This document shows, piece after piece, positions 1-64,000 of a stretch of DNA of 64,000 nt. The notes under the pieces are model-generated. The model was given only the letters and a program-made list of their open reading frames with translations, ran no database searches and was not told the DNA's origin. Each line of letters starts with the position of its first letter. Positions within the stretch are counted from its first letter, which is position 1. The stretch covers positions 435,573 through 499,572 of the IMG/VR virus record IMGVR_UViG_3300049988_000286. One strand, given 5' to 3'. The position numbers were made by a program, and so were the translations under genes. Origin of the DNA: a virus. Lineage: Duplodnaviria; Caudoviricetes.

Positions 1-298
1 AGCGCTCGATCTCTTCTATCTCGTCGATCTCTTCCTCTTCATCCTGCTCGGCTGAAACTTCGGCAAGCGCGCGGTCGAGATGAACGTCCTCACCCTCGGC
101 GTCGTGGAGGAGATGGATGTCGTTGCCCTGTTCGAGCAAAACGCGGATCATCTGCGCGGCGGCATCCTGCCTGTCACCCATCGGGATGAACTCGTAAACT
201 GCCTCCCAGAGGAGGTATAGGAATCGTGCTTCGTCGTTCATGATTGTTTTTCCAAGTTTGCTAATCAGATATACAGAGGTGCCGAGCACGCTCTCAAT

Positions 299-325
299 AA
301 AAAACGGGGAGGTCTTGCCTCCCCG
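299..325 (-). terminator. Intrinsic terminator downstream of uvsX
   Basis: 8-bp stem CGGGGAGG/CCTCCCCG (305-325) with a T-run on the minus strand (A-run 299-304). Confidence 0.7.
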
Positions 326-331
326 CCCCTT

Positions 332-1447
332 TTATTCCTCGTCCGAGATTGCGACGGCGACGGTATCGTCGTCGGGCTCATCACCCTCGCCACTGACGAC
401 AGCGGCAATCTCCGCGTTTTCCCAGTGATGCCAATCCTCAATGATCTGATCGAGGATGCCCTTCGGGCGGAAATCCTTGCGCCATTCCTTGATGATCTCG
501 CCCGTCTCTGGCGAGGTATAGGTCCAACGCTGGCCATCCTTCTGGATCACGCCCTTTGCTACGAACAGATCGAACAGGCCCGAATAGGGGTTCATACCTT
601 CCTGATAAGGGATGTCGATCTTGATCTTCTCGAAGGGTTTCGCGTAACGAGACTTGCGCACCACCGCAGTTGAGCGGATACCACGCACAACGCCGCCGAC
701 GAGCTTCTTGCCCTCGTCATCCTCTTTGAGGAGATATTTGTTCATCTGGACGATGACCGACGAAGCGAATTCGAGCATCTTGCCGCCGGGAATCTTATCC
801 GGCTGATACTGATCCTGCGAGTCCATCACGTGGTTGGTCGCGAGAAGTCCGATCGGCTCGCTGGCGATCTTGGCCATGGTGACGCGCAACATCGCGGTCA
901 TCTGCTTGGCCTTGATACCCATGTCGCCCTTCTGATCACCCTCCTCATACTGACGAATCTGGTTCGGCGTGATCAACATGCCGAGCGAATCGATGATGAT
1001 CAGGATACGGGGACGATCCGCATAAGGCTTGCTTGAATGCTCCGCCTTGTAGGCATCGATGATCGTCGAAATGCCTTGCGACACATCGTCGATCGTAGCG
1101 CCGCTTACCTTCTCCATGAAGGAAACATCGACACCGAGCGAGGTCATCCAGCTTTCATCGAGAGCGTTCTCGGTGTCGAAGACGAACGGGAACACATTCT
1201 GTGCCTGACAGCTTTTGACGATGTTCGCGGATGTGATGTACGACTTACCCGAGCCGGAGTCACCGGCGAACATAGTGAACTTCCCTTCAAGCGGCACACC
1301 ACCTTTGAAGTCGCCACAGATCAGGTAGTTCAGTGCATAGCAGCCCGTGCTCAACCAAGTCGTAGGATCATTGAAGCCGGTAGACAGACCGGGGATCGAC
1401 TTAGCGACGGACTTACGAAATTTTGATAGATCGATTGGTGTCTTCAT
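332..1447 (-). CDS. uvsX: UvsX/RecA-like recombinase
   Basis: 371 aa; Walker A GDSGSGKS, Walker B IIIDSLG, STGCYALNYLICG and FDTENAL motifs typical of T4 UvsX; adjacent to SSB. Confidence 0.92.
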   Translation of the reverse strand: MKTPIDLSKFRKSVAKSIPGLSTGFNDPTTWLSTGCYALNYLICGDFKGGVPLEGKFTMFAGDSGSGKSYITSANIVKSCQAQNVFPFVFDTENALDESWMTSLGVDVSFMEKVSGATIDDVSQGISTIIDAYKAEHSSKPYADRPRILIIIDSLGMLITPNQIRQYEEGDQKGDMGIKAKQMTAMLRVTMAKIASEPIGLLATNHVMDSQDQYQPDKIPGGKMLEFASSVIVQMNKYLLKEDDEGKKLVGGVVRGIRSTAVVRKSRYAKPFEKIKIDIPYQEGMNPYSGLFDLFVAKGVIQKDGQRWTYTSPETGEIIKEWRKDFRPKGILDQIIEDWHHWENAEIAAVVSGEGDEPDDDTVAVAISDEE

Positions 1448-1468
1448 TACTCCACCTAGTTTAGAGAC

Positions 1469-1498
1469 AAAAACGGAGAGGAGGGTTAGTCCTCTCCG
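1469..1498 (-). terminator. Intrinsic terminator between SSB and uvsX
   Basis: 9-bp stem CGGAGAGGA/TCCTCTCCG followed by TTTTT on the minus strand. Confidence 0.65.
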
Positions 1499-1523
1499 CC
1501 AAGTTTAGGAGTTATCCGTCAGA

Positions 1524-2504
1524 TTACTCGGTCGGAGCGCGGCTGGTGCCGAGGCGGAGACGGTCGAGGACCGCCTTTGCGCCTTCCTTGCCGCCCGTGC
1601 CCGTGGTCAGCGCTGCCGCCGTGGCGACCTGTGCCGTCGAGGCAGCCGCACTCGGGGCACCACCACCCGTGGCCGGAGCCTTCGTAGCGCCATTGCTGTC
1701 GCTGCGAGCGCCGTAGGGGCGGAAATACTGGCCATACGACTCCATGTCGTAGGGGAGGCCGTCCATCGAATCCTTGAGCATCGACTTCAGAGCCTCGATC
1801 GCGTCAGCCGAAGGGACTGCACCGAGCGCGTCCTTGAGGTTGAAGAGACCGTGGGTGTCGATCGCCGAACGCTCTACCTCGTTGAGCGAGCGCGAGTTCA
1901 TCGAGAACTTCGAAGACGAGTAGTTGGCCCACTCACCCTTCTGGGTCTTCTTGATGGTGAAATCGCGACCACCGTCATAGTCGGTCGGCATGTCGGCGAG
2001 ATCGGGATCGAGCAGCGCCTCATACACGATGTCGTAGATCGACTTGTTGATGACGAAGCGGCGGATCGGGTTCTCGGGGGCGTTCTCCTCCTGAAGGGGA
2101 GAGTTGGTCACGAGACCCTGAAAGATGAACGAACGCTTCTTGTAATAGACGCGCGCCAAGTCCTTGGTCTCTTCCTTGTCCCACAGGTGCTTGGTAGCAG
2201 CGACGATCGGGCACTTCATGCCGAACATGTCGATGCAGGGAACCGTAACGGTCACGTCCTTGTCGGTGGGGAAATCACCCCCGACGACACCCGAGAACGG
2301 AAGCTTGATGACTTCACGCTTGACCCAGAAATAGTCGTTGGTGGTATCGGCATCCGGGAGGAACCGGATCGTGGCGCTCTGGTTGGTGGGAATGTCCCAG
2401 AAGGGGTAGCTGGCGTTATCGCCGCCGGTGCCCTTGGAACGGGTCTGCTGGTCGCCCTTCGAGGCGGTTTCGCGCAGCTTTGCGCGCAGTGCTTCCATGC
2501 TCAT
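1524..2504 (-). CDS. T4 gp32-like single-stranded DNA-binding protein
   Basis: Start reassigned to MSMEALRAKL (326 aa); ATIRFLPDAD, CIDMFGMKCP, GRDFTIKKTQKGEWANYSSSKF motifs of gp32-like SSBs; next to uvsX. Confidence 0.85.
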   Translation of the reverse strand: MSMEALRAKLRETASKGDQQTRSKGTGGDNASYPFWDIPTNQSATIRFLPDADTTNDYFWVKREVIKLPFSGVVGGDFPTDKDVTVTVPCIDMFGMKCPIVAATKHLWDKEETKDLARVYYKKRSFIFQGLVTNSPLQEENAPENPIRRFVINKSIYDIVYEALLDPDLADMPTDYDGGRDFTIKKTQKGEWANYSSSKFSMNSRSLNEVERSAIDTHGLFNLKDALGAVPSADAIEALKSMLKDSMDGLPYDMESYGQYFRPYGARSDSNGATKAPATGGGAPSAAASTAQVATAAALTTGTGGKEGAKAVLDRLRLGTSRAPTE

Positions 2505-2665
2505 TCTATACTTGCCTTTTATATGCCTTTGGCTGGTGCCACAGGTCTTTGCCTTGATTTTGTTACTATGCCATGCGGGGTGGAGAAGGTTCAATTTCTT
2601 TTCCCAGCATTCTATTTATCTTCGCGAACTTGATCCAAGGGGACTTTTATTCAAAACGCGCAAAT

Positions 2666-2701
2666 AAAAAGGGGCGGTAACCCAATAAGGATTACCACCC
2701 C
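2666..2701 (-). terminator. Intrinsic terminator
   Basis: Minus strand GGGGTGGTAATCC-TTATT-GGGTTACCGCCCC-TTTTT. Confidence 0.7.
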
Positions 2702-2725
2702 GAAGGTCGGTCTGCGATATTTACT

Positions 2726-4120
2726 TTAGCGCATTGGACGCTGGTTTGTCTGACGGCTGCTGTGCGCGAGGCCTACGATGCGATCAACATCGGCTTCCGA
2801 GGTGTCACTGACTACCTCGTGGGCGAAATCGTCCTCGGGATCGCTCGGGAGGAGCACGTCCTCGGTGGTGAGATCGTCTTCTGCCTCGATGATCGGCTCC
2901 TCTGTGGGAACCATGTCGTCAAGCGGCTCATCGGTCATCTCGTCGCTCTCCGGCACCTCGACGTTCCAGCCCGCATCGGTCATGGTCACGATCACGTCGC
3001 TGATTACCTCATCGGCGATCGTCGATGCATCTTTCTCGTTCGGGTATTCGGTTCCGTCGAGAGCATCCTCGATCTCCTGACGGAGGTAGGAGACCAGTGA
3101 TCCGCGCAGGGTCTCGAAGTCGAGCACGCGATCTTCGTCGGCCAGCGTGTCGTCGTTGTAGTTGAAGTCATCACCGGAATCGGTCAGGAACGCGTCTGCG
3201 GAGAAATTGTCACGCACCGTTGAGAGAGCGATGTCGGTCGCCTGATCGAAGTCTCCGGTGTGCTCGTAGCCGGGCTGATGCTGACGGCGCAGGAGGCGCT
3301 CGACACGCTCGTCCTCGAAGATCGCAACACTGGACAGGCTGTCGAACCAGCGCCCAAATCCACGCATGGATTCCGTCATGATCACGCCGCCCTCGTTGTA
3401 GGTTTCCCAGATGTCCTTGGGCGCGACCGTTTCCTCAACCGCAACGGCATCAGCCTTATATGCGAGTTCAACAGCGCGCTTGGCGACGTTCTTGAGCAGC
3501 TTGCTCTCCGAACCATGCGAGAGCGCATCGGCGACGCGCGACAGCATGTTGGACATACCATCGGCGCGGACCTTGCTCACAAGGGCCATCAAACGACGCA
3601 TCATCTCATCCGGGATACGCTCGTTCTCGACGGGAGGGGAAACGAGGTGAAGGTACTGCCCGTTCTTGAACGCTTCCCAGTCAGCGGCTTCAACGCTGCA
3701 TCCCAGCGCAGGAAGCTCGATCATCGGGATTTCCTTCTTCTCATTCAGTGTCGTCATCGTCTCATCTCCTGTGTGGTTCTCTTCGATCGCGTTGGGGGCC
3801 AAGTCCTTCGGTTTCAGCACGCGATCCTGCTGACGAACATTGAAGCGGACATTGAATTTGCTCACGGTGACACGCATGGTTGCGATCAATCCCGTGATGG
3901 TGCGAGCGCTCGTTCCCTTCGAAAGGAACATCATCACCTTGCTGTTCTCGCCATCTTCATGGATCGACACCGTGATGTTGTTGGGCTGTGCGAAGAAACG
4001 TCGGGCTTCAGTAGGCTCATAGACCTGATTACCGTCGAAGTCGAAGATGTCTACGGTGTAGTCATAGCTACGCAGAATCTTGAACACCTCGGTAGCAAGG
4101 ATTGCGGGATTGAACATCAA
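2726..4120 (-). CDS. Hypothetical protein with acidic C-terminus, possibly virion/prohead associated
   Basis: 464 aa ORF, very Asp/Glu-rich C-terminal half, several xNE/xTE motifs resembling prohead protease sites; function not identified. Confidence 0.5.
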   Translation of the reverse strand: MMFNPAILATEVFKILRSYDYTVDIFDFDGNQVYEPTEARRFFAQPNNITVSIHEDGENSKVMMFLSKGTSARTITGLIATMRVTVSKFNVRFNVRQQDRVLKPKDLAPNAIEENHTGDETMTTLNEKKEIPMIELPALGCSVEAADWEAFKNGQYLHLVSPPVENERIPDEMMRRLMALVSKVRADGMSNMLSRVADALSHGSESKLLKNVAKRAVELAYKADAVAVEETVAPKDIWETYNEGGVIMTESMRGFGRWFDSLSSVAIFEDERVERLLRRQHQPGYEHTGDFDQATDIALSTVRDNFSADAFLTDSGDDFNYNDDTLADEDRVLDFETLRGSLVSYLRQEIEDALDGTEYPNEKDASTIADEVISDVIVTMTDAGWNVEVPESDEMTDEPLDDMVPTEEPIIEAEDDLTTEDVLLPSDPEDDFAHEVVSDTSEADVDRIVGLAHSSRQTNQRPMR

Positions 4121-4950
4121 TGAGCCTCTTGTGATTTATCGGTGTATTTAGCCATTTCCGTCCAGAACAAATCGAACAGTTGCTTCAAGCGTGAAATTGC
4201 TCGGCGGCGATTACGCTCGTTCAGTTTGGACCAATGCTGCTTCACGACGGCATGATCACTCCATTGCGCGACATGCTTTGCCATATAGTCTCGGAAGTCG
4301 CGGGGCAGATCATCGAAAAACTCGATTGCGGCAGAGTCGCGCTTCAACCAGCGAAGACGATCAAGCAGTGGCTCGGCAAGATTGTGGAAGAAAGCGTTCG
4401 TCTCCAAGGCGTCATTATGGTACAGGGTCGCTTGTGCATCGCGGTGGAGGCGCAACTCGGCGTCATCCATCTTCGATGTGTCGGTCTTCTTCATGGCGAC
4501 AATTGCCCGATTGGCGATCCCGGCTTTGTCCTTAAAGCGAGTGTAGTCGAGGATGTGTTGAAGTTCATGACGAAGTGTGGTGCGGACGTTGGTCGAGGTC
4601 ACAGAGAAGGACAATGACTGGAGAGTTGAGCAATCCGCCTGAACAGTCACGACGTAGCGCGCCCTGCCGATTGGCGTTTGCAGCACGGCGGCGGTTCCAC
4701 TGACATCAGGGTACTGGCTATCGATGAAGATGAGAAGGAAACTCTTGAGTATTGCAGGGACATCAAGAGCCTCACTCGCAATGCAATAATGGTCATTGCC
4801 ATTGTACTCTGCGGTGGCGAGATGCTTGAGCGAACCGCCCGACTTTGACAATTTGAACAAGTAACTGGACAAAGCTTGGATGAACTCATTAGCGAGATCG
4901 CTTCGGCGAAGATCACTCGCGGCGTCTTCGTAGAGGTTGGTGAGGCGCAT
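4117..4950 (-). CDS. Zincin-like (HExxH) protein with capsid-targeting-like N-terminus
   Basis: Start MRLTNLYEDA 4 nt after TAAATA; RHELQH motif plus downstream YHNDALETNA. Confidence 0.6.
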   Translation of the reverse strand: MRLTNLYEDAASDLRRSDLANEFIQALSSYLFKLSKSGGSLKHLATAEYNGNDHYCIASEALDVPAILKSFLLIFIDSQYPDVSGTAAVLQTPIGRARYVVTVQADCSTLQSLSFSVTSTNVRTTLRHELQHILDYTRFKDKAGIANRAIVAMKKTDTSKMDDAELRLHRDAQATLYHNDALETNAFFHNLAEPLLDRLRWLKRDSAAIEFFDDLPRDFRDYMAKHVAQWSDHAVVKQHWSKLNERNRRRAISRLKQLFDLFWTEMAKYTDKSQEAH

Positions 4951-4954
4951 CCAA

Positions 4955-4969
4955 TATTTAGGGTAAATA
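4955..4969. promoter_or_regulatory. Back-to-back TAAATA late-promoter boxes
   Basis: TATTTA-GGG-TAAATA between the divergent zincin gene and def. Confidence 0.65.
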
Positions 4970-5003
4970 CCCGGCATTGATCCGCGTCAGTAAAGGATTG
5001 TAT

Positions 5004-5543
5004 ATGAACGACTTTTCATCAATCCCTACGCTTTCCGAGGTGCGTCTCCTCCCCGATACCCATGCCATGCTCGCCGAACGACAGCCGGTCTTCGATTTCA
5101 CCCAAGACGGCAAAGATGCAGCAAAGCTGGCCGATCTTCTCACCGCCGCAATGCTGCGCTTCGGCGGAATCGGTCTTGCCGCCAACCAGATCGGTATTCC
5201 CACTCGCGCGTTCGCGATGATGATGCACGATCGCCCGGTTGTCCTGTTCAACCCTGTTTTGCTTGAACTCGACGCAGAGACGGTATCGTTAGAGGAGGGC
5301 TGCTTGACCTTCCCTGATCTCTTCCTCAACATCGCGCGGCCACGGGGTTGTCGCGTCATCTACCACGATCCCACTGGTCAACGCACCAACGATGTCCTTG
5401 ACGGCTGGGATGCACGCGTCGCCATGCATGAGATCGATCATCTTGATGGCGTGGTATTTACGAGCAAGGCCTCCCGCCTTCATCTCCAGATGCAACGAGA
5501 GCGTCTTCGCAAGGCGAAGAAGAAGGCTGCGCGTCGCAAATGA
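5004..5543 (+). CDS. def: Peptide deformylase
   Basis: All three PDF motifs: GIGLAANQ, EGCLT, HEIDHLDG; SD-like AAGGA upstream of ATG 5004. Confidence 0.93.
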   Translation: MNDFSSIPTLSEVRLLPDTHAMLAERQPVFDFTQDGKDAAKLADLLTAAMLRFGGIGLAANQIGIPTRAFAMMMHDRPVVLFNPVLLELDAETVSLEEGCLTFPDLFLNIARPRGCRVIYHDPTGQRTNDVLDGWDARVAMHEIDHLDGVVFTSKASRLHLQMQRERLRKAKKKAARRK

Positions 5544-5579
5544 ATTGACACGGTGAGTTCGCTCCAGTAGTGGATTGCG

Positions 5580-5780
5580 ATGGATGCAAGTGAACTCAAC
5601 GATCGCATGGTCGAGATCGTCTCGGGGGAATTTTCGGGCTTCGTCGGCTTGGCCGAGGATCGCAACGAGCATGGCTGGATCGGCGTCGTGCTCGATGCCG
5701 TTGATCCCGAGGACGATCGCGTCGTATATCCGGTCCTGCCGGAGGACGTGATCATCCGGCCTGACTTGGAAGGAAACTGA
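5580..5780 (+). CDS. Hypothetical protein
   Basis: 66 aa ORF downstream of a TTGACA promoter-like element at 5545. Confidence 0.45.
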   Translation: MDASELNDRMVEIVSGEFSGFVGLAEDRNEHGWIGVVLDAVDPEDDRVVYPVLPEDVIIRPDLEGN

Positions 5781-6168
5781 AATGCCTTGGCCTTTGGTGC
5801 AGAGCGGTCCGAACAAGAACCAGCCTCGTTCGCGCAACGCAAAGACCGGTCGCATCCGGAAAAAGCACGTTTTCACAGCCCCGTCGCCGCCGCCGAGCGA
5901 TCCCAAATCGTCCTGATTTTACGCTTGCCTCGCGGGATCGGGCGCGGCAATTAGGCCGCGTTATCAACGAATCAGGATCGAGCATGGCACAGCGTGACGG
6001 GTGGTATTGGGTTCGTCTCAAGCCGCGTGAGTGGACGGTGGCGCGTTTCAGCAATGGCCTTTGGAACCACGGCAATAGATCGATTACCGCTTCGACGATC
6101 ATCGATCTTGGACCCTATTATATGCCTTTAGCGGCCTGACCCACGGGAGGGCGGGCGCTAAATACAGG

Positions 6169-6705
6169 ATGCGCCTTGCCCTCCTCGCCATTCTGCTACT
6201 CACGGGTTGCACCACCACTAGGGTGACTCTTCCCCAGCGTAGTGCCACCGAACAACTCCTCATCAGCGAAGCCGCCGAAGCTGCTGCTGTCGCGATCCAC
6301 CTCAATCTCGGCTCTCGCAAAGCTTTCCTCGATACCACCAACTTCGAGGGGGTGGATGCCCGCTACGCCATGTCGGCGATCCGGGAATCCCTGCTACGGC
6401 AGGGTAATGCGATCGTTGACAACCGTGACCTCGCCGATACCATCATTGAGGTGAGGGCAGGAGCGCTATCGATAGACAGTGCCACAAAGGTGCTCGGTAT
6501 TCCGAGCGTCGATGTCCCTCGCTTCTTTATCCCCGGCCTCAACATCGTTTCGCGCACCCGCAACACCGGCGTGGCCCGCTTCTCACTCTTTGCCTACGAT
6601 CGCGCTACCGGGAAACTGGTAGCCTTGGTGGCACCGGTGACCGGTTACAGCCGCCGTGACACCAAATCGTTTGGGAGCGTCATCGCGTGGAGCGCGCAGC
6701 GGTGA
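6169..6705 (+). CDS. Lipoprotein under a late promoter
   Basis: Signal peptide with lipobox LLTG-C; TAAATA (6159-6164) 4 nt before ATG. Confidence 0.7.
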   Translation: MRLALLAILLLTGCTTTRVTLPQRSATEQLLISEAAEAAAVAIHLNLGSRKAFLDTTNFEGVDARYAMSAIRESLLRQGNAIVDNRDLADTIIEVRAGALSIDSATKVLGIPSVDVPRFFIPGLNIVSRTRNTGVARFSLFAYDRATGKLVALVAPVTGYSRRDTKSFGSVIAWSAQR

Positions 6706-7523
6706 TGCGTGACCTCATCAATCTGATCGAGGGGGCGGGCGTCACCTACCGGGTTTCACAAGGACCAGACACCTACCGCTTCATTTACGATAATCATCCC
6801 AGCGTCTTCCATGACAAGAGGATCAAGTACTTTGATCCCAAGGAGAGCGTGAGGGAGATTCACGTGATCGCAGAAATGGGTGATCTCGTAATCGGCATGG
6901 CGGGAATGCAAGTCAATCCGCATGATACGGAGCAACTCTGGATTAAGTTCATTTCGGTCGATCCCGCCTATCAAGGGCGCGGCATCGGCAAGACTCTCCT
7001 GCGCCACATCTACCTCTATGCTGATGAGCATGGCTTCAAGATGGCACCGGGGAGTTTCTCACCGGAGGGAGAGCGTTTACGCCATCTTCATGATGAATGG
7101 GATAAGGAATTCCCACGCGTCGCCTATGACCGTGACAAGAACGGTAACTACATGAACTCCAAGGGTCAGATCGTCCGCATGAACGAGGGTCATTCGTGGA
7201 GCCAGTGGGTGCGGCCCGGCGACGAGATGGTCACCATCGATGTCGAGAAGGTCAGGGCATCATGGGCGCTCGACCGAGACTTCTATTTCGATGATGGTGA
7301 CCACCCCAACGCGATCCGGGGACGGGTGTCTCGTTTCAACCAATGGCTGGAGCGCGGCGAAGCAATCGGCTTGCCTGAACTGTGCCTCAATCCATCCGGG
7401 GAGATTACCTTCATCAACGGTCGCCATCGGTTCGTGGCGCTGATGCAACGCGGCGTCGAGAGTCTCCCCGTCGCGGTTCCGGTAGATCAGGCTGACGAGT
7501 TTCGTCTGCGGTTCGGAAAATAG
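6705..7523 (+). CDS. GNAT acetyltransferase fused to a ParB/Srx-like domain
   Basis: Start MRDLINLIEG (TGATG overlap); GNAT motif A VDPAYQGRGIGKTLL; C-terminal INGRHRFVAL ParB-like motif. Confidence 0.7.
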   Translation: MRDLINLIEGAGVTYRVSQGPDTYRFIYDNHPSVFHDKRIKYFDPKESVREIHVIAEMGDLVIGMAGMQVNPHDTEQLWIKFISVDPAYQGRGIGKTLLRHIYLYADEHGFKMAPGSFSPEGERLRHLHDEWDKEFPRVAYDRDKNGNYMNSKGQIVRMNEGHSWSQWVRPGDEMVTIDVEKVRASWALDRDFYFDDGDHPNAIRGRVSRFNQWLERGEAIGLPELCLNPSGEITFINGRHRFVALMQRGVESLPVAVPVDQADEFRLRFGK

Positions 7524-7524
7524 T

Positions 7525-7557
7525 TGTTGACACCCAAAAGCTCGTGTGAGATAAATA
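7525..7557 (+). promoter_or_regulatory. Promoter of the Tyr/His tRNA cluster (TTGACA plus ATAAATA)
   Basis: TGTTGACACCC-N15-ATAAATA; same architecture at 18108-18140 on the minus strand. Confidence 0.7.
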
Positions 7558-7562
7558 CTCCT

Positions 7563-7607
7563 ATGAACACGCAGAGCCATCACACCTATTATCATTACCA
7601 CGCGTAA
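7563..7607 (+). CDS. His/Tyr-rich leader peptide MNTQSHHTYYHYHA
   Basis: ATG 5 nt after TAAATA; 7 of the last 9 codons are His or Tyr; followed by alternative hairpins and Tyr/His tRNAs. Confidence 0.7.
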   Translation: MNTQSHHTYYHYHA

Positions 7608-7643
7608 GCGGGGTCGTGGTAACGCGTCCTCGTTTCGGGGACG
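7595..7643 (+). promoter_or_regulatory. Attenuator-like alternative hairpins
   Basis: 1:2 TTACCACG(7595-7602)/CGTGGTAA(7615-7622); 2:3 CGGGGTCGTG-GTAA-CGCGTCCTCG (7609-7632); 3:4 CGTCCTCG/CGGGGACG (7625-7643). No U-tract after 3:4. Confidence 0.55.
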
Positions 7644-7728
7644 ATGAAGGTGTGAAAGAGCCAGCGTGGCACTCTCCCCATAGTTGAACCCGCGAAGACG
7701 CAGATGATTTGCGTATCATGTTGCTAGT

Positions 7729-7812
7729 GGGTCGGCTGGACACGAGTGAGTCCACCTGACTGTAAATCAGACGCTTTGGCTGTGAGGGTGCAAATTCCTT
7801 CCCGGCCCACCA
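7729..7812 (+). tRNA. tRNA-Tyr(GTA)
   Basis: Acceptor GGGTCGG/CCGGCCC, A73, encoded CCA, anticodon loop CTGTAAA, long variable arm; T-loop reads TGCAAATT rather than TTCRANT. Confidence 0.85.
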
Positions 7813-7837
7813 AGCAACCAAAGAACAGTGATCAGGT

Positions 7838-7911
7838 GCGGCCGAGGCTGACTTGGATGAGGCGCGCGGTTGTGATCCGCGAGATAGTGAGTTCGAACCT
7901 CACCGGTCGCC
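7838..7911 (+). tRNA. tRNA-His(GTG), copy 1
   Basis: Acceptor GCGGCCG/CGGTCGC, anticodon arm CGCGG-TTGTGAT-CCGCG, T arm GTGAG-TTCGAAC-CTCAC; -1 base is T, C73, CCA not encoded. Confidence 0.85.
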
Positions 7912-7930
7912 CCTGAACACTGTTCACCTT

Positions 7931-8024
7931 GGGAGGTGCCCCCGCTCGCCGGTTGTAACCCGGTGGTCTCTAATAAGGGTGGGAAGCATTGAGGCGATGG
8001 GTGCAATTCCTACACCTCCCACCA
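7931..8024 (+). ncRNA. Atypical D-armless tRNA-like RNA with GTA anticodon
   Basis: 8-bp acceptor GGGAGGTG/CACCTCCC plus ACCA, 4-bp T stem, arm GCCGG-TTGTAAC-CCGGT, 9-nt linker instead of a D arm, ~33-nt variable region. Confidence 0.65.
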
Positions 8025-8027
8025 CGT

Positions 8028-8102
8028 GGCGTTGGTAGCTCAATGGTAGAGCGCTCGATTGTGGATCGAGATACGCGGGTTCGATCCCCGTCCTTCGCCC
8101 CA
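8028..8102 (+). tRNA. tRNA-His(GTG), copy 2
   Basis: G-1:C73, D arm TAGCTCAATGGTAGAGC, anticodon arm CTCGA-TTGTGGA-TCGAG, GGTTCGATCC T arm, CCA; two U-U mismatches in the acceptor stem. Confidence 0.88.
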
Positions 8103-8130
8103 GACCTTCTAACAAGTCCCTAAATATGTC

Positions 8131-8508
8131 ATGCGCAACTTCATCGATATCGTCAACGAAACTGTTATGTCGGATTCCGACACCTACTATTATGTTGTTG
8201 GGAAGGTGCGCGACCTCTATACGATGAGGGCAACAATCGACGGCTATTGCGAAGATGGCGTGATCTACCTCGATCTTATTTCGGTAGACGATGCCGGTAA
8301 CGGTGTCGGCACAGAGATGATGAAGGAAATATGCTTCAACGCGGATGATCACCACATCGCCATAGAGCTTGAAGCGGGATCACACGGTCGAGGCAATATC
8401 AGTCAGAGAAAGCTGGAAGATTGGTATGGCCGGTTTGGTTTCAAGAAAACTGGCGCGGTCTCAAGCGAAGACCATCCCTATATGCGCAGAGAACCCTCTG
8501 CTACTTAA
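8131..8508 (+). CDS. GNAT-family acetyltransferase with capsid-targeting-like N-terminus
   Basis: MRNFIDIVNE start 4 nt after TAAATA; DAGNGVGTEMM motif A and WYGRFGF. Confidence 0.7.
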   Translation: MRNFIDIVNETVMSDSDTYYYVVGKVRDLYTMRATIDGYCEDGVIYLDLISVDDAGNGVGTEMMKEICFNADDHHIAIELEAGSHGRGNISQRKLEDWYGRFGFKKTGAVSSEDHPYMRREPSAT

Positions 8509-8596
8509 ACATTACAACAACACAACAAGTTGTTGTTTTACATTCATGCAACTCTGATCTCTCCTGATAGTTATTACATCACATTAGGAGATAGTT

Positions 8597-8944
8597 ATGA
8601 AACGACTTGCACTTACCTTGGCCGCATTGGCTACCCTCGCCCCCGTCACTGCATCCGCGCAGCGCTACGACAATCGCTACGAGTTTCGCGGCTACGATCG
8701 CGGCGGCAATCCCGTCTACAGCTACCACGATCGGCGATACAATCGGGACTGGCGAAATGATCGTCGTGACTACCGTAGAGATCGCCAGTGCCGTGACGGC
8801 ACTACCGGAACGGTGATCGGCGCTATCGCGGGTGGACTATTGGGCAGAACCGTTGACACCCGTGGTGACCGAACGCTCGGTACGGTCGTCGGAGCCGGAG
8901 GTGGAGCCTTGGCGGGGCGGGCGCTGGATCGTAATTGCCGATGA
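8597..8944 (+). CDS. Glycine-zipper 2TM domain protein (alphaproteobacterial surface-antigen type)
   Basis: Signal peptide, R/D/Y-rich linker, GTVIGAIAGGLLG...GTVVGAGGGALAG zipper; strong SD AGGAG. Confidence 0.8.
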   Translation: MKRLALTLAALATLAPVTASAQRYDNRYEFRGYDRGGNPVYSYHDRRYNRDWRNDRRDYRRDRQCRDGTTGTVIGAIAGGLLGRTVDTRGDRTLGTVVGAGGGALAGRALDRNCR

Positions 8945-9221
8945 AGGATGGCGAATGCTCGCTGCGGATTAAGTAGATCGCCTCATCGGTTGAATTATAT
9001 CCATGCCGAGGGGCGATCGTCATGCGTGAGATCGCGGATCGGTCAAAGCGGCTCGATGTCGAGGGCGAGATCGGCACAACTGGAATGGGTCAAGATCGCG
9101 ACCGAAGTTGACCGCTCGTTGATTACTGCTTGCCCCTCTCCATGCTGCACAGGCTTTGCGCAGAAGGGGCAAACAGTGGCTGCGAGTGTCACCTCTTTGA
9201 CTCGGTGGACGGTGAAGATGT

Positions 9222-9494
9222 TCAATGCGCGTCTCCCCAAGACGATCCAAATTCGCCGCAGTTGCGGTTGATTGAATCCATTACGCCATCTACCTCTGTC
9301 ATGAAGTGTTCTTGATCGGTCTGGTCGAGACCACGATACATCCTTACATTTGCTGCAATAATAGCGCGACAGTTTTTCGGAAGACCGCTGCTGCCATAAA
9401 TTGGTTTGCTGTTGTCCAGCAGTTCGGCGTCCGCTGAAACACATCCCGTCACGAGCAACACACCCATCAGCACACCCATCAGCATCTTCTTCAA
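9222..9494 (-). CDS. Putative lipoprotein
   Basis: Hydrophobic N-terminus ending LVTG-C. Confidence 0.5.
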   Translation of the reverse strand: MKKMLMGVLMGVLLVTGCVSADAELLDNSKPIYGSSGLPKNCRAIIAANVRMYRGLDQTDQEHFMTEVDGVMDSINRNCGEFGSSWGDAH

Positions 9495-9593
9495 GTCGGC
9501 ATCTCCCTACGCGTTCTATCAACGAACTATCACACAGGTACGACTCCTTGTCAAAGCGCCTTCGTGCTGGCACCACCGCGTGAGGAGACGCCG

Positions 9594-11770
9594 ATGACCC
9601 GATATCAATTTGAATGCTCGATGCCCGAGTTGGCCGATGGTCGCGAGATCGACATCGAGGACGGCGGTCAGGCCGTGATCTTCCATCCCACGCCGGAATT
9701 CGAACAGGGCGGTGACGGCTTTTTCCACGTCCGGCTACAGAGTTGGGAAGACGGAGCCGCGAAACGCGAGGAATCGTTTGCAAAGGCGCACTCCTTGATG
9801 CGCGAGTTTTCGGGTCGTCGTCTCCGGGTCACTGTTGAAACCATTGACTGATCATCATAAGAAAGAGGCTCGCTTCAACCTCGTCATCATGGTAGCGAGC
9901 TTGATCTTCTCTGCACTGGCGCTTGGAATGTGGTTCTATGATTGATGGCATCGTTATCGCCGACCGAGTTCTAGCCGGGTCGGTGAAGGTCTGGCTCGAC
10001 GAGGAATGCCAGCGCTGCTACGAACACGTAGATTGCGATTACGATGATCTCGACAGGCTCATCTTGCGGCTCACCGATCAGCGGCTGGGTCACAATGTAG
10101 CGGTCGATGTCCTTGATCTCGATAACGACGATCGAGGCGTTTACGGCATCGTTTTGATCGAGGCCGCGCCGATAATCATGAATGAAGTGCTGGGGAAGCT
10201 GAATGCAAACAATGAAGGTTGAGCGCCTCGGCGAGGTGCGAGTCACCGCGCGGAGAGGCGATGGAAGTGAGTTCAGCTTCATGACCGCGACGCCTGATCG
10301 CTACATGGCTCCGGAACCGTTTAATCGTCGAGCGTGGCTACTGGAGCGTGAACAGCGCTACCTTCGCCTCCTAGACAACGATCTTACGAACGGCGCTCGG
10401 GCGCGTCTGGTCGAGGCTCTCGAATGGATCAGGAGTGAACTTGCTTCGCGCCATTGAGGCTATCCGGCTGGTGGGTTTCCGGCTCGGATTGTGGCGTGGT
10501 TTTCACGGACCCACGCTGCCGTGGAACCTACAAGAGCGCGTCTCTACCCTCTTCATCATCTGGCGCGATAGTCGGTTTGAGCGTCCCGTGCCCGCCGCTC
10601 GCGCCTTCTTCCTCCGCCATGGGATCGAGGTTCGTTTCAGTCATAAAGCGAAGGCGCGCCTTGCTCGCAAGCGCGATGTCACGGCCTACCAAGCCTTCGT
10701 CGATGCTGCCAAGAAAACCTTCCAGATCGACGATCATCTCCTCCCGATCTTCATCGATTGGTGCCGTGAGAATGAGTGTGAGATAGCTGTCCAGACGCCG
10801 GACCAGTATCACCCCCAGCATCGACCGTGGTCCAAAGTCACAGCGCTGGGTCAGGATAGTTTCACCCTGATCATGCTCGGTTGTGACATCTCGCCTAACC
10901 GATACACGGATGAAGCAACAATAAGGCGCGTCCACTAAACCCGTGATAGGGTCATGTCTCCTCACTACTAGGAGATTATTATGTCAATCGATCAAGATAC
11001 ACGCTTTTTCGCCGGAGCATCTTCACGCAGCTTTAGCGACGCTTCTGGTCCGAAGGCAAGCCGTGAGGACACCCCCGGCTTCGTCAACGCCTCGGATCAC
11101 CAGTTCACCGACATTTCATCGGAGGCCGAACGTGTCTACAATTTCGGGCAGAAGGGTTTCGTCCGCATCAATCGTCCGCTGCAACTCGCGGTGAGCGACT
11201 CGGGTGGCCACCGTATTTTCTCCGCCGATGGCCGCTCCCACTACATTCCCGCTGGCTGGATCGAGATCACATGGACGACGCGACCGGGTTCTCCGCACTT
11301 CGTTAAGTGACGGGGTATTGACGGGGTGGTGGTGCGCGCCTATCTCGCCGCCTCCACCCTTTAAGGAGATGGCTGCTATGCATCCTGTCGATGCCACAAG
11401 TCCGAAATGGCGGATCGCCAACAATTCGATCCGCATCCTGTACACGCACCCAACGACCCATTGGTCCTTGGCCTCCATGACCTACGACGACATCCCGGAT
11501 CGTATCGGGATACGTTGGAACGGCGATGTTACCGATCGTGGCGATCTCGGTTACCCGAGCGCTCGCGGCAATGGTGCGTGGTTCATCCTTCCCGATCCCC
11601 TTGACGGTCTCGTCCGCGCCATGATCCCGATCTGGAACGGCAACCATGGTGGGGTCGACGTTGCCCCACCCGCGTCGGCATTCGAGAAGATCATGGAAGG
11701 GATGCAGGACGCCATCGCACACGCGGGTGGTGATCACACCCGAGGCCGCATCGCCAATCAGAGCGCGTAA
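9594..11770 (+). other. Run of small hypothetical genes (9594-9851, 9938-10222, 10203-10457, 10435-10938, 10981-11310, 11378-11770)
   Basis: Co-oriented, tightly packed ORFs, several with SD (GAGGAG, AGGAG); no recognisable domains. Confidence 0.55.
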
Positions 11771-12495
11771 ATCGAACCCTTCGCCGTGTTGATCAGCGTG
11801 GCGAAGATTTCGTTCAACTCCTGTTCGAATTCTTCCACAATGCGGTGCTCGTCGATGTGGTTCAGTCGAACCGCTCCGCGAAGCATGTATTGAGCGAAGC
11901 ATTCCGGCAGGAGTTCGAATTGCGAGTTGAGCGTGCCGTCTCGGCAAGACTTGGACGTGCCGATCATACACGCCAGCGATTTTGGATTCTCATCCCAGAA
12001 CACACCACCGAGACGTGATAGCGTGCGCGCTAGAGCCGCGCTCGCTTCCCCGGACAACCTGTATGCCCCACTCGACACCGCGTTGTGGAACGGTCCTGAA
12101 CGGCCATTCTGGAAGGCGTGATACATGCGGTGGGCGATGATCCAACCCGTGAGTGGTTTGCGGGCGCTGCCTTCGTTCTGGGTGAAGATCACGCCGATGT
12201 TTTGGGGCTTCGGCTCGATCATTCCTTCAAGGAACGACAGAGAGGCGAGGACACCCTGCCGACCGTCATAGTCGCCCCCAATCGCGATCGAGAGCGCCGA
12301 CGTGGGATCGATCTTGAGATCGACGAGGTAGAGGTTGACATCGCAGACGCTGGACTGCCATAGCCGATGAATCTTCTCCAAGGCTTTTTTGTTCTGCACC
12401 AAGCGAACATCATCGGGACGAAACGACGAATCGCCGCCCATGTCCGAGAGTGGCGTGATGGAGAGAGGCATCTCGACGAGTTCGTGGTAGCGCAT
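11758..12495 (-). CDS. Hypothetical protein (HRxxH zincin-like variant) with capsid-targeting-like N-terminus
   Basis: MRYHELVEMP start 4 nt after TAAATA; WIIAHRMYHAF motif. Confidence 0.55.
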   Translation of the reverse strand: MRYHELVEMPLSITPLSDMGGDSSFRPDDVRLVQNKKALEKIHRLWQSSVCDVNLYLVDLKIDPTSALSIAIGGDYDGRQGVLASLSFLEGMIEPKPQNIGVIFTQNEGSARKPLTGWIIAHRMYHAFQNGRSGPFHNAVSSGAYRLSGEASAALARTLSRLGGVFWDENPKSLACMIGTSKSCRDGTLNSQFELLPECFAQYMLRGAVRLNHIDEHRIVEEFEQELNEIFATLINTAKGSIYAL

Positions 12496-12502
12496 CCAGT
12501 AT

Positions 12503-13030
12503 TTAGGTGAAGCGAAACTTCGTTTTGACCAGCATCTCGACGCTGGGGTCACGGAAGCGGAAGGTTATGCTTCCTCCGGGCAACGACTCGATCTCATAAT
12601 CGCGCTTGATTCGGTCACCCATTTCGAAGAGGAAGTCTTGGATTTCTGCACGCTTCTCATCTGGGAAGATCAGCGCTTCACTCTTCGGCTTATCGAGCCT
12701 CGCCTCAACGGCTTGTAGATCAGCGGCGTGGACGAAGCAGAGTTTAACCTCATACCAGTTGCATGACTGGATGTAGACATCACCCTGACAGGTCTCGCGC
12801 AGCATAGCGAGAAAGTCATCGCGGTGCCAAAAGGCCTTCCGCATTTGTTCTGATTTGATACGCAGTATGGCGACCTCGCTACCCGCTCCGTCAATCTCAT
12901 GGAAGAAATTGGCGAAATCGGCGAAGCCCGCCATCGGATCGTGGACTTCTTCGAGCGACGAGGCACCGCGATCTGTCCAGCACATCTGGCTGATCTCGAT
13001 CTGATAGGCGACGAAGTGAATTTGCATCAC
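12503..13030 (-). CDS. Hypothetical protein
   Basis: 175 aa ORF; its TAA stop overlaps the next TAAATA box. Confidence 0.5.
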   Translation of the reverse strand: MMQIHFVAYQIEISQMCWTDRGASSLEEVHDPMAGFADFANFFHEIDGAGSEVAILRIKSEQMRKAFWHRDDFLAMLRETCQGDVYIQSCNWYEVKLCFVHAADLQAVEARLDKPKSEALIFPDEKRAEIQDFLFEMGDRIKRDYEIESLPGGSITFRFRDPSVEMLVKTKFRFT

Positions 13031-13049
13031 CGCCCTATAGGCGAACTAT

Positions 13050-13583
13050 CTACGCCGTGCCAGCGAAATCACATGCGTGGAAGGATTGTCGCTCGAAGAC
13101 GATCATCTTCTCACCCTGCTGCACGCTTCGATGTAGCGCAGGACCGATGCTAACCTCTGCTCCCGTCCCGTTCCGATACACGAATTTGCGCAAGCGTCGC
13201 GCCGGTGGAAGCGTCATCGTGTGGTAGGTAGCACCTCGCCGACTATCTCCGAGCCGCTTCGCGATACGCTTCCAAGCGGCATTGTGGCCATCTGCGCGCA
13301 GGGAGGGTTTAGCAAAAGCGATGAGGTGGGCTACCTCGTGGGGAAGGATGCTCTTCGTCATCATCTCCCAATCGCGCAACAGGGCTTCACGGTTGAACCT
13401 TAACGAATATGTATAACCCAAGTCTTCATGAGGTCGCTGCGCCGCCTCTCCGGCCTTCTGGCCCCGGAGATCGAACGATACAGTGATCCTCCCTAAATCA
13501 ACTCCGTATAGTTCCTCTGCGCGTCTCACGCATTCGTTAACCAGTTTCCTGAACTCTGTTTGTGGCCGTAGGCGGTGCTGCAT
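13050..13583 (-). CDS. SprT-like metalloprotease
   Basis: PHEVAHL...GHNAAWK and LRGQKAGEA motifs of the SprT family. Confidence 0.8.
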   Translation of the reverse strand: MQHRLRPQTEFRKLVNECVRRAEELYGVDLGRITVSFDLRGQKAGEAAQRPHEDLGYTYSLRFNREALLRDWEMMTKSILPHEVAHLIAFAKPSLRADGHNAAWKRIAKRLGDSRRGATYHTMTLPPARRLRKFVYRNGTGAEVSIGPALHRSVQQGEKMIVFERQSFHACDFAGTA

Positions 13584-13818
13584 ACGAGCATTATAGGGAA
13601 TCCCTCTGCCAGTTTCAAATTACCTCGGATTTGGCAGTGAGAGGTCGGGGTGCGAGGGTTGCCCCGGCAGGGGTGGGCGACCCGTTGGTGCACGCTTCAT
13701 CGGACGTGCTCTCATCGGTGGCGCGCCCGCAACGGGAAACCATATCTGGAAGCCAATTGTCGCCGCCAAAGGGGAACATGCAGCAACAAAGAAACAAAGG
13801 CCCAAGAGGGCCTTTGCT

Positions 13819-14304
13819 TTAGTCACGGGGGAGTTCATCCGGGCAGCCCGGCGGCGGCACGTCTGTGGGCTGCGGCTGGGGGTAGGGCTGCGGGAAACCC
13901 TGTGGGGGGTAATAGGGCGGATGGTAGGGGTAGGGCTGCTGATACTGCGGCATTGGCGCTGGCGTGGGCTCTGGCGCGGCGGGAGCCACCACTTCGGCAA
14001 TCGTCTCACCATCGCCGCCACTGGCCTCGAAGCCATCCTTCGAAACGCGGATCGAGCGGCGGTTGATCGCGAACCCGAGTGTGACGAGCACAACCAGTGA
14101 TCCAGTCAGCGACAGGAGCAAAGCCTCGCCTAGAATCTTGATACGCTCGGGCGCGGTCTCGATCGGCCAACCGCCGCGCCACATCACCCAACAAAGGGCA
14201 CCGGCGAAGACGGTCATTGCGACCGAGCCAAAGATGCTGGCGATCAACGCAACGGCGGCGCGCCATTCGCGATGTGGGTTCTCTGGGAGCTTGGGAAACT
14301 TCAT
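13819..14304 (-). CDS. Two-TM membrane protein with Pro/Gln/Tyr-rich tail, late promoter (holin candidate)
   Basis: Two hydrophobic segments; TAAATA 5 nt before ATG. The holin role is speculative. Confidence 0.5.
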   Translation of the reverse strand: MKFPKLPENPHREWRAAVALIASIFGSVAMTVFAGALCWVMWRGGWPIETAPERIKILGEALLLSLTGSLVVLVTLGFAINRRSIRVSKDGFEASGGDGETIAEVVAPAAPEPTPAPMPQYQQPYPYHPPYYPPQGFPQPYPQPQPTDVPPPGCPDELPRD

Positions 14305-14339
14305 ACCCCTATTTAGGGGCAGGATGAGTTCCCGTGTCG

Positions 14340-14940
14340 TTAGCCGATCACGGTCATCAGGGGGCGGCGGGTGCTACCGTTGCCCGACTGGCCAAGCGCC
14401 ATTGGCTTACCTCCCGTGACGCTGATCTCCGCACGCTGGTAGCGATCCTGCGCTGCCTTTGGAATAGCTCGGTCGAGCATGTCGCGCAGACCCTCGATGC
14501 TCTCCTTGCCGCCAAGCCGGATAGTGCTCTCGTTGCTACCGCTTCGAACGATCAGACTCGCGCCACCGCGATCGTCGATGTCGATGGACAACGATGTGTC
14601 CCACGGCAGACTGCCCGTGAGTGTGATCGTCTCTTCAATCATTGGATATCTCCTCCGAGTCAGCGATGTCCCGGTCGGGCTGCTTCTCGCCCCCGATAAC
14701 GCGCCATTGGATACTCTCCAAGCCCCGATCCTCAATCTTCTCTGCGGCGCGGGTCAAGGCAGCGGCGAGGGCGAGCATGGTGGCGGAATTGAAACCGAGG
14801 TGAAGCGTCGCGATGCTGTCCCCGGTGCGGATTTGCAATTCAGAATACAGGGCAGAGCCGTTGCTCGCTTGATTGGTGATCACCGAGTAGGTGGAGCCCC
14901 AAGGGGCATAGTCGTGGCGGTAGAATTGTTCTTCAATCAT
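14340..14940 (-). other. Two hypothetical genes (14340-14642, 14635-14940)
   Basis: Overlapping co-oriented ORFs; SD GGAGGAG before 14642. Confidence 0.5.
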
Positions 14941-16310
14941 TAAAGAGATATAGGATGATCTTCAAAACCTTCAAGTACCCAAGCGGTTCTACTATTAACA
15001 TAAGGGTCTACACCAGTGATGACTTGCTGTGACATCCTCATCTTCTTCGGGAGATCAGTATAGATACTGACCGGTGGGCGTGCGTGATACAGTTCCTTCT
15101 TCATCTCGTAGGTGGGCATGAAGAAACGCTGTGTTCCACGCGCGCGCATCTTGCGAATGAAGTCGAGCAGCATGGCTTCGCTCAACCCTTTCAGCTTCTG
15201 ATTGACCTCCGGCTCCATGATCTTCGGCAGATCGGTTTGCACCTCATCGATCCAGCAATCGCGTCCGAAGAGCGTGAAACGCACCCAGCCCAGAGCAACG
15301 ACGGTATAACGTTCATCGCCTCCACCAAGCGACAGACCAGCCTTTGGTGGTTTGGGTGCGGCGGGTGGCTTGGGGTGGTTGCTCGCATAGTGGTAATTGA
15401 CCAGCGCTTTGCAATCGGGGATCGAGAGATCAAGGCCGTCTTTGATTGCTTCCACCGGGAGACCGAAGACACAGGCGATGTTCTTACGATCAAGGAAGAT
15501 ACGCTGATCGTCCTGACCATCCATCTTCCATTCGACGATGTAGTTGCGCGCCGATTTAACCACTCGCTCGATCGTCGTGGTCTCACTCGGGTTAGCTCGC
15601 AGATCATCGATTGAGATGTCTCGACCCCCGAGTTGTTTCACCAACGCGGAGAAGAATGGAGTGTTGCCCCAGCGCTGCTGCTTCAATTCCTTGACCGAGA
15701 TGCTCTCGCGATCGTTGGTTTCGAACCAGCGCATCAGGGCGAGTTGATCTTGGTTCAAGCCCGCGAGCGATTTGCGTTCGCCCTGACGAGGAAGGCGGTG
15801 CCCGCGTGAGAACTCGCGGCGACGGTCCTCGTTCTGCTTATCGAACAGCGTTTGAAGAGTGGTGTCGAAGTTGGAGAGTTGGCGCAAAACATGGATGTTG
15901 CCGGGAAACTCCTCAAACGCCTCACGCTGCAACTCGACGGGGATACGATCGAACATCTCACACGTCTGACGAATATTACGCTTCATCGCGATTGCGACAA
16001 CATCGAACGGGATCGGGCGCTTGACCTTGTACAGGACAGTCGGTCCGAATTTTTCAACTGCGAGTCGGAGACAAGTATCGCTAGGCTCCGGCAGGTATTC
16101 CAAAGCGGAAGCCCAGTTCTCACACGCGTATTCCTGTGCTTCCTCGTGGGGGTTCTTGATCGCTCGGATCAGCGCCACATTGCGACCGAGAGCAATCATC
16201 TGCACTTGCCTCGACGGCGCTTCCATATGACGAATATTGAAGGGATCGGCGTAAATGAGCGCGAGTTGCTCCGCCGTTGATTCTGACTGCTCGAAGATGG
16301 TTGAACGCAT
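14940..16310 (-). CDS. Multi-domain protein with capsid-targeting-like N-terminus
   Basis: MRSTIFEQ start 4 nt after TAAATA; N-terminal helical repeats; C-terminal WVRF...WIDEVQTD motif. Confidence 0.55.
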   Translation of the reverse strand: MRSTIFEQSESTAEQLALIYADPFNIRHMEAPSRQVQMIALGRNVALIRAIKNPHEEAQEYACENWASALEYLPEPSDTCLRLAVEKFGPTVLYKVKRPIPFDVVAIAMKRNIRQTCEMFDRIPVELQREAFEEFPGNIHVLRQLSNFDTTLQTLFDKQNEDRRREFSRGHRLPRQGERKSLAGLNQDQLALMRWFETNDRESISVKELKQQRWGNTPFFSALVKQLGGRDISIDDLRANPSETTTIERVVKSARNYIVEWKMDGQDDQRIFLDRKNIACVFGLPVEAIKDGLDLSIPDCKALVNYHYASNHPKPPAAPKPPKAGLSLGGGDERYTVVALGWVRFTLFGRDCWIDEVQTDLPKIMEPEVNQKLKGLSEAMLLDFIRKMRARGTQRFFMPTYEMKKELYHARPPVSIYTDLPKKMRMSQQVITGVDPYVNSRTAWVLEGFEDHPISL

Positions 16311-16313
16311 CCC

Positions 16314-17587
16314 CTATTTAGGGGCGGGCTCGAAATGCAGCTTGCGGCCACGCCGCGACAGGTAGCCGACTACCTTACCGGGAAGACGGGAATCCGAGTA
16401 GGAGTCGCAGTTGGGACCGAATTCGAAAACCGCAGAGGGCGCGGCCTCTGTGATATCACGGAAGTCACCCGCAATCGCGTAGCAGACATTGGGAAGGGCC
16501 AAGCGAGCATTCTCGGCGTGATGATGCATCAGCGCTACCCGGCGGCGATAGACTCCGCTCTCGTTCCAGAACGAGTTCTTATACGCGTAGGCGAAACGAC
16601 CAATGGTGCGGCCAGCGACGACTTTGGTCTGCGACCGCAAGGTGTAGGTGTAGACGCCCATCATTGTTCTCCTTGACGCACCTCCTACCCTCAATAGTTC
16701 GGTGCGTCAAGGATAATTGTTTATTCCCAGCCCGCCTTGCGGAGGAATTTGTTGATCGCAGCGTCGTCGGCGTACTCCCAGCTATCCACCGAGGTTACGA
16801 AGCTGTCGTGCTGGAAACCCTTATGGTTTATCAGGCAGGCGTCACCATCATTGTCCACCTCGATGACCAACCCCACCTTGTCTCCTGTTTCGATGAGGGT
16901 ACCGACGCGGATTTCACCCTCGCCTCCGGGAATGCTGTCGGCATCGAGGACGAGCGCCATCAGGGCCTTCACCGCTCCGGTCTGGCAGCCGAAGTCAGCC
17001 TCACCGATGATCCGCGCGGCCTCCGCTACCTTCGGGGGCAGGGTCTCACCCGCGATCCCGTCACGGGCACTGCGGGTCCGATCCCGAATCTTCTCCGGAT
17101 CGATCAGGTCGCGTAACTTCATCACTTTCCTCCATCTCTCGCTCGATAACGATTTTGTCGTGCTGACGCTGACGGCGAGCGTGCTCACGCTTCGCCTCGC
17201 CGCGCTGCGCCGACGAGTACATCTCGTCGGTTTGTGCGGTATCTACCTGTTTGTCAGGTCGGAAGTAGTTGCTTGGGCTTCCCATGCCGCGAGGGGTAAC
17301 GCGACGCGGTGGGGGCGTCAATCGGATCGAGTCAGATCGAAGATGGAGACCTTCGGGGCAGCGCGATCCTCTTCCACCATTTGGGTATGATGGGTCGGCT
17401 CGCCGAACAGTTTCTGGTTCAGCTTCTCGAAATTCTCGACACTGGCCTTGGCGCGCTTGAAGGCAGGATCATCGCTGCAACCCCGCATCGCATCCATGAA
17501 CGACGAACGGTCCGCCACCGCATAGGAGAGCGCGGAGCGGATGATGTTGAGATCATTGGCGGTGATGGTGGGCTTACGATGCGCCAT
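16314..17587 (-). other. Hypothetical genes (16314-16664, 16721-17122, 17318-17587)
   Basis: Co-oriented ORFs with SD-like elements; no recognised domains. Confidence 0.5.
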
Positions 17588-17803
17588 GGATCATTCCACC
17601 CATGTAGAGTATAAGTGCCCCGCCGATTATATTGGCAAGACCGATTAGTTCTCGTCGAGAAGCCCGCGTCTCCGCTGGGTTGGTGGAAAGATACCATCCC
17701 GAAAACAGGATGACTGCCGCACACAGACTAATCACTAATGACATGTCTTCTTCCCTTCACTCTTGGTGTAGGGGATAGTTCGATGACAGTCAAGATAAAT
17801 GAA

Positions 17804-17888
17804 TGGTCCCCCGGACGAGAATCGAACTCGCTGATGCTTTCGCAAACAGGCGTGAGAAACCTGCGTCCTGCCATTAGACTTCCGGGGG
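17804..17888 (-). tRNA. tRNA-Glu(CTC) with long variable arm
   Basis: Acceptor CCCCCGG/CCGGGGG, A73, CCA; anticodon arm CAGGT-TTCTCAC-GCCTG; variable arm containing TGC-GAAA-GCA; T arm GCGAG-TTCGATT-CTCGT. Confidence 0.85.
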
Positions 17889-17889
17889 A

Positions 17890-17973
17890 TGGCCGCGCTG
17901 ACGGGAATCGAACCCGCTTCTGCTTTCGCAACAGGAGTGAAAGTCCTGCGTCCGCCCATTAGACTTCAGCGCG
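17890..17973 (-). tRNA. tRNA-Glu(TTC) with long variable arm
   Basis: Acceptor CGCGCTG/CAGCGCG, G73, CCA; anticodon arm CAGGA-CTTTCAC-TCCTG; variable arm TGC-GAAA-GCA; T arm GCGGG-TTCGATT-CCCGT. Confidence 0.85.
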
Positions 17974-18005
17974 ATAGGCTGGTCTGGATGGATCATTAAC
18001 GGGGG

Positions 18006-18069
18006 AGAAACAGAACCAAAATCACCCGCGCCGTCGAGGCGCGTGAAAGCGCACTCAACCGATCGAGCG
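18006..18069 (-). terminator. Attenuator: protector 1:2, antiterminator 2:3, terminator 3:4 plus U-tract
   Basis: 1:2 CGCTCGA-TCGG-TTGAGTG (18069-18052); 2:3 GAGTGCGC-TTTCAC-GCGCCTC (18056-18036); 3:4 CGCGCC-TCGAC-GGCGCG (18043-18027) then GGTGA-TTTTGGTTCTGTTTCT. Confidence 0.75.
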
Positions 18070-18102
18070 TTCGCGTTCCATGAGGGTGTAGGTCGTGTTC
18101 AT
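18055..18102 (-). CDS. Leader peptide MNTTYTLMERERSIG (GAA-CGC-GAA-CGC)
   Basis: ATG 5 nt after TAAATA; same ATGAACACG start as the His/Tyr leader; the 3' end overlaps attenuator helix 1:2. Confidence 0.65.
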   Translation of the reverse strand: MNTTYTLMERERSIG

Positions 18103-18107
18103 GTTTT

Positions 18108-18140
18108 TATTTATGCCTGAACGGCATCCGGGCGTCAACA
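18108..18140 (-). promoter_or_regulatory. Promoter of the tRNA-Glu cluster
   Basis: TGTTGACGCCC-N15-ATAAATA, identical spacing to 7525-7557. Confidence 0.7.
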
Positions 18141-18182
18141 TCTTTTTTGACCTTCGTGCAATCACGCTGCTACCCTCACGTG

Positions 18183-18479
18183 ATGACGCGTTCGAAACTC
18201 GCAGCCCGTTCACGCGATGACTGGCGCTGCCACACCCTGTCGGTCGAATCGCTGTTCGATGTCCCTAAAGTTAAATGGCTCGTCCGGTTCAACTCCGCCT
18301 TCGACAGCGATCAACCCCAGACGTGGCTCGTTGATTCCGTCGCATACGAGAAAGGAGAGGAAGTGGCGGCTTGGCTCATCGATAGTTGCGACGGAGACTT
18401 CGCCATATTGCGTTATCGCGGCCACGTCATATTCGAGCGAGAGGATGATGCTCGCCTCTGCTACCTGACCTTTGCTTAG
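18183..18479 (+). CDS. Hypothetical protein (F-x-x-x-x-D-A C-terminal motif family)
   Basis: Ends VIFEREDDARLCYLTFA. Confidence 0.5.
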   Translation: MTRSKLAARSRDDWRCHTLSVESLFDVPKVKWLVRFNSAFDSDQPQTWLVDSVAYEKGEEVAAWLIDSCDGDFAILRYRGHVIFEREDDARLCYLTFA

Positions 18480-18787
18480 ATTGCGTACTGGTTCGCGGCG
18501 GCGACGAGTTCATCGTGCTCCGCTTCTGCGGCTTTGTCCGACCACGGCTTGTAGGTGCCGCTCCCATAGCTGCTGTGGATGCGGGGGAAGGGCTGTCCCG
18601 AACGCAGCGCCTGACCGGCTTGCCAGAGCATCACTGCATCCGGGCCAGTGAAACGCTCATCAACCGAGTCCCACTTGGGGTCGTAGTCGGGGCGGATTCC
18701 AGCATGGCGCTCGATGAAGGAATCGATACGATCGGCGAGATCGGGGTCGGTATGTGCTTCGGTGATCATGTCGATATAGTCGCGCAT
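18476..18787 (-). CDS. Small protein with capsid-targeting-like N-terminus
   Basis: MRDYIDMITEA start 5 nt after TAAATA. Confidence 0.6.
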   Translation of the reverse strand: MRDYIDMITEAHTDPDLADRIDSFIERHAGIRPDYDPKWDSVDERFTGPDAVMLWQAGQALRSGQPFPRIHSSYGSGTYKPWSDKAAEAEHDELVAAANQYAI

Positions 18788-18841
18788 ATGATTATTTAGC
18801 GCAAGGCTTGACACCTTACCGAACTATGCTAACTGACCGGC

Positions 18842-19314
18842 ATGAAGATCAACATCATTCGCCTCATCCGTCGTATCGATCCCACCGAGGGTCTGTTCAT
18901 GAACCGGTGGACGGCCAGTGATGCACGACTGATCGACCTCATGGTCAAGCTGGGTCTCGTCCAGTGGATGAGTGACAGTACAAACTATAATCCCCGATGG
19001 CCGCGCGCAAGACAGCATGGGATGCGCCTCACACTCACGCATCGCGGCACTCTCCTGCATCGCCGGTATGCGCGATGATCAAGATTCTTCCCAACACCCT
19101 CATCGGCAAGACGCGCTACAAGGCTCGGCTGCGCCTGTATGACGCGCCCGCGCTACGCGGTCTCTTCGGCGACCCTTACTACCAGCGGCGGCTTGAACTC
19201 CGCGAGATGGTGCTCGATCTGGTCAAGCATCCGATCCGCGACGAAGGCTCCACCATCTATTTCACGAACAAACAGGATGCCCGCCTCGTGGAGACGATGC
19301 TCTTACTGTCCTAG
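18842..19314 (+). other. Two hypothetical genes (18842-19078, 19075-19314)
   Basis: ATGA overlap; TTGACA promoter-like element at 18808. Confidence 0.5.
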
Positions 19315-20649
19315 ACCGTACATCTGTGCGAAACGCTGTCCTAGTCCGTACATCTGCGCGAAACGCTGCGCATTCGCCGTCCCGGCCTCGCTGAACATAG
19401 GCTCGCCGTTCGAGCCCATCTCGGCGAAGAGGTTGTTGCACAACTCGCGCGCCACCGGCACGCCCGCCGCTGCGATCATCAACCGAACCAGCATCGCGAT
19501 CTCCGCACTGTAATCGAGCCTTACTGGCGTGTCGTAGATGTCGGCGAGGAGACGATCGTCGCTCATCGAGTTCATGATCAATCGACGAATGTCATGAGCG
19601 ACTTGTCGCTTGCCCACTTCGTCCCACTTCATCTTTGGCAGCATCGCTTCGATCACGCCCGCATAGCGGGGCAGCCTCTGATTATCTGGAACGACGAGGC
19701 GAACCAATTTATGTTCACCGCCGTTGTTCGATATTTCGATTTGGACATACATGCTGGCGCGATCTCCGGCGAGACGCTCGATGAGCCATGACATCCTACC
19801 GGGCTTGATGTAACGCCCGTATTGCTTCGCTGCTTTAATGAGATCGCGTGGTTGATTGATCTCTATATCAAGAACGTCGGTGCGCGGATTGTTCAGACGA
19901 TCGACGACGCGAATCACGCGCGTCGAGAAGAACACCGCCTGAATGGGCTCATTGCTGTGGATGATCCCCATACCCTCGTCCACCACGGCGGTGACTCCGA
20001 TACGGAGCAGAAGGTTGGTCCACACCGCCGCTGCACCAGACTCGTGGTTGGCCATGTGGCAGATGTTCAACACATCGGCGGGACCGAAGCCTTTGGCGTC
20101 ACCCTCCCGGCGAAGATGCACGATGATGTGGGCGACTAGGCGGGAGAACGCCCACCAGATGCCCGCAGGGCTCTTCTGATAGGCATTCTCTGCCGCGTAG
20201 GTGAAGACCTTGCTCCAAATGAGTTCCTTCACCCGTTCGCGCGGCAGCGGCTTGTTGTCGCCATCAAGGAGCGGGAAGCGATCAAGGAGGAAATCCCCCA
20301 CGGCCTCGTTCAGCTTCTGGAACCTCGCTACCGAGTCGCCGCGCAGGAACACCGCTCCAATCTCGTTGACGAGTTTTATGACGGAAATATAGGGGGCCTG
20401 TCCCGCGAACGGCACGGTATCACCCTCGATCTGTTCTTCCATCAACCCAATCGGATAGGCGTAGATGCCGATCGGCGTATCAAAGGTCGAGCGAGGGTTG
20501 ACCCCGATCTTGTCCAGCTTGGTGAAGCTGGCGAACCACCATCCCGGCTTCTTCGCGTACGTGAGGAGTTCCTCGATCGAGGCGCTGTTACGCGCGTGGG
20601 TATTGAGGTCGGGGTTGCGTCGTGCTTCGACGAGATTGTGGTAGCGCAT
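19303..20649 (-). CDS. Putative ADP-ribosyltransferase-fold protein with capsid-targeting-like N-terminus (paralog of 24240-25409)
   Basis: MRYHNLVEARRNP 4 nt after TAAATA; TPIGIYAYP and GIIHSNEPIQAVF blocks shared with the paralog. The ART assignment is inference. Confidence 0.5.
   Translation of the reverse strand: MRYHNLVEARRNPDLNTHARNSASIEELLTYAKKPGWWFASFTKLDKIGVNPRSTFDTPIGIYAYPIGLMEEQIEGDTVPFAGQAPYISVIKLVNEIGAVFLRGDSVARFQKLNEAVGDFLLDRFPLLDGDNKPLPRERVKELIWSKVFTYAAENAYQKSPAGIWWAFSRLVAHIIVHLRREGDAKGFGPADVLNICHMANHESGAAAVWTNLLLRIGVTAVVDEGMGIIHSNEPIQAVFFSTRVIRVVDRLNNPRTDVLDIEINQPRDLIKAAKQYGRYIKPGRMSWLIERLAGDRASMYVQIEISNNGGEHKLVRLVVPDNQRLPRYAGVIEAMLPKMKWDEVGKRQVAHDIRRLIMNSMSDDRLLADIYDTPVRLDYSAEIAMLVRLMIAAAGVPVARELCNNLFAEMGSNGEPMFSEAGTANAQRFAQMYGLGQRFAQMYGLGQ
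19306..19368. repeat. 30-bp imperfect tandem duplication
   Basis: CTGTCCTAGACCGTACATCTGTGCGAAACG / CTGTCCTAGTCCGTACATCTGCGCGAAACG; encodes QRFAQMYGLG twice. Confidence 0.9.
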
Positions 20650-20652
20650 CGG

Positions 20653-21675
20653 TTATTTAGAGCGCCGTGGTTTGCCCGTGTAGCGATCGTAATCGACCTG
20701 ATCGATCGCCTCATTACCGGCTTTGGTGATCTTCGCTCTTGCATATTGCTGATCATCCGGGATGCAATAGAGACCGTCGTCTTTGCCACGGTTGACTACT
20801 CGGCACCAACGACGGACGAAGGTTTCGAACCTGTCCTCCTTCGTTCCGTAGAGTTCATGTGGGAGCAAGATGAAGTCACCGTTCTCGTTCTCGTACCGCA
20901 CGATGTTGAGGCGGGCTACCGGCTTCTCGATGTTGGTATCGGAATCGCGGATCAGGTAGGCGATCAGCGACTGTCCTTGCGCGTAGCGGGCGACATACCG
21001 CCGTTCCTTACCGTCCGTGAGGCTTGTGCAGCTTGTCCATCCCCGACCGGTGCTCATACCCGCTATGTCATAGGGATGACGCGAGATCACCACCGTGTAG
21101 GGCTCGGTTTTCTTAGTGAGGTCGCGGGTAGGATCGGTCTCGTAGGCGCGTTTCACCACGAGGAATTGATCCAGCATCTGGGTCATCGTGTGCACGGGGT
21201 CGGCGAGAAAGCTGTCGATCTCTGCCGCATCCCTGACATACCGGCGATACTGCGCCTCGATGCGGTTCAGGACTTTACCGATCCGGACTTCGCGATCGAG
21301 AACAGTGACGACGCCGCGCCTGTATTGCGCGCGCATCTCCGCGATGCGCTCTTCTCTATCTTCACCAAAGAGAACGAGTGTGCACTCCTCGTTCCAACAA
21401 AGGGGCTTGATGTCGTCGAAGCCGATGTCGTGGAAGACGCCTTTATTGTTCGGAGAGAATTGGCGAATCTGCTCGTAGACGCGCTCCATGACATCGAAGT
21501 GAACGTCCCCGAGCGCGTTCTCGCGGATGATCGGGAAGTAAAGGCGATCCGGGCTCTTGCGCACGAACTTCTTGTTAGCGGCGAAGAGATCGTCGTAGGG
21601 GCGCGGCCCCGCCGCCTTCATGATCGGGCGGGCGAGGCTCAACGGAACGGCTTCGAATAGGTCGCGGATCAGCAT
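20653..21675 (-). CDS. Hypothetical protein with capsid-targeting-like N-terminus
   Basis: MLIRDLFEA 4 nt after TAAATA; SRHPYDIAGMSTGRGWTSC motif. Confidence 0.6.
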   Translation of the reverse strand: MLIRDLFEAVPLSLARPIMKAAGPRPYDDLFAANKKFVRKSPDRLYFPIIRENALGDVHFDVMERVYEQIRQFSPNNKGVFHDIGFDDIKPLCWNEECTLVLFGEDREERIAEMRAQYRRGVVTVLDREVRIGKVLNRIEAQYRRYVRDAAEIDSFLADPVHTMTQMLDQFLVVKRAYETDPTRDLTKKTEPYTVVISRHPYDIAGMSTGRGWTSCTSLTDGKERRYVARYAQGQSLIAYLIRDSDTNIEKPVARLNIVRYENENGDFILLPHELYGTKEDRFETFVRRWCRVVNRGKDDGLYCIPDDQQYARAKITKAGNEAIDQVDYDRYTGKPRRSK

Positions 21676-21682
21676 CCACTAT

Positions 21683-22674
21683 TTATCGGAGCATCGGGTA
21701 CTCCAAGAGGAACAGCGTCTGCCAGTGATCGGTCTTAAAGAGGGAAGCACCGATCTCGTACTCGATCCGGTACCGGCGCTCTATCTCCGCCCTCGCTACG
21801 TTGGGCTCGATCTCACCAAGGCTTCCATAATATGGCTTCCACGCACGGTTCGTGGCATCCTTGATCAGGGTATTGAGATCAACCATGGCTGCGCGTTGCG
21901 CATACCTTCGACGATCGATCACGCTTGCGCGCTGGTAGCTTCGGTTACGATGGCGCATCAGGCGTTCCGCTTCAGGAGGTCGAGCACCTTGTCGCGCAGC
22001 GCAATCGCTTCCTCTTCGCTGGCACGGTAGACGTTGATGGCGTTACCGTGGTCGCCGATGTCGATGCCCGAGGTGAAAAAATCATCGCCTTTGTTACGGT
22101 AGGTGTCGCCGGGCTTGAAGGCGGCGGCGCGCACCTCCTTGTCACTGCGATCTTGAGCGATGTGAGCGTGGGTTTGCGCGGCGATCCCCAAGTCGGTCAG
22201 CCAGACGCGTGCCGCACTGGAATCCTCGTAGAAGGTGCCATCGACGAAGTTGGCATCGACGAGTTTCCAGAGCGCCGCCTTGTTCATCTTGAACGCTGCC
22301 GGGGCATCGGTGAATTCGAGCAGAAGAGTGCGCGCCGTCTTGGAAAGCTTCTGGAGCGCGGCGTGCATCTTGGAGCGGTCATCGCCCTTCTGGCGACGAG
22401 TGCGCGAGTCCGCATACTTGATCGAATAGCACGCCGCGTAGAAGGAGCGAAGCTTCTTGCTGCCGGTAGTGCCCCGGCCGTGCGGGTAGCGCTGCATAAA
22501 GTCCTCGACGATCGCCGAGAGATACTCGCGCGCCAGCTTGGGTCGCGTCGCGTGATGGATCAGCATCCCGGCGACGAACACCTCGTAGTTGGGATCAATG
22601 CCCTTGGCCTCTTCAGCGATCTGGAGACGCGCCATCGTGGCGTTGGGGATCGGCATTCCGGTGAAGTTGTGCAT
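21683..22674 (-). other. Two hypothetical genes (21683-21958, 21958-22674)
   Basis: TGATG-coupled ORFs; SD AAGGAG before 22674. Confidence 0.55.
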
Positions 22675-22737
22675 CGCGTTGCTCCTTACCGAACTATCTA
22701 CGGCTAATCGTTTAGCGAGTCAAGCGCTAAATACCGC

Positions 22738-24237
22738 ATGGTTTCCTCCCTCAATGGTCCGACGAAGATCGGTGATCCGCTGGTCGCTGGTGTAAACGTC
22801 CGCCGCGTCTTCGATGCTCGCGTCAACGCCTACATCGCAACCGCGACTACCTCGCTGACGGTAGACTACACGCTGGCGCTCATCACTTTCTCGAAACGGA
22901 TTGATGCGTTCGCATCATCGATCAAGGGGTTGTGGTTCTACAATTCGCCCGAGACAGCATTGTCGCTGCGAAACTTCATGAATCCCATGGGCACACAGAG
23001 CACGATGGTGGCCAGCGGCGCAACGCACGATCCGGGTTATGGTTGGCGCATCACTGCTGCGCGCGGCTATGTCCGCACGCCTACCGGAATGACGGCACTC
23101 ACCCGCACCACTGCGCAACCCTCACTGGATTGGACCCCCACCGGTAACACCCTCGGAGGGGTGGAAGATGGGTCCGGACCCGACACCTACGATTACGCCT
23201 ATCCGGTTGGGAGCCAAGGAACGAACTTTCGCGTCGTCAAGCAGGATAATCGCCCCACGGGATCGACCAGTTTCATGAACCGAGCCACTTATGCATCGCA
23301 GTCCTACACTCCCGCGCGGACAAACCATATAACCATGTCGGGTAAGCTGGGTGATATTAGCGCCATCTATGCTATCAATGGTCGCGTCGGCCTAGTAGGC
23401 AATAACGTCAACGGAACGCTCTCGTTCACTAACGTCGCTGTGGGCGTCGGAGCGGTTTCTGCACAGTTCGATACCTCAATCGGTGCTCGCCATCCCATCT
23501 TCTACGTCGGCACAGAGTTGACGATTGCTCAAGTCACCACTCTTCATGCCGCCGTTGATGAATACCTACTCGCAACTCGGCCGGGATGGCAGACTACTGT
23601 TGGAATCACCGGCAATCAAACCACTGACAACATGGCGCGCACCATTACCGTGTCATCGATTTACGATCAGACCAATAACAGCAGCAACATCACACAAGGT
23701 GGTGTACTCCGATCGAGGCGCGTTGGCTCTTACTACGATGACGGGGAAGGAAACTCATACTATGAATCCAATGATGGTCAACCTAATCGACAGGTAAACA
23801 CCAGCCCATATCCCTTCGCGAGAGAGCGATTTTGGGAAGCGAAGGTTCTCACCAATACGAACCGTTGGGCAGTCGTCATGTATGGTGTTGATTACTCGGG
23901 TTCTAATTATCTCATGGTATTGTTTAGTACCAATAATAAAATCGAGATTTACTCGAATGTAAACGGCAATAGCACTCTCCTTGGCACCTTCTCGATTACC
24001 TCTATCCTCAATAAGGTCATTCGCATCTGGGTGGCGGCTGATGTACTCTACGTCCGTAATGTGACTGACAACACCATGTTGGTGAACGGCCAGACTCTGC
24101 CTTCGGCGGCAGCATATTTGAGCAATAATCAATCCCCGTATGTGATCTTTTATCCCGTCATTCCCAATGGCGTGCAGGTGGATGAGTACCACCCTTGGTT
24201 AGATGATCTTCGTCTCGGTGATGGAACAGGAGTCTAA
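22738..24237 (+). CDS. Tail fibre / receptor-binding-like protein (paralog of 59677-61212)
   Basis: TAAATA 4 nt before ATG; beta-rich, T/N/G/Y-rich; shares N-terminal RRVF and C-terminal VDEY..DDxRLGxGTG with the paralog in the tail module. Confidence 0.6.
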   Translation: MVSSLNGPTKIGDPLVAGVNVRRVFDARVNAYIATATTSLTVDYTLALITFSKRIDAFASSIKGLWFYNSPETALSLRNFMNPMGTQSTMVASGATHDPGYGWRITAARGYVRTPTGMTALTRTTAQPSLDWTPTGNTLGGVEDGSGPDTYDYAYPVGSQGTNFRVVKQDNRPTGSTSFMNRATYASQSYTPARTNHITMSGKLGDISAIYAINGRVGLVGNNVNGTLSFTNVAVGVGAVSAQFDTSIGARHPIFYVGTELTIAQVTTLHAAVDEYLLATRPGWQTTVGITGNQTTDNMARTITVSSIYDQTNNSSNITQGGVLRSRRVGSYYDDGEGNSYYESNDGQPNRQVNTSPYPFARERFWEAKVLTNTNRWAVVMYGVDYSGSNYLMVLFSTNNKIEIYSNVNGNSTLLGTFSITSILNKVIRIWVAADVLYVRNVTDNTMLVNGQTLPSAAAYLSNNQSPYVIFYPVIPNGVQVDEYHPWLDDLRLGDGTGV

Positions 24238-24239
24238 CC

Positions 24240-25409
24240 ATGCGTGCTATTCAGATCATAGAAGCAAGAAGCAATCCCGCGCTCAACATCGGCGGAAAGA
24301 TCGGATCGACCTTCTCGGACATCTCGGATTTCTACGACGATGACACCTACGTGTCCCTGACCGCTTTGCCCAAGCTAGGCTTCAATCCCCTGTCCTCATA
24401 CTCGACGCCACTTGGCGTCTATGCCTACCCGCTTGGCGATAAAACCATCCAAGATCAGCTTGAAACCGAGACCCTGCCGTTCGCGGGTAAGCAGCCTTAC
24501 ATCAATGTGTTGCGCGCGCAAGTCGATGTGGTCGATCTGCGCTGGGACTTCAAGTATTTCGCCTATTTGTCCGACCTCTACGACGCATATCTGTTGAAGC
24601 ACCTTCGCATCAACCTTCCCAGCGATGCCAACTTGGAGAAGGATCGCAAGAAGGTCATCAACGATATCCGCGTCACGGCAGAGGATAGTGCCAAGATCAA
24701 ATCCGCCGGGGGAATGTGGTGGAACCATGGCCGTGTTGCCGCCTTGCTGCTCACACGCCAGCGCAGTCCATCATACCTCTTCCCCGACGAAATCGACGAC
24801 ATTGTAAGGAATCAAACCCACATACCGGGTAGCCACGCTATGTGGACGAAGATCATGCTCGCGATCGGGGTCAAGGCAGTAGTGGATCATGGCCGGGGAA
24901 TTATCCACAGCAATGAACGCACCCAAGCTGTGTTCCTGTCCCCCGATGCTTTCAAAATCCTGACCCGTGTCAGCAATCCACACAACGACGCCAATAAGAC
25001 CTTGGTGGTCAAGACCGCGTATGACTTCTCGCGCTTGCTTGCACGGACGAATTATTCCATTAATTGCCGAGTAGTGTCGAAGCTCTTCCTTAATGCCGTC
25101 ATGGGCTGGGCGTATCGGGATCACGTCTCTTTCTATCGGGACAATAAGTATGACACTATCCTTGTCCAGATGGAACAGGGTCAGCAAACCGATGTATTGG
25201 GATGGGCGCGTGTCATGAAGAAATCATTTGCGCGCATGACCCACTTCGACCTCAATCGGTTCGCGCGTTTGCTCATGTCCACCTTCCCCGACACCGAAGA
25301 CGATCCGCATGGCAAGCTCTACGCTGCGGTCATGCGCGCGATGATCCCCGCTGATCTCCTCGCTGAAGTCAGGGACAAAGCCGCGATGGAGTCGTTCGAT
25401 AGCTACTAG
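24240..25409 (+). CDS. Putative ADP-ribosyltransferase-fold protein with capsid-targeting-like N-terminus (paralog of 19303-20649)
   Basis: MRAIQIIEARSNP; TPLGVYAYP and GIIHSNERTQAVF blocks. Confidence 0.5.
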   Translation: MRAIQIIEARSNPALNIGGKIGSTFSDISDFYDDDTYVSLTALPKLGFNPLSSYSTPLGVYAYPLGDKTIQDQLETETLPFAGKQPYINVLRAQVDVVDLRWDFKYFAYLSDLYDAYLLKHLRINLPSDANLEKDRKKVINDIRVTAEDSAKIKSAGGMWWNHGRVAALLLTRQRSPSYLFPDEIDDIVRNQTHIPGSHAMWTKIMLAIGVKAVVDHGRGIIHSNERTQAVFLSPDAFKILTRVSNPHNDANKTLVVKTAYDFSRLLARTNYSINCRVVSKLFLNAVMGWAYRDHVSFYRDNKYDTILVQMEQGQQTDVLGWARVMKKSFARMTHFDLNRFARLLMSTFPDTEDDPHGKLYAAVMRAMIPADLLAEVRDKAAMESFDSY

Positions 25410-26693
25410 AGCCCGATGAGGAAGAGGACGCGATCTTCATCCCGGTCGAAGTCAATGTGGAACTCCGTTTTGCGGTCGTAGTCCGACCCGTGCAAGACAT
25501 ACACCGTGCCTAGCGCATAATCGAGAGAGACGCGGACTCGTTCCCATTCCTCTTGGGTAAGTCTGATGTGGTTACGCGCAACAACTTTCGATGCATCGTA
25601 TTCTGTCCAGAGGTGCCAGAGTATTCCGAGACCCACGGTAAGGATCGCTCCAATGGTTCCGGAAACAATGATTGACATGGCTCCGTATCGGGGAGTCAGG
25701 ATTACGCTCGCTACCATAACGGAAAAGCTGATCAGGCCCACGATACAGACGAATGGTCCTTTGCCGCGCGGATAGACGCGCACCTTCATCGATTGAGGAG
25801 GAACATGACTCGATCGTGGTCATGTTTGAACTCGACCCGGCATCGCTGCACCCCGATCTCGTCACGAACATCTGTGTTGGTGAAGTCGCGCCAACGATGC
25901 CCCCGCCCCGGCACGGCGGCAAGAGCCTCCCACTCCGTCTCATCGATCGCGATCAGATCGTCTCGCGCCAACATTCTCGCCAGATCGCGGGCACACCAAG
26001 AGCGCCAGACGAGCAGTGTCGAGAATACCAACACCGCGATCGAGATCGCGCCGAACATGAACCATCCGACACTCGGTGCATGGGTGAACACGACGCCGAA
26101 GGCAGTCACACCAGCGGCGAGGCTCACCCCCATCAACCATCCGCGACGCGGGTAGCGGATCGCCGTCATCGGTTGAGAATGAACATGACCCGCTCATGCT
26201 CGTCGTCGAAGGTCAGGTAGCCGGTTCGCCACCCGATACCATCGAGGTGAAGTTGTCCATCAATGGTGCGGGCATCCACGAGGTCGAGAACCCCGCCGGG
26301 CTGCGTGTGCTCCACTGTGGCGAGTTCACTTTGTGTCAGCAGAACAGCTTGAGCAGAACGTTCCAGCCGATCTCGCGTGTCCAGCATCTTTTCAACTGCC
26401 GAGCGGACATGAACGACGGCCACGACAACCACAGTGACGGGGATCGTGATTGCGCTCAAGGCGTAGAGGATACTACCGAAGATGATCGCAATCGCGATCC
26501 CCACCCCAGCCGCGATCCACAACGAGGGAATGATGCCCCGGCGGAACACTGCTTGCTCGATCGATTCGATGGTACCGTGATCGACTACCCGCAGCGACCC
26601 GAGCTTACCCCTGCGGTACATTTCGACGAGCGACATGAGCGACTCGCGTCCCATTACCGTATCACCCGTCCAACCCTCATCGCTTGCGACCAT
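25406..26693 (-). other. Three tandem paralogous membrane proteins (25406-25789, 25786-26169, 26166-26693)
   Basis: Each has two TM helices and a C-terminal F-x-x-x-x-(D/E)RV(L/M)F motif; 4-nt overlaps. Confidence 0.65.
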
Positions 26694-26781
26694 AGCATCC
26701 TCCTGTCGCGCATGTAGCGAACTATTCCACGTCAAGCAAGACTAGATTGACAAACTCAATAGTTCGCTATATTACGCGAGT

Positions 26782-27132
26782 ATGAAAATCCTCACCCCTC
26801 TGTTCGCCCTGTCGCTGATCGCCTGTGCCAACCACACGATCGATCCCCGCTACCGGGATGCCAAGATTACGATCGGTAATGAGGTGGCGCTCTTCTACGC
26901 CAATGTCGTGAACGGTTCACCATCGGGTCACGCCGTGATGCGCTCGCGATTGGTCAACTACGCCGCCCTCGCAAAGGCCTTCGACGACGATCAGGGCGTT
27001 AGGATTGCCGAACGCCTTGAGGCCGCGATCGGAGAAACCCAGAAGCTAGACTGCTCACGGATAACCGATGCACGGTGCGTCGAACTCCGCGATGCCGCCG
27101 CCCCCTACTTGACTGACGACGCCCTTAATTGA
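26782..27132 (+). CDS. Putative lipoprotein
   Basis: MKILTPLFALSLIA-C; TTGACA-17-TATTAC promoter-like element upstream. Confidence 0.55.
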   Translation: MKILTPLFALSLIACANHTIDPRYRDAKITIGNEVALFYANVVNGSPSGHAVMRSRLVNYAALAKAFDDDQGVRIAERLEAAIGETQKLDCSRITDARCVELRDAAAPYLTDDALN

Positions 27133-27144
27133 TCTAAATAATCG

Positions 27145-27387
27145 ATGAGAAACTTCATCGACATCATCGAGGGTGCAAATGCGCCGCGTCAGGCACAAGA
27201 AATCTACGCCAGCATGTCAATGTTGGCGCGTTATAGGCTGCACGAATTGCTCCCCTACACCGCAGACAAAGCAGCGCGCGAAGCTGCCGCGATCGACTAT
27301 ATCGCTGCTCACCTTGACGAATACACCAAACCACCAGTCGAGGATACGCGCGATATCGCCGATGGCGGCATTCATCGCCTCTACTAG
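27145..27387 (+). CDS. Small protein with capsid-targeting-like N-terminus
   Basis: MRNFIDIIEGA 4 nt after TAAATA. Confidence 0.6.
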   Translation: MRNFIDIIEGANAPRQAQEIYASMSMLARYRLHELLPYTADKAAREAAAIDYIAAHLDEYTKPPVEDTRDIADGGIHRLY

Positions 27388-27935
27388 AGCACTTCACTAC
27401 ATTCGAGGAGGAACGGCGTCGGGTCGAGAAGGCTCTGCGGACGATCACCATCGAGGCTCCACTCGAACGCGTCGCGAGTGCCGTGCCGATGAAGTTCAAG
27501 GTGGAGCATCGTCATCGGACGCCCCTTGTCCTTTTTCAACACGGGAACCACCCTACCAAGAACCGATCCTGCGGCGACGGAATCGCCCTCCCAGAAATCC
27601 AGTGCTGGCTCGATCTCACCGTAAAGAACCACTCCGCTATCCCCGGCGACGAGGATTGCCTTGGTGTCGTGCCACCACGGCGACGGCGGCACTGCGCTCT
27701 CTCCCGTGAAGGCGATCACCGCCACAACGAGACCATCCTCTACCGCCGTGACAAGCGTTCCCTCCGGGCAGTAAAGGTCTACACCCTCATGGACGTGATT
27801 GGCTCTCCGGAACCCGAACGCACCGGGGTGCTGATCCCCCACAGGCACGCCGGTAACGCCTTCCGGGAGGGTGAGGAAGTCCTCGCTGCCCCGGCTCTCT
27901 ACCAGCACGCGCGGTAGTGGTGGCAGCCAGATCAT
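27384..27935 (-). CDS. M23-family peptidase-like protein
   Basis: HEGVDLY (HxxxD), GTLVTAVEDG, LYGE, and MLHLEL in place of canonical HLHFE. Confidence 0.75.
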   Translation of the reverse strand: MIWLPPLPRVLVESRGSEDFLTLPEGVTGVPVGDQHPGAFGFRRANHVHEGVDLYCPEGTLVTAVEDGLVVAVIAFTGESAVPPSPWWHDTKAILVAGDSGVVLYGEIEPALDFWEGDSVAAGSVLGRVVPVLKKDKGRPMTMLHLELHRHGTRDAFEWSLDGDRPQSLLDPTPFLLECSEVL

Positions 27936-28504
27936 GCCGGGCGGCTCCCCGGCTTGATGGCGGGCACATCACGGAGATGATCCGGCACATCATCAGCGGA
28001 GAATGTCCGCGCCTCCACTTGTAAGAGCGATCGATAGCGGACGCCGATGTCAGCGGTTCCGAGAGAGCGGTCGATGATCGATGCCCCCATGCGGACGCAC
28101 CCTCCCGCGCGCTCGATCGCGGCGATTGCCTCGCGGGACGATAGCCCCGTCGTGATCACGTCCTCTACCATCAGGACCAAGGCACCCGGCTCGATCTCAA
28201 ACCGTCGCAGAGCGAAGGTTCGATCGGGCATTCTCTCTACGAACATATGGGGGATGTCGAGTTCGCGGGCGAGATGCTGGCCGATGATCAGTCCGCCCAT
28301 TGCTGGGGAGACGATGGCATCGAAACGCTCCCCTGCGAGCATCACGGCCATCCTGCGGGCGAGTTCATCGGCAACGCGCGGATGCTGCAATGCTCTCGCG
28401 CATTGCACGTAGGTGTCGGAATGAAGGCCTGACGAAAGGAGAAAATGCCCCGACAGAATTGCTCCGTGTCGGGACAACAGCCCCAAGGGGTGCTCCTCCA
28501 TCAC
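27932..28504 (-). CDS. pyrE: Orotate phosphoribosyltransferase
   Basis: GHFLLSSGLHS..YVQC and PRPP-binding LMVEDVITTGLS. Confidence 0.9.
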   Translation of the reverse strand: MMEEHPLGLLSRHGAILSGHFLLSSGLHSDTYVQCARALQHPRVADELARRMAVMLAGERFDAIVSPAMGGLIIGQHLARELDIPHMFVERMPDRTFALRRFEIEPGALVLMVEDVITTGLSSREAIAAIERAGGCVRMGASIIDRSLGTADIGVRYRSLLQVEARTFSADDVPDHLRDVPAIKPGSRPA

Positions 28505-29385
28505 GCGAGAACCACGCCGGGCTTCACCTTGTCGGAGATCGTTGGGATCACACCCTTGCGAAGCATCTTCTGCTTGGATTCATCGCCGACGAGCCAGCGG
28601 TTCCAAGCCCGCACGAACAACTCGATCTTGTCCATCTCGGAGAGGTCATCGGACATCATCAGCTTGTCGCGAAGCTGATAGATCGCCGAAGAGGCGGAGA
28701 GATTCGCGCCGGTGCGGAAGGCTTCCATGAAGGTCTTGGCGTCGAGGGGACGCTTGGAGGACAGGATGTAGAACACCAGCCCGACGACGCTGCCTTTCGC
28801 CATGTTCTTCAGCCGGTGGCGCGAGTTATCGGTCCACGTCGCGATCTCGCGGATCAGAGCATCCTCTTTCACCCGATCGATCTGCTCCATCGTGCTGATC
28901 TGGGCGCGGCGACCAAGGTTGCCGTCGCGCTCCCACGCGATGACCGATCGCGCGATGGCGGCGGCGGTGTTGCTGTTCGCCACACCCTGAAAGGCGAGGT
29001 GATCGCCCGCACCCTTCGCCGTACCGGTGTCGATCGTGTAGCGACTGTCGCGCTCGACACCGACCACGAGCATGGTCTCGAAGCCAACCCCGGCGGCGAT
29101 GCACGCGTGGAGGCGATGCTGACCGTCGTTGAGGAGGCCTTCGCGCGAGACGATGATCGCCTCACCGTTGAAGCGGAAGCGTCCTGCGCGCATGTCCGCC
29201 TCGTACTGGGCTGATTTGGTGGGCCGGATGTTCCGGTTCTGCTCGTTGCGCGATAGGAGAACGGCAGCGCGCTCCGGTGTGATGACGAACCGCTCTGAAA
29301 CGATTCCCTGCTGGGCGGCGCGGAGAAGTGCGTTGAACCACTTCAGGGCATCCGCAGTAATTTCGAGGCTGGGTTTGATCTTCAT
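28501..29385 (-). CDS. ParB/Srx-like domain protein
   Basis: Start MKIKPSL after GGAG; NRNIR and LNDGQHRL motifs. Confidence 0.7.
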   Translation of the reverse strand: MKIKPSLEITADALKWFNALLRAAQQGIVSERFVITPERAAVLLSRNEQNRNIRPTKSAQYEADMRAGRFRFNGEAIIVSREGLLNDGQHRLHACIAAGVGFETMLVVGVERDSRYTIDTGTAKGAGDHLAFQGVANSNTAAAIARSVIAWERDGNLGRRAQISTMEQIDRVKEDALIREIATWTDNSRHRLKNMAKGSVVGLVFYILSSKRPLDAKTFMEAFRTGANLSASSAIYQLRDKLMMSDDLSEMDKIELFVRAWNRWLVGDESKQKMLRKGVIPTISDKVKPGVVLA

Positions 29386-29458
29386 GTTGTGCTCCACCTG
29401 CGGACTTGCCGCGAACTCGCCCTCTCTCGCGTGTCGCGAAAAGGAAAGCAACGAGAAT

Positions 29459-31240
29459 TTATGCCCGGTCGCGATACTCGTTGATAATCGTTTCCAACTC
29501 TGCAAGCCTACCTTGATCGCGCGCAGCGACGAGGAAGGCCTTTCCGGCTTCGATGTTCGAGAGATGGCCCGCGACACTGATCCCCAGACGCCGTGCGGCA
29601 TCCATCTTCTCCGAGACGCGGAGTTGGAAGAAGGCGTAGACGAGATGACGCGAGAGCGCGGGGATGTTGTCCGCTACAGCGACGCTAGGATAGCTTTGCT
29701 CACACCATCGGTTGCGTGCTTCCTGAACGATGCGGCGATCTTCATCGTCGAGGTCAATGTCGTATTTGGCTCGCAGACCATCTACGACATCGAGCACGCT
29801 CCCGAGCGTCTCCAACTCCGCGCCGGTCACCCCGGTGTCTTCTCGGTAAGTCCGAGGAATTCCGAGACATCAGCCCCCATGGTGAAGTAGAGGCCCGACA
29901 TCGAGGATTGGACCACCGTTCCGCGACGCACCGGAAAGACCTCCGCCTTGATCCCCCGCTCATCGAACAACTCCTCTGCGTGTTCGATCTTGAACAGGAG
30001 ACCGCGCGATTCGACGCGATCCTCCTCTGGCCCAAACCTCCGTAGCTTCACTGTGTTGTGCTTCTTCCCCTCAAGGCCTCCGCGATCCTTCTCATCGTTC
30101 CAGTAGCCACGCTCGCGCATAACGTCGTCGGGAACGATCGTTCCTTCGGAGAGGTAGATCACCGGCTCATTGACGGACCAGCGAAAGGAGCCGTCATCGA
30201 GGCGGTTGGCCACCACCTGATGCTCCACCCCCGCCAGTGATACGACGGACAGGCTGATACCTAGAGGGCGCACGGCAGTCACCGTGGTGATGATAGCGGT
30301 CATTCTTGTTCCCTTACTTTGATCGAAACGCTATTCAGATCGGGCGCGGAGCCGAAGTCGCCGTATCTGGCACCCTCGTCACTGACATCCCAGACGAAAT
30401 CATGACGGTCTACGTCAACGCCGAACCGCTGCGCGATTTGCTCGATCAACAAGTCAGTGACATCATCTTTCGAGAAGGTGTAAGTGGTCTCTTTCGCGAC
30501 CTTTACGTCAACCATATCATCACCTTATGTTCGGGACATCCCTGACGGCTTTCTGGATTTGTGCCATCGCGGACGAGAACTCACCCTCCCAGAGACGGCC
30601 AGCCTCGACATCGAGCGCCAGCTTCTCCGCCAAGGCGGCGATGACGCGCAGATTGACCGACGCGAGGCGGCTCTCTGGTGTCATCGCTCACCCTGCTTGG
30701 CGATCTGTTCGAGCGCCTCCGCTTGCCTTGCTGCGATCGACAGTGCCATGACCTTCTCCCTCCCCGAGGGGCCGAGCGCTTCATAGGCCGTCCCATAAAG
30801 GGAGAGCGCCATTAGGTCGAGGGCAGCCGACGACATCATTGCTCCGCGTCTCGGGACTGATAGGAGTCGATCACCTCCTTGTTGCGGTACCGCACGCCCT
30901 TGATCATGTTCTCGGAGACGTTCCGCTTGAACTCCTGCGTGAGCGTGGCGGCGATCACCGAGAGGGTCTTCCGCTCCGCCGACAACTCGATCACCCGCTT
31001 GGTGAACGAAGTCGAGTGATAGCCCGCGAATGAACTCGGGCTGCACTTGGAGGCATCGATCTTCTTCAAGACCGCGAAGGCTTCCTCTGGCACCTTGTCT
31101 GTTTTGCGCCAGTGCTGCAACGAGGACAGGGAATAGTCACTGTTCTCGGTGAAATTTGTCTGGGCGCGACGAGGCGACCCGAGATGCTCGGTCAACTCCG
31201 CGATAAAATCCGCCCATGGGCGGGTCTGTCCTTTGGCCAT
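29459..31240 (-). other. Hypothetical genes (29459-29830, 29827-30303, 30300-30515, 30836-31240)
   Basis: Co-oriented overlapping ORFs; no domain recognised. Confidence 0.5.
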
Positions 31241-31313
31241 TTCTTCAATCCAACTCCGTGCCGACACGATCACCAAGACCCTTTTCTCGGCAATGTCAAG
31301 CACGAACTTTGAA

Positions 31314-32243
31314 CTATGTGGATGACCGCTGCATCTTTTTCCAGTCGCTCTCCCACATTACGATCACCCGGTACCCCGCTTCCTCAAGCAGCCGCTGCTT
31401 CTCTAACGTGGACGCGTAATGGTGGCCAAACGTCTTCCCCGTTTTCAAATTTACCGCTTCCGGCGAATAGAGCGCAGGGTTCCCGTGCCAGTAATCTCCA
31501 TGGTACTCATAGATGGTGTTGGTGACCGGATCGAATCCATCGACACGATACCCCGTTCTCATCCCTTCAATAGGGAGGTAAACTTGCCGGTAAATGTCAC
31601 CATCCGGCAGTCCTACACTATCTAGGTAGGCTCTTTCGCCTTTGGAGATATGCTTCGAGCACTGCGGACAACCGGTGCGCTTACGCAGATGGGCGACAGC
31701 GATTTGACTGAACATTCCATGATCGGGGCAGACTACTTGGATGTGAGCAGTCATCGTAGTATAACTTTCCCTGACATAGGTATAGCGACCAGAGTGCACA
31801 TCGGAAGCCTCTCGGATAAAGTCATCGACGGGGAGCGTAGCAGTTCCTCCACACCGCGAGCATCCCTGACGAAGGTTAACATGGCCGCTCGGTCGTTGCT
31901 CAAACGGGCCGTGCAGCGCACAAATTATCGTCATCTTCTTGAGCGCAGTGGAGTAGGATGCCCGATCATATTGATAGCGTTCACCATGAACCTTCCGGGC
32001 ATCTTCAACAAAGTCATCGAAGGACTTACGACATCTCGTTCCTGTATCGGCAAAAGAACATAATCGGCAGCCTTTACCGGATAAATGGTCGCTGGGCCGT
32101 TGCTTAAATGTACCATGGATCGAGCATGTAATACTTACCGGAATACTATTCCTGAAATACGAAACAGAGTTGTATCCGTAGCGTTCTCCGTGCACTCTCC
32201 GAGCAGCATCAATAAATTGAGGTGTAGTCTTCCTAGCAGTCAT
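31314..32243 (-). mobile_element. Free-standing homing endonuclease (Zn-finger repeats plus Vsr-like/EDxHD nuclease)
   Basis: Three repeats of F(I/V)xxAxxVHGxRYxY...C(x2)HGxF with CxxC; C-terminal VDGFD...YEYHGDYWHG...VIVMWE. Confidence 0.8.
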
Positions 32244-32256
32244 ACCTTAATATTAG

Positions 32257-33876
<1,620 letters not shown>

Positions 33877-34909
33877 TCAATCCAGCATCGTCCGAAAACC
33901 AAAGAGCCGGAACAGCACTTCATCATCGGCGCGAATTTTGAAGCGATACCACAACTTCGCCCCACTGACGTATCGCGTCCAGCCGAGTCTGCTGTTTATC
34001 CATGTGCCCTGCACCTGCCAGATGAAGGGGATACCCTGATAGCGACAACCGGCGAATAGTCGGTAAAAGTCAGGATAACCCATCTCGACTACGAGTCGGA
34101 CCGTGCGCATTCGATTTCCTTGATTTGAACTTTGACAAACATCGCATCGAGGTCACGCATGATGAGGCGGCGGCGCGGTCGTTTATTGGGGAACATCCGT
34201 CTTCGCGAGTAGTAGGCGGGACCACGGAACAACGGCTTGGTGATCTTCCCGTAACCGGTCACGTAAGGAAATGTCGAGCACAAGAGCGGGATACCGACTT
34301 GCCTCGCCCATGCCATGAGGGTGCATAACTCCCGCAGGGAGAGCTTACGCTCCAAAGTGCGGTTACGCCCTCGCTGCCATTCTCGCCCTTTACGCGACCC
34401 TGACATACTCATCCCCGAGGAACAACAGGGTAATAGCCATATCGCAAGGCCTCACCATGAAACGTCGATGACGACGGCGCGTCTGATCTGCCATCAATTC
34501 ATACCTCGAACCTCGGTACACTCGTCGATAACCGCGCGCAAAACCCAACCCGGCAATCTGGACACAAGGGACTCCATTGGCTCGACACCAGCGCTTGAAT
34601 TCATTCACGCGTGAGCACGACTGATTGGCGAAGAAGTGCGCGTGAGGCATACCCCGCTATAGTTCACAGCATGAGGCGAAACAAGGCTTCATCTTGGGGC
34701 CGAACGAGGAAGACCATGGGAGTCGTCACGGGACACGGCGGTCCCGAGGCCCGCTCCACCCGTCTAGTCGATACAATGAAGCGCAAAGGCGCTGACATCT
34801 CTGCACCCGCGTAGGCGCGACCGCAGTACACCACGGGGATACCAGATTGGCGAGCCACTGTCATGGCTGCGACTAGGCGGTTGTAGATGGTGTGGACAAC
34901 GATACGCAT
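33877..34909 (-). other. Four tandem small paralogs (33877-34110, 34089-34412, 34390-34650, 34664-34909)
   Basis: Share C-terminal F-x-(V/I)-R-x-x-D-x-x-L/F motif; starts uncertain. Confidence 0.55.
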
Positions 34910-35019
34910 GGCGATCCTTTGAAGTCGAGCGCATAGCGCTCTCCTGATTTGCCTTCAAGCCCTCACTAGCGTTCGGTCTTTCGACAAATCACAAACCTTA
35001 ACTCATATTCCCATAGATA

Positions 35020-35500
35020 GAGACGATACTCTTTATCCCCTCCAAGACCAACTCATCACTGGGATGCGCGCACATGGGCGCGAACGCTGACCTTGGAGGG
35101 GGAAGAAGAATTGAAAACACATTCCCATGAGTATCAACGGATTAGCTCGCGCCCTCGGCGTCTATAGCGTGGCTGGTGGTCACCCGAGACCCAGCACTGG
35201 CGCGCTCTCCCAGACCCTTTCGGGTCTTGACGGTTATCTTGAAAGAAGCTCATCTGGGACGCCGCCTATTACCTTGACGCCCAGACGCGGAGGGGTGTCA
35301 GCAGGACATGGCCCTCCTCTTTTCGGTGTCTCTTGCTACCCGCTGTGCGCGGAACCGGCAACACCTACCCGGTCGGCTATCCTGCCCTACATCTTCCCGG
35401 AACACGGCGACTACGGCCACCTGCAAAGTCCATCGAATGTCTATTCAATCGGGCACACGGCCCTTGGATAAATTTGAGTCCTGTTGTAGAATCCGGCTTC
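35020..35500 (-). ncRNA. Candidate large structured ncRNA
   Basis: No credible ORF; minus-strand TTGACA-18-TACAAC upstream; several helices including AGACCC-GAAA-GGGTCT and long-range GCAGGAT/GTCCTGC. Confidence 0.45.
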
Positions 35501-35508
35501 GAGTCGTG

Positions 35509-37553
35509 TCAATTTCGGAATTCAACTACAGAGTAATTTATCCCAAATAATACCCGATCCTCTTCTGACGTGAAGATAAACCAAATATGGGGAGCGTGAT
35601 CTTCCACCAAGGGAGCGCTGGTAAGGTTAGCCTCGCACCATAGGAGAACTTCATCACGGAGCCACCACCGACTATCGAGCGGTGTAACATTTAGATCGCC
35701 GTCGAACAGATCAGCTTTCAACAGCCTGATGGTGTCCGCGACGCATGGGACGAGAAAGAAATTAGCACTGCATTCCAAGGCTCAACGCTCCGGAGAAACG
35801 CGGCGGAACACCATCGGCGAGATATTGCCGGATACGCGCCGCAGCCTGTGCGGCGGTTGGTTCGATGTTCGCCCAGCCACCATCGAAGAGGTAGGAGAAC
35901 GACACGCCCTCGACTCCGAACACATCGTTGGCGTACTGGTCCCAGCATTCGGTGCCACGCGGCACCGGGACACCGGCAGCGGGTCCATGGCCGAGCGCGC
36001 ACGCTACCGTGCCGCAGCCCATCTCCGCGACCCTATCCGCAACCTTGAGTTCATCCCTCTCCATCAGCGTTTCCTGCGCCGGGCTGTGGAAGTACGTCTC
36101 CATGTCGAAGTGGAGGTAGTTGCTCGGAAGCGCTTCGAGATGGCTCGCCAGCATGGCGAGGTTGTCGGCATGGCGTGGCTCGATCATCATTGCTTCCTGC
36201 TCTGGCCGATCTCTGGGCCAAACGCCGGATTGGTGAACACGCCGGTGCGTGCCCGCGAATCCAGCTTGGTCCGCTTGATCATGTTGTCGGTGAAGATGCG
36301 CTCGAATTCATCGGTGAGGATCACCGCTGCTTCCTTCTCGGTCTTACCCTCGTCGATCAGCGCGCGCAAGCGGCGAACCTCCGGCAACGACCACTTCTCC
36401 TTGTGGCGCTTCGGTGGCGGCGCGGGCTGCAATTCCGCAATGGCGGTGACGTAATCGGCATCAACCCAACCCCGCAATCGGAAGAATTGGATGCGCGACC
36501 GTGGTAGGCCGGTCTGATCTTCGAACACCGCTTGCCAACGGTGATACGCCCCGGTGCGGGTGGAGACAAGCGCCGCCCACTCCGTGTAGGGCATCGATCC
36601 GTCTTCCTGCACCTTGATTTTCTTCGACGACGCCGCTGCCATGTTCTTGTTCTTGGTCAGCAGCGTGGCGATCTCGGCGGTCAATCGAGCAACATCGCGT
36701 TCGAGATCGACGATCTCCTGCTTCTGCTGCTCGACCGTTGCGGTGAGGGTGATGTTCTCCTCGGTGAGACGCATCTTCTCCGCCCGCGCCTCCGAGAAGG
36801 TCTGGAAGGGCTGTGGCGTAGCCGAACGCGCGGGGACGATCGAGCGAATATACTCCGCCATCCCCCCTGCGCTATCGGCGGCACGGCGGATCGCCACAAG
36901 GGCGTTCTCGCGCTCGCCCGGATTGGTGGTTTCCCGCAATGCCATTTCCAGCATTGCCACAGCCCTCGTGTTCATCATTCGGCTGCCGCAGCCTCCGACG
37001 CCGACGCACCGGCATCATTGGCATTCATCGGGAGGCGCAGAAGCGCATCGCTGCTCACGCCGCGCATCTCGCGAATCAGGGCGATCGATTCGCGCATCTC
37101 GGCATTCATGTCGCGGAGGCCGATGAGTTCGGTCAACTGCGCGGTGTGCTCGGTGGCGAGGTGGGCGAACGGCCCCATCAACTCACCCATGCCCTCGTCG
37201 AAGGTGATGTTGCCACTGGTCATGTGGATGAACATCTTGAACATGTGGGTGGCGTCGGCGTGGAACGCGGACGGAATGGTGCCCAGAATGCGCTGAAGAG
37301 CAGCGCCGCCGGTAGGAACGTTGTTCGCGGTCAGGACGCCGCGCTCGGTGCGCTTCGTCGCCCAAGCGGGCATCTTGCCCCGCATTGGACCCTTGATCAG
37401 ACCCTTCCGGACCAGCTTGCGGCCATCGGGATTGTCGAGCAGAAATGCATTGAGCCGAATGGCGCTCGTGTTGAGCAGCTTGGCATACTGGGAGACATTG
37501 CCACCCGGAAGCGCTTCGATGAAGGCTGCGAGATGCTTGTTCGTCAGATTCAT
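35509..37553 (-). other. Hypothetical genes (35509-35778, 35762-36190, 36187-36978, 36975-37553)
   Basis: Co-oriented overlapping ORFs; 36187-36978 has a coiled coil and a possible C-terminal HTH/Myb-like segment. Confidence 0.55.
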
Positions 37554-37659
37554 TATCGGGTTCCTCGAATAGCCGCCCGTAGACGGCGACGCCATTCGAA
37601 ATCGCAAATCAACCCCAAGGTGTCAACGGCCTTCCCACGCACCAAGCAACAAATATGAT

Positions 37660-37692
37660 AAAAGGGGCGGGGGACAATCTATCCCCCACCCC
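37660..37692 (-). terminator. Intrinsic terminator
   Basis: Minus strand GGGGTGGGGGAT-AGATT-GTCCCCCGCCCC followed by TTTT. Confidence 0.65.
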
Positions 37693-37726
37693 CAGCGGTA
37701 GTTCGGTAATGTGTTTTTGACCTTCG

Positions 37727-38473
37727 TTAGATCAGACCCGCTTGCGCCTTCTGCTGGTCGTTCAACCAAAGTCCTCGGGCATCCAGTTCTGCTAGTGCGC
37801 GCTGCTGCTGCTCTCCGCGCTCGTGAATCGCCTGAATGATTACTGCATAGTTGGGAAGATCATCCATGCCGTTATCGATTTCCTCATCGAGAAGTTTACC
37901 ATGGTTGAGGCCATGGGCGTGAGCCTCGGCGGTGTTGCGATCAGGGTAGTAGTCCAAAATCGCATCCTCGGCATCGACGACGACGAAACGCGTTGCCGCT
38001 TCGTCGCTCACCTCGTGCCAGCCGTTGCCGGGACCGTCGTTCTCCGCCACACCCACGACGGTATGGGGGGTCAACTCGGCATCGATGTCGGCGGCGACCA
38101 TCTGGTGGTCGATATCGATATCCGCGTCGGTGATCTCTTCCTCATCAACCATGGCGTGCGACACACCCTTGAACCCCATTGCGGGATGGTCGGTAAAGAT
38201 GTTTCCGGTAGGGGGCACGTTATCGGGTGAGGGCGCTGTTGCGGGCTCGATGGTCTTGAGTGACCAATCGGGCTGGTGACCACTGTCAAATCCGGCAGCG
38301 ATCAACTCCGCGATATGGAACATCGCCGATTCGTCTTCGAGCACGCGCGGATCGGCGTTCAGCTTCCAGTATGGGGCAAAGCCCTCATGCTCGCCCGCGC
38401 GGACTGCGTTGATGATGGTGGTGTGGAGCGAATCGTCCTTGATCGCTTCCATGATGGTGATGAAGTGGCGCAT
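37727..38473 (-). CDS. Acidic protein with capsid-targeting-like N-terminus
   Basis: MRHFITIMEA; TAAATA 26 nt upstream with SD-like GAGGG. Confidence 0.55.
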   Translation of the reverse strand: MRHFITIMEAIKDDSLHTTIINAVRAGEHEGFAPYWKLNADPRVLEDESAMFHIAELIAAGFDSGHQPDWSLKTIEPATAPSPDNVPPTGNIFTDHPAMGFKGVSHAMVDEEEITDADIDIDHQMVAADIDAELTPHTVVGVAENDGPGNGWHEVSDEAATRFVVVDAEDAILDYYPDRNTAEAHAHGLNHGKLLDEEIDNGMDDLPNYAVIIQAIHERGEQQQRALAELDARGLWLNDQQKAQAGLI

Positions 38474-38545
38474 GTACCCTCGCGTGCAAAATCTCCCTCT
38501 ATTTAGTTTATTGCACACGGGATCGCCGCCCCGCTACCATCGGGT

Positions 38546-39355
38546 ATGGATATCACGATCGACAATATGCGCGCCATGGGGATGCGACCTAAGTGGTTCG
38601 GCCTCGGCTTCATCCAAATGAAGGCCAACGCCAACACGCGATTTCATTTTTGGCACCCCGACCTCCCTGCTGACGATGACCATTACGCCGATGAGTGGCA
38701 CGATCATCGCTACGATTTCACCTCCACGGTGATGCGCGGCAGCCTTGTGACCCAAATCGCCACGGTGGTGCCGATTGCGGGCGGCAGGACGGCGCAATAC
38801 CACGTTTGTTGTCAGACAGGCCAACTCGCCCTCGACGGCACCGTTGATGCCACGCCATCGACTACCTTCACCACCCCGGCGGGAAATAACTATTTTCTCC
38901 ACCGCGATGTTTTTCACCGCGTGCGACCCGGCGGTGATGGCCGTGTGGCGACCTTGCAGGAGCGCTACAATGAAGTGAAGGCTACCGCGCGCGTCGTCCG
39001 TGCGATGGGGCGGGAATCCGCCAACCCGTTCGATAGTCATATTCCGGAGGAGCGCTTGTGGGAGGTGATCCGCGACATCTGGGACGAGCCTCTCGCCACG
39101 GTGGACAATCCGGGTTATCACCTTTCACCTATCCCTTGCGGCGTCCTCGGTGAGGCCTCGAAGGTGTTGGAGGAAGCCTTGGAGTTGGTCGATGCCGAGC
39201 GTCAGGATGCGCGCATCATGGAATTGGTAGAGTTGAGCGATCTCCTCGGGGCGGTTCGCGCCTTCATGGACCGCCGCCATCCCGGATACTCGATCGACGA
39301 TCTCAAGGTTTTCTCCGACATCACCCGCCGCGCGTTTGAGAATGGCCATCGATGA
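38546..39355 (+). CDS. Cupin-like domain fused to a MazG/HisE-like NTP pyrophosphohydrolase
   Basis: WHDHRYDF...LHRDVFHRV cupin-type His motifs; C-terminal KVLEEALEL...VELSDL helical acidic motif. Confidence 0.6.
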   Translation: MDITIDNMRAMGMRPKWFGLGFIQMKANANTRFHFWHPDLPADDDHYADEWHDHRYDFTSTVMRGSLVTQIATVVPIAGGRTAQYHVCCQTGQLALDGTVDATPSTTFTTPAGNNYFLHRDVFHRVRPGGDGRVATLQERYNEVKATARVVRAMGRESANPFDSHIPEERLWEVIRDIWDEPLATVDNPGYHLSPIPCGVLGEASKVLEEALELVDAERQDARIMELVELSDLLGAVRAFMDRRHPGYSIDDLKVFSDITRRAFENGHR

Positions 39356-39864
39356 ACATCGACTACCGCATCATCGCTGACGCGATCGACCACTACCGCG
39401 CAGTCGGTTACCGACAGGTAGAGGTTCCGTGGATGGTCGATCGCGCGGTAGTGGCTCAAACATTTCTTGGTCGCGGCTTTGGGGTTGATGATGGGCGCGT
39501 GCTGGTGGGATCGGCTGAACAGGGCTTTATCGCTTCACCCCATCGGGGTAAATTGATGGCGTGTTCGCCGTGTTTCCGTCCTGACACGATTGATGAGTTT
39601 CATCAGGAGCAATTCGTCAAACTTGAACTTTACAACGACGTGGAGACCAGTGACGCTGATCTTCAATCCATGATCCGCGAAGCACGGTCATTTTTCGCCC
39701 GGCATGGCGAGGCCAAGATCGAGGAGACTGTCGAGGGTTGGGACATCACCATCGCGGGTATCGAGGTTGGTAGTTATGGACGCCGCCGCCACGATGATAC
39801 GACTTGGCTATATGGAACCGGTGTGGCTTTACCCAGATTGAGTATCGCACAGCTTTGGTTATAA
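39352..39864 (+). CDS. Minimal class II aminoacyl-tRNA synthetase-like catalytic core
   Basis: Motif 1-like YRQVEVPW, motif 2 SPCFRPD...FVKLEL, GIEVGSYG, motif 3 GTGVALPRL; only 170 aa. Confidence 0.65.
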   Translation: MNIDYRIIADAIDHYRAVGYRQVEVPWMVDRAVVAQTFLGRGFGVDDGRVLVGSAEQGFIASPHRGKLMACSPCFRPDTIDEFHQEQFVKLELYNDVETSDADLQSMIREARSFFARHGEAKIEETVEGWDITIAGIEVGSYGRRRHDDTTWLYGTGVALPRLSIAQLWL

Positions 39865-39920
39865 CGACATAAGTTCATCCTCCAGCCGATAAATATCGGA
39901 TAGATCGGAGGAGGAGTAAC

Positions 39921-41086
39921 ATGGCTGGTGGGTACGTTTTTCTTGAGGAACGCTATGGAAACTCACCCCCTTATCGATCGTGTTATTGGTCTGATGACGG
40001 CACTGTCAACGGTGTCTTGACGCGAGCCAACCACGTAGATGGTGGCGCTGGCGGAACCGATCCCGCACTCCTTCAAGCGATTCGCGACCGGCTCCCGGAT
40101 GATCTAGGGGCACAAGCCGCAGCGGAAAGCCTCTCGGTGGTCTTCGCCACCGACGCTACGAATGTCTCGCGTTCCGACGTGCAGACGCTGGCGACAACGA
40201 TGCATAATGATCTTTCCGCCATTGTGGCCAAGATTGACACTGCGCCCATCCCGGCAGGAACTGCTGTGATCGGCTATGTGAAGCAGCGTGGCTCCAGCGA
40301 TTATGCAACCGGACAGGTGACTGTTGGAGCAACTCCGGTAATGATCGTAGCAGCGCGACCAACGCGTTCCAAGTTGGTATTGAGTCCCACGACTGCGGCG
40401 GCGTTCTATGTCGGTGGCCCCGGTGTCTCATCAACAACGGGAATGTTTATCGGTTCTGGTGGCACGGTGAACATGGAGACGGCCGCAGCCGTTTATGCCG
40501 TAGCCGCGTCGAGTTCATTCACTCTGTCATATGTCGAATACTGGGCATGAGTGACATAAGCTATTCGACAAACATGGCGGCTTTGGTCAGCCAGACTGCT
40601 GCGATCGTTGGTGCACAATCAATGACCAAGTTCGTCGCCGATGGTGAAACGATAACGCTAGCTGATTTGATGGCGCGCTTTCCCGCAAGCGCTTTGTATA
40701 GGGGTTGGTACGCCCATGTCTCCGACCTTTACGGTAGTCTCGACGAGGTGTTGCGCTGCCGCTTCGACGGATTATTCTATCGCTGGGTGCCGCAGCGTGA
40801 CCAGTACATTCAGAACTCGCCGATAGCGAGTGGCACGATTGCCCTCACGCCGATGTTCATGGCACCGATTGTCAACCTTACCGCGAATCCGACCAGTAAC
40901 ATCATGGTGGTTCCGTCCTCGCAATACGCCTACCTTGGCCAGACCTTCCGTGTTAATCAGCTTGGTGTCTTGGGTGTTTTTGGTATTAGCATCAGCGGTT
41001 TGCTCGGAGGGGGCACTGTTCCTCTGTTGAGCGGAAGCAGTAAGCTGATGGTTTTCGACGTGGGTGGATGGCGAGTTATCGCCTGA
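39921..41086 (+). other. Two late, probably structural genes (39921-40550, 40547-41086)
   Basis: TAAATA at 39890, strong SD GGAGGAGG, A/T/G-rich beta-type sequences, ATGA overlap. Confidence 0.55.
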
Positions 41087-41765
41087 AGTGGCTATAGCCC
41101 TTGACTAGCCCGACGCGGAACTCGGTCACTGCTACGCTTTTATCAAACTGCCCGGTCAACCGATCGGGGAAATCTGCTACCTGCCATGCGGCATGATCCC
41201 ATGGTTGCACCGAGCGTGCCGGTGCTCCCTTCCATGCGCCACCGCCAGATGAACTGATTTTGCTCTTCGGCCAATAGGTCTCTGGATCGAGCCCAGCGAT
41301 GAAGTCGGCACTCGCCCTCTGCGCGTCTTCGTACTCGGAAAACGGTCCAAGTGTCGTGGAGGTCTTCTCGTCATCTGCCGTCCACCAACTGACTTCCGCA
41401 TGTAGGACCGATTCGCGACGGGGATAGATCGTCACCGGGATGTTCTTGCCACCACGCCGCATCACCATGGCGGTTCGGTGTCGGCCTTCGTGGCCCAGAA
41501 CAGCCCCGGATGGAAAGGCGACGTTGAGGAAAGGCATTTCGAAACGCCCAAAGCCTTCATCGCGTCCACGCTCATCCCGGTATTGATCCGCATCGAGGGG
41601 GAAAGGGCGGGCAAGGATATCTGCGAGGACTTCGGGGGTGGAGGTCAACCGTAGGAAATCCATGGGAGCCATTGTGATGATGAAGGCCCCGTAGCTACCA
41701 CGAACGCGACCCATGGTGTTGCGCACTAGCGGGAGATTGCTTTCAAGTAAATCACAGAGCAGCAT
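41076..41765 (-). CDS. ParB/Srx-like protein with capsid-targeting-like N-terminus
   Basis: MLLCDLLES 4 nt after TAAATA; MPFL...GHEGRHRTA motif. Confidence 0.6.
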   Translation of the reverse strand: MLLCDLLESNLPLVRNTMGRVRGSYGAFIITMAPMDFLRLTSTPEVLADILARPFPLDADQYRDERGRDEGFGRFEMPFLNVAFPSGAVLGHEGRHRTAMVMRRGGKNIPVTIYPRRESVLHAEVSWWTADDEKTSTTLGPFSEYEDAQRASADFIAGLDPETYWPKSKISSSGGGAWKGAPARSVQPWDHAAWQVADFPDRLTGQFDKSVAVTEFRVGLVKGYSHFRR

Positions 41766-41973
41766 GGTGTATTTAGATTGACGCCTCGGTGTAGTTCGCG
41801 TATCGCCAAGGTATGAACCTTTTCGTCTCCCTCGTTCTCGCGCTCGCAACCCTCGGCGCGGGCATCATCCTCTCCGTCACGGTGCCACGCTGGTTCGAGC
41901 ACCGTCATCGCTCGGCGGTGATGATCACCATCTGGTTGATCTCGCTGGTGACGGCTGTTGGGCTGATCTTCGC

Positions 41974-43164
41974 GTGAACATTCTCGAACGCCTTCGTGAG
42001 CGCGGCCTTTTCAAGGACGCGACCTTCACTGCTGCGCCGGAGGTGACCACCGCGTATGTGGGCTTCGACCTCACCGCGCCGTCGCTCCACGTCGGTTCGC
42101 TCATCCCCCTGATGGCGATGCGCTGGCTCGCGATGTCAGGGCACCGGGTCTTCGCACTACTCGGGGAGGCGACGACGCGGATCGGCGATCCCTCGGGTAA
42201 GGACGAGACGCGCCGAATGCTCGGTGAGGATGAGATCGAGCGCAATCGTCAAGGCATCGAGGCGGTCATTCGCCGCATCGTCCCAGACGCGACGATCGTC
42301 TCCAACGGCGACTGGTTCAACGGCGTCGATCCATCCTTCATGTCGTTCCTCGTCGATTATGGTCCGCACTTCACGGTCAATCGCATGATGGCCATGGATT
42401 CGGTGAAGCGTCGGCTCGATCGGCACCAACCCCTGACCTTCCTCGAATTCAGCTACTCGCTCTTACAGGCCGTGGACTTTCGAGAGATGCATCTGCGCCA
42501 CGGCGTTGATCTCCAGATCGGTGGATCGGACCAGTGGGGCAACATCGTCTCCGGTGTGGAGGTAGTGCGTCGCCGCGACGGGAAGGAGGTCATGGGTCTC
42601 ACCACGCCGCTGCTCCTCGATCGCGAGGGCAACAAAATGGGTAAGTCACAGGGTCGCCCGGTCTGGCTCGACGCAGAGATGACACCGGTCTTCGACTTCT
42701 TCCAGTTCTGGCGCAACTGCGCGGATGAGGATGTAGAGCGCTTCTACCTGATGTTCACCACCGTGGCGAAAGTGTCCATCGACGCGATGGTGCGCAGCCG
42801 CGTCGCGCCCCTCGATATCAATCGTGTAAAGAAGGCCTTGGCGTTCGACATCACCGAAGTGGTGCATGGCCGGGAAGCAGCGCGCGCCGCACTCGCCCAT
42901 GCGGAAGCGGTCTTCGAGCGCGGTGATACCACCAAACTCACACCGTCGATGACCCTGACGGCCCCGCGATCTCTCGTGGAGGTCATGGTGGCGCTCGGAC
43001 TCGCGGAGTCGAAGTCGGCGGCTCGGCGGCTCATCGCCGGTAACGCCGTGTCTCTCGATGGTGAAAAGATCAGTCAAGATCGCCTGATTGATCACGATGT
43101 CGTAATTCGTGCTGGTAAGAAGGCACCCTTGATGGTAGAGTTCGCTCCGGAGACAAATCAATGA
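41974..43164 (+). CDS. tyrS: Tyrosyl-tRNA synthetase
   Basis: AYVGFDLTAPSLHVG (HIGH), QIGGSDQWGNI, KMGKS, C-terminal S4-like domain. Confidence 0.95.
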   Translation: MNILERLRERGLFKDATFTAAPEVTTAYVGFDLTAPSLHVGSLIPLMAMRWLAMSGHRVFALLGEATTRIGDPSGKDETRRMLGEDEIERNRQGIEAVIRRIVPDATIVSNGDWFNGVDPSFMSFLVDYGPHFTVNRMMAMDSVKRRLDRHQPLTFLEFSYSLLQAVDFREMHLRHGVDLQIGGSDQWGNIVSGVEVVRRRDGKEVMGLTTPLLLDREGNKMGKSQGRPVWLDAEMTPVFDFFQFWRNCADEDVERFYLMFTTVAKVSIDAMVRSRVAPLDINRVKKALAFDITEVVHGREAARAALAHAEAVFERGDTTKLTPSMTLTAPRSLVEVMVALGLAESKSAARRLIAGNAVSLDGEKISQDRLIDHDVVIRAGKKAPLMVEFAPETNQ

Positions 43165-44666
43165 TCACCCATCTACTGCTCGCCGCTGCTTCGCTGATCG
43201 GCCTTGACTATAGCGCGACGCTCAAGGGCACCGCCCTCGATCCGGCGCGGCGATCAACCGGCGTGGCGCGTGAAGTCTTCGTCTCGACCCTCAACGGTCC
43301 GCAGAAGCCGGGCGTCGAGGTGGAAATCCGAGGACGCAAGCTAGTGGTGTTCGAGACCTGCATGGCGAACTTCTGTCCCTTCTCCCACAGCGTCATTGCG
43401 ATCGATCCAGAGACGCACGCCCTCTACGCGGCATCGTTCACCGACGAGGGCAAACAGGTAGTGGTGGGCAATCCCGAGATCGAGCAACTGATCGGTCGGG
43501 CGTGCGATGAAGTCGAATGCGACTTCGAGAAGGTCATCGCGACTGCCCAGCCGGTTCGGGGCGAGACGCTTCCCGATAGTGCTGCCGCCGATGAGGGGGC
43601 ATCCTGCACCGCTGTGCGCGCCAGTGACGGCGGCAAACTGCTCGTCACGTCGGGGAATGCGCTGATGCGGTGGAAGGGCGTGATGCGCCGCCTTCGCGAG
43701 CCCGGTATCGGCGGACCCACGCTTTATAGCGAGGATCAGGGTTCGCCGATCGTCGTGACCCTCAAGCCTCGACCCGGCGCAGTCAAGATGCTGGAAGAGG
43801 GTTCGGTCAGGCCGATGACCCTTTCGGTGTTGGACAACAACGCCGTGACGAGCGTCGATGTTCTGCTGCGATGCGAGGCCTGACAGTGGGCCGCTGGGGC
43901 ACCCGTGATGGACGCCTACATACGATCGAGTGGCAGAGCGATGTTGTGATCGAGCAAGGGCTGCGCGTCGGCCGCAACTTCCACAACGGCGAGGACTCCT
44001 ATCGCTACCGGGAGTTGCCGCGCGGAGGGGTGGAACTCGTTATCCGCTATCGGACCTTCGGGATCGAGGACGTGCGCACCATGCGGGACCGTCGCCAAGC
44101 TGGTAAGTACGCCTCCACGCTGTGGCTGCGAGAGTACAACAAGAGGATCGAGGCATGAAGATTACCGAGCCGAGTGCCAAGCGTCGCACAATCCCGCTCA
44201 AGCGTCTCTGGCGTATGTGCAGGGACGAGGAAGCGCTCGCCACGATCGCTTATAGGCATCGCCTCGATGAGGTGCATGAGTGCTGCCGCCGCCGCAATCT
44301 CCTCATGGATGCGATCTTCCATCATCCGGACAACATCTACAGCAGAGGCGCGATCTCGTCGCGGATCATCCACGGGCTGTCGGGGCACGAGGATCGTCTC
44401 AAGGACGAGTTCCCCGCATCGTGATCAAGGTTCGCTTTCATGCAGGTGGCTGCTGGATGGTCGATGTTGGGTCGCCCGAACATGGATTACCCGGCTGTAT
44501 CTTTTCCTCCACCGAGGAGGTAAAGCGGTGGTCGGTCGCAAACCTCGCGGGCGAATGGCACTTCCAGTCCTCGTTCTATGAGGAGACGAAAAGGGATGTG
44601 CTCTGGGTCAGACTAGAGGTTGTCGATGAAACCGATGTGGAATTGCTTCGGTTGAGATTTTCATAA
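43161..44666 (+). other. Hypothetical genes (43161-43883 secreted, 43871-44158, 44155-44424, 44421-44666)
   Basis: Overlapping co-oriented ORFs; the first has a signal peptide and Cys pairs. Confidence 0.5.
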
Positions 44667-44673
44667 GGAGACA

Positions 44674-45939
44674 GTGGTGAGCAGTATTCATGTTCTCGGC
44701 GGCGGCACGTTCGCGCACGTGCGTGCGCACCTCGCGTTATCGGCTCCCGCATTTGGTTCGACGGCCCGGCGGATCGCCGACCTGATCTCGCGTCAACTGA
44801 TCGAGGAGGGCAAGGACACCGAGGAGGTGACGCTTCACCTGACCCGTATGGCGCATCCCGAGAACACCTTCGCGCCGGTGACGAATCAGCATGTCGCCAC
44901 GCTGGTTGATCGGCTCGTCGCCGATCCGGAGACGCGAATCATCTACCTCAACGTCGCGCTGTGCGACTATGACGGAGCGGTGGGGGAAACGCCGTCTGGT
45001 AAGTACGCAGAGCGCTTGAAGACGAGCGAGGGCGAGCAGACCGTCGTCCTGACCCCATCGGACAAGATCATTTCGCGCATCCGGCGTGACCGCAAGGACA
45101 TCTTCCTCGTCGCGTTCAAGACGACGGCGGGCGCGACCCCTGATGAGCAGTATGTGGCGGGCCTCAACCTCCTCAAGGCCAACTCCGCCAACCTCGTGCT
45201 CGCCAACGATCTCATCACGCGCAACAACATGGTGATCGCCCCGGAGGAGACCCGCTATCACGAGACGACCGATCGCGATGCAGCGTTGCGCGGGTTGATC
45301 GAGATGACCAACAGCCGATCGACGAACCATTTCACGCGCTCGACGGTGGTGGAGGGCCAGCCGGTCGATTTCCAGAACGATCCTCGTGTCCCGGCAAATC
45401 TGCGCGAGGTGGTCAACCATCTGGTGGCGCGAGGGGCGTATAAACCGTTTCGCCAAAAAACGGTCGGGCATTTTGCTGCCCGCCTCCGCGACGGGGCTTG
45501 TCTCACGTCTCGACGGAAGGTGAACTTTAACGACACAAACGGCCTTGATCTGGTTGAGGTCGGCTATGAGGGTACCGACCGGGTAATTGCTCATGGAGCG
45601 AAGCCCAGTGTTGGTGGACAAAGCCAGCGGGTGATCTTTTCAAATCACCCCGACATCGACTGCATAGCGCACGCGCACGTTGAAATGCGTCCCGATGCGC
45701 GGGATCGTGATAAAATTGCTCTGGATTCGGGACAGTGGAGAAGAGAGTGCGGCAGCACAGAGTGCGGCCAATCAGTTTCTGATCTGCTACCCCAAACCAA
45801 AGGCGTGCGGGCGGTCATGATCGAAAACCACGGACCAAACATCGTTTTCTCTCGCGATACGCCAGCGGAGGAAGTGATTAATTTCATCGACGCTAATTTT
45901 GATCTGGGTAAGAAAACAGGAGGGGGTGTATTCGCTTAA
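44674..45939 (+). CDS. CoaB (phosphopantothenoylcysteine synthetase)-like domain fused to a class II aldolase/adducin-like domain
   Basis: GGGT...SAPAFG, NVALCDY, LVAFKTT, NLVLAND (Dfp C-terminal domain); C-terminal CIAHAH and IENHGP. Confidence 0.65.
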   Translation: MVSSIHVLGGGTFAHVRAHLALSAPAFGSTARRIADLISRQLIEEGKDTEEVTLHLTRMAHPENTFAPVTNQHVATLVDRLVADPETRIIYLNVALCDYDGAVGETPSGKYAERLKTSEGEQTVVLTPSDKIISRIRRDRKDIFLVAFKTTAGATPDEQYVAGLNLLKANSANLVLANDLITRNNMVIAPEETRYHETTDRDAALRGLIEMTNSRSTNHFTRSTVVEGQPVDFQNDPRVPANLREVVNHLVARGAYKPFRQKTVGHFAARLRDGACLTSRRKVNFNDTNGLDLVEVGYEGTDRVIAHGAKPSVGGQSQRVIFSNHPDIDCIAHAHVEMRPDARDRDKIALDSGQWRRECGSTECGQSVSDLLPQTKGVRAVMIENHGPNIVFSRDTPAEEVINFIDANFDLGKKTGGGVFA

Positions 45940-45991
45940 TTTCGTCAAAGCGGGCGACAAGGCGAATATGCTCCACGCATGACCAGCCCTT

Positions 45992-47271
45992 ATGATTGGC
46001 TTTGATCAGGATCGAGAAAGCAAAGGGCTGATGGCCGTCCGTATCATCTTTGAGCCGTATCCTTGGCGTGTTGTGATCGACCTCTGGGAGCCCGACCGGA
46101 CGTGGCTCTACCATGACACCATTGTGAGGAAATGGCTTGCCGCGAACATCGACGACGATCGTTGGATAGGCTTTGAGAAAACCCGGTACTCGAACGGCAG
46201 CAAACCTATCTACAATGGCGATTGTCTTGAATTATATTGCGCCAATGAGGAGGATGCGCAATTGATTAGGCTGGCTTTCGAGGGTAGGTGATGTTCTGGG
46301 TTCTTCTCGCACTCTTGGTAGGCGTTGTGTGGCTGGAGTCGAGCCTTGTGGCGGGCGTCTTGGTAGCGCTCGCCATGATGTTCCTCATGTTCTTCCTCCT
46401 CATCTTGCGCGAACTCATCGACATGATCCGCTACCGCGACGAGTATATCCGCTGCATAGAGGCAATCCGGGGCGAGGATGATGAGCGCATCGATCACGTC
46501 AATTTGATCAATCGTCACTTCTACGTCGGTCGCGCATTTCGATGCAGTTCCGGCCCTGACGGTCTCGATGTGGGATACCACTACTCGATCCAAGTTCGAC
46601 CAAAGGAGGGTGGTGGTGGGGGCGGCTTCGACGCCATGCCGCTGTTTTTCTCGTGAGGAGGAAGGTCAGGTTCCGCACGGAGCGCGGTGATGTGCGTGCC
46701 TATCGTTGGCCCGAAGATATAGAAGAGATGGCTGTCTCTGCCAGAAATTGGCTCGACGCTAATGTGACATGGCGTGGCTTCAGCGAGTCACCGGCCGAGT
46801 TCAACGGTCAAGAAACAGCATGGTCGATGTGGAACGGTCGTGAGCATTGTTTCGAGATCATCGTCACTGATCGGCACGAGGAACGGCTAGTGCGTATGCG
46901 CTTCCCAATTTGGTAAATACTCGATGATTTACCTTATCGGTCTTGCCGCTCTTGTCCTTTTCGCGATCATTACCCTATCGGCGAGGTCGAGCACCACTGC
47001 GTCAAGGGAGCGTTCGTTTCGATTCTGGAGGCGCGTTGCCGCCAAGGCGCGAGAGCGGATGGAGCACAACAGTGCTGGCGGGGAGCGTTGCCCTAATTGT
47101 CGCCGCTGGTCGTGGGAGATGGACGAGGAGCCCCGCTGGCGTCACACCGCCGTTGCATCGACGATGCGCTGCGGCACCTGTTCGCACACCAGCCGTTGGG
47201 CAACCGGTCCCGGCATCATGATCCCCCTCAAGCCCTTGATGGCACCGATTATTCTAGACCCCGATACTTGA
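45992..47271 (+). other. Hypothetical genes (45992-46291, 46288-46656, 46653-46916, 46924-47271)
   Basis: Co-oriented ORFs; two carry the C-terminal D-x-x-L motif, two have N-terminal TM segments, the last has CxxC pairs. Confidence 0.5.
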
Positions 47272-47304
47272 AAGACGCTACTCCCACGGGCGAGGAGAAC
47301 CCCT

Positions 47305-47784
47305 GTGCCGAATTGCGAGATCGAGCGTAAGTTTCTGGTCAGCCAACCGTGGCGCGCCATCATTTCCGATTATATGCCGTGGCCCCCACGCAACATCGAG
47401 CAATGCTACCTCGGCGACACTGGTGCATGGGCGATCCGAGCCCGGAAGGTGTTCCGGCACGAGCAAGGGATCACGGAACATATCTTGACGATGAAGCGCC
47501 ATCTCACGGGGTTCACGGCGGTAGAGATCGAGCAGAACGTTGAACCCCGCTTCTACGATCAGATCGCAGAGATGTGCGGGCACGAACCTTTGACCAAGCT
47601 GCGCTTCGACTGTGCGCGTTGGGAATTGGATGTCTTCCAAGGGCGGCTCGAAGGACTCGTCATCGCGGAGATTGAACTCGCGTCAGAGGACGAGGCCTTT
47701 GATCGTCCGGTATGGCTTGGTGAGGAGGTAACGAGTGATCGCCGATATTCCAATTACGCCCTGTCGCGCCGCCTAATCAAATAA
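47305..47784 (+). CDS. CYTH-domain protein (triphosphate tunnel metalloenzyme)
   Basis: EIERKFL, IEQCY, RARK, WELDVF, IAEIEL, YSN motifs. Confidence 0.88.
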   Translation: MPNCEIERKFLVSQPWRAIISDYMPWPPRNIEQCYLGDTGAWAIRARKVFRHEQGITEHILTMKRHLTGFTAVEIEQNVEPRFYDQIAEMCGHEPLTKLRFDCARWELDVFQGRLEGLVIAEIELASEDEAFDRPVWLGEEVTSDRRYSNYALSRRLIK

Positions 47785-47835
47785 CTGTTGACAGTTCGGT
47801 GATGGTAGTCTAGATCGGGGTCAAGGAGAACGCCC

Positions 47836-48725
47836 ATGACCGCCATGATGGACCGGAGTTATTATCGTCAGCTTCGCCGTGATGGCCTGACCGTTCAAGC
47901 GGCGGTTCGCGGTGTTCGCCAATACGACATGTTCCGCTCGCGTCTCGCCAGCTATGTCGCCGCAGGAGACAAGCGGTCCCGCGCCGCAAAGAAGGGTTGG
48001 AAGACTCGCCGTGCTAACCTCAAGAAGGGTCTGTGATCATGCAGGATGTTCTCGTCATTCTCGGTGCTCGTCCGTCCACCAATCCCTACGGGACCGAGAC
48101 GCGGCAGGTAATTGTTTCGCCCGGCTCGCACGACGGTGATCAACTCGATCGCACCCGCGCGCTGGTGCGGGAGATGAACGAAGAGTTGGGCGACTACGAT
48201 GTCTCGCTGGCCATCGAGCCCGATACCGATGCCATGATCGCGGTCATGGCAGAGGTGACCGGCAGGGTTATGACGCGCGATGAGGTTGAAGCCTTGCAGG
48301 AGAATCGGTTCTTCCGCGAAGCGCGCGACGCCCATCAGCAGTATATCCGGCTGCGCCACGCGGAAGACATCGCACTCTCGCGGGTGATTCGCGAGCGGCG
48401 CTGGGACGACAATCCGCGCTCGATCCGCGAGACGATGCGGCGGCAGCGGCGTGGTAAGCGCTAAAAGGAAGCGACGATGAACGAACCGACTGGCAAACCG
48501 AACGTTATCGATTACCCCGAATCAAGACCGAACCGCGTGGTCTTCCCCATTACCGAAGAAGAGCATCTTGCTCTTGCAAGCGACGATCTCATCTTCAAGG
48601 TAGTCGGGTATGGGAAGATGTCGATCCGCTCTTATACCGGGGGACAAGATGTGAGCGTCGAGCGAGAGTTCGCGAAGGTAGCGCGGCTGACCATCGAGGC
48701 TATCAGAGCGCGACCCTCGGTTTAA
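47836..48725 (+). other. Hypothetical genes (47836-48036, 48033-48464, 48477-48725)
   Basis: Downstream of TTGACA-17-TAGTCT at 47788; SD AAGGAG. Confidence 0.55.
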
Positions 48726-48760
48726 TCCTAACCGCGACTTGTGCAACATGAATACTGCGG

Positions 48761-49519
48761 GTGAGGATATCGTTTGGTATTCTCACCTTCATGTTCTCAC
48801 CACTATTCACCGAGGTCGCCGACACGACGGCGAAAGAGTACCGCGCCGTAGAGGTAGTACCAGAAGGTCATGAGCCGCTCGCGGAACCGTTCAACAATCT
48901 TTCGCTGCGCCAAAAGCCCGACGATCAGCCGTCCCCATATGAGATCGCCCGCCACTATAGCGGCTCTGGTGGACAGTCTGTGCTCCCGCCCGTCGCGGGC
49001 AAACGCCTGAAACTGGTATTAAAAACGGTAGAGACTGACCGAGCAGTGTCCTCGATCGAGGAAGCCGAACTGGCGGTGCTCAACCTCACCTACCAGTCTA
49101 CGAATGTTATGCGCTTCGACGGTAAACGACACGGGTCGTGTGTCGGCGACATCAACGCGGCCTTCGCCATTCTGATCAACCGTGCCGCGAACGTCATTGC
49201 AGCGCGCACCCGGCGCGGAGCGGGTAACTTGGTGTTCATGCACCCCGACAGCCTCAAGATCATCACATCGATGACCACCAATGCCTTCAGGGCGTCGAGC
49301 GAGGAAGAAACGGTAGGCCTATGGGCCATGGCCGGGGTGTTAAACGGCTGCATGGTCGTCTACACCAATCCCGACTTCACCATGGACCGCGCGGTGGTGG
49401 TGTATCAGGGTTGGATCGGCGACGGTCCCGCGCAGTTGCTCAATCGCGACGGAAAAACCTTCCTCGCCATTCACGACAACGCCCTCGATTATGTCGGCAC
49501 GGTGCTGATCGAACAGTGA
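48761..49519 (+). CDS. Truncated T4 gp23/gp24-like capsid protein paralog
   Basis: INRAANVIAARTRRGAGNLVFMHP and AGVLNGCMVVY blocks resemble the gp23 C-terminal half; only ~250 aa; start uncertain. Confidence 0.7.
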   Translation: MRISFGILTFMFSPLFTEVADTTAKEYRAVEVVPEGHEPLAEPFNNLSLRQKPDDQPSPYEIARHYSGSGGQSVLPPVAGKRLKLVLKTVETDRAVSSIEEAELAVLNLTYQSTNVMRFDGKRHGSCVGDINAAFAILINRAANVIAARTRRGAGNLVFMHPDSLKIITSMTTNAFRASSEEETVGLWAMAGVLNGCMVVYTNPDFTMDRAVVVYQGWIGDGPAQLLNRDGKTFLAIHDNALDYVGTVLIEQ

Positions 49520-49525
49520 TGTCGT

Positions 49526-50461
49526 TCAGCGCCGGTGATTGACACGATCCCGGATGGTCGCCTCCATCTCGGTATTCATCTCGATCACCGTTGCATCGAA
49601 GCCCGCACGGATCGCCGCAGCGCCGGTTGACCCAGTACCCGCGAAGGGATCGAGGACGTGTCCGCCCGGTGGGCACGCCAGCGCTACCAAGGCTTCCATG
49701 AGATCGAGATTTTTCACACTGGGGTGGTTACTTTTGTGGTCCTTCACGCTAGCTTTTGGAAATTCGAACACGGTTGAGGGCCAGCCGCCGGTGCGGCGCT
49801 TGATCTCGCCGATGTTCAACGCTCCAACACCGTGGAGACGAACACTGTCGATCATCCGCTTCTCCTCGATGGGCTTCTGTGCGAGCACGATCGGTTCCTG
49901 TGCGGGCTTGAGGGTATTCATCCCATAGTAGAAGCCGTCCCACTTCTTCGCCTCTTCGGAAACGCCGCGCTCCTTGACGACAAACTCCTTGGTGTTGCGG
50001 GCTTGCGCACCGTGCTTCTCGTTCGCGGAGGTGAAGCCCGAACCAGTCTTCGTCCCCAGCACCTTGCGATCCTTCACGTTGTCGCGGTCGAACAACTCCG
50101 AGAGGTTGGCGGGCTTGGGTAGACCACCACCGAATTGCCACTGTAGGGGCGGATAGAGGGTCATCCCAGCATCCTCGATCGCACAAGCGACGCGGTGATA
50201 CTTGCGTCCCGCCGCGAAGGCGAGAAGGAAGCCACCCGGCTTGAGGACATCCATGCAGAGGGTCCAGAACTCCTTGTTGAAGACCAACTCGCCGTGATCC
50301 CACACGTCGCCGTATCCGTGCAAATTGATGCCATACGGCGGATCGGACACGATCGCATCGAAGCGCACCCCCTCTGCCTTCAAGCGCTTCATGACTTCGA
50401 CGCAATCGCCGATCTCGATGTTCAGGGTGCCCCGCTCGGGGAAAGAGATGAATTCGTCCAC
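49526..50461 (-). CDS. N6-adenine/N4-cytosine DNA methyltransferase (beta-type order)
   Basis: SDPPY catalytic motif N-terminal, HPSVK and LDPFAGTGST SAM motif C-terminal; GTG start 4 nt after TAAATA. Confidence 0.9.
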   Translation of the reverse strand: MDEFISFPERGTLNIEIGDCVEVMKRLKAEGVRFDAIVSDPPYGINLHGYGDVWDHGELVFNKEFWTLCMDVLKPGGFLLAFAAGRKYHRVACAIEDAGMTLYPPLQWQFGGGLPKPANLSELFDRDNVKDRKVLGTKTGSGFTSANEKHGAQARNTKEFVVKERGVSEEAKKWDGFYYGMNTLKPAQEPIVLAQKPIEEKRMIDSVRLHGVGALNIGEIKRRTGGWPSTVFEFPKASVKDHKSNHPSVKNLDLMEALVALACPPGGHVLDPFAGTGSTGAAAIRAGFDATVIEMNTEMEATIRDRVNHRR

Positions 50462-50534
50462 CAACTATTTAGTCAGGATATAATCGTTTATCCTTGACGA
50501 CATTGTAGTTCGGCCTTATAGCGGCTGTCGAAAG

Positions 50535-51373
50535 GTGACCACCATGACCAACGAGATGATCCTGACCGCCATCGCCAAGGCCGCATCGCGCTACACCGCC
50601 GAGATCGACACCGATGCCCTGACGATCACGCTCGCCAACGGCGCTTCCGTCATGGTTGGCTCCAACCCGTGCACGATCAAGGTCATGATGAACGGCATCG
50701 ACCAGCGCGTCGATCTGTGGTTCGGTTACATCCGGGATACCAAGAACTTCGTCGAGACGCTCACGACGAAGCTCAACGCAAGCCTCGACCGGGCGGACAA
50801 ACTGGTCCCCTACGAGGGAGACGCCATTCGGGTTTGCAAGCAGGTAACCGAGGACAGCAGCTACGACATCGCTACCGACCTCGATGCCGCCATCTCGAAG
50901 ATGCAGCGCGACCGCACTTATTACACGCGGGAGGGATGGACCAATCTCAAGCTCGAATACGCACAGGGGTCGTATTCCGATTACGATCGTCTCTTTCTGG
51001 TAGGAGAGCGTATGGAAACCGCTGCGGAGACGAACAAGCGCATTCGTCGGGAAGACGCAGTGAAGATCGCTCGTGATCAGCGTGACCGCGAGGAGTGGGA
51101 GCGCCTCAACAAGCGTTTCGGATCGCAGTCGTGAAGATTCCGACCTTTTCGAGCGCGGGCATCCACTGGAAGGCGGGGGAGGGCCGCACCACCTTGGCTG
51201 ATCTCGGGGTGCGATCCTTTCCCGCCAGCTTCTACATCCGCTCCGCCCGCACCGGGAAGACTCGCCTTTTCCTCAACGACAACGAGACCAACGCCGCCAA
51301 CGAGTTCTTCGACGGCGAGGCGACGGTCTACTTTAGCCCCGGCGAGGGGCTGCGCATCACAATTCGGGCTTGA
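50535..51373 (+). other. Two hypothetical genes (50535-51134, 51131-51373)
   Basis: TTGACG-17-TATAGC promoter-like element at 50494; GTGA overlap. Confidence 0.55.
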
Positions 51374-51403
51374 TCCCTCGGTAGTTCGCGGTTAGGACAG
51401 GGC

Positions 51404-51931
51404 ATGAAAAAATACAGTCGTTTCCTTTCGCTGATCCTCCGTCACCAGCCCGAAGTGGGTGATCTCACACTCGATGGTGAGGGTTGGGCAAAGGTCAGTG
51501 ATGTCATGGCCTCACTGCGGACCCACGTCGGCCCCTTCAACCGCGACCAACTCGATGAACTCGTTTCCACCAACGACAAGCAGCGCTTCCGCTTCAACGA
51601 TACCGGGGATCGCATCCGCGCCAATCAGGGGCATAGCGTCGAGGTCGATCTTGGACTGATCTCCGCCACGCCACCGCCGATACTCTACCATGGCACCAAG
51701 CGCGACTTTCTTGATGCCATCATGGCGGAAGGGTTGAAGCCCGGTCAGCGCCAGCACGTCCATCTCTCCGACGCTCTAGAAACCGCCAACGCGGTGGCGA
51801 ACCGGCGGCGTGGCGCGAGCGTCATCCTCCTCGTCGATACCGCGAAGTGCCCCACGGCGTTCTTCCGCAGCGACAATGGTGTGTGGCTCACCGACGCGGT
51901 GCCCGCCGAGGCGCTATCGCTGCATTTCTGA
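51404..51931 (+). CDS. kptA: RNA 2'-phosphotransferase (Tpt1/KptA)
   Basis: LSLILRH, DKQRF, RIRANQGHS, LYHGT, RQHVHLS, SDNGVWL motifs. Confidence 0.93.
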   Translation: MKKYSRFLSLILRHQPEVGDLTLDGEGWAKVSDVMASLRTHVGPFNRDQLDELVSTNDKQRFRFNDTGDRIRANQGHSVEVDLGLISATPPPILYHGTKRDFLDAIMAEGLKPGQRQHVHLSDALETANAVANRRRGASVILLVDTAKCPTAFFRSDNGVWLTDAVPAEALSLHF

Positions 51932-52088
51932 TGTTCCGCAAGGTAGGTCATTGGTTAAAGATGAGGCGGCTGCGGCGATTGGTGGCCAATGACCTAATCG
52001 CCCCCGGTTGTCGCGATTGTGGTGGCATGGGGGATATGCCGGTGTGCCAAGGTTGTGGTATGCGCTGGCCGCGACAAAGGAGACGATC

Positions 52089-52460
52089 ATGACCGAGACT
52101 TGCGCCCTCACCTTCCTCGACGAAACCGGGGATACTACGATCTGTTGGGATGAAGACACCGCCGCGACGATGGTGCCCATCATCGAGCGCAAGATGGCGG
52201 AGGGCTACAAGTTCTACATCATCAAGCCCGTGCCGCTCACCAAGATGACTCGGCTCGGTAAGGCGAAGAACATCGCGGAGGTCTCCAAAGCTGGCTCGGT
52301 GGTGATCAAGGACGCGGAGTTGGAGCAACTCTTCCTTGGTGGGAAGATCGCCACGACGCGCGGGACCAACGACAACATCGATGCAGTGCGGAAGGCCACC
52401 TCGGCGAACGACGTGGCGACGAATCAATCGGTTGGCGTGAGGGCGCAGCGCGGTGGGTGA
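52089..52460 (+). CDS. Small protein ending in -RGG (ubiquitin-like candidate)
   Basis: 123 aa after SD AAGGAG; LDETGDTTICWD near the N-terminus; ends VRAQRGG-stop. Confidence 0.55.
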   Translation: MTETCALTFLDETGDTTICWDEDTAATMVPIIERKMAEGYKFYIIKPVPLTKMTRLGKAKNIAEVSKAGSVVIKDAELEQLFLGGKIATTRGTNDNIDAVRKATSANDVATNQSVGVRAQRGG

Positions 52461-53246
52461 CACTCCCAAGATGATGCGGGGCGAAGAGTTGCAGCGGTGG
52501 CGGGCCAAGAACCTGCGCCTCAATGCAACTCATCGCCTCGCCCCCGGTGATCGCCTCATGGATCGGTGGTGGTGCACAGGCGTCATCACGAAGGTAGTCG
52601 AGCCTCGCAACCCTAGTATCGAAGATCATGGGACGATTTATGTGACCCTCGATACCGGCGACGAAGAGCACTATGCTTGGTTCAACTGGCAGGAAAAATT
52701 CAGGATTACACCCGGTGGCTGACCCCGCGCGCCTCTTCGATGAATACGACATCGTGCGAACGCTTGTCGATTATGAGTCACAGGATGACGGAAAAATTCG
52801 GAAAGGGAGTGTGGGCACGATTGTTCACCTCCATCTCCGTAGCTCGTACTCCGGGGGCTTCGCCTATATGGTAGAGTTCACAGAACCAGCCACGGTGGTG
52901 ACTTTCGAGGAAGGCCTCCTTGAGAAGGCAATACTCGACCCCGTTAATCGGCTGGAGCGCTGGCTCCTCAAGGGCGGCACTCGCCGCGCTTACTTCGCTG
53001 CTCACTTCATCAGCCCTCGTCGGCAAGTTGAATTGTTCGAACACGCGGGATCGAGCAATGGTTAAGTGGCGGGTCTGGATTTTGGTGTTCGCTGGTGCGG
53101 GAGGTGCTGCGGCATCGTGGGGCACGGGGGCTGGATTGCCTCCGGTGTTCTTCCCGAGTCATGCTGATTGTGAGCGCGTGCGCCGCGCCGCCGATGGGGC
53201 GGGCAATCCCCAGTGTGTGTACACCACCGTGTTGCTGCCGCGCTGA
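52453..53246 (+). other. Small hypothetical genes (52453-52722, 52715-53065, 53058-53246)
   Basis: Overlapping co-oriented ORFs. Confidence 0.5.
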
Positions 53247-54655
53247 TGGTAGCCCACATTCCGCCTGACATCTCCTACGGTTTGGAGTGCTCCGTAGAGT
53301 GCTTCGACACCACGTCGGATGTCTCGACCTATTACTACCGCTTCAACGAAGTCAATCTCGCGGCCCTCGTCGATGAGCGAGAGACTTTCGACCGCGATGA
53401 TGTCAATGAGAGCTTGCGATCGTTGTCGCGCCTCTACATGCGACCGTACGATGACTGGTTCTACACCCAAGCCTCGTTGGAGGAGCGCACATGGTGCGTA
53501 GCATCGGCGTCCCGGAGTTTCGGCCGCAAGTCAGCCGAGATCATCGACTCGATGGTGACCCGCTATGTCTCCGACATGCTGTCGAGCGGCCTCGATCCTC
53601 TCACGAGACGCTCACAGGAAGAGTGGCTCGATCGGTCGCGCATGATGACCCACGCGGGCAAACTCGCCGCCAAAGTCGCGCATAAGATCGCCGTCGTGGG
53701 TGAGGAAGAAGTCCTCTCCGCGATCCGCCGCCCTGCTGCCTACTTCGAGCGTCTGCCGGTCCTTCCACAGCCGCCCCGCCCAACCGTGCTTCGAGGACCG
53801 GACGGCGAGCCGATCTGGACCGATCTGGAACCTGTGGATCAAGTCCTCGGTGGCTTTGAGACGCACGGGCATCCTCTGCTGGGCCGTTCCTACACGGCGG
53901 GCCAAAGAGCCAAGCTGGTGGCCAAGGCTCGCCGCAAGCATCAGTCGGTGCTCAAGAAGTCATCAGCCTTCTTGTCGCGCCTGATTGGCACGAACAATGT
54001 CACGATGTTCGTCGGCGGCAAGTCGATCCGCGTCGAAGGTCAGCGCTTCGTCTTTGAGTTGAAGAAGGCCAACATTCTCGCAGAGAACCACGGCGCGCTG
54101 TCGATCTCCGTCTTGGACAAAGAAAGCGATCGTCGCCTTTTCGATCTTTGCTGGTACGTCGAGCGCACTCCGGCCTTGGATCAAATCTCCGCGCTCGTCA
54201 TGGCTGTCCGCGCCGGGGAGGAAGATGAGATCATCCGCGTCGGTAACATGTTCTCGATCGATCACGTGGTCTGTGACAGCGTGCCGCATCTCAACCTCGC
54301 GATCCCGGAACGTTCATTCGGTGGTGGCATCCTTGGTGCGGCGGGTGGCGAAGACGGGATGATGCACGTCTTCCCCGGCACCACCGAATATCATCGCAGC
54401 CATCCCGACCTCTACCAATCATTCGCACGACGCTGCGCCGCTAGGATGCATCCCCGGCGATTCCCCGTCTCGCTCCGGGAATACTTCCGCCCCCATGCAC
54501 CAGAGACGATCCGGCCGTTCGGCGATCGGGTAGGAAGGGAACTTCTACCAGATCGCTACGAGCCGGTGCTACCCGCGATCGAGGAGGAGCCGATGCGCGT
54601 CCGTCTTGATATCGTGGACCGGGTTATCCAACAGCAGGGTGTCGAGATGGCCTAA
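53246..54655 (+). CDS. Hypothetical protein with LCW...P.LDQ...GEE...GN block
   Basis: 469 aa, TGATG-coupled; TAA stop overlaps the next TAAATA box. Confidence 0.6.
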   Translation: MVAHIPPDISYGLECSVECFDTTSDVSTYYYRFNEVNLAALVDERETFDRDDVNESLRSLSRLYMRPYDDWFYTQASLEERTWCVASASRSFGRKSAEIIDSMVTRYVSDMLSSGLDPLTRRSQEEWLDRSRMMTHAGKLAAKVAHKIAVVGEEEVLSAIRRPAAYFERLPVLPQPPRPTVLRGPDGEPIWTDLEPVDQVLGGFETHGHPLLGRSYTAGQRAKLVAKARRKHQSVLKKSSAFLSRLIGTNNVTMFVGGKSIRVEGQRFVFELKKANILAENHGALSISVLDKESDRRLFDLCWYVERTPALDQISALVMAVRAGEEDEIIRVGNMFSIDHVVCDSVPHLNLAIPERSFGGGILGAAGGEDGMMHVFPGTTEYHRSHPDLYQSFARRCAARMHPRRFPVSLREYFRPHAPETIRPFGDRVGRELLPDRYEPVLPAIEEEPMRVRLDIVDRVIQQQGVEMA

Positions 54656-54662
54656 ATAGGCC

Positions 54663-55406
54663 ATGCTGTTGAGAGATTTGTTCGAGGCCGAGGCCGATGA
54701 TCGCGAGGCCCGCGACGAGGCCAACGAGGCGTTCGACCGGATATACGATTACGTGAGCGCGCGCGCGGACTATCTCCCGGATGTCTTGCAAACCAGCACG
54801 GCGCTCGGAGGATCGTTCGTCATGAAGGCGGAGCGTGCCGGGGTGTCGAACAACCACGATCTCCTGATCGTCTTTTCGCCGCGACAAGCCGGTGGGGTTA
54901 AGGGTGCCTTCGGGCACGCTGGTATCCGTCCCCTGATCATGCTCGTGGCACTGAAAGGCCCGAATGATCTTCAATACCTCGACACCCGCCTAGCAGGAAG
55001 GAGGGGCACCTTCGTCCATGAATGGATGCACTACCGCGCTTGGGCTCGTAATCAAACCCCGAGCCAATCGTCCAGTGATGTCGGACCGGGCTCTCCCCAA
55101 TACTACAACCACACCGAAGAGTTGAACGCCTACTATCAGGAAGCCGTGCAGGGATTTGAGCGATTGGTGCGGAACGTCATCGACCTTGGCCACCGCGATA
55201 CCGCAATTGAGATGTGGGGGAGCAAATCAACGCAGGAACTCGTCCACTACGTTGTCACGAGAGAACTCGGTGAGGACTTTCGCCTCGCCCTCACACCCGC
55301 CAACCTTCAACGCATTAAGAAGCGGATCAGCCGGTTCATCGACCAGACGATCCGCCCCCTGTTCGTGTCAGCGCCAGAGCAGCATCAGGCCGATGCGCTG
55401 GCCTAG
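54663..55406 (+). CDS. Zincin-like (HExxH) protein with capsid-targeting-like N-terminus
   Basis: MLLRDLFEA 4 nt after TAAATA; FVHEWMHY and YYNHTEELNAY. Confidence 0.65.
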   Translation: MLLRDLFEAEADDREARDEANEAFDRIYDYVSARADYLPDVLQTSTALGGSFVMKAERAGVSNNHDLLIVFSPRQAGGVKGAFGHAGIRPLIMLVALKGPNDLQYLDTRLAGRRGTFVHEWMHYRAWARNQTPSQSSSDVGPGSPQYYNHTEELNAYYQEAVQGFERLVRNVIDLGHRDTAIEMWGSKSTQELVHYVVTRELGEDFRLALTPANLQRIKKRISRFIDQTIRPLFVSAPEQHQADALA

Positions 55407-55957
55407 ATCGCCCGCAGTGATGATCGCGCCGCGCATCGTCTCTGCCTCGATCACCACGTAGCTGCCATCGCGCTCATCCAAGATCGCATAGCCCTCCTCG
55501 GAGAGACGCTGACGCTTCTCCATCGTTAGCGGCGAATAACCACGCCCCACCGCTACTTTGAAAGGAAAGCCGACGAGCCCACTTCCGGTGTGGCTTCCGA
55601 TTAGATAGATAACCCCGCCGATTGCAGGAATGACGAACAAAAGTCCCAGCGTAAAATCGAGGATGATGGAGATCAAACCGGCGATGATGCAGACGAGCGT
55701 TACGCTCTCGGCAATTCTATCACGCATATATCGTCCTTTCAGAAGCTGTCGAGCAGATGGCGCGGCGCGGGGCCGAAGCCGCTGGTGACTTGGACGTAGA
55801 AGAAGCCGTGGAGGTAGCTCACGTCCTTCAGCGCCTTGTCCTCCTGCCACGACTCCATGGCTTCTTTGCTGCTCGACATCTCGAATTCATGCGACCAGCC
55901 TTCGAGGTCGATGAGGCAGATGATGTAGCGGGGCGGGAAGGCGGGCTGTTTCTTCAT
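55368..55957 (-). other. Two hypothetical genes (55368-55727 membrane, 55739-55957)
   Basis: Downstream of minus-strand TTGACA-17-TACAGA at 55992. Confidence 0.5.
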
Positions 55958-56052
55958 AGCGCCTCTGTAAAGCGAACTACGCAGCGTGTCAAACCAATTA
56001 TCGCGGGGACGATCAGCGGCGTGGTAAAACCGATCATTAACGGAGAACCACA

Positions 56053-56388
56053 TTGGCACTGACTATCTTCCTCGCACTGATGTTCGGACACTTCCTCGCC
56101 GACTACCCTCTACAGGGTGAGTTTCTCGCCAAGGCGAAGAACCATCAGAACCCCCTGCCCGGCGCACCGTGGTATCAAGCCCTCGCCGCCCATTCTTTCA
56201 TCCACGCCGGTGTGGTCTTCATCATCACCGGCCTCCCCCTCCTTTTCTTTGCGGAACTCGTCGCCCACGCGGTGATCGACTATCGTAAGTGCGCGGGCGA
56301 GTTGACCTTCAACGAGGATCAGGCCCTCCACGCAGCGTGCAAGGTGGTCTGGACCATCGTCGCGGTTGCGTGCGGGGTGGTGCTGTGA
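56053..56388 (+). CDS. DUF3307-like membrane protein
   Basis: GHFLADYPLQ, LAAHSFIH, HAVIDY.K, EDQALH motifs. Confidence 0.75.
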   Translation: MALTIFLALMFGHFLADYPLQGEFLAKAKNHQNPLPGAPWYQALAAHSFIHAGVVFIITGLPLLFFAELVAHAVIDYRKCAGELTFNEDQALHAACKVVWTIVAVACGVVL

Positions 56389-56586
56389 AGACGATCTTCC
56401 GCCTTTGGCTAAAAGGTCTCGCGGTGGTGGTTTGTCTCGTTCTATTAATCACCGGCATCTTGCTCGGCCTTGAACTCCTTAAATCGTTCATGATTGGACG
56501 AGTCATCATCTTGTTCGTGCTCGCCTCCTTCGCCTTTATCGTTATAGGTCTAGTCTTCCAATCAAGCGGACCGTATCGGATCATCG

Positions 56587-57090
56587 ATGATCACCTATAA
56601 GATCGACGAGTGCGCGGTCTTCTACAAGACTCGCGAGCATCTTGGAGAACTCTCCAACATGCACAACGACTTCCCCCTTGAGTGGGGAGGTCGCACGGTT
56701 GGGTCATCGGAAGCCTTGTATCAGGCGATGAAATTCGATCCCGCCGTGGTCGCCGAAGACGGTCTCCGCCCCTTCGAGGTAGTGATCCAACAGCGCAACT
56801 CGATGGTCTCGAAGATGAAGGCGAAGAAGTATCGCGCCTTCATGCTACCAGAGTGGCACGACATCAAGCTAGACGTGATGGAGATGTGCCTACGGCTCAA
56901 GTATGATCAGCACCGCGCTACCATGGATGCAGTGCTCGATGAAACGGGTAATCTCCCCATCGTGGAACGATCACGCAAGGATCGTCTCTGGGGCGCGGTG
57001 AACGACTATCACGGCAACCTTATTGGAGAGAATCTTCTTGGTCAATTATGGATGATACTCCGGAGTAGTCGATCGTCGTCGTCATTATAA
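56587..57090 (+). CDS. NADAR (YbiA-like) family protein
   Basis: LSNMH, SSEALYQAMKF, LRLKYDQH, DRLWG, GENLLGQLWM motifs. Confidence 0.88.
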   Translation: MITYKIDECAVFYKTREHLGELSNMHNDFPLEWGGRTVGSSEALYQAMKFDPAVVAEDGLRPFEVVIQQRNSMVSKMKAKKYRAFMLPEWHDIKLDVMEMCLRLKYDQHRATMDAVLDETGNLPIVERSRKDRLWGAVNDYHGNLIGENLLGQLWMILRSSRSSSSL

Positions 57091-57313
57091 TCCAGAGCGA
57101 ACCGTCCGAGGCACCCGCGAACGATAGCCAGAACATGTTGGCATCTTCCTCATTCGTGAAGATGAAGTTGCTCTGGCCATCGGAGATCGTCCCCTCGACG
57201 CCGCACCGCTCCGCCCACTCGACGTATTCCTCCACCTCTTCGGGTAGATGGTTGGCGTGGTTGGTCATGACCTTGCAGCCATTGATCTCTAGCGCGATTA
57301 GCGCCATCGCCAA
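57020..57313 (-). CDS. Hypothetical protein (F-x-N-E-E-D-A motif family)
   Basis: FIFTNEEDANMFWLSF; start and end uncertain. Confidence 0.45.
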   Translation of the reverse strand: MAMALIALEINGCKVMTNHANHLPEEVEEYVEWAERCGVEGTISDGQSNFIFTNEEDANMFWLSFAGASDGSLWIIMTTTIDYSGVSSIIDQEDSLQ

Positions 57314-58557
57314 CTCGTCCCCAGCGCGTTATCCTCAACCACGACTCCCATAGAGCCGAGTTCATCACGCAGTTGATCCGAGAGCGCGAAGTCACGATCG
57401 CGCCGCGCTTCCGCACGACGATCAAGCAATTCCTGCACCTCTGCCGGGGCACGCTCTCGCTCGGGTTTGAAGCCCATGACGGCCAGACTTGCGAGCAGAG
57501 CGCTGTCGGGCATAGCGTGCAGCCTCGCCATCGCCTCCGGGGTGTTGAGATCATCGTTGAGCGCCGCAAGAAACGCTTCATCGACCGGATCACGCCGTCT
57601 TGCCTGTTCGCCCCGAAGGGTAAGGCGGCGCAGCGCCGCGCTGGCTTGTTGAATGCGATCCCAGCGGAAGTCGAAGGGGTGCCGGTAATGGGTTTGCAGC
57701 ATCGCGAACCGTAGCACATCGCCACGATATGCGTCGGTGACCTGATCCACCGTGACGAAGTTGCCCGACGACTTGGCCATCTTGGTGCCGTCGCTCAACA
57801 CCATGGCGTTGTGGACCCAGAAGCGAGCCAAGTCCCTGCCATGCGCGCATTCGCTTTGCGCACACTCGGCTTCATGGTGGGGGAAGATCAAGTCTTGTCC
57901 GCCGCCATGGATGTCGATTGTCTCACCGAGATGCTGGGCGATCATGGCGCTGCACTCGATGTGCCAGCCCGGTCGCCCGCGACCAATCACGCTGTCCCAG
58001 CCCACGCCGCCGTCAGCGGGCTTCCAGAGCACGAAATCGGCCTGATTGCGCTTGTAGTCGGCGGTATCGATCCGTGGACGATCACGCCCCCCTTGCTGCC
58101 CCGTGAGGACACCTTGTGGGTAGCGGGTGGTATCGAAGAGGACGTGGCCCTCCGCCTGATAGGCGTGACCACCGTCGAGCAGTCGCTCGATCATCGCCAC
58201 CATGGCGGGAATGTTCTCGGTGGCGCGCGGCTTGAGATCAGGTTCCTCGACGCCGATCCGCGACATCGCTGCCTCGTATTGCGCGATCGTGTTGTCGCAA
58301 AGATCGGTGATGGTGATCTCGCGTTCGCGCGCCCTCGCGATGATCTTGTCATCGACATCGGTGTAGTTGCGCGCATAGACGACACGATGATCCCGCCGCA
58401 GCAATCGCGCGAGAAGGTCGAAAACAATTACTGGACGGGCGTTACCGATGTGGGGAGTGTCGTAGACGGTCGGGCCACAAACATACATGGTGACCGGCTC
58501 GTTGGGCCGGGGCGTGAACTCACGACGCTCACCCGACTTCGTATCATGCAGTTTCAT
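57298..58557 (-). CDS. cysS: Cysteinyl-tRNA synthetase
   Basis: YVCGPTVYDTPHIGNAR, RNYTDVDDKII, GRPGWHIECSAM, DIHGGGQDLIFPHHE, KMAKS; start MKLHDT at 58557. Confidence 0.95.
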   Translation of the reverse strand: MKLHDTKSGERREFTPRPNEPVTMYVCGPTVYDTPHIGNARPVIVFDLLARLLRRDHRVVYARNYTDVDDKIIARAREREITITDLCDNTIAQYEAAMSRIGVEEPDLKPRATENIPAMVAMIERLLDGGHAYQAEGHVLFDTTRYPQGVLTGQQGGRDRPRIDTADYKRNQADFVLWKPADGGVGWDSVIGRGRPGWHIECSAMIAQHLGETIDIHGGGQDLIFPHHEAECAQSECAHGRDLARFWVHNAMVLSDGTKMAKSSGNFVTVDQVTDAYRGDVLRFAMLQTHYRHPFDFRWDRIQQASAALRRLTLRGEQARRRDPVDEAFLAALNDDLNTPEAMARLHAMPDSALLASLAVMGFKPERERAPAEVQELLDRRAEARRDRDFALSDQLRDELGSMGVVVEDNALGTSWRWR

Positions 58558-59239
58558 CGATGGGTGTCCGTGCAAGCGTGAGGGCGAGTTCGAGCGTGAT
58601 CCGGGCATCGTTACCCGCGACGTGTGTGCCACGGCAATCGATTCCATACCGAGCCGCGAACCGACCAAGATTGACCGAATTACCGTCGTGGCTCAACACT
58701 CGCGACCACGATGCGGTATCCACTGTTGGCATCTCGTGCGGGCGCGGCAAATCAAACTTCCACTTCTTCGACAACATGTCACGATCGTTCTGCAAGGCAT
58801 GTCCGACGATGACAGCGCTCTGTGCGATCAAACCTCGTAGCCAATACTGTGCCTTCGAGGGTGTCATATAAACGGTGGTACCACCGAGGAACTTCCTGCC
58901 ACCGGGGACGACACGCACATTATGGACTGTCATCTCTCCGTGGTGGTAGAGGGCGACGCCGATCTCGGTGATGTTGTTCGGAAACTGAAACTGCCATTCC
59001 GCGTCGAAGCACAAGATGGGCAGGTTCTCCGCCAAGGCTTGCTGCATGATTCGATACTGCGCTGTCGCATGGAGGGACATCGCAATCCGAGGCTTCTTGC
59101 GGCGACTGGCGAGCAGTTTCTGGTGGCGGCGAATGGCTTTGATGAGGAGGCGGCGGCGCGCGTCTCGCGCTGCGCCGATCCTCTGCGCTTCGCTGATATC
59201 TGTGTCGATCAACGACCGGAGGATGGCGTGCCACTGCAT
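58544..59239 (-). CDS. DEDDh-type 3'-5' exonuclease
   Basis: CFDAEW (Exo I), VGHALQND (Exo II), HVAGNDA (Exo III). Confidence 0.75.
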   Translation of the reverse strand: MQWHAILRSLIDTDISEAQRIGAARDARRRLLIKAIRRHQKLLASRRKKPRIAMSLHATAQYRIMQQALAENLPILCFDAEWQFQFPNNITEIGVALYHHGEMTVHNVRVVPGGRKFLGGTTVYMTPSKAQYWLRGLIAQSAVIVGHALQNDRDMLSKKWKFDLPRPHEMPTVDTASWSRVLSHDGNSVNLGRFAARYGIDCRGTHVAGNDARITLELALTLARTPIDETA

Positions 59240-59270
59240 CCCCGATCACTAATTCAGGTGAGCGAACTTG

Positions 59271-59640
59271 TCAACGGCGACATTGGTGTTTGATGCCGTC
59301 GATGCTTCGTAACTCCCACGCACCTCCTGCTTTGTTACCCCAGCGCAGGTTACGCTCGCCGCACATCCGGCACACAACGATTGTCGGTACGCGCTTGGTC
59401 TTCGGCTGGCGTTGCAGACCTTGGATGAAATAGCGGAGTGCTGAATCAGAAGCGTCACCCATCGATGATCTCCAAGAAGAATTGATAAACGATCGTCACT
59501 TCTTCGGTGACGATCTTGTCTCTCGTCACCGACACGAGGCGATAATCCTCGGGGAGGTTCTCGTTCATCCACAAATCGATCGGTGTTTCGTCGCCGACTT
59601 GGTTGATGACGAGATATCGGGGTTGGTCTCGATCACACAT
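59271..59640 (-). other. Two small hypothetical genes (59271-59462 Zn-ribbon, 59455-59640)
   Basis: CRMC...HQC in the first; overlapping ORFs. Confidence 0.45.
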
Positions 59641-59676
59641 GAGGTATATGACCTCATCCCGCCCCGGTGTGCAATA

Positions 59677-61212
59677 TTACTCTCCGGTGCCGAGTCCGAG
59701 GCGAACGTCGTCCATGAAATCTACATATTCATCGACGTAGTTGCTGTTCTGATAGTCGGGGTTGAAGATAGCGAACGGCGTCAATCGGCCGACAAAGTTT
59801 GAATAGGATTCATTACCGTTGGGAGAACGAGGGTCGAGATTGGTCACGCCGTTGACGAGCATTACATTGTCGGTGATGTTCTTCACATACAAGGCATTGC
59901 CCGCTATCCAAGCGCGGATTAACTTGCCCATGATCGGGATTGCGGGGGTGAAACTATCTACCAGCGTAGTGTTACCACGATAGTCGCCAGCTACGACGGA
60001 CACCTGTCCGTTGTAGAAACCGACATCGAGACCGTATGATTCGGGGCTATTGATTTGGGGAGCCATTCGTATCGCACATGCGCGCCACAGGAATCGCGCT
60101 TCGAAGAAATAGTTTCGCGGGATACGGGTGTTCCAGAAACCATAGTTCAAGCCCGCTTTGAACGGACCTTGTTGATCGGTATAGCCACCTCCAACGTAAT
60201 TACCCTCGTTGTCGTACTCGGGTTCAACATATTGATACTTTCGGCGACCACGGAGCACGTTATTGATTCTGGTGGATGAACCATCGGTCCAAAGAAAGCC
60301 ATCGTTCACAACACGGTTGAAGTTGTCGGCGAATTGAAACGCGGCATTACCGGCGAAAGTTAACCAACCCGGTCGCGTTGCAAGCAGGTAGGCATCGATC
60401 GCTGCGTGCCAGATAGCAATCTCGGCCTCCGTCATGTTCTCCGCGATGTAGAAGAAGGAAAAGCGGCTCTGCGGCTGGGCGGCGGTGTTCCCCGACTTCG
60501 AACCTAGAGCGAGGCGCGACGATGCCTGACGATTATAAGTCGTCGTATCTGCCAGAATGCCGTTGTAATAGCGCGCAGCGTAGTTGTTTCCAAGCTGGAA
60601 GGTGTAATGCCGTGGTTTGTCATAGTAGGGCATCCGACCGAAGATGTAGTTTTCGTCCATGTAAACGCCATCGGAGTAGTAGCTCGATTCGCGTGTCTGA
60701 ACACCAATGTACCAGTTGCGACCGGCCAATGAGCAGATGAGTGGTTTATACGACCCTATGGTGCTAGTCGATGATGCATCCTCGACCATACCGACCGTGA
60801 TACGAGTAAAGTCATACGCGGCGGTGTTCGTGGTAGTTTGACTGATCTTCGAGAAGAGATCGGGAAGGGAGACATTGGCCTCGCTGGTGTTAAGCCGCCA
60901 GCCCAGACCCGGTTGATGGGTGGCGTTGCTGGGAACGAGGGTGCTGAACGTCCCCAAGGGATTCACGCTGTTCTTCAATGACGATTCTTCAGTCGGGCCA
61001 TTAAGGAACCACACGCCTTTCAGCTTATCGACAAAACCGGCCGTGCGCGCAGTCTTGAGCAAGTTCAACACCGGGGCGAACTGCGCATCTGTCAGTTTCG
61101 AGGTGAGGCTGTCCTGAAATGCGGTGGCGAGTGGTTCAAAGACGCGACGAAGGTTGAGCCCGGTCAGGGGACGGTCATGCACGCGCGCAGGACCGATGAT
61201 CGAGCGAGCCAT
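59677..61212 (-). CDS. Tail fibre / receptor-binding-like protein
   Basis: 511 aa; last gene of the late tail module; paralog of 22738-24237. Confidence 0.6.
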   Translation of the reverse strand: MARSIIGPARVHDRPLTGLNLRRVFEPLATAFQDSLTSKLTDAQFAPVLNLLKTARTAGFVDKLKGVWFLNGPTEESSLKNSVNPLGTFSTLVPSNATHQPGLGWRLNTSEANVSLPDLFSKISQTTTNTAAYDFTRITVGMVEDASSTSTIGSYKPLICSLAGRNWYIGVQTRESSYYSDGVYMDENYIFGRMPYYDKPRHYTFQLGNNYAARYYNGILADTTTYNRQASSRLALGSKSGNTAAQPQSRFSFFYIAENMTEAEIAIWHAAIDAYLLATRPGWLTFAGNAAFQFADNFNRVVNDGFLWTDGSSTRINNVLRGRRKYQYVEPEYDNEGNYVGGGYTDQQGPFKAGLNYGFWNTRIPRNYFFEARFLWRACAIRMAPQINSPESYGLDVGFYNGQVSVVAGDYRGNTTLVDSFTPAIPIMGKLIRAWIAGNALYVKNITDNVMLVNGVTNLDPRSPNGNESYSNFVGRLTPFAIFNPDYQNSNYVDEYVDFMDDVRLGLGTGE

Positions 61213-61541
61213 TAGACCGTCTTACGCGTTCCCAAGATATGCACCACCGCCACATTGGCGCTACCGGCACCCGCGTAGAGGATAGTGCCGGGTGGGAAGG
61301 AGATGCGATCGATGATGATGCGGGTCTCTGCCGCGTAGAGGGGATAGGACTTGACCCACAGATGTTTGTCGGAACGCGTGTCACCGGCTTTGACCACCCA
61401 GAGGCTTACCGTAGTATCCACGGCGGTGATGTTGTTCATCACCAGTGTGAGGGTGTGCTCCTCGCCAGTCGTCACCGTGTAGATCGTTGCCGCCGAAGTA
61501 TCGAGGATGATATCCACCGGGGTTGCAGAAAGCTGTGCCAC
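61212..61541 (-). CDS. Small tail-associated protein (paralog of 62834-63163)
   Basis: MAQLSATPVDIILDTSAATIYTV; TAAATA at 61569-61564 and SD AAGGAG. Confidence 0.6.
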   Translation of the reverse strand: MAQLSATPVDIILDTSAATIYTVTTGEEHTLTLVMNNITAVDTTVSLWVVKAGDTRSDKHLWVKSYPLYAAETRIIIDRISFPPGTILYAGAGSANVAVVHILGTRKTV

Positions 61542-61566
61542 TCTTGTCTCCTTGAAATCCTTCTAT

Positions 61567-62169
61567 TTACTCGGGCCAGCCGGTAGTGAAATCCAGAGCG
61601 AGCAACACCAAGATGTCCTCACAGGCGTTGATTTCTTCGATCAAGGCGGCTTCACGATCGAAGCAAGATTGAACGTGCGTGTTGATAGCCGCACCGTAGA
61701 GGGCGAGATCACCGACCGTGACTTCTTTGAAGTTGTCAGGACCAAACTTCCACAATGAAGTTGTCTCGGGTGGCGTGAAGGCGAGTTGTGCGGCAAAAAT
61801 CTTCGCTACGACACGACCAATCGTCACATCATCGGAGAGCGCCTCGCCCCCGTTATAGATGAAACTCTGCTGCTTCTGCCAGCGAAGGTCGGCGAGTTCC
61901 AGCGAACGCTTCGCCTTGGTGGTGGACAGGTTGCGCACTCTCGTCTCATCATCGACACCGGTGATGATCCACTCCACCCCTGACCAATCGAGTTTGTGGG
62001 TGAGGTCGTTGAAGATCGGTGTATCGGGGGCTGGGACGAAACCCAGTGTCAGGAGGAACTGGGGATCGTGAGGCAGCGGACGGAACAGCCACGGTTCGCC
62101 ATCTGCGTTGAGGGTGATAATCTCCGGGGGGAGCGGCGCTGGGAAGGCTTTGTTGTGCGAGTAGAGCAT
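61567..62169 (-). CDS. Tail fibre assembly chaperone-like (DUF4376-like) protein
   Basis: LGFVPAPDTP...W, WKFGPDNF...VQSCFDRE and GWP C-terminus typical of such chaperones. Confidence 0.7.
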   Translation of the reverse strand: MLYSHNKAFPAPLPPEIITLNADGEPWLFRPLPHDPQFLLTLGFVPAPDTPIFNDLTHKLDWSGVEWIITGVDDETRVRNLSTTKAKRSLELADLRWQKQQSFIYNGGEALSDDVTIGRVVAKIFAAQLAFTPPETTSLWKFGPDNFKEVTVGDLALYGAAINTHVQSCFDREAALIEEINACEDILVLLALDFTTGWPE

Positions 62170-62180
62170 GAGACCTTTCG

Positions 62181-62834
62181 TTACTTCGTCAACTCATAGA
62201 CGACGACGCTGACAGTCATGTTCGTCGTGATGGGGAAGTTAGCAGTTGGGAAACCGTATTTATTGCGATCAAGCGCGACGTAGGTGAGTAATCGCCCCGG
62301 AAACGATCCATCGTTACTATTTTGGGTACCGACATTGTAACCATGGGTGCTCGTGAAATAGTTTGGGATCGATGCACTGAAGTTGCTTGATCCCCCGATA
62401 GTGAGAACCATCGCCATCGACGCCGGTGAGCGCGCAACACTAATGTTTGCGGTTCCATTCACGTTGAGGTCCGTAAGCCGTGTCATCGTCTTCGGTCCGC
62501 GATAGGTGGTCGCCGTGCCGGAAACATTTGTACCACCGCTGATACTTCCATTCGTGATGTCGGTTGCGGTGAGCACACGGTAGTAATCATTACCGCCGTA
62601 TTGATTGCCCAAGGAGATGAACGCGCTACTGACCCCGTAACTGTTCGAATGAGCGTACATGTATAGGAGGTCGCCCGCCCTTGCCCCGGCAGGTAGATAC
62701 ACGACGTTATCGCCGTTCGAGATGAAGGAACCACCAACGACGGTGGACACCATCGAAGTGTTGAAGCGTGCGTAATCGAAGCCTGTGCGACGCGATGATC
62801 CGATGCGGTAAACGCCCTCGATATCGCTCGCCAT
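62181..62834 (-). CDS. Tail-associated protein
   Basis: S/T/G/N-rich beta protein within the tail module. Confidence 0.5.
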   Translation of the reverse strand: MASDIEGVYRIGSSRRTGFDYARFNTSMVSTVVGGSFISNGDNVVYLPAGARAGDLLYMYAHSNSYGVSSAFISLGNQYGGNDYYRVLTATDITNGSISGGTNVSGTATTYRGPKTMTRLTDLNVNGTANISVARSPASMAMVLTIGGSSNFSASIPNYFTSTHGYNVGTQNSNDGSFPGRLLTYVALDRNKYGFPTANFPITTNMTVSVVVYELTK

Positions 62835-63163
62835 CAGGTTGGCTTCACCGTGCCGGTGAGTTGAATCGCGATGGCGCTCGCCGCCGATGCACCAGCGACA
62901 ATCACCGTGCCGGGCGGGAAGGACTCGCGCTCAACAATGCGACGCGGCTCCTTCGAGGGGATGATGTATTCGAACAAACGAAGGTGTTGGTTGCCCCGCG
63001 TGGCTCCACCCTCAACAATCCACAAAGTGACCGAGACATCAACGACCGAGAAACTCGTCAGCGCGATGGAGAGCGTTTGCTCCGATCCACCGGGGACGGT
63101 GTAGATCGTGGCAGCGGTCGTTCCCAAGACGGCGCTGATCGGCGCAAGGGAAAGCTGTGCCAT
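62834..63163 (-). CDS. Small tail-associated protein (paralog of 61212-61541)
   Basis: MAQLSLAPISAVLGTTAATIYTV. Confidence 0.6.
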   Translation of the reverse strand: MAQLSLAPISAVLGTTAATIYTVPGGSEQTLSIALTSFSVVDVSVTLWIVEGGATRGNQHLRLFEYIIPSKEPRRIVERESFPPGTVIVAGASAASAIAIQLTGTVKPT

Positions 63164-63825
63164 CAGATGTAGCCCTGACGGAAGGCGATATCAGCATCGC
63201 TGGGGCCGCTGGGAGCGCCGTTGGAGGCCGCGAGAACGCGCCCCGCTGTATCGATCGTCAACACTGGGTTGCTGAACGTGCCCGGTGTCACGCCGCTGGC
63301 GGGGAAGCGCGATGCAGAGAAGGTTCCAGTGTTGAGGTTGCTCGCATCGCGGTAGTAGGCACCCTCTTGCCCGTCGAGGAGATCGGCGTCGAGACCAGAG
63401 CCGATGCCGTCATTGTTGGAGTGCCACACCGCATAGCCGTTGAAGGTGATCTGACCACTTCCCGGAACCGCGAGGCGACCCCATGTCGTCAATCCATCAG
63501 CGGTCATGAAATCGAGGACCGCAGCGCCGGGCGAAATTGCTCTGATTAGGATAGCACCGCTACCATTCGCAGCAGTGTTGAAGGTCTGGGGCAAGGCCCA
63601 AGAATTGGCGGCGTTGAGCACCGGCACAGTCGCTCCACTCGTTCCGACATTGTAGGTGATCGTGGTTCCAAGCGTCCGGTAAATCGCGGGCGCGAAGTCG
63701 GAGACCTTGATCTTGTACAATTCGGTAGCGCTGCCTCCAATACCCGAAACGGGGACATAGGCATCGGCGAGTTGCGCTGCGGTGAGCGTGTTCGCGGTTA
63801 GTTCATTGATCTTCTTGACGGCCAT
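63163..63825 (-). CDS. Tail fibre-like protein
   Basis: VWHSNNDGIGSGLDADLLDG tail-fibre motif; TAAATA 5 nt before ATG. Confidence 0.7.
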   Translation of the reverse strand: MAVKKINELTANTLTAAQLADAYVPVSGIGGSATELYKIKVSDFAPAIYRTLGTTITYNVGTSGATVPVLNAANSWALPQTFNTAANGSGAILIRAISPGAAVLDFMTADGLTTWGRLAVPGSGQITFNGYAVWHSNNDGIGSGLDADLLDGQEGAYYRDASNLNTGTFSASRFPASGVTPGTFSNPVLTIDTAGRVLAASNGAPSGPSDADIAFRQGYI

Positions 63826-63859
63826 ACAGCTATTTAGGCCGATGGCTCATCGAAGAAGA

Positions 63860-64000
63860 TCAGAAGTAGGTGATGACCCTTACCGCCCCGGAGGCTCCCG
63901 CCCCGCCAGCACCGCTAGCAAAGCCGTTTGTTGAAGCACCACCGCCACCACCACCGCCGCCGATAGCGCCACCCGCGCCCCCTGCTCCACCGGCAGCAGA
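63860..64000 (-). CDS. Glycine-rich C-terminus of a tail-associated protein (partial)
   Basis: ...GGAGGAGGAIGGGGGGGGAST...GASGAVRVITYF-stop, runs off the window. Confidence 0.6.
   Translation of the reverse strand, partial: SAAGGAGGAGGAIGGGGGGGGASTNGFASGAGGAGASGAVRVITYF

Follow-up and report, generated by a model that had tools for sequence, protein, structure and literature searches.

Thirteen mostly unrelated late genes of the window, the whole 64,000-nt stretch of DNA that was analysed, and 56 genes across the 500-kb genome of this phage, an uncultured T4 relative belonging to the Rak2/121Q-like group, begin with a shared N-terminal tag of 8–10 residues. At its end stands the motif that the head protease cuts, so the tag is most likely an address label taking these proteins into the capsid to be delivered together with the DNA. 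The favoured reading, to which we give a probability of roughly 0.6 on sequence grounds, is a T4-type capsid-targeting propeptide that has expanded enormously and is coupled to a promoter lacking an mRNA leader.

Translation and promoter context showed that the 13 dispersed late starts listed in the earlier note, with their common tag, are all real; the N-termini translate as given, eleven genes have their own TAAATA box and two are second genes, as had been claimed. No further convincing tag was found in a search of the window. The weakest of the 13 is MRSTIFEQ at 16310. The tagged genes and the two untagged genes heading their operons are as follows (the slash follows the final Glu of the tag; N4 and N5, nucleotides between TAAATA and ATG).

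4117..4950, minus strand: tagged late gene, 277 aa, MRLTNLYE/DA; CTAAATA N4
6169..6705, plus strand: untagged lipoprotein-like gene, MRLALLAILLLTGC..., TAAATA-led; heads the operon with tagged 6705
6705..7523, plus strand: tagged gene, 272 aa, MRDLINLIE/GA; second gene of the TAAATA operon
8131..8508, plus strand: tagged late gene, 125 aa, MRNFIDIVNE/TV (10-residue register); CTAAATA N4
11758..12495, minus strand: tagged late gene, 245 aa, MRYHELVE/MP; CTAAATA N4
14940..16310, minus strand: tagged late gene, 456 aa, MRSTIFE/QS; CTAAATA N4
18476..18787, minus strand: tagged late gene, 103 aa, MRDYIDMITE/AH; CTAAATA N5
19303..20649, minus strand: tagged late gene, 448 aa, MRYHNLVE/ARRNPDLN; CTAAATA N4
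20653..21675, minus strand: tagged late gene, 340 aa, MLIRDLFE/AV; ATAAATA N4
22738..24237, plus strand: untagged TAAATA-led gene, 499 aa; heads the operon with tagged 24240
24240..25409, plus strand: tagged gene, 389 aa, MRAIQIIE/ARSNPALN; second gene, AGGAG upstream
27145..27387, plus strand: tagged late gene, 80 aa, MRNFIDIIE/GA; CTAAATA N4
37727..38473, minus strand: tagged late gene, 248 aa, MRHFITIME/AI; TAAATA 26 nt upstream, GAGGGAG
41076..41765, minus strand: tagged late gene, 229 aa, MLLCDLLE/SN; CTAAATA N4
54663..55406, plus strand: tagged late gene, 247 aa, MLLRDLFE/AE; CTAAATA N4

Ten of the 13 thus have their own TAAATA 4–5 nt from the start. At 38473 the box is followed by the GAGGGAG ribosome-binding site, start 6705 overlaps the stop of the lipoprotein-like gene by 1 nt, and start 24240 lies behind AGGAG.

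The count of 13 holds for the window, and the genome-wide extent had been underestimated: the 56 carriers form 44 BLAST clusters of 57 to 682 aa, and the tag also occurs in related uncultured phages. Of the 19,934 N-termini that the genome could encode, 58 reached ≥12 bits with the tag profile, against 0 when they were shuffled; directly behind an ATG the core motif was found 28 times, and the 145,530 residues contain a single internal copy. The consensus is M-R-x-W/F-I-N/D-L-V/I-(x)-E, with a second form, M-L-L-x-D-L-F-E, and the 8- and 9-residue registers are more frequent than the 10-residue one. An [LIVM]-x-Glu end was found in 53/56 tags, against a baseline of 5.2% in untagged genes. Position P3 is Leu in 35 tags and Ile in 16, Ala is the most frequent next residue (P1', 19 tags), and conservation ends abruptly past the Glu.

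Genome-wide co-occurrence of the tag with TAAATA, a check proposed in the earlier note, held for 55 of the 56 tagged genes, which belong to TAAATA transcription units. Untagged TAAATA-N4 genes encode the tail sheath (299 bits), virion structural proteins, a tail fibre and an endolysin, and TerL (terminase) is also an untagged TAAATA gene, indicating that TAAATA is the late promoter. A gp55-like ORF adjoins the gp46/gp47 homologues; among related phages, CBB and GAP32 likewise encode a gp55-like factor, and their late motif is ATAAATA (PMC5259590). An ATG stands at N4 or N5 after 102 of the 171 TAAATA copies, a spacing that implies leaderless late mRNAs with transcription probably starting at the ATG. 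In about 10 tagged genes a Shine-Dalgarno site takes the place of the leaderless start. Two RNA libraries holding a relative yielded no transcript ends and few contigs only, one of them inside gene 18476..18787.

A T4-type head protease was identified in the same genome (Peptidase_S77, 92 bits, cut-off 27), the capsid protein carries LME/A aligned with the LTE/A cleavage site of T4, and the scaffold homologue has the highest Leu/Ile-x-Glu density among 374 proteins (0.053 vs 0.0108 genome-wide). The head-core proteins of the phage did not score with the tag profile. On the capsid-targeting reading, late transcription would start from a gp55-type TAAATA promoter, mostly so near the ATG that the mRNA is essentially leaderless. 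The tag would attach the new protein to the scaffolding core during prohead assembly, the protease would cleave behind the terminal Glu of the Leu/Ile-x-Glu motif, where Ala is the most usual next residue, and the mature protein so released within the head would enter the next host cell together with the DNA. Core binding, cleavage, packaging, injection and cargo action are all inferred steps.

Alternatively, the tag may be another sorting or handling signal that requires neither core binding nor prohead-protease cleavage, such as an amphipathic helix for a phage chaperone, an AAA+ translocase, a membrane-bound assembly site or another compartment. A strictly N-terminal, late, peptide-selected tag is expected of any protein-recognition signal, homology to the T4 tag is undetectable, and a role in bringing proteins into heads has been proposed for AAA+ proteins (BCS1, ClpX) of the same jumbo-phage subgroup (PMC7824862). 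We nevertheless hold this explanation to be unlikely, since it accounts neither for the capsid-cleavage motif, five-fold enriched in the scaffold, at the end of 53/56 tags nor for the prevalence of Ala after the Glu, as in the Glu-Ala bonds of T4.

A smaller chance is given to a protease-removable pro-peptide or timing device (zymogen cap or degron) with no packaging or injection. The tag end is of the cleavage type and several bodies resemble potentially toxic enzymes (ART-like, ParB/Srx-like, HExxH), but T4-type prohead proteases are active inside the prohead (PMC5694885), so any substrate that they cut is already in the head; inhibition of 44 unrelated folds by 8–10 residues is also improbable.

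Arg in the tags is encoded by CGA, CGC, CGT or AGA and Leu by CTG, CTA, CTC or TTG, and the same tag is present in jumbo-phage fragments of 36–45% GC, which argues that selection acts on the peptide and not on the RNA. It was also found in relatives of 51–55% GC. A conserved start that serves leaderless late mRNAs at the RNA or translation level, for instance as a downstream element aiding 70S initiation with the peptide as a by-product, would fit the co-occurrence of tag and leaderless start (47/56 at 4–5 nt after TAAATA). This view is very improbable and already largely refuted: there is free variation at third codon positions and in six-fold codons, some 10 tagged genes rely on a normal Shine-Dalgarno site or come second in an operon, the N-termini of roughly half the leaderless late genes (sheath, terminase, endolysin) are unrelated, and the peptide is retained over 36–57% GC.

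Beyond the tag, sequence relationships among the 13 bodies were limited to the paralogues 20649 and 24240 (36% identity over 222 aa) and to matches of 6705 with 8131 (BLAST E 5e-4) and with 41765. Descent from one expanded paralogous family, with bodies diverged beyond recognition, is as remote as the RNA view: the 56 genes include seven small paralogue groups, and many uncultured phages conserve the N-terminus of the 20649 family jointly with the RRNPxLN motif behind it, but the 44 clusters show clearly different folds, the GNAT above the Pfam cut-off has untagged homologues everywhere, and conservation drops sharply past the Glu.

GNAT is the only firm annotation among the cargo, and no fold or family could be assigned to 8 of the 13 window bodies. 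Of the two GNAT proteins claimed in the earlier note, 6705 stood (Acetyltransf_1, 46.7 bits, cut-off 20.7), and 8131 gave a weak match below the cut-off (18 bits, cut-off 23.6). Its two HExxH motifs were found, in 4950 (HELQH) and 54663 (HEWMH); its two ParB/Srx-like proteins and ART-like pair drew weak matches only. The C-terminal ParB/Srx-like (PFIN) segment of 6705 scored 21 bits, below the cut-off, and 41765, which has no match among PDB sequences, gave a weak ParB/Srx-like lead around GHEGRHR. Protein 20649 has a putative ART-like fold with a helical insert, followed by a helical C-terminal half; the solved structure that its domain model (pLDDT 82.5) matched best belongs to the ejection complex packaged by cyanophage A4 (Foldseek E 4.4e-3; Z 6.8 over 159 residues), with lower-ranking matches to ParT, NatT, PARP, ART-PolyVal, DUF3990 and RES. 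Weak leads were obtained for 21675 (PcfJ-like) and 54663 (ImmA/IrrE, SprT and LPD23), and a sub-threshold DUF6525 match was all that Pfam gave for 4950. The N-terminal region of 16310 matches PHROGs without known function, two other genes of the genome are paralogues of 12495, for which relative G001 also has a homologue, and 38473 has a very acidic body (pI 4.3). ART, GNAT, ParB/Srx and zincin domains are typical of injected polyvalent proteins (PMC5512222), so that the acetyltransferase and the ART-like, ParB/Srx-like and HExxH proteins would be cargo of the injected type, possibly host-modifying or anti-defence enzymes.

The tagged proteins are not basic (median pI 6.4 vs 6.0 for all genes), unlike T4 internal proteins, and this counts against capsid targeting; so does the number of cargo species, 56 being several times the load of T4 by the same route. 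Large phages carry tens of protein species in the head, many cut after Glu by a homologous protease (PMC5694885).

A natural variant was found in a contig of a 90–99% identical relative, which joins window positions 21650 and 20623. Read directly, this junction puts the body of the following gene in frame behind the promoter and tag of the preceding one, with the seam exactly at Glu/Ala; the body of 21675 after its tag and then the promoter and tag of 20649 are absent or replaced. Both limits of this gene-sized indel thus lie exactly at tags. Phosso and phAPEC6, the cultured phages nearest to this one (capsid protein identity 66% and 61%), lack the tag and also TAAATA-N4-ATG followed by an Arg codon, for which G001 has 12 sites. 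Save for one GNAT, no cargo homologues were found in these two phages, and their virion proteomes give no support because both lack the tag. A precedent within the clade comes from the related phages phAPEC6 and 121Q, which have radiation-sensitive internal head proteins (PMC7247149).

The capsid-targeting proposal of the earlier note is thus partly supported, the sequence-level predictions that were checked having all come out in its favour: it gains from late-only, N-terminal tags with a Leu/Ile-x-Glu end beside a T4-type protease, from the kept capsid site, motif-rich scaffold and peptide-level selection, and from the cargo domain types and the tag-bounded variant; it loses by the undetectable T4 homology (1.2 bits) and the tagless cultured relatives.

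In T4, the first 10 residues of IPIII are enough for packaging, with residues 4 and 7 needed for targeting and 8 and 10 for processing (PMC9026906), and the diverse internal proteins of T-even phages have the targeting sequence alone in common (PMC3012670). In the present phage, too, otherwise unrelated late proteins carry a putative propeptide at the extreme N-terminus, about 10 residues long, with a Leu/Ile-x-Glu end that Ala often follows; the phage's protease is of the gp21 family, its capsid protein of the gp23 type and its late promoters of the TATAAATA type. In the 10-residue tags the conserved positions coincide with IPIII residues 4, 7, 8 and 10 (aromatic/hydrophobic at 4, hydrophobic at 7 and 8, Glu at 10), and MRDYIDMITE/AH of 18787 has the register of T4's MKTYQEFIAE/A. 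Position 2 is Arg here and Lys in T4, position 5 is Ile here, carriers number about 56 against a handful, and the cargo is mostly enzyme-sized and non-basic. The tag profile scored T4 IPII/IPIII at 1.2 bits (rank about 400 of 3,030 N-termini) and did not detect the T4 tag; the likeness lies in pattern and register, and homology is not demonstrable.

As in the late promoters of CBB/GAP32 (ATAAATA) and T4 (TATAAATA, gp55), the core motif precedes structural genes and a gp55-like factor is encoded; the difference lies in the ATG at exactly 4–5 nt in 102/171 copies. T4 late genes have leaders with ribosome-binding sites, whereas the promoter here abuts the start codon. Ejection and inner-body proteins of phiKZ, 201phi2-1 and SPN3US, which belong to another clade, share a gp21-related protease and a short Glu-ending motif, but their motifs are Ser/Ala/Gly-x-Glu and their propeptides long and dissimilar; we know of no shared short address tag in them. 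Polyvalent proteins of phages and conjugative elements (Iyer et al. 2017) occur in late/virion gene contexts and have been suggested to accompany the DNA into the host (PMC5512222). They resemble the present cargo in their repertoire of ART, GNAT, ParB/Srx and zincin-like peptidase domains, three of these four assignments being weak here, and this set supplied ART-PolyVal and LPD23 as leads for two proteins of the window. Their domains are joined in one giant polypeptide, whereas here they are separate genes, each with its own promoter and tag.

All thirteen N-terminally tagged genes proposed in the window by the earlier note, named here by the window position of the ATG, translate as it gave them, and the presence of the shared tag on them is confirmed. 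Leu or Ile stands at P3 of the tag in twelve and Val in one. The attribution of a TAAATA box to eleven of the genes, with the other two as second genes, also held: the box ends 4 nt before the ATG in nine genes and 5 nt before it in 18787, it lies 26 nt upstream of 38473 and is followed there by GAGGGAG, and 6705 and 24240 are second genes directly abutting TAAATA-led genes. Apart from the tag, sequence relationships among the thirteen bodies were found only between 20649 and 24240 (36% identity over 222 aa), between 6705 and 8131 (via a GNAT segment) and between the C-terminus of 6705 and 41765 (via a GxxGRHR segment, E 3e-4).

The source is a 499,572-bp IMG/VR phage record of 57% GC, of which the window is the final 64 kb, and the window DNA was found complete in one run only, a leaf metagenome. 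A tag profile reached at least 12 bits in 58 of 19,934 candidate N-termini and in none of the shuffled ones, and curation left 56 tagged genes, which BLAST groups into 44 clusters. The tags are 7–11 residues long, mostly 8–10, and lie at the extreme N-terminus; the core motif was counted 28 times directly behind an ATG and once internally in 145,530 residues. TAAATA is present in 171 copies, with an ATG after exactly 4 nt in 75 and after 5 nt in 27, and the genome-wide co-occurrence of tag and box that the earlier note had suggested checking was nearly complete, 55 of the 56 tagged genes being located in TAAATA units. About half of the genes starting 4 or 5 nt behind the box (46 of 103) carry the tag; untagged genes in this position include those for the tail sheath (299 bits), the endolysin (263 bits), a protein of the tail or tail fibre, two virion structural proteins (307 bits in one case) and, inside the window, the large terminase. 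Three tagged genes have TAAATA 19–26 nt upstream with a GGAG-type ribosome-binding site behind it, indicating a promoter with a leader, unlike a translation signal. The related phages CBB and GAP32 have an ATAAATA motif before structural genes and a gp55-like factor (PMC5259590). TAAATA is the late promoter of the phage, and its position in front of the tagged genes suggests that the tag is borne by late-expressed proteins.

Since only 4–5 nt separate box and ATG, leaving no room for a leader, most late mRNAs of the phage are probably leaderless. On the basis of the tight spacing, T4-type late transcription is predicted to be able to drive such mRNAs, of which no description was found in the literature on this phage group. 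Two phyllosphere RNA libraries contain a relative, as assembled contigs, a handful of which map to the window and yielded neither transcript starts nor strand. The 4-nt flanks of some boxes are complementary to each other, perfectly in 10 of 103 (mean 1.38 pairs vs 1.14 with shuffled partners), for example at window 16311-16324 (−), CCCCTAAATAGGGG, and 54649-54662 (+), GGCCTAAATAGGCC; the enrichment was only mild and the flanks were dropped as a signal.

An origin of the shared start at the RNA level, as opposed to selection on the peptide, was ruled out by free codon usage, by tagged genes with ordinary ribosome-binding sites, by untagged leaderless late genes and by the spread of the tag across relatives of differing GC content. 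Among 19 tags in one register, Arg is encoded by CGA, CGC, CGT and AGA and Leu by CTG, CTA, CTC and TTG, and third codon positions hold little information. In a 415-kb IMG/VR relative (55% GC) the tag heads about 20 genes, the box likewise ending 4 nt before the ATG, and orthologues in it bear a tag of the same type with a different sequence. In a relative of 51% GC, found via the 20649 family, tags open a DnaJ-domain protein and others. MR(N/D)WINLxE opens genes on jumbo-phage fragments of 31–45% GC, with one or two tags per 16–67 kb; no hallmark genes were found on the AT-richer tag-bearing fragments, records that are only 5–19% complete. This distribution, spanning 31–57% GC, shows the tag to be older and wider than this genome and greatly expanded in it.

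The best explanation, to which we assign a probability of about 60%, is that the tag serves as a capsid-targeting propeptide like that of T4, has been much expanded and is coupled to a leaderless late promoter, and that late proteins would thereby be loaded into the head. The genome encodes a Peptidase_S77 protein (T4-type prohead protease, genome 213874-214494, 92 bits) as well as a gp23-type major capsid protein (243 bits), and about 30 T4 ORFs have homologues in it, including the large terminase (gp17), the portal (gp20) and gp46/gp47, the last adjoined by a weakly matching gp55-like ORF. [LIVM]-x-Glu ends 53 of the 56 tags, with Leu (35) or Ile (16) at P3 in 51, and the residue after the Glu is Ala in 19 of 56; at the corresponding place in untagged genes Leu/Ile-x-Glu was found in 5.2% (n = 725). 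When the capsid protein was aligned with T4 gp23, LME/A (slash, predicted cut) fell at the LTE/A maturation site of T4, where the counterparts are LME/T in Phosso and LTE/S in phAPEC6, both cultured relatives. A homologue of the scaffold lies outside the window:

Genome 214596-215840: 29% identity to the phAPEC6 gp226c scaffolding protein (E 5e-31)

Its 414 residues contain 22 Leu/Ile-x-Glu sites, a density of 0.053, the highest among the 374 called proteins of at least 150 aa; the genome-wide density is 0.0108, and that of the tagged-protein bodies, 0.0083, is slightly under average. Such a pattern would be expected if the protease keeps T4 specificity, shreds the scaffold and trims each cargo protein once, after the tag Glu. 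The scaffold density offers an easy way of reading the likely specificity of the protease from sequence and could serve in other phages. The start of the scaffold homologue, MPKTIEEILNE/T, looks like the tag but scores 1.8 bits and was not counted as evidence, and none of the head-core proteins of the phage scores against the tag profile.

The capsid protein shares 66% identity with its counterpart in Sinorhizobium phage Phosso (469 kb) and 61–63% with those of 121Q, PBECO4, phAPEC6 and Rak2-like jumbo phages. Searches of the phAPEC6 and Phosso genomes for the tag gave four chance-level matches each, and no homologues of the cargo apart from one GNAT were found in them, so virion proteomics from these cultured relatives is not transferable. 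The clade has kept its local order of genes, as a TAAATA-led HNH gene (MQDHRKPPKPQYYD) and a gene starting MDQSRA, neighbours at 8310-8765 (−) and 9592-9993 (+) of the 51% GC relative, match a pair at 62728 and 63187 in this genome.

Pfam and PHROGs gave no family of known function for ten of the thirteen window proteins and no match whatever for eight, and six could be assigned to no family. The domains that the earlier note had read in these bodies fared unevenly. Both HExxH motifs are present, in 4950 and 54663, the latter with weak leads to ImmA/IrrE, SprT and LPD23. One of two GNAT assignments, 6705, is firm (Acetyltransf_1, 46.7 bits vs a gathering threshold of 20.7) and the other, 8131, is weak. 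For the two ParB/Srx-like bodies, 41765 and the tail of 6705, only weak leads were obtained (PFIN in 6705 at 21 bits vs a cut-off of 27); atlas leads of 41765 toward ParB/Srx score 0.85–0.86 only, and its comparison with PDB sequences returned nothing. Protein 21675 gave a weak PcfJ-like lead.

The proposed ART-like pair, 20649 and 24240 (19303-20649 and 24240-25409), has no Pfam match. Its homologues occur in uncultured phages only, many with the N-terminus M-R/K-x-x-E-I/L-x-E-A-R-R-N-P; GenBank phages gave no match except one 735-kb uncultured record, and a profile search with the family gave a single chance-level match. For the model of the conserved domain (pLDDT 82.5) the best solved match was a segment of a cyanophage A4 pre-ejectosome protein (Foldseek E 4.4e-3; Z 6.8 over 159 residues), which belongs to the capsid-internal pre-ejectosome (PMC12002296). 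Behind it, matches to ART-fold proteins were consistent but weak (ParT Z 4.7, NatT Z 4.8, PARP Z 4.6, ART-PolyVal E 5e-3 to 8e-2, DUF3990 and RES). These matches make an ART-like pair plausible at the level of fold; the invariant residues of the family are Y63, Y65, D224, H231, E234 and Q237, and no canonical ART triad, in H-Y-E or R-S-E order, is evident. Polyvalent proteins, proposed to be injected by phages with their DNA, have as their hallmark a set of ART, GNAT, ParB/Srx and zincin-like peptidase domains (PMC5512222). The window cargo, three of whose four domain assignments are weak, fits this reading. The mature part of protein 38473 (37727-38473, −) has a pI of 4.3 with 20% Asp+Glu and 5% Lys+Arg, a composition seen in DNA-mimic anti-restriction proteins.

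A variant bounded by two tags was found in a run with contigs of a close, 90–99% identical relative, one of which joins window 21650 to 20623. Read directly, the junction places the opening 26 nt of gene 21675 (MLIRDLFE), with its promoter, in frame with gene 20649 from codon 9, giving the product MLIRDLFE-ARRNPDLN..., and it lies at TCGAAGC, common to both tags and forming the Glu-Ala junction of each. In the variant one cargo gene was cleanly lost or gained, or a cassette was replaced, and in both cases the ends of the two tags form the boundaries; as a single contig of depth 4, it is a lead and not proof. We tentatively suggest, at rather under even odds, that a cassette of about 45 bp, comprising the late promoter, a start codon at the first bases of the transcript and the 8–10-codon tag, may serve across a clade of huge phages as a general address label competent for recombination, any frame placed behind it becoming a late, head-packaged and injected protein. 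If so, about 50 different, sequence-predictable effector species would be carried into the host, the largest such cargo known, and the injected proteomes of uncultured phages would be readable from DNA.

Further features of the window concern translation and the capsid. Two tiny ORFs, at 7563-7607 (+) and 18055-18102 (−), stand right behind TATAAATA-type boxes and share the head ATGAAYAC; MNTQSHHTYYHYHA precedes two tRNA-His genes (7838-7913, 8029-8102) and MNTTYTLMERERSIG two tRNA-Glu genes (17804-17973, minus strand). Some codons of both ORFs match the tRNAs downstream, and the arrangement fits leader-peptide attenuators. Two other genes were identified:

41974-43164 (+): phage-encoded tyrosyl-tRNA synthetase (tRNA-synt_1b, 207 bits; SYY C-terminal and S4 domains)
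48761-49519 (+): short gp23-like paralogue of 252 aa, matching only residues 237–314 of the phage capsid protein (43% identity)

The paralogue is possibly a relative of vertex proteins or a remnant.

Neither this tag, nor a set this large, nor the fusion of promoter and ATG was found described in the literature. New here are the scaffold motif-density test, the alignment of the capsid cleavage site, the tests on T4, Phosso and phAPEC6 that came out negative, the distribution of the tag over 31–57% GC, the ejectosome/ART fold match and the tag-bounded indel. Huge phages carry hundreds of uncharacterised genes. Should the tag mark head cargo, about 7% of the genes of this phage (56 of ~757 called) would be sorted by a single motif as arriving with the DNA, the class likeliest to disarm defences or seize the cell before phage gene expression. 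It would also provide a sequence rule for finding effectors in metagenomes and make about 44 unrelated families candidates for screening, and foreign proteins could be brought into large capsids by means of a short tag of natural origin.

In T4, packaging needs no more of IPIII than its first 10 residues, of which 4 and 7 are required for targeting and 8 and 10 for processing (PMC9026906). All eleven 10-residue tags of this phage, such as MRDYIDMITE/A, have a hydrophobic or aromatic residue at position 4, I/L/M at 7, I/L/M/V at 8 and Glu at 10; the 9-residue tags have W/L/F/I at position 4 in 20 of 24 and L/I at position 7 in 24 of 24, and the 8-residue tags differ at position 4. The T4 genome has the N-termini MKTYQEFIAE/A (IPII, IPIII), MLKEQLIAE/A (gp22) and MAKINELLRE/S (gp24). 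Homology to MKTYQEFIAE was rejected at the profile level, IPII/IPIII scoring 1.2 bits at rank ~400 of 3,030. What stood of the proposed likeness to the T4 tag was position, length, the Leu/Ile-x-Glu end, positions 4 and 7 and the accompanying protease, scaffold and shell genes, and the resemblance is one of design, not of demonstrable descent.

T4 internal proteins are basic, whereas the tagged proteins, in which basic charge was looked for, are not, and T4 has a handful of internal species against 56 tagged species here. These two differences, the undetectable T4 homology, the untagged core proteins and the missing tag in Phosso and phAPEC6 count against a capsid-targeting propeptide. Set against these objections are the internal, radiation-sensitive head proteins of phAPEC6 and 121Q (PMC7247149) and the approximately 50 head proteins packed in giant phages of another clade (PMC5694885). 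The T4 tag itself may be a means by which T4-like phages in general load diverse proteins (PMC9026906).

Follow-up and report, generated by a model that had tools for sequence, protein, structure and literature searches.

A leaderless His/Tyr-rich ORF precedes the His and Tyr tRNA genes of a large phage and is a probable ribosome-mediated attenuator

We found that the only His and Tyr tRNA genes of a 499,572-bp phage genome from a leaf metagenome are preceded by a 14-codon ORF rich in His and Tyr codons, and that leaders matched in the same way to the tRNA genes behind them occur elsewhere in the genome and in other phages. The codon-matched leader is a real, selected feature, and we consider it probable that it works as a ribosome-mediated attenuator that matches the supply of His and Tyr tRNAs to demand. 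Coordinates given without further qualification refer to the window, the final 64 kb of the genome.

The His/Tyr leader and its tRNA genes

The leader ORF (7563 to 7607, + strand) lies between the promoter (7527 to 7557) and the first tRNA gene (7729) and consists of 14 codons and a TAA stop codon (7605 to 7607), encoding the peptide MNTQSHHTYYHYHA. The original prediction had placed His or Tyr in seven of the last nine codons of this ORF, and we rederived the same ORF and the same count. The control codons, CAT CAC (ACC) TAT TAT CAT TAC CAC, span 7578 to 7601 (+), and all seven of the His and Tyr codons are cognate to the anticodons GTG and GTA. His and Tyr make up 7 of the 13 codons after the ATG, compared with 5.3% of codons in the long ORFs of the phage, a bias that exceeds chance (binomial p = 1.4e-6). 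A stretch with seven His or Tyr codons in nine is the only one among the ~1e6 nine-codon windows in the six frames of the whole genome, and it is found 120 nt upstream of the only His and Tyr tRNA genes that the genome has.

A -35-like hexamer, TTGACA, occupies 7527 to 7532 (+) and is followed after 17 bases by the GATAAATA box (7550 to 7557, +), which represents the TAAATA promoter element of this phage and within which lies a sigma-70-like -10 element (GATAAA), 17 nt 3' of the -35 hexamer. The distance from the TAAATA box to the leader ATG (7563) is 5 nt, there is no Shine-Dalgarno sequence before that ATG, and the ATG coincides with the predicted transcript start, an arrangement shared by most genes of the phage. 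In the whole genome, 103 of the 171 TAAATA sites have an ATG 4 to 5 nt downstream, and 85 of these 103 open ORFs of at least 80 amino acids; control hexamers lacked this pattern. TAAATA-N4/5-ATG is the standard gene start in this phage, used by ~85 leaderless protein genes, and the leader ORF, with a start geometry identical to theirs, is presumably translated. The combination with the -35 hexamer is more restricted. All eight genomic sites with TTGAC[AG]-N17-20-TAAATA precede stable-RNA genes (the tmRNA gene and seven tRNA operons), and this dual promoter occurs in the genome only upstream of stable-RNA operons. We take the TAAATA box to be similar to the T4 late promoter, TATAAATA.

Many of the genes with a TAAATA start encode paralogous proteins that begin MRNWINLVE, MRDLINL, or MRNFIDI. 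The tmRNA gene, which lies outside the window (genome positions 15556 to 15913, +), has a TTGACA and TAAATA promoter like those of the tRNA operons. ARAGORN found 41 tRNA genes and the tmRNA gene in the whole genome, and two tRNAs with a CTA (amber-reading) anticodon also lie outside the window, at genome positions 102238 to 102314 (+) and 106351 to 106425 (-). A peptide deformylase gene is located upstream of the His/Tyr operon, as it is in CcrColossus, Kabachok, Kikimora, and Bajun, and GNAT-type acetyltransferase genes lie on both sides of the operon, the upstream match being clear and the downstream match weak (these flanking genes are at 4977 to 5543, 6687 to 7523, and 8131 to 8508). The upstream GNAT protein led to no relatives among the viral contigs searched.

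Four RNA genes follow the leader and form a separate unit, since the protein gene after them starts independently at a TAAATA-N4-ATG of its own (8121 to 8133). ARAGORN reported two genes in the cluster, both for tRNA-His(GTG): one at 7838 to 7913 (+; Rfam, 43.1 bits) and one with an encoded CCA at 8029 to 8102 (+; Rfam, 61.3 bits). The first gene of the cluster, at 7729 to 7812 (+), has its GTA anticodon in a 7-nt loop, encodes CCA at the 3' end, and combines a long variable arm with an 8-nt T loop. Against the Rfam tRNA model, 7729 to 7809 scored 29.2 bits versus a cutoff of 29, and 7729 to 7812 scored 101 bits against a family model of phage tRNA-Tyr. In the alignment of that family (13 distinct members), the cloverleaf is 94.6% paired, 18 of its 23 pairs have changed on both sides, and the GTA anticodon is invariant. 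Because the family cloverleaf covaries and the copy in the window scores 101 bits, we accept 7729 to 7812 as tRNA-Tyr on sequence grounds. Search programs miss this family because its T loop has an atypical 8 nt. Its members are found in Caulobacter, Brevundimonas, and Sphingobium phages and in IMG/VR contigs, and in most records they are unannotated; examples are the copies in CcrColossus (L001, 1502 to 1587), Lacusarx (L002, 1496 to 1579), Kabachok (L003, 1502 to 1585), and CcrSC (L007, 3689 to 3772). The phiCbK genomics paper had stated that no phiCbK-like phage has a tRNA-Tyr (PMC3556154).

The third element of the cluster (7931 to 8024, +) carries GTA in an anticodon-type loop, UUGUAAC. 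It combines an 8-bp acceptor helix and a 3' ACCA with an anticodon-type hairpin, a T-like arm, and a long variable region but lacks a D stem, and it gave weak scores with both models tried (16 bits with the Rfam tRNA-Sec model over 7931 to 8020 and 13 bits with the Tyr family model). No homologue was found in the phage collection, and the element is kept in related contigs X3 to X5. We regard it as a candidate, atypical GTA tRNA-like element. The order of anticodons originally read from this cluster, GTA, GTG, GTA (atypical), GTG, was recovered in all four positions. Elsewhere in the genome, many tRNAs of isotypes that normally have a short variable arm (Glu, Asn, Gln, Arg, Cys, Met, and Ile) are 84 to 95 nt long and have an extra small hairpin in the variable region (for example, at 17804 to 17973), and long Lys, Asn, and Arg tRNAs are also present in phiCbK group records.

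Related contigs came from four other metagenomes (DNA runs) and were ~94 to 99% identical over the region. A block from 7546 to 7682 (+) has no listed difference in four related contigs, and both of its flanks are variable. In the longest relative (X5), there are at least 21 differences in 7442 to 7545 and none among those listed in 7546 to 7682, and differences resume at 7683. The promoter box, the ORF, and the hairpins described below all fall in this block and are thus under constraint at the level of sequence. In relative X3, the leader and the atypical GTA element are kept, and 7707 to 7929, with the Tyr gene and the first His gene, is replaced by 109 other bases.

Codon-matched leaders in the genome and in other phages

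Inspection of the region upstream of every tRNA cluster in the genome yielded six further leaders, five of them through promoter geometry alone. A leader rich in Val, Ala, Gly, Arg, and Asn codons (genome position 25205, +) precedes Gly, Gly, Arg, Arg, Val, Asn, Ala, and Asn tRNAs; one ending QRQQR (68422, -) precedes two tRNA-Gln genes; one ending RKRKRL (267650, +) precedes three tRNA-Lys genes; and one with a 12-codon Leu/Pro run (350311, +) precedes seven Leu and Pro tRNAs. The leader MNTTTSSTTISWSITFG (403535, -) stands before genes for Ile, a tRNA with a four-base anticodon, Thr, Thr, and three Ser tRNAs; ARAGORN gave the four-base anticodon as TCCA, and we read this tRNA as Trp (CCA). 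The sixth, MNTTYTLMERERSIG, lies in the window (18102 to 18055, -) before two tRNA-Glu genes (TTC and CTC; 17804 to 17973, -). It has TTGACG and TAAATA elements, an ATG AAC ACG start, and two GAA codons, and behind it lie a GC hairpin and then a U-rich stretch.

When the seven leaders were scored against the amino acid set of each operon, the true pairing of leaders and operons ranked first among 5040 permutations, and nearly every anticodon in the seven pairs has a cognate codon in its own leader. The leaders for a single isotype (Glu, Lys, and Gln) have only two or three control codons each and are individually nonsignificant, and some tRNA genes (a Cys pair and singletons) have no leader. 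In the single-isotype leaders, the control codon alternates with Arg codons (QRQQR, RKRKR, and ERER) with no tRNA-Arg downstream; these Arg codons may supply GC-rich helix arms.

Leaders with the same relationship to their cargo were found in cultured phages at loci reached through the Tyr tRNA, where the common geometry is TTGACA-17-hexamer-7-ATG and each leader mirrors its own tRNA genes. The leaders of CcrColossus (L001:1285) and Kabachok (L003:1274) contain Tyr, Arg, Asn, Val, Gln, Ile, and Phe codons, and their cargo consists of Tyr, Val, Ile, Gln, and Asn tRNAs and an element with a GAA anticodon, with Arg in CcrColossus only; ARAGORN found no tRNA-Arg at the Kabachok locus. The GAA element, a conserved tRNA-like sequence after the Tyr gene (L001, 1588 to 1671; L003, 1586 to 1660), has an unusual T region, and its anticodon-type loop reads GAA (Phe); each of the two leaders has one Phe codon. 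The leaders of Lacusarx (L002:1240), XM05 (L004:154), and an IMG/VR contig (L012:5719) contain Thr, Gln, Leu, Cys, His, Tyr, Trp, and Ser codons and precede Ser, Tyr, Leu, Thr, His, Gln, Ser, Cys, and Trp tRNAs; L012 carries two additional leaders of this kind. In phiCbK, Ser, Leu, Ala, Thr, Lys, Pro, and His account for nearly all of the gp083 leader (L005:1692-1829), which precedes Pro, Lys, Leu, Ala, and Ser tRNAs. An Rfam search of phiCbK did not find the Thr and His tRNAs that this composition predicts and revealed only an extra Ser(GCU)-type tRNA-like element (L005, 3094 to 3176).

Brevundimonas phages are among the cultured phages with the codon match, and an unrelated AT-rich contig (L015) has it as well, with YLYWCPP encoded upstream of Trp, Pro, Tyr, and Cys tRNAs. 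In contig L026, the phiCbK-type leader contains an additional Cys codon, and this contig is alone in having a tRNA-Cys in that cluster. We assessed the match against random amino acid sets of equal size, taking the best of all upstream short ORFs. Most multi-isotype operons, in this genome as in other phages, reached an empirical p of <=0.005; single-isotype operons and single tRNA genes did not. The original prediction was to be refuted if leaders at homologous loci bore no relation to their tRNA cargo. This check came out in its favor, and in more than 15 independent pairs of leader and operon with unrelated sequences the codons of the leader reflect which tRNAs follow. The phiCbK-like, Lacusarx, and XM05 leaders resemble the His/Tyr leader in promoter-ATG geometry and in having the composition of their tRNA cargo, but they serve other tRNA sets, are longer, carry canonical terminators, and are not similar to it in sequence. 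Leaders of different phage groups close with a similar Asp-Gly-Gly tail (for example, VDDGGSVG and GDGGSEG; L012, oriented, ~717 to 810, and the phiCbK group), which may come from common ancestry or from a common demand of the RNA or the peptide.

Hairpin switching and its readout

The 3' half of the leader ORF lies inside three mutually exclusive predicted hairpins, with segment 1 in the control codons. Helices 1:2, 2:3, and 3:4 overlapping the leader had been part of the original prediction, and all three were found by folding. Hairpin A (1:2; 7589 to 7622, +; -13.8 kcal/mol) holds the stop codon in a GUAA loop and has an alternative 8-bp register that pairs 7595 to 7602 with 7615 to 7622. 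Hairpin B (2:3; 7608 to 7633, +; -15.1 kcal/mol) has a GUAA tetraloop and excludes both A and C, and hairpin C (3:4; 7625 to 7643, +; -10.9 kcal/mol) has 8 bp and a UUU loop. Farther downstream, AGGTGTGA (7648 to 7655, +) is a perfect complement of leader codons 7580 to 7587 and is predicted, in the absence of a ribosome, to form an outer helix enclosing A and C; the composite fold of the 8-bp outer helix (7580-7587/7648-7655) with A and C reaches -36 to -37 kcal/mol.

We imitated the ribosome footprint by masking stretches of the RNA before folding. In unmasked RNA, A and C formed inside the outer helix. When everything as far as 7606 was masked, to represent a ribosome halted on the His and Tyr codons, B became the minimum-energy fold and C was blocked, and masking up to 7610 or further, as for a ribosome at the stop codon, brought hairpin C back. 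The folding z-scores were modest (-1.3 to -2.65). The predicted topology is that of a classical attenuator.

The attenuator that we favor would work as follows. Transcription would start at or beside ATG 7563, and a ribosome would load on the leaderless 5' end and read 14 codons, 7 of which need tRNA-His or tRNA-Tyr. When these tRNAs are plentiful, the ribosome would reach the stop codon and cover segment 2, allowing the "off" structure, hairpin C, to form. Slow decoding of CAY and UAY codons, whether through high codon demand by the phage or because host tRNA is depleted, uncharged, or cleaved, would stall the ribosome over segment 1; segment 2 would then pair with segment 3 in hairpin B, C would be blocked, and the four downstream RNA genes would be expressed. 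The tRNA products would relieve the stall and so close a negative feedback loop. Induction as the direction of control is what the helix topology alone suggests, and the "off" role is a putative one for hairpin C, which has no canonical U tract.

The same design recurs in the phiCbK group. Across nine of its leaders, pairing is at least 90% in each of the helices 1:2, 2:3, and 3:4, all with compensatory changes, and helix 3:4 carries a U tract and is annotated as a terminator in the records. Since the helices covary and 3:4 has a U tract, the design appears to be a full attenuator in those phages. The covariation that had been suggested as a check on the His/Tyr locus is therefore present in the phiCbK group, whereas the His/Tyr leader itself is invariant among its relatives and shows no covariation.

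At the His/Tyr locus, hairpin C is followed by AUGAAGG with nothing U rich, in agreement with a caveat raised at the outset, and a terminator scan found no hairpin with a U tract between 7607 and 7729. With no U tract after C and no other terminator before the first tRNA gene, intrinsic termination at this locus is doubtful. An alternative is that His and Tyr decoding is sensed in the same way but read out by something other than termination, the compact fold (outer helix, A, and C) versus the B fold setting pausing, the action of a phage or host factor, or nuclease processing or stability of the precursor. The missing U tract speaks for such a readout, as does the fact that five of the seven leaders in this genome end in GC hairpins without one, only the Leu/Pro leader having a canonical terminator; the conserved extra 8-bp outer helix, which would be superfluous for a plain attenuator, and the extension of the conserved block to 7682 point the same way. 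However, the homologous designs of other phages and the Leu/Pro leader here do have canonical terminators, and cleavage upstream of the tRNAs would not obviously cut tRNA yield. We consider a readout of this kind rather unlikely.

The missing U tract had also suggested that a stalled or released ribosome might govern access of Rho to the leader RNA, a type of control known from tnaC-type leaders. The stretch from 7608 to 7728 is G rich (C/G, 0.7), strongly folded, and followed by tRNAs, which makes it a poor Rho substrate, and as it contains no C-rich, G-poor, unstructured segment, we rejected Rho-dependent attenuation as very improbable. The match of leader codons to tRNAs within attenuator-type helices, which was the core of the original prediction, is supported by six paralogous leaders in the same genome and by homologous or analogous leaders in other phages, and the Rho alternative attached to it is not favored.

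There is scarcely any likelihood that the ORF is untranslated and owes its His/Tyr character to RNA structure or chance, or that it encodes a small His/Tyr-rich peptide with a function of its own. The YAY repeats do form one arm of hairpin A, as a structural by-product would, but composition tracks tRNA identity in the independent pairs counted above, the top His/Tyr window of the genome is unique and adjoins the only His and Tyr tRNAs, and the start geometry is that of real genes. A chance ORF was rejected on the p value of the bias, the uniqueness of the window, and the leader-cargo match across loci. Direct sensing of tRNA by a T-box-type RNA without a ribosome is hardly credible at all: T-box elements too respond to tRNA status, but a series of in-frame codons behind a transcript-start ATG suits a ribosome, not a specifier loop, and the Rfam T-box model gave no match in 7300 to 8300 at E values up to 10, on which grounds we rejected it.

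Known attenuators and the use of phage tRNAs

tRNA genes are usually treated as constitutive or growth rate controlled, and why and when phages use theirs is still debated. Leader peptide transcription attenuators are familiar from amino acid operons of enterobacteria (trpL, hisL, pheL, and leuL and the multivalent thrL and ilv leaders). The His/Tyr leader shares with them a short ORF with runs of control codons and overlapping 1:2, 2:3, and 3:4 helices among which a stalled ribosome would select 2:3, and in answering to two amino acids it would be multivalent like thrL and ilvL. Unlike them, it fronts tRNA genes and not biosynthetic genes, lies on a leaderless mRNA, belongs to a phage, and has a 3:4 helix without a U tract. 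Because the controlled genes are tRNA genes, their products would act directly on the sensor. For aminoacyl-tRNA synthetase genes, control by the pheST attenuator and by T-box leaders is known, and T-box elements bind tRNA directly. There, too, part of the translation apparatus is controlled by the supply of one charged tRNA, but the targets are synthetases, and the His/Tyr leader has no T-box signature.

The nearest published item that we found is the leaderless polycysteine short ORFs of mycobacteria, which are Cys-responsive attenuators (bioRxiv 10.1101/834739). They too are leaderless, stand at the head of an operon, contain a run of codons for a single amino acid, and require no classical terminator, but their cargo is Cys metabolism protein genes in a bacterium, whereas here it is phage tRNAs. 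A full-text literature search that included the phiCbK and Lacusarx genome papers (PMC3556154 and PMC5648845) found no description of leader peptides or attenuators before tRNA genes, and the codon-matched leaders of phiCbK-like phages, Lacusarx, and XM05 are not annotated as such in their records or in those two papers.

A leader of this type is of practical use too, because one can predict from it which tRNAs are encoded by genes overlooked by search programs, as here with the tRNA-Tyr family reported absent in the phiCbK paper (PMC3556154). Targeting of queuosine-class tRNAs is not needed for the pattern, because leaders also serve Lys, Glu, Gln, Leu/Pro, Thr/Ser/Ile/Trp, and Gly/Arg/Val/Asn/Ala operons; the link to nucleases of that class (colicin E5 and PtuAB) that accompanied the original prediction is neither needed nor excluded by the data and is speculation. 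Tentatively, and with considerable reserve, we suggest that the leaders might be sensors, one per codon family, that make phage tRNAs an inducible answer to host tRNA loss (for example, through anticodon nucleases), with an undescribed attenuator readout at the loci without terminators. phiCbK and Caulobacter crescentus carry a textbook version of the design, which brings the idea within reach of bench work in a standard model. If the proposed attenuation is correct, a leader that reads the decoding speed of the codons served by its own tRNAs would give direct product feedback on translation capacity, and this would be compatible with both the codon demand and the counterdefense explanations of phage tRNAs.

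Follow-up and report, generated by a model that had tools for sequence, protein, structure and literature searches.

Leader ORFs matched to the downstream tRNAs head tRNA operons of a jumbo phage and are likely ribosome-mediated attenuators

We analyzed a window of 64,000 nt (positions 435,573-499,572 of IMGVR_UViG_3300049988_000286) from a 499,572-bp phage genome of 57% GC. The window carries a His/Tyr and a Glu cluster of tRNA genes on opposite strands, each headed by a promoter and a short leader ORF. Both leaders begin in a 47-nt module, TGTTGACRCCC-N15-ATAAATA-N5-ATGAACACG, which has two exact matches in the window; the mean over 100 shuffles is 0.00. The sequence-only reading had proposed that the two clusters share a promoter and start, after which leaders and hairpins diverge; both points were borne out, each match lying upstream of tRNA genes and divergence setting in after codon 3. 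The features of the His/Tyr cassette are as follows.

7517..7532 (+), promoter, from sequence and motif match: A-tract AAAATAG and -35 TTGACA (7527-7532)
7525-7571 (+), module copy 1, exact motif match upstream of the His/Tyr tRNA genes
7550..7557 (+), -10 region GATAAATA by motif match, 17 bp past the -35, with the ATG 5 nt further on
7563..7607 (+), leader ORF MNTQSHHTYYHYHA plus stop, 14 codons, read from sequence; translation predicted
7578-7601 (+), regulatory run CAT CAC ACC TAT TAT CAT TAC CAC within the leader ORF
7608..7633 (+), helix A:B (GCGGGG.CGUG / CGCG.CCUCGU), candidate anti-hairpin, -15.4 kcal/mol, kept in five sequences from four lineages
7625..7643 (+), hairpin B:C (CGUCCUCG-UUU-CGGGGACG), which excludes A:B and is followed by a purine-rich tail; kept across lineages
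7698..7728 (+), weak terminator-like hairpin ACGCA-GAUGAUU-UGCGU with tail AUCAUGUUGCUAGU, adjoining the first tRNA
7729..7812 (+), tRNA-Tyr (GUA) with a long variable arm; Infernal 29.2 bits, ARAGORN at relaxed threshold
7838..7913 (+), tRNA-His (GUG), first copy, by tRNA prediction
7931..8024 (+), tRNA-like RNA with acceptor stem, CCA end and GUA anticodon loop and no canonical D arm, from sequence reading and fold; called by neither ARAGORN nor Infernal
8029..8102 (+), tRNA-His (GUG), second copy, 61.3 bits

The Glu cassette, in order of transcription, comprises the following.

18133..18148 (-), promoter, by motif match: A-tract AAAAAA (18148-18143) and -35 TTGACG (18138-18133)
18094-18140 (-), module copy 2, exact motif match upstream of the Glu tRNA genes
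18108..18114 (-), -10 region ATAAATA by motif match, with the ATG 5 nt further on
18055..18102 (-), leader ORF MNTTYTLMERERSIG plus stop, 15 codons, read from sequence; translation predicted
18078-18076 and 18072-18070 (-), GAA codons of the leader ORF; its stop UGA is at 18057-18055
18044..18080 (-), helix 1:2, from minimum-free-energy pairs: the 5' arm (18080-18063) holds both GAA codons and the 3' arm (18058-18044) holds the stop
18033..18059 (-), helix 2:3 (GAG.GCGC-UUUCAC-GCGCCUC), predicted antiterminator, from masked folds with a ribosome on GAA
18006..18043 (-), helix 3:4, predicted terminator CGCGCC-UCGAC-GGCGCG (18043-27) with tail GGUGAUUUUGGUUCUGUUUCU, from a terminator scan and a masked fold with a ribosome on the stop
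17890..17973 (-), tRNA-Glu (UUC), 84 nt, which encodes its CCA and has an extra hairpin in the variable arm, by tRNA prediction and fold
17804..17888 (-), tRNA-Glu (CUC), 85 nt, which likewise encodes its CCA and has an extra hairpin in the variable arm, by tRNA prediction and fold

A relaxed promoter pattern matched 12 times in the whole genome, and 8 of the 12 matches head tRNA clusters or the tmRNA gene. The promoter-plus-ATG design heads seven tRNA clusters, the majority of those that the phage carries. The prediction that further cassettes exist in this genome thus proved correct: beyond the two in the window, five clusters have a promoter and a leader ahead of matching tRNAs; the tmRNA gene has the promoter alone, without a leader. 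The seven leaders and their payloads are listed below, the last two being those of the window.

Leader MNTNTTFVAGRGVVANRANRG: Met, Gly, Arg, Val, Asn and Ala tRNAs
Leader ..QRQQR: two Gln tRNAs
Leader ..RKRKRL: three Lys tRNAs
Leader ..LPLLPLLPLPLL: three Pro and four Leu tRNAs, with one codon per anticodon
Leader MNTTTSSTTISWSITFG: Ile, Trp, Thr and Ser tRNAs
Leader HHTYYHYH: Tyr and His tRNAs
Leader ERER: two Glu tRNAs

An upstream A-tract and TTGAC(A/G) precede all seven cassettes and the tmRNA gene. The -10 sequences of the window cassettes are GATAAATA and CATAAATA; the related TATAAATA occurs in only 11 copies in 499,572 bp, and 4 of the 11 lie within tRNA/tmRNA cassettes, each 17-18 bp downstream of TTGACA. 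The proposal that TAAATA is a T4-type late box, giving both early and late firing, finds no support in these counts. The pattern of a T4-type late promoter (TATAAATA without a -35, in many copies before late genes) is not matched, as the copies are few and those in cassettes are paired with TTGACA. Given this rarity and the spacing to TTGACA, TAAATA reads as the putative -10 element of a consensus host-type promoter. Because the ATG lies only 5 nt 3' of the -10 region, the mRNA is predicted to be leaderless or near-leaderless. The idea of a reusable module held: a sigma70-type promoter with upstream A-tract, an ATG 5 nt past TAAATA and a conserved MNT start are combined with swapped regulatory codons and a matching tRNA payload.

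The leader ORF carries codons read by the downstream tRNAs. Of the 796,326 six-frame 8-residue windows of the genome, HHTYYHYH alone contains seven or more His/Tyr, and cassette leaders contain up to 12 consecutive regulatory codons. The Glu leader has only two Glu codons, which are not significant taken alone, and their positions are conserved in three homologues; it has no GAG codon, although tRNA-Glu(CUC) is part of the payload. The claim that leader codons match downstream anticodons better than shuffled pairs was upheld at two scales. Among the seven cassettes of this genome, the actual assignment of leaders to tRNAs scores highest of all 5040 permutations, with no tie, and over 23 cassettes the observed match is 0.41 versus 0.13, a value reached in none of 200,000 permutations. 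The additional 16 cassettes lie on viral and metagenome contigs of unrelated GC and show the same leader/tRNA match. Independent cassettes elsewhere, at GC 30-59%, have the specificities Trp/Phe, Arg, Asp/Glu, Gln, Lys, Val/Ile, Tyr/Phe/Ser/Gly, Ile/Ser/Trp/Thr, Glu and His/Tyr. In 185,579 cellular genomes, by comparison, we found 66 pattern matches, none of which is a short leader followed by cognate tRNAs.

These data bear on whether the promoters are simply strong and constitutive, as for other stable RNAs, with the mini-ORFs being by-products or serving 5' end protection or transcription-translation coupling and the codon match having no regulatory meaning. The tmRNA gene, driven by the same promoter without a leader, fits such an account, and so does Sinorhizobium phage Phosso, where the same promoter type precedes a tRNA-Ser gene, again without a leader. 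We nevertheless regard it as highly unlikely: the codon/payload match far exceeds chance and is seen again in 12 or more different specificities at GC 30-59%, pattern matches in cellular genomes never show it, and the distances from regulatory codons to stop and from stop to first helix arm are conserved.

Both cassettes have a 5' short ORF whose frame and stop position are conserved in homologues, with translation predicted. Cognate codons exceed chance, with 7 of 8 consecutive codons in His/Tyr and through the permutations for all cassettes, and mutually exclusive helices that depend on ribosome position are present in both in silico. As for the terminator, the Glu cassette has a hairpin followed by GGUGAUUUUGGUUCUGUUUCU, and His/Tyr only a weak hairpin with the U-rich stretch AUCAUGUUGCU behind it.

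Two in-frame GAA codons also precede the stop by 12-15 nt in each of the Glu homologues, MNTNTLLERERCG (L099) and MMNHIALLESERQSF (L166). In masked folds of the window sequence, L166 and L099, a ribosome placed on the stop yields the terminator and a ribosome placed on GAA yields the antiterminator, and this in silico switching is the same in L166 and L099 although the helix sequences differ. The terminator, in the window a stem of six G-C pairs with the tail GGUGAUUUUGGUUCUGUUUCU, is also conserved in both. As modeled, the Glu cassette is a textbook attenuator, with every structural element of the scheme predicted to be present.

In the His/Tyr cassette, whose leader homologues are MTNKVHHTYYHYHA, MTNTVHHTYTTYHA and MNTQSHHTYTHYTIA, arm B is common to A:B (-13 to -17 kcal/mol) and B:C (-12 to -18) in five sequences, and arm A begins 1-2 nt past the stop codon in all five (1 nt in the window). 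Paired positions of B:C have changed on both strands with pairing intact, G-C to U-A in L167 and U-A/G-C to G-U/C-G in L161; helix conservation was assessed on 3-5 sequences per cassette, a sample too small for covariation statistics. Minimum-free-energy folds of the entire leader disagree among the His/Tyr homologues.

A U-tract after the B:C hairpin is absent in 4/4 lineages, which suggests that the same stalling sensor could have another read-out, mainly in the His/Tyr cassette and the Gln cassette of this genome: a Rho loading site that is exposed or hidden, or a structure that keeps the first tRNA from folding or from being processed at its 5' end, with no intrinsic terminator. A conserved C-rich stretch, CUCUCCCC (7672-7679), lies 3' of B:C and can pair with the G-run of arm C, and in the Gln cassette as well as in L162 and L164 the tRNA-adjacent hairpin overlaps or mimics the 5' acceptor strand of the tRNA. 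Many family members, the Glu cassette among them, nonetheless have ordinary hairpin-plus-U terminators between leader and tRNA, and all four His/Tyr lineages conserve a weak terminator-like hairpin of differing sequence with a (U)GUUGCU tail just before the first tRNA. We therefore consider a different read-out unlikely, while the His/Tyr off state could act through the weak terminator before the tRNA, through Rho or through processing.

Altogether, both elements are likely members of a cassette family in which ribosome-mediated leader-peptide attenuators govern the tRNA operons of the phage itself, each tRNA set probably being made only when ribosomes run short of the matching tRNA. Judging from its sequence, the promoter, with A-tract, TTGACA, a 17-18 bp spacer and a TATAAATA-like -10, would be a consensus sigma70-type start for host RNA polymerase. 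By the geometry of the start, the transcript would begin at or beside the AUG, so that a ribosome loads on a leaderless mini-ORF. With ample charged cognate tRNA, the ribosome would reach the stop, within or 1 nt before the first switch arm, and mask that arm, leaving the hairpin downstream free to form; in the Glu cassette, that hairpin would be the terminator with its U-rich tail, and transcription would stop short of the tRNA genes. Scarcity, lack of charging or cleavage of the tRNA would instead stall the ribosome on the regulatory codons, allowing the alternative helix to form and polymerase to read through into the tRNA genes. Newly made phage tRNA would then relieve the stall, closing a direct negative-feedback loop. 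Extra tRNA would be no remedy where ribosomes stall for lack of the amino acid, which leaves the physiological signal uncertain.

The leader triplets match the anticodons of the downstream tRNAs, and in principle could pair directly with those of uncharged tRNA, as in a T-box, with no ribosome involved. We find this exceedingly improbable, as the triplets are all in one frame and reach 12 in a row, the ATG stands at the predicted transcript start, the stop falls at the first switch arm, and the leaders have no T-box or other Rfam match even at E <= 1. With that cutoff, positions 7400-18300 gave only tRNA and a chance-level snoRNA sR2 hit (E=0.6, 9465-9537, outside the leaders). At gathering thresholds, the whole window gave no match to T-box, His_leader, Trp_leader, Thr_leader, Leu_leader or others.

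As in the enterobacterial hisL (His_leader), the His/Tyr cassette has a 5' short ORF with a run of His codons and overlapping hairpins from the ORF end, of which ribosome position would pick one; unlike hisL, it precedes tRNA genes rather than biosynthetic genes, would sense both His and Tyr, has a predicted leaderless start and no Rfam His_leader match, and its no-stall hairpin has no U-tract. The Glu cassette resembles the 1:2/2:3/3:4 scheme of trpL, in that regions 1 and 2 contain the regulatory codons and the stop, respectively, 2:3 is the antiterminator and 3:4 the U-tailed terminator, and 12-15 nt separate regulatory codons and stop. It differs in that the output would be the sensed tRNA species itself, a direct closed loop, in being phage-borne, and in sharing its promoter and MNT start with cassettes of other specificities. 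Mixed leaders (His+Tyr, Ile+Thr+Ser+Trp, Pro+Leu, Gly+Arg+Val+Asn+Ala) recall thrL (Thr/Ile) and the ilvGMEDA leader (Ile/Val/Leu), where one leader mixes codons of several amino acids, but in the phage the mixture reflects which tRNAs the operon encodes, in the Pro/Leu leader even at the level of single anticodons, rather than a common biosynthetic pathway.

Decoding-apparatus genes are also induced by antitermination, on shortage of a particular charged tRNA, under the control of T-box riboswitches and of the pheST (pheM) leader. T-boxes, however, contact the tRNA themselves and have synthetase or transporter genes as targets, and none was found in the phage leaders; the target of pheM is a synthetase, whereas the phage cassettes precede tRNA genes. 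The genes directly downstream of the phage leaders are tRNA genes and not amino-acid biosynthesis, transport or synthetase genes. Because the genes under their putative control are tRNA genes, we file the cassettes as a variant apart from every described leader family, this target being the novelty.

Control of phage tRNA genes is poorly understood, and is usually discussed via codon usage or the replacement of lost or degraded host tRNAs. Phage tRNAs in T4, T5 and mycobacteriophages are viewed as compensation for host tRNA loss or as counter-defense. Like these phages, ours has its own tRNA set, which could plausibly stand in for host tRNAs that have been depleted or cleaved; to our knowledge, the known cases are silent on codon-sensing control, and a full-text literature search returned no description of such control for phage tRNA genes. 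If the attenuation model is right, these tRNA genes would be the first to be regulated through ribosomes that stall on the codons read by the genes' own products, and leader-peptide attenuation would extend to a new target class whose product is the sensed molecule. The phage would gauge decoding capacity codon by codon and supply tRNAs on demand, which bears on the near-complete tRNA sets of large phages, on hosts of differing codon usage, on host tRNA turnover and on a possible answer to tRNA-cleaving defenses. We lean towards a jumbo-phage clade (T4-type capsid, Rak2/121Q-related) running a modular tRNA homeostat, in which a leaderless mini-ORF gates each operon by sampling the codons of its tRNAs, so that only tRNAs which the host lacks or has lost are topped up.

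This homeostat would not cover every phage tRNA: about ten lie outside any cassette, those without a recognizable one being Cys, Leu(CAG), Arg(CCU), two CUA tRNAs, Leu(UAA) and Ala(CGC). The cassettes span about 17 amino acids. Being short and modular, they would amount to natural, portable codon-specific sensors of decoding capacity, reusable as reporters of individual tRNA availability.

Anticodon-nuclease defenses are one possible cause of host tRNA loss. That the cassettes are mainly an inducible counter to such nucleases (PrrC, RloC, PARIS, retron PtuAB, colicin E5/D-like), turning on phage tRNAs when host tRNAs are cut, strikes us as conceivable but doubtful. The switch logic would respond to tRNA cleavage, and several cassettes group tRNAs that presumably share nuclease sensitivity: Lys; Glu/Gln/Lys with modified U34; Tyr/His with Q34. 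Colicin E5 targets Q34 tRNAs (Tyr/His). Yet cassettes extend to Gly, Ala, Val, Pro, Leu, Ser, Thr, Ile, Trp, Asn, Arg and Met, and this coverage beyond known nuclease targets points to general supply-and-demand control, which it fits at least as well as an anti-nuclease role. Demand could arise, for example, from the codon use of a 57%-GC phage against the host tRNA pool, from host tRNA loss during infection, or from the use of several hosts. In relatives, an RNA ligase gene lies near the His/Tyr cassette, which would also be in keeping with a response to cleaved tRNAs.

The two tRNA clusters of the window are preceded by one 47-nt pattern, which matches the window exactly twice, at 7525-7571 (plus strand) and 18094-18140 (minus strand), and is found in none of 100 dinucleotide-preserving shuffles. 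The sequence-only reading had described this motif correctly in every detail, and both copies lie upstream of tRNA genes. Each forms part of a cassette, that is, a promoter (A-tract, TTGAC(A/G), TAAATA), a mini-ORF leader and cognate tRNA genes.

Features of the two window cassettes
7563-7607, plus strand: His/Tyr leader ORF, MNTQSHHTYYHYHA and stop, from the shared ATG
7729-7812, plus strand: tRNA-Tyr(GUA), called by Infernal and by relaxed ARAGORN
Downstream of 7525-7571, plus strand: two tRNA-His(GUG) genes
18102-18055, minus strand: Glu leader ORF, MNTTYTLMERERSIG and stop, from the shared ATG
17804-17973, minus strand: tRNA-Glu(UUC) and tRNA-Glu(CUC)

Also in the His/Tyr cluster is a tRNA-like RNA (7931-8024, plus strand), not called by either ARAGORN or Infernal, whose acceptor stem is good and which ends in CCA; its anticodon loop reads GUA (Tyr), and it has no canonical D arm. 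The variable arm of both tRNA-Glu genes has an additional hairpin (UGCGAAAGCA), and their length, 84-85 nt, is unusual for tRNA-Glu; many further phage tRNAs measure 85-95 nt (Met 91, Arg 91, Asn 87-89, Cys 91, Gln 88, Ile 95).

The window is the final 64 kb of a 499,572-bp IMG/VR virus record (57% GC) in which ARAGORN finds 41 tRNA genes, clustered by amino acid, and one tmRNA gene; Infernal adds a few tRNAs over the whole genome. A relaxed promoter pattern (TTGAC-N15-21-TAWAWW) has 12 matches in the genome, 8 of which immediately precede the tmRNA gene or a cluster of tRNA genes. Seven of these promoters are followed by a short ORF, which in six cases starts with ATG or GTG 5 nt past TAAATA. 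The further cassettes foreseen from the window pair are thus present, giving seven leader ORFs in all.

Leader ORFs of this genome and the tRNA genes that follow them
MNTNTTFVAGRGVVANRANRG: Met, Gly, Gly, Arg, Arg, Val, Asn, Ala and further tRNAs
VTNSHALLPFEAQRQQR: Gln(UUG), Gln(CUG)
MSTMTLSTRKRKRL: three Lys
47-codon ORF with a Shine-Dalgarno sequence, containing LPLLPLLPLPLL: Pro/Leu
MNTTTSSTTISWSITFG: two Ile, Trp, Thr, Thr, three Ser
His/Tyr leader (window): Tyr, His, GUA tRNA-like RNA, His
Glu leader (window): two Glu

The Pro/Leu run is spelled TTG CCA CTA CTG CCG CTT CTC CCC TTG CCG CTT CTC, so that each downstream anticodon (CAA, UGG, UAG, CAG, CGG, GAG, GGG) has one codon. The tmRNA gene, a two-piece (permuted) gene of alphaproteobacterial type outside the window (genome 15527-15913, locus L039), has the same promoter (TTGACA-N18-TATAAATA) and no leader ORF. 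The Cys, Leu(CAG), Arg(CCU), Leu(UAA), Ala(CGC) and two CUA tRNAs of this genome follow protein genes, with no recognisable cassette.

The agreement between leaders and payloads was scored as the fraction of leader residues past codon 3 whose tRNA is encoded downstream. With seven leaders and seven payloads, the true assignment is the single best of 5040 permutations. The match averages 0.41 over 23 cassettes and 0.13 in shuffled pairs; in 200,000 permutations the observed value was never attained, showing that leader codons and downstream tRNAs are correlated, as had been proposed. Among 796,326 stop-free 8-residue windows (six frames, whole genome), HHTYYHYH alone has at least 7 His/Tyr residues, and it is located before the genome's only His/Tyr tRNA cluster. 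The Glu leader, with two Glu among twelve residues, is non-significant by itself, and its support is conservation.

We further searched IMG/VR and a metagenome collection with TTGAC-N17-21-TAAATA-N4-6-ATGAACAC. The pattern has many chance matches, and in every hit with a short ORF and close same-strand tRNAs the leader matched its tRNAs. Homologues of the His/Tyr cassette and one further Glu cassette (L166) were found by neighbour-gene look-up.

Cassettes on other viral or metagenome contigs (L-numbers denote loci)
L004: ..LFWRF.. before Trp, Phe
L012: AGA/AGG-rich leader before Arg(CCU)
L013: ..LDEREED.. before Asp
L053: ..LDEREDD.. before Asp, Glu, Glu
L015: RQRQQ before Gln
L018: KRK before Lys
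L052: V/I/A-rich leader before Val, Ile
L107: G/S/F/Y-rich leader before Tyr, Phe, Ser, Gly
L017, L059: T/S/I/W leader before Ile, Ser, Trp, Thr
L099: ERER before three Glu
L161-L164 (542-kb relatives): His/Tyr cassette, leader MTNTVHHTYTTYHA
L167: His/Tyr cassette, leader MTNKVHHTYYHYHA
L169: His/Tyr cassette, leader MNTQSHHTYTHYTIA
L165: His/Tyr cassette, near-identical copy
L166: Glu cassette, leader MMNHIALLESERQSF before four Glu

Homologous cassettes with different payloads differ in the leader, which reads E-R/S-E-R before Glu only and D-E-R-E-(E/D)-D before Asp and Glu. As a control, 185,579 bacterial and archaeal species (one genome each) gave 66 pattern matches, none of which combined a short leader with cognate tRNAs behind it. 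Short "MNT..." ORFs that recur without tRNA genes (MNTLIIS, MNTIFINLIHIV, MNTKRRFAG) were set aside as chance matches before ordinary genes. In Sinorhizobium phage Phosso, the same promoter type sits directly on tRNA-Ser with no leader, and neither Phosso nor E. coli phage 121Q showed the cassette pattern in a limited test with two patterns.

The Glu leader can be read as a transcription switch. A terminator scan of this cassette returned CGCGCC-UCGAC-GGCGCG (18043-18027) followed by GGUGAUUUUGGUUCUGUUUCU. In the free-RNA fold, this hairpin (3:4) is present together with helix 1:2, in which 18080-18063, containing both GAA codons, pairs with 18058-18044, containing the stop codon. When the leader RNA was masked to mimic ribosome position and then folded, a ribosome at the stop codon left 3:4 to form, and an A site at either GAA let 2:3 (18059-18033) form, removing the 5' arm of the terminator. 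L166 and L099 behave in the same way under masking, although the L099 helices differ in sequence (UCUACGGG/CCCGUAGA and GCGCCCG/CGGGUGC), and in all three Glu cassettes 12-15 nt separate the pair of GAA codons from the stop. The scheme of 1:2, 2:3 and 3:4 is that of the trp attenuator. Scarcity of Glu-tRNA(UUC) would turn on the phage tRNA-Glu genes, whose product would turn them off again. By its conserved, in silico structure, from which we infer its function, the Glu cassette is a complete and well-formed attenuator.

In the His/Tyr leader, arm A (GCGGGG.CGUG), 1 nt past the stop codon, can pair with arm B (CGCG.CCUCGU; both within 7608-7633), and arm B pairs alternatively with arm C, CGGGGACG (hairpin 7625-7643). 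Folding predicts each helix in five sequences, which represent four lineages (-12 to -18 kcal/mol), and the RNAalifold consensus is A:B. B:C pairing is kept while both strands vary at several positions: L167 has U-A for the closing G-C, and L161 has G-U and C-G for a U-A and a G-C. Whole-leader minimum free energy folds were inconsistent between homologues, and our reading therefore uses just the local helices, A:B and B:C. After B:C, a conserved purine-rich tail stands in place of a U run, and a terminator scan at this hairpin returned nothing. Directly before the first tRNA (window 7698-7728), all four His/Tyr lineages have a short hairpin of lineage-specific sequence with a (U)GUUGCU-type tail, a candidate weak terminator. 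Further long-range alternative pairings are suggested by a conserved C-rich stretch and by pairing of the His codons with GGUGUGA. We take the His/Tyr cassette to be a conserved switch that, on these predicted helices, senses ribosome position; its off state may depend on a weak intrinsic terminator, on Rho or on altered 5' processing.

An A-tract lies just upstream of TTGAC(A/G) in all cassette and tmRNA promoters, and the genome has 11 copies of TATAAATA, the four in tRNA/tmRNA cassettes each standing 17-18 bp after TTGACA. The cassette promoter thus looks like a consensus host-type promoter with an A-tract. T4-type late promoters have no -35 and recur before many late genes, and a T4-type late box was rejected for TAAATA on motif counts. 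Since the TATAAATA counts and TTGACA spacing match a consensus host-type promoter, the suggestion that the element fires both early and late is unsupported. The 5-nt gap between TAAATA and the ATG is consistent with a leaderless mRNA, and the conserved AAC ACG might have a part in initiation.

Against Rfam, the leaders gave no hit to any family, T-box and His_leader included, even with E <= 1 allowed, and a full-text literature search, which cannot prove absence, returned no account of leader-peptide control of tRNA genes in phages or otherwise. Altogether, the finding is real: the mechanism is known, and its target, tRNA genes, and the predicted closed loop are new. The anti-defence purpose first put forward for the cassettes is one possible use.

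The T4 gp23-like capsid protein places this phage nearest to jumbo phages of the Rak2/121Q group, with Phosso as the best match (66% identity). The only run containing the whole stretch is a leaf metagenome; four other DNA runs hold contigs of relatives only, and no RNA run matched. Capsid kinship, tmRNA type and leaf source together suggest an alphaproteobacterial host. Blastn of the two cassette regions against cultured phages gave only tRNA-length similarity (Caulobacter, Brevundimonas and Sphingobium phages) or nothing, and an IMG/VR synteny search with the upstream GNAT gene gave no relatives; these were obtained through a large protein database and contig look-up.

Several smaller features accompany the cassettes. 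In a contig from one of the four other runs (X2, a metagenome), the start of homology coincides with the promoter module's first base (window 7524), and the sequence upstream is unrelated, which fits a movable unit. Regulatory codons alternate with CGN Arg codons in Glu, Lys, Gln and Asp leaders (ERER, RKRKR, QRQQR, RQRQQ, KRK, DEREDD; window 18078-18067, genome 267672-267686 and 68400-68386, L015, L018, L053, L013), where the Arg codons may supply G+C for helix 1 or have another reason. The element CUCUUUGACAUG or UCUUUGAAAUUG is conserved behind a short hairpin, about 100-200 nt past the leader, in the Ile/Thr/Ser, Gly-Arg-Val and Pro/Leu cassettes as well as in distant relatives (L017, L059); it might act as the -35 of a second promoter or in processing. 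A 5-codon ORF (MHQLI, stop) opened by CTAAATA-N5-ATG (genome ~393150-393215, minus strand) ends on a rare ATA read by the tRNA-Ile(UAU) encoded ~40 nt downstream, and may be a minimal eighth cassette. The two CUA-anticodon tRNAs (genome 102238-102314, plus strand; 106351-106425, minus strand) would read amber codons, are labelled Pyl by ARAGORN and confirmed as tRNAs by Infernal (39-65 bits), and may be suppressors.

In L161-L164, a PD-(D/E)XK nuclease-like ORF and a short HisRS-like ORF (PF13393/PF00587) lie between the Tyr and His tRNAs (~8500-9520), inside the cassette, and would therefore be co-regulated by the His/Tyr leader. Genes flanking both window cassettes share an N-terminal motif (MRDLINLIE, MRNFIDIVNE and MRDYIDMITE at window 6687, 8131 and 18814, the last on the minus strand). 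A polypeptide deformylase gene (window 4977-5543, plus strand) lies 2 kb upstream of the His/Tyr cassette and in relatives adjoins an RNA ligase (PF09414) gene (L161 1812-3122), a neighbourhood that may bear on tRNA repair.

What the first reader, a model, noticed from the sequence alone, without database searches (positions are those of the whole stretch)
17804..17973. Both tRNA-Glu genes have a class II-like long variable arm
Seen: each tRNA-Glu has a 14-15 nt variable region containing the same TGC-GAAA-GCA hairpin, and both begin with C1. Established: bacterial tRNA-Glu is class I, with a 4-5 nt variable loop; long arms are typical of Leu, Ser, Tyr and Sec. Inference: the extra arm may protect against a tRNA-Glu-specific nuclease or modifying toxin, or need a phage GluRS encoded outside this window. 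The CTC isoacceptor would also read GAG without the wobble-U thiomodification that some anticodon nucleases recognise.
Basis: partly seen in the sequence, partly recalled or inferred. Interest (0 to 1): 0.7.

Follow-up and report, generated by a model that had tools for sequence, protein, structure and literature searches.

The report
Phage glutamate tRNAs with extra arm
A 500-kb leaf-surface phage encodes two real glutamate tRNAs that carry an extra hairpin arm, which textbooks reserve for leucine, serine and tyrosine tRNAs; the same design recurs in many unrelated phages, and I found no paper describing it.

Summary
ARAGORN and Rfam call two adjacent tRNA-Glu genes, UUC at 17890-17973(-) and CUC at 17804-17888(-). 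Both encode CCA, start with C1-G72, and have a 14- or 15-nt variable region folding into UGC-GAAA-GCA.

They are not isolated:
- In this complete 499,572-bp phage, 9-10 of 32 tRNAs of normally short-armed isotypes carry such an arm.
Their arm helix covaries at all five pairs.
- Cultured Klebsiella phages carry one, annotated tRNA-Glu.
- This scan had already noted long-armed Glu, Asn, Lys and Ile tRNAs on other DNA.

No GluRS is encoded in this phage or in three other complete long-arm-Glu phages, so the "private phage GluRS" idea fails. RNA-library contigs of a roughly 92% relative keep the arm, lengthened by a paired C/G insertion, so there is no sign of splicing.

Most likely these are working glutamate tRNAs charged by the host GluRS. 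The arm is a modular add-on: the adjacent Arg-ACG pair differs by a clean 14-nt indel. Its purpose is inferred only. Escape from host tRNA-cutting defences is the leading idea (about 0.3-0.35). It is a new variant of a known kind, of moderate to high interest.

The parts
17890..17973 (-). tRNA-Glu(UUC), 81 nt plus encoded CCA. C1-G72, G73, A8 A9, anticodon at 17939-17941.
   Evidence: ARAGORN; Rfam tRNA 51.0 bits; five-arm cloverleaf by minimum free energy
17921..17930 (-). Variable-arm hairpin UGC-GAAA-GCA of tRNA-Glu(UUC), within a 14-nt variable region.
   Evidence: Read from sequence; shuffle p = 0.003; the helix covaries across 25 related tRNAs
17889..17889 (-). Single-base spacer (U in the RNA) between the CCA of the first tRNA and C1 of the second.
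   Evidence: Read from sequence; the relative has two bases here
17804..17888 (-). tRNA-Glu(CUC), 82 nt plus encoded CCA. C1-G72, A73, A8 A9, anticodon at 17854-17856.
   Evidence: ARAGORN; Rfam tRNA 47.3 bits; fold; compensatory changes in the anticodon stem of a relative
17835..17844 (-). Variable-arm hairpin UGC-GAAA-GCA of tRNA-Glu(CUC), within a 15-nt variable region.
   Evidence: Read from sequence; shuffle p = 0.02. In a roughly 92% relative a C and a G are inserted after 17835 and 17843, giving a 4-bp stem.
18055..18102 (-). 15-codon leader ORF (MNTTYTLMERERSIG) upstream of the tRNA pair, with two GAA codons. Context only; it is the subject of another finding.
18027..18043 (-). Terminator-like GC hairpin followed by a U-rich tract, between the leader ORF and the tRNAs. 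Context only.
   Evidence: scan_promoters_terminators

Best explanation
These are two genuine, co-transcribed phage tRNA genes that decode GAA/GAG. They belong to a widespread, largely viral class of tRNA-Glu. In this class the usual 4-nt variable loop is replaced by a short hairpin arm on an otherwise Glu/Gln-type class I body. Shown: the genes, the arm, selection for its pairing, its occurrence on many isotypes in this genome, and its recurrence across unrelated phages. Inferred (about 0.75): they are still charged with glutamate, by the host GluRS, because no phage GluRS exists. The anticodon loop and the U11-A24 and U13.G22 features of the D helix are kept. From general knowledge, class I synthetases bind tRNA with the variable region facing solvent. 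Inferred (about 0.3-0.35, the leading functional idea): the arm is a modular add-on that changes the shape of the tRNA core, so that host factors which recognise or cut the canonical host tRNA no longer act on the phage copy. Translation of the phage's Glu-rich, GAG-biased genes would then continue during the host's defence response.
For: Gene calls and folds.

Genome-wide pattern: 9-10 of the 32 tRNAs of isotypes other than Leu/Ser/Tyr in the 499,572-bp genome are long-armed (Met, Arg, Asn x2, Cys, Gln, Ile-UAU, Glu x2, borderline Gly).

Modularity: the adjacent Arg-ACG genes are 86% identical and differ by one clean 14-nt indel at the variable region.

The same pattern in bacterial and archaeal genomes gave 6 in 120 loci, 3 of them allo-tRNA-like. 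Cultured Klebsiella phages (KP13-26 and others) and Citrobacter phage Tr1 carry an 89-nt copy, annotated tRNA-Glu in four of the Klebsiella records, and in KP13-26 it is the only tRNA-Glu in the 8-kb array stretch viewed.

Selection on the arm: mean folding energy of variable regions is -3.7 against -0.48 kcal/mol for shuffles, with 24 of 34 at p <= 0.05. In the model-based alignment all 5 arm pairs change on both sides, and the inner three pair in 22-23 of 24 sequences with five pair types each. A roughly 92% relative seen in RNA libraries has a paired C/G insertion that lengthens the stem, plus compensatory changes in the anticodon stem.

Glu identity: the body is closest to Gln/Glu/Asp-type tRNAs. 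It has the same GUCU/GGAC D stem as cellular alphaproteobacterial tRNA-Glu. Identity elements are listed in PMC9976931.

No phage GluRS in 4 of 4 complete genomes.

Defence context: the phage encodes an Rnl1-type RNA ligase and a CCA-adding-type enzyme. 17 of 35 long-Glu loci also keep a normal-armed tRNA-Glu, as expected if the arm has a cost and a conditional benefit. The variable loop is a known target of Retron-Eco7 and Septu and a known site of phage tRNA resistance (PMC13096335). RloC favoured tRNA-Glu when overexpressed (PMC2610378).
Against: In E. coli, absence of nucleotide 47 and the U13-G22:A46 triple are major GluRS determinants, and G1-C72/U2-A71 are weak ones (PMC9976931). A 14-15-nt variable region and C1-G72 depart from these, so charging by the host GluRS is not assured.

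No aminoacylation, modification or cleavage data exist. No tRNA-Glu-specific defence nuclease is known for the presumed host. Published cases of phage tRNA escape work through anticodon-loop changes (PMC10264068), and nucleases that need only the anticodon stem-loop would not be blocked by an extra arm.

Selection for pairing could merely reflect that an unstructured 14-nt loop is harmful once an insertion exists. The RNA evidence is from assembled contigs of a relative in RNA libraries, which may contain DNA.
Confidence: 0.6

Rival explanations
1. Folding or stability aid. The hairpin stabilises the tRNA core of fast-made, under-modified phage tRNAs, or compensates for the loss of U8 (no U8-A14 pair, no s4U8). 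It would have no role in conflict with the host.
For: Position 8 is not U in 15 of 34 long-armed tRNA-Glu genes against 3 of 54 normal-armed ones, and is A8 in both window genes and their closest kin L120, L188, L152 and L176. The loops are mostly stable GNRA tetraloops. The arm sequence is not conserved, only its pairing.
Against: 19 of 34 long-armed tRNA-Glu genes keep U8. The Arg-ACG pair has the same body with and without the arm, so the body does not need it. GNRA loops are just as common in ordinary phage Leu and Ser arms.
Confidence: 0.2
2. Tolerated neutral insertion. Hairpin insertions arise at the solvent-exposed variable loop of phage tRNAs and persist because they cost little. Pairing is kept only because a floppy loop would be harmful.
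For: Clean indel between sister Arg genes. Arms vary widely in length (12-23 nt) and sequence. Arms occur on many isotypes with no significant link to synthetase class (22/296 against 20/378, p = 0.27).
Against: The arm is retained across deeply diverged phage lineages, from 62-kb contigs to 500-kb genomes, and on both Glu isoacceptors here. A compensatory insertion lengthens rather than erodes the stem. The arm is rare in cellular genomes, where the same neutrality should apply. Isotype use is very uneven: none in 158 Pro/Phe/Asp/His genes against 7 of 23 Cys genes.
Confidence: 0.15
3. Self-marker for a phage factor. The arm lets a phage enzyme tell phage tRNAs from host tRNAs. Candidates are a nuclease that depletes host tRNAs, a modification or repair enzyme, or a processing enzyme.
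For: Many isotypes in one genome share the feature. The phage carries a large translation toolkit, including SerRS, a CCA-adding-type enzyme and an Rnl1-type ligase, plus other synthetases according to earlier notes.
Against: Only about a third of this phage's tRNAs have the arm, and several isoacceptors exist in both forms. The arm sequence is not shared between isotypes. Small phages of 60-150 kb with modest gene sets also carry such tRNAs. No candidate binding protein was identified.
Confidence: 0.1
4. Identity switch or non-translational RNA. The arm recruits SerRS, LeuRS or another enzyme so that GAA/GAG is read differently, or the RNAs act as decoys or regulators rather than adaptors.
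For: The phage encodes a SerRS with the N-terminal arm-binding domain. tRNA-Glu(UUC) has G73 and G2-C71, as serine tRNAs do. Allo-tRNAs show that long-armed tRNAs with non-Ser anticodons exist (PMC5389517).
Against: The acceptor/T-stem layout is 7/5, not 8/4 or 9/3. The 3-bp arm is shorter than phage tRNA-Ser arms, whose median is 5 bp in 17 nt. The CUC gene has A73, and the relative's UUC gene has A73 instead of G73. The D arm is Glu/Gln-type with four pairs. These are the phage's only Glu decoders, and Glu is about 6% of codons, so proteome-wide misreading would be very costly.
Confidence: 0.05

Closest known systems
Canonical bacterial tRNA-Glu (class I shape; E. coli identity set of Sekine et al. 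1996 as reviewed in PMC9976931)
   Same: YUC anticodon with A37. D stem GUCU/GGAC with U11-A24 and U13.G22. 7/5 acceptor/T-stem layout and a UUCGAUU T loop. Same D stem as cellular alphaproteobacterial tRNA-Glu.
   Different: A variable region of 14-15 nt with a hairpin instead of 4 nt lacking residue 47. C1-G72 instead of G1-C72. A8 instead of U8.
Canonical class II tRNAs (Leu, Ser, Tyr, Sec)
   Same: A stem-loop variable arm. In size (3 bp, 14-15 nt) it is like phage Leu and Tyr arms, and it has a GNRA loop like many phage Leu and Ser arms.
   Different: Glu anticodons. A Glu/Gln-type D arm with four pairs. A sister-gene indel in the same genome (Arg-ACG) shows that arms are added to or removed from class I bodies, so these tRNAs need not derive from class II tRNAs.
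Allo-tRNAs and other irregular tRNAs (Mukai et al. 2017, PMC5389517)
   Same: Long variable arm combined with anticodons outside Leu/Ser/Tyr. Association with mobile elements and phages.
   Different: Allo-tRNAs have 8/4 or 9/3 acceptor/T-stem layouts and serine-type features, and were proposed as suppressors or regulators. The window tRNAs are 7/5 with a Glu-type body. The Acidobacterial 90-mers found are of the allo type and look quite different.
Phage tRNAs that resist defence tRNases: T5 tRNA-Tyr against Retron-Eco7 PtuAB and Septu (PMC11555353, PMC13096335); anticodon-loop escape variants (PMC10264068)
   Same: A phage-encoded copy of a tRNA that differs from the host copy in a region defence nucleases read. 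For tRNA-Tyr that region is the variable loop.
   Different: No nuclease, cleavage or rescue has been shown for any long-armed tRNA-Glu. Here a whole arm is added to a class I tRNA, rather than bases being changed.
Long-armed Asn, Lys, Ile(UAU) and Glu tRNAs noted earlier by this scan on other phage DNA (e1-227686, e1-4047742, e1-1035274, e1-5148200, e1-1962010, e1-1996640)
   Same: The same design: a class I isotype with an added variable-arm hairpin, sitting in phage tRNA arrays.
   Different: Here both Glu isoacceptors (UUC and CUC) are armed, no normal-armed Glu copy exists, and about a third of the tRNAs of normally short-armed isotypes in the same 500-kb genome are armed.

Membership tests
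tRNA (Rfam RF00005) | Cloverleaf with acceptor, D, anticodon and T arms, scoring above the gathering threshold | tested here: met
   51.0 and 47.3 bits against 29; ARAGORN calls; MFE cloverleaf
tRNA-Glu (GluRS substrate) | Anticodon U/C34-U35-C36 with A37 | tested here: met
   Loops CUUUCAC and UUCUCAC
tRNA-Glu (GluRS substrate) | Augmented D helix: U11-A24 and U13.G22 | tested here: met
   D stem GUCU/GGAC in both genes, identical to cellular alphaproteobacterial tRNA-Glu
tRNA-Glu (GluRS substrate) | 4-nt variable loop lacking residue 47, with A46 in a base triple (a major determinant in E. coli, PMC9976931) | tested here: not met
   The variable region is 14-15 nt. An A is available 3' of the hairpin, but whether the triple forms cannot be told from sequence.
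tRNA-Glu (GluRS substrate) | G1-C72 and U2-A71 (weak determinants in E. coli) | tested here: not met
   C1-G72 with G2-C71 (UUC gene) or C2-G71 (CUC gene)
tRNA-Glu (GluRS substrate) | Aminoacylation with glutamate | not testable with these tools
   Needs biochemistry. No phage GluRS exists, so the host enzyme would have to do it.
Class II tRNA (Leu/Ser/Tyr/Sec) | Variable region of more than 10 nt forming a stem-loop | tested here: met
Class II tRNA (Leu/Ser/Tyr/Sec) | Leu, Ser, Tyr or Sec anticodon and the matching body and identity elements | tested here: not met
   Glu anticodons and a Glu/Gln-type body. The discriminator is G73 or A73 and varies in the relative.
Allo-tRNA (PMC5389517) | 8/4 or 9/3 acceptor/T-stem layout | tested here: not met
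   7-bp acceptor and 5-bp T stem in the Rfam alignment and folds
Defence-evading phage tRNA | Differs from the host tRNA in a region read by a defence tRNase, and resists cleavage | not testable with these tools
   The structural difference is shown. Resistance is not tested and no cognate nuclease has been identified.

The most novel reading that the evidence does not exclude
The variable-arm hairpin is a modular "armour" that phages add to class I tRNAs, here both glutamate isoacceptors. It would make them poor substrates for host tRNA-cutting or tRNA-modifying defence effectors that read the tRNA core or variable pocket, while the host GluRS still charges them. That would be a general, isotype-independent counter-defence, distinct from the known anticodon-loop escape mutations.
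Probability: 0.3. Interest if true: 0.8.

Novelty: new variant of a known kind. Interest (0 to 1): 0.55.

Why it matters
Textbooks and the identity literature treat the long variable arm as the hallmark of Leu, Ser, Tyr and Sec tRNAs. For E. coli tRNA-Glu, a shortened variable loop lacking residue 47 is a major GluRS determinant.

A widespread, conserved class of tRNA-Glu with an added arm therefore raises two questions:
- How is glutamate identity kept?
- What benefit makes phages carry the arm, often next to a normal-armed copy of the same tRNA?

If the arm blocks defence tRNases, it is a new and simple counter-defence principle, and a ready design rule for nuclease-resistant or orthogonal tRNAs. 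Cultured Klebsiella and Citrobacter phages carry such genes, so the questions can be tested directly.

Tried and rejected
- The D-arm pattern AGTCTAATGGNNGGAC in IMG/VR gave 119 loci but no long-armed tRNA-Glu. It mostly hit Gln/Glu-type D arms.
- The search for related loci with the neighbouring 448-aa protein found no relative.
- The window's tRNA region and a neighbouring protein have no match among GenBank phages. Two other long-armed Glu queries also found nothing there.
- Pfam gave nothing for 6 of 7 neighbouring ORFs.
- The hit in L121 to the hairpin-plus-T-arm pattern is the tRNA-like end of a permuted tmRNA, not a tRNA-Glu.
- Model R1 does not separate long-armed Glu from ordinary tRNAs in cellular genomes. 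In four alphaproteobacterial genomes its best hits were tRNA-Ser and normal 75-76-nt tRNA-Glu. A class-wide census was not possible because virus records have no relatives and 'of' needs a genome handle.
- A link between arm carriage and synthetase class was not significant.
- A GNRA loop as a special mark of these arms was rejected, because ordinary phage Leu and Ser arms have it just as often.
- No RtcB or PNK3P family match in the phage.
- Read laying used assembled contigs only. They cannot show RNA ends, charging, abundance or rare processed forms. The flanks of the contigs differ from the window, so they come from a relative.
- Eight literature searches found no description of long-armed Glu or other class I-isotype phage tRNAs. 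The library lacks most subscription journals.

Full report
**1. What is there**

The window is the last 64 kb of a single 499,572-bp virus record. The record has 57% G+C, is rated 100% complete by CheckV, and comes from phyllosphere samples.

ARAGORN calls tRNA-Glu(CUC) at 17804-17888 and tRNA-Glu(UUC) at 17890-17973, both on the minus strand. The Rfam tRNA model matches both end to end at 47.3 and 51.0 bits (gathering score 29). The only departure is an insertion of 13 or 11 nt at the variable loop.

Read directly, both genes:
- begin with C1-G72;
- have A8 and A9;
- have a D stem GUCU/GGAC, so U11-A24 and U13.G22 are kept;
- have a standard T loop;
- encode CCA.

One base separates the genes. 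The variable regions are 14 and 15 nt and contain the identical hairpin UGC-GAAA-GCA. Both RNAs fold by minimum free energy into a five-arm cloverleaf.

**2. It is not peculiar to the Glu genes**

The genome has 41 tRNA genes and a permuted tmRNA. Of the 32 tRNAs whose isotype is not Leu, Ser or Tyr, nine have a long variable arm: Met-CAU, Arg-ACG, two Asn-GUU, Cys-GCA, Gln-CUG, Ile-UAU and the two Glu. Gly-UCC is borderline.

The arms differ in sequence but are all compact stem-loops. For Arg-ACG and Cys-GCA the phage has one armed and one normal gene. The two adjacent Arg-ACG genes are 86% identical and differ by one clean 14-nt indel at the variable region. So the arm behaves as a module added to, or removed from, a class I body. 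It is not a class II tRNA that changed its anticodon. The two Glu genes are 80% identical to each other, and the arm is among their best-conserved parts.

**3. Relatives**

A pattern combining the hairpin and T arm found a 344-kb phage with terminal repeats (L120). Its tRNA-Glu(UUC) is 87 nt and has the arm UUGC-GAAA-GCAA, A8 and A1-U72. The same array holds armed Thr, Lys, Met, Ile and Gln genes.

A general pattern asked for a UUC anticodon loop, then 20-28 nt, then a T arm. Three of those are Acidobacterial 90-mers of the allo-tRNA kind, and one lies in a tRNA array.

In four alphaproteobacterial genomes the best matches to a model of the armed Glu class are tRNA-Ser and ordinary 75-76-nt tRNA-Glu. 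The latter have G1, U8 and a 4-nt variable loop.

Cultured phages also carry the design. An 89-nt tRNA-Glu is 100% identical in five Klebsiella phage records and 86.5% identical in Citrobacter phage Tr1. It is annotated tRNA-Glu in four of the five Klebsiella records. In KP13-26 it is the only tRNA-Glu in the 8-kb stretch of the array that I viewed, which also holds an 85-nt tRNA-Asn.

This scan had already recorded long-armed Glu, Asn, Lys and Ile tRNAs on other phage DNA.

**4. Is the arm under selection?**

- Across 34 armed tRNA-Glu genes the variable region is 12-23 nt, and 30 of them fold into a 2-6-bp hairpin.
- Mean folding energy is -3.7 kcal/mol against -0.48 for shuffles, and 24 of 34 beat 95% of their shuffles.
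- In an alignment of 25 sequences fitted to covariance model R1, the arm helix has changes on both sides at all five pairs. The inner three pairs are formed in 22-23 of 24 sequences with five pair types each. The whole structure beats all 500 shuffles and all slid controls. One caveat is that the alignment was fitted to this structure.
- An independent check comes from contigs in two phyllosphere RNA libraries from two studies. They derive from a roughly 92% relative and cover both tRNAs. In the CUC gene a C and a G are inserted on the two sides of the hairpin, giving a 4-bp stem. Two anticodon-stem pairs change in a compensatory way. Position 9 and the discriminator of the UUC gene (G73 to A73) also change.

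The arm is therefore kept by selection and is present in RNA-library sequence. There is no sign that it is removed, although contigs cannot exclude a minor processed form.

**5. What amino acid, and who charges it?**

No GluRS catalytic domain is found in this genome, nor in three other complete phage genomes (344-425 kb) that carry an armed tRNA-Glu. The control search rings in 14 of 14 cellular genomes.

For glutamate identity:
- the anticodon loop is of Glu type;
- the D helix keeps U11-A24 and U13.G22;
- with the arm removed and the anticodon masked, the body is most similar to Gln/Glu/Asp-type tRNAs;
- the D stem is identical to that of cellular alphaproteobacterial tRNA-Glu;
- these are the phage's only Glu decoders, while Glu is about 6% of codons and GAG outnumbers GAA;
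- a short leader ORF with two GAA codons and a terminator-like hairpin precede the pair, which is the subject of another finding.

Against it, in E. coli the absence of residue 47 is a major determinant and G1-C72 a weak one (PMC9976931). From general knowledge (recalled, not tested here), class I synthetases such as GluRS bind with the variable region facing solvent. That would make an extra arm sterically tolerable.

A serine or leucine identity is unlikely. The layout is 7/5, not the 8/4 or 9/3 of allo-tRNAs (PMC5389517). The 3-bp arm is shorter than phage tRNA-Ser arms (median 5 bp). The discriminator differs between the two genes and drifts in the relative.

**6. What is the arm for?**

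This step is inferred only. The leading idea is that the arm alters the tRNA core so that host factors aimed at the canonical tRNA no longer act on the phage copy.

In favour:
- the design is concentrated in phages;
- it appears on many isotypes with unrelated arm sequences, which suggests a steric role more than a sequence-specific one;
- armed and normal twins of the same decoder often sit side by side (17 of 35 loci for Glu);
- this phage has an Rnl1-type RNA ligase and a CCA-adding-type enzyme, the kind of genes used in tRNA repair;

Against:
- no nuclease for tRNA-Glu is known in the presumed host;
- known escape variants act through the anticodon loop (PMC10264068);
- nothing has been measured.

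The rival readings are a folding or stability aid, a tolerated neutral insertion, a self-marker for a phage enzyme, and an identity switch or decoy. Non-U8 is much commoner in armed than in normal tRNA-Glu (15 of 34 against 3 of 54), which fits the stability reading. The uneven isotype use argues against pure neutrality: none in 158 Pro/Phe/Asp/His genes against 7 of 23 Cys and 7 of 16 Ile-UAU genes.

**7. Comparison and verdict**

The genes work like tRNA-Glu and meet most of its defining features, but they fail the variable-loop and 1-72 features of the E. coli identity set. They share only the arm with class II tRNAs and do not have the allo-tRNA layout.

I found no paper describing long-armed tRNA-Glu, or class I-isotype phage tRNAs with such arms, in eight full-text searches. 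GenBank annotation already labels some as tRNA-Glu without comment.

I rate this a new variant of a known kind. It is real, widespread and experimentally approachable, with an open mechanism.

Noticed in passing
G000:C1:26983-27158 (outside the window): Two adjacent tRNA-Arg(ACG) genes, 91 and 77 nt, are 86% identical and differ by one clean 14-nt variable-arm indel. This is a natural armed and arm-less pair.
   Followed up: partly
G000:C1:61857-61932 (outside the window): ARAGORN calls a 76-nt tRNA-Leu(CAG), which would be a leucine anticodon on a short-armed body. That is the converse oddity to the armed class I tRNAs.
   Followed up: no
G000:C1:102238-102314 and 106351-106425 (outside the window): Two tRNAs with the amber-reading anticodon CUA (ARAGORN labels them 'Pyl') in a 57% G+C megaphage. 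They may be suppressors or a sign of TAG recoding.
   Followed up: no
G000:C1:5580-6716, 98857-99225 and 23853-24173 (outside the window): The phage encodes an Rnl1-type RNA ligase (PF09511, 378-aa ORF), a CCA-adding-type nucleotidyltransferase (PF01743) and a SerRS with the N-terminal arm-binding domain (PF02403). No RtcB or PNK3P was found.
   Followed up: partly
window 17973, 17966-17965 and 17888, 17881-17880; also L120, L188, L152, L176: A8 replaces the near-universal U8 in both window tRNA-Glu genes and their closest relatives. Non-U8 occurs in 15 of 34 armed against 3 of 54 normal phage tRNA-Glu genes.
   Followed up: partly
L121:899-1010 (376-kb phage G002): A permuted (two-piece) tmRNA gene whose tRNA-like part carries a GUGC-GAAA-GCAC hairpin next to the T arm. 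ARAGORN did not call it; Rfam tmRNA_permuted scores 31 bits, below the gathering score.
   Followed up: partly
L294, L323, L347 (Acidobacteriaceae MAG contigs): 90-nt long-armed tRNAs with UUC, GUC, GCC, ACG and AUC anticodons on one shared body, fitting the published allo-tRNA groups. They are unlike the phage armed tRNA-Glu.
   Followed up: no
window 13050-13583 (-): A 177-aa ORF with a SprT-like metalloprotease domain (PF10263, E = 3e-10). It is the only one of seven ORFs around the tRNA pair with any Pfam match.
   Followed up: no
all viral loci fetched: Armed versions are very unevenly spread over isotypes: Cys 7/23, Ile-UAU 7/16, Lys 6/39, Asn 6/42, but none among 158 Pro, Phe, Asp and His genes.
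   Followed up: partly
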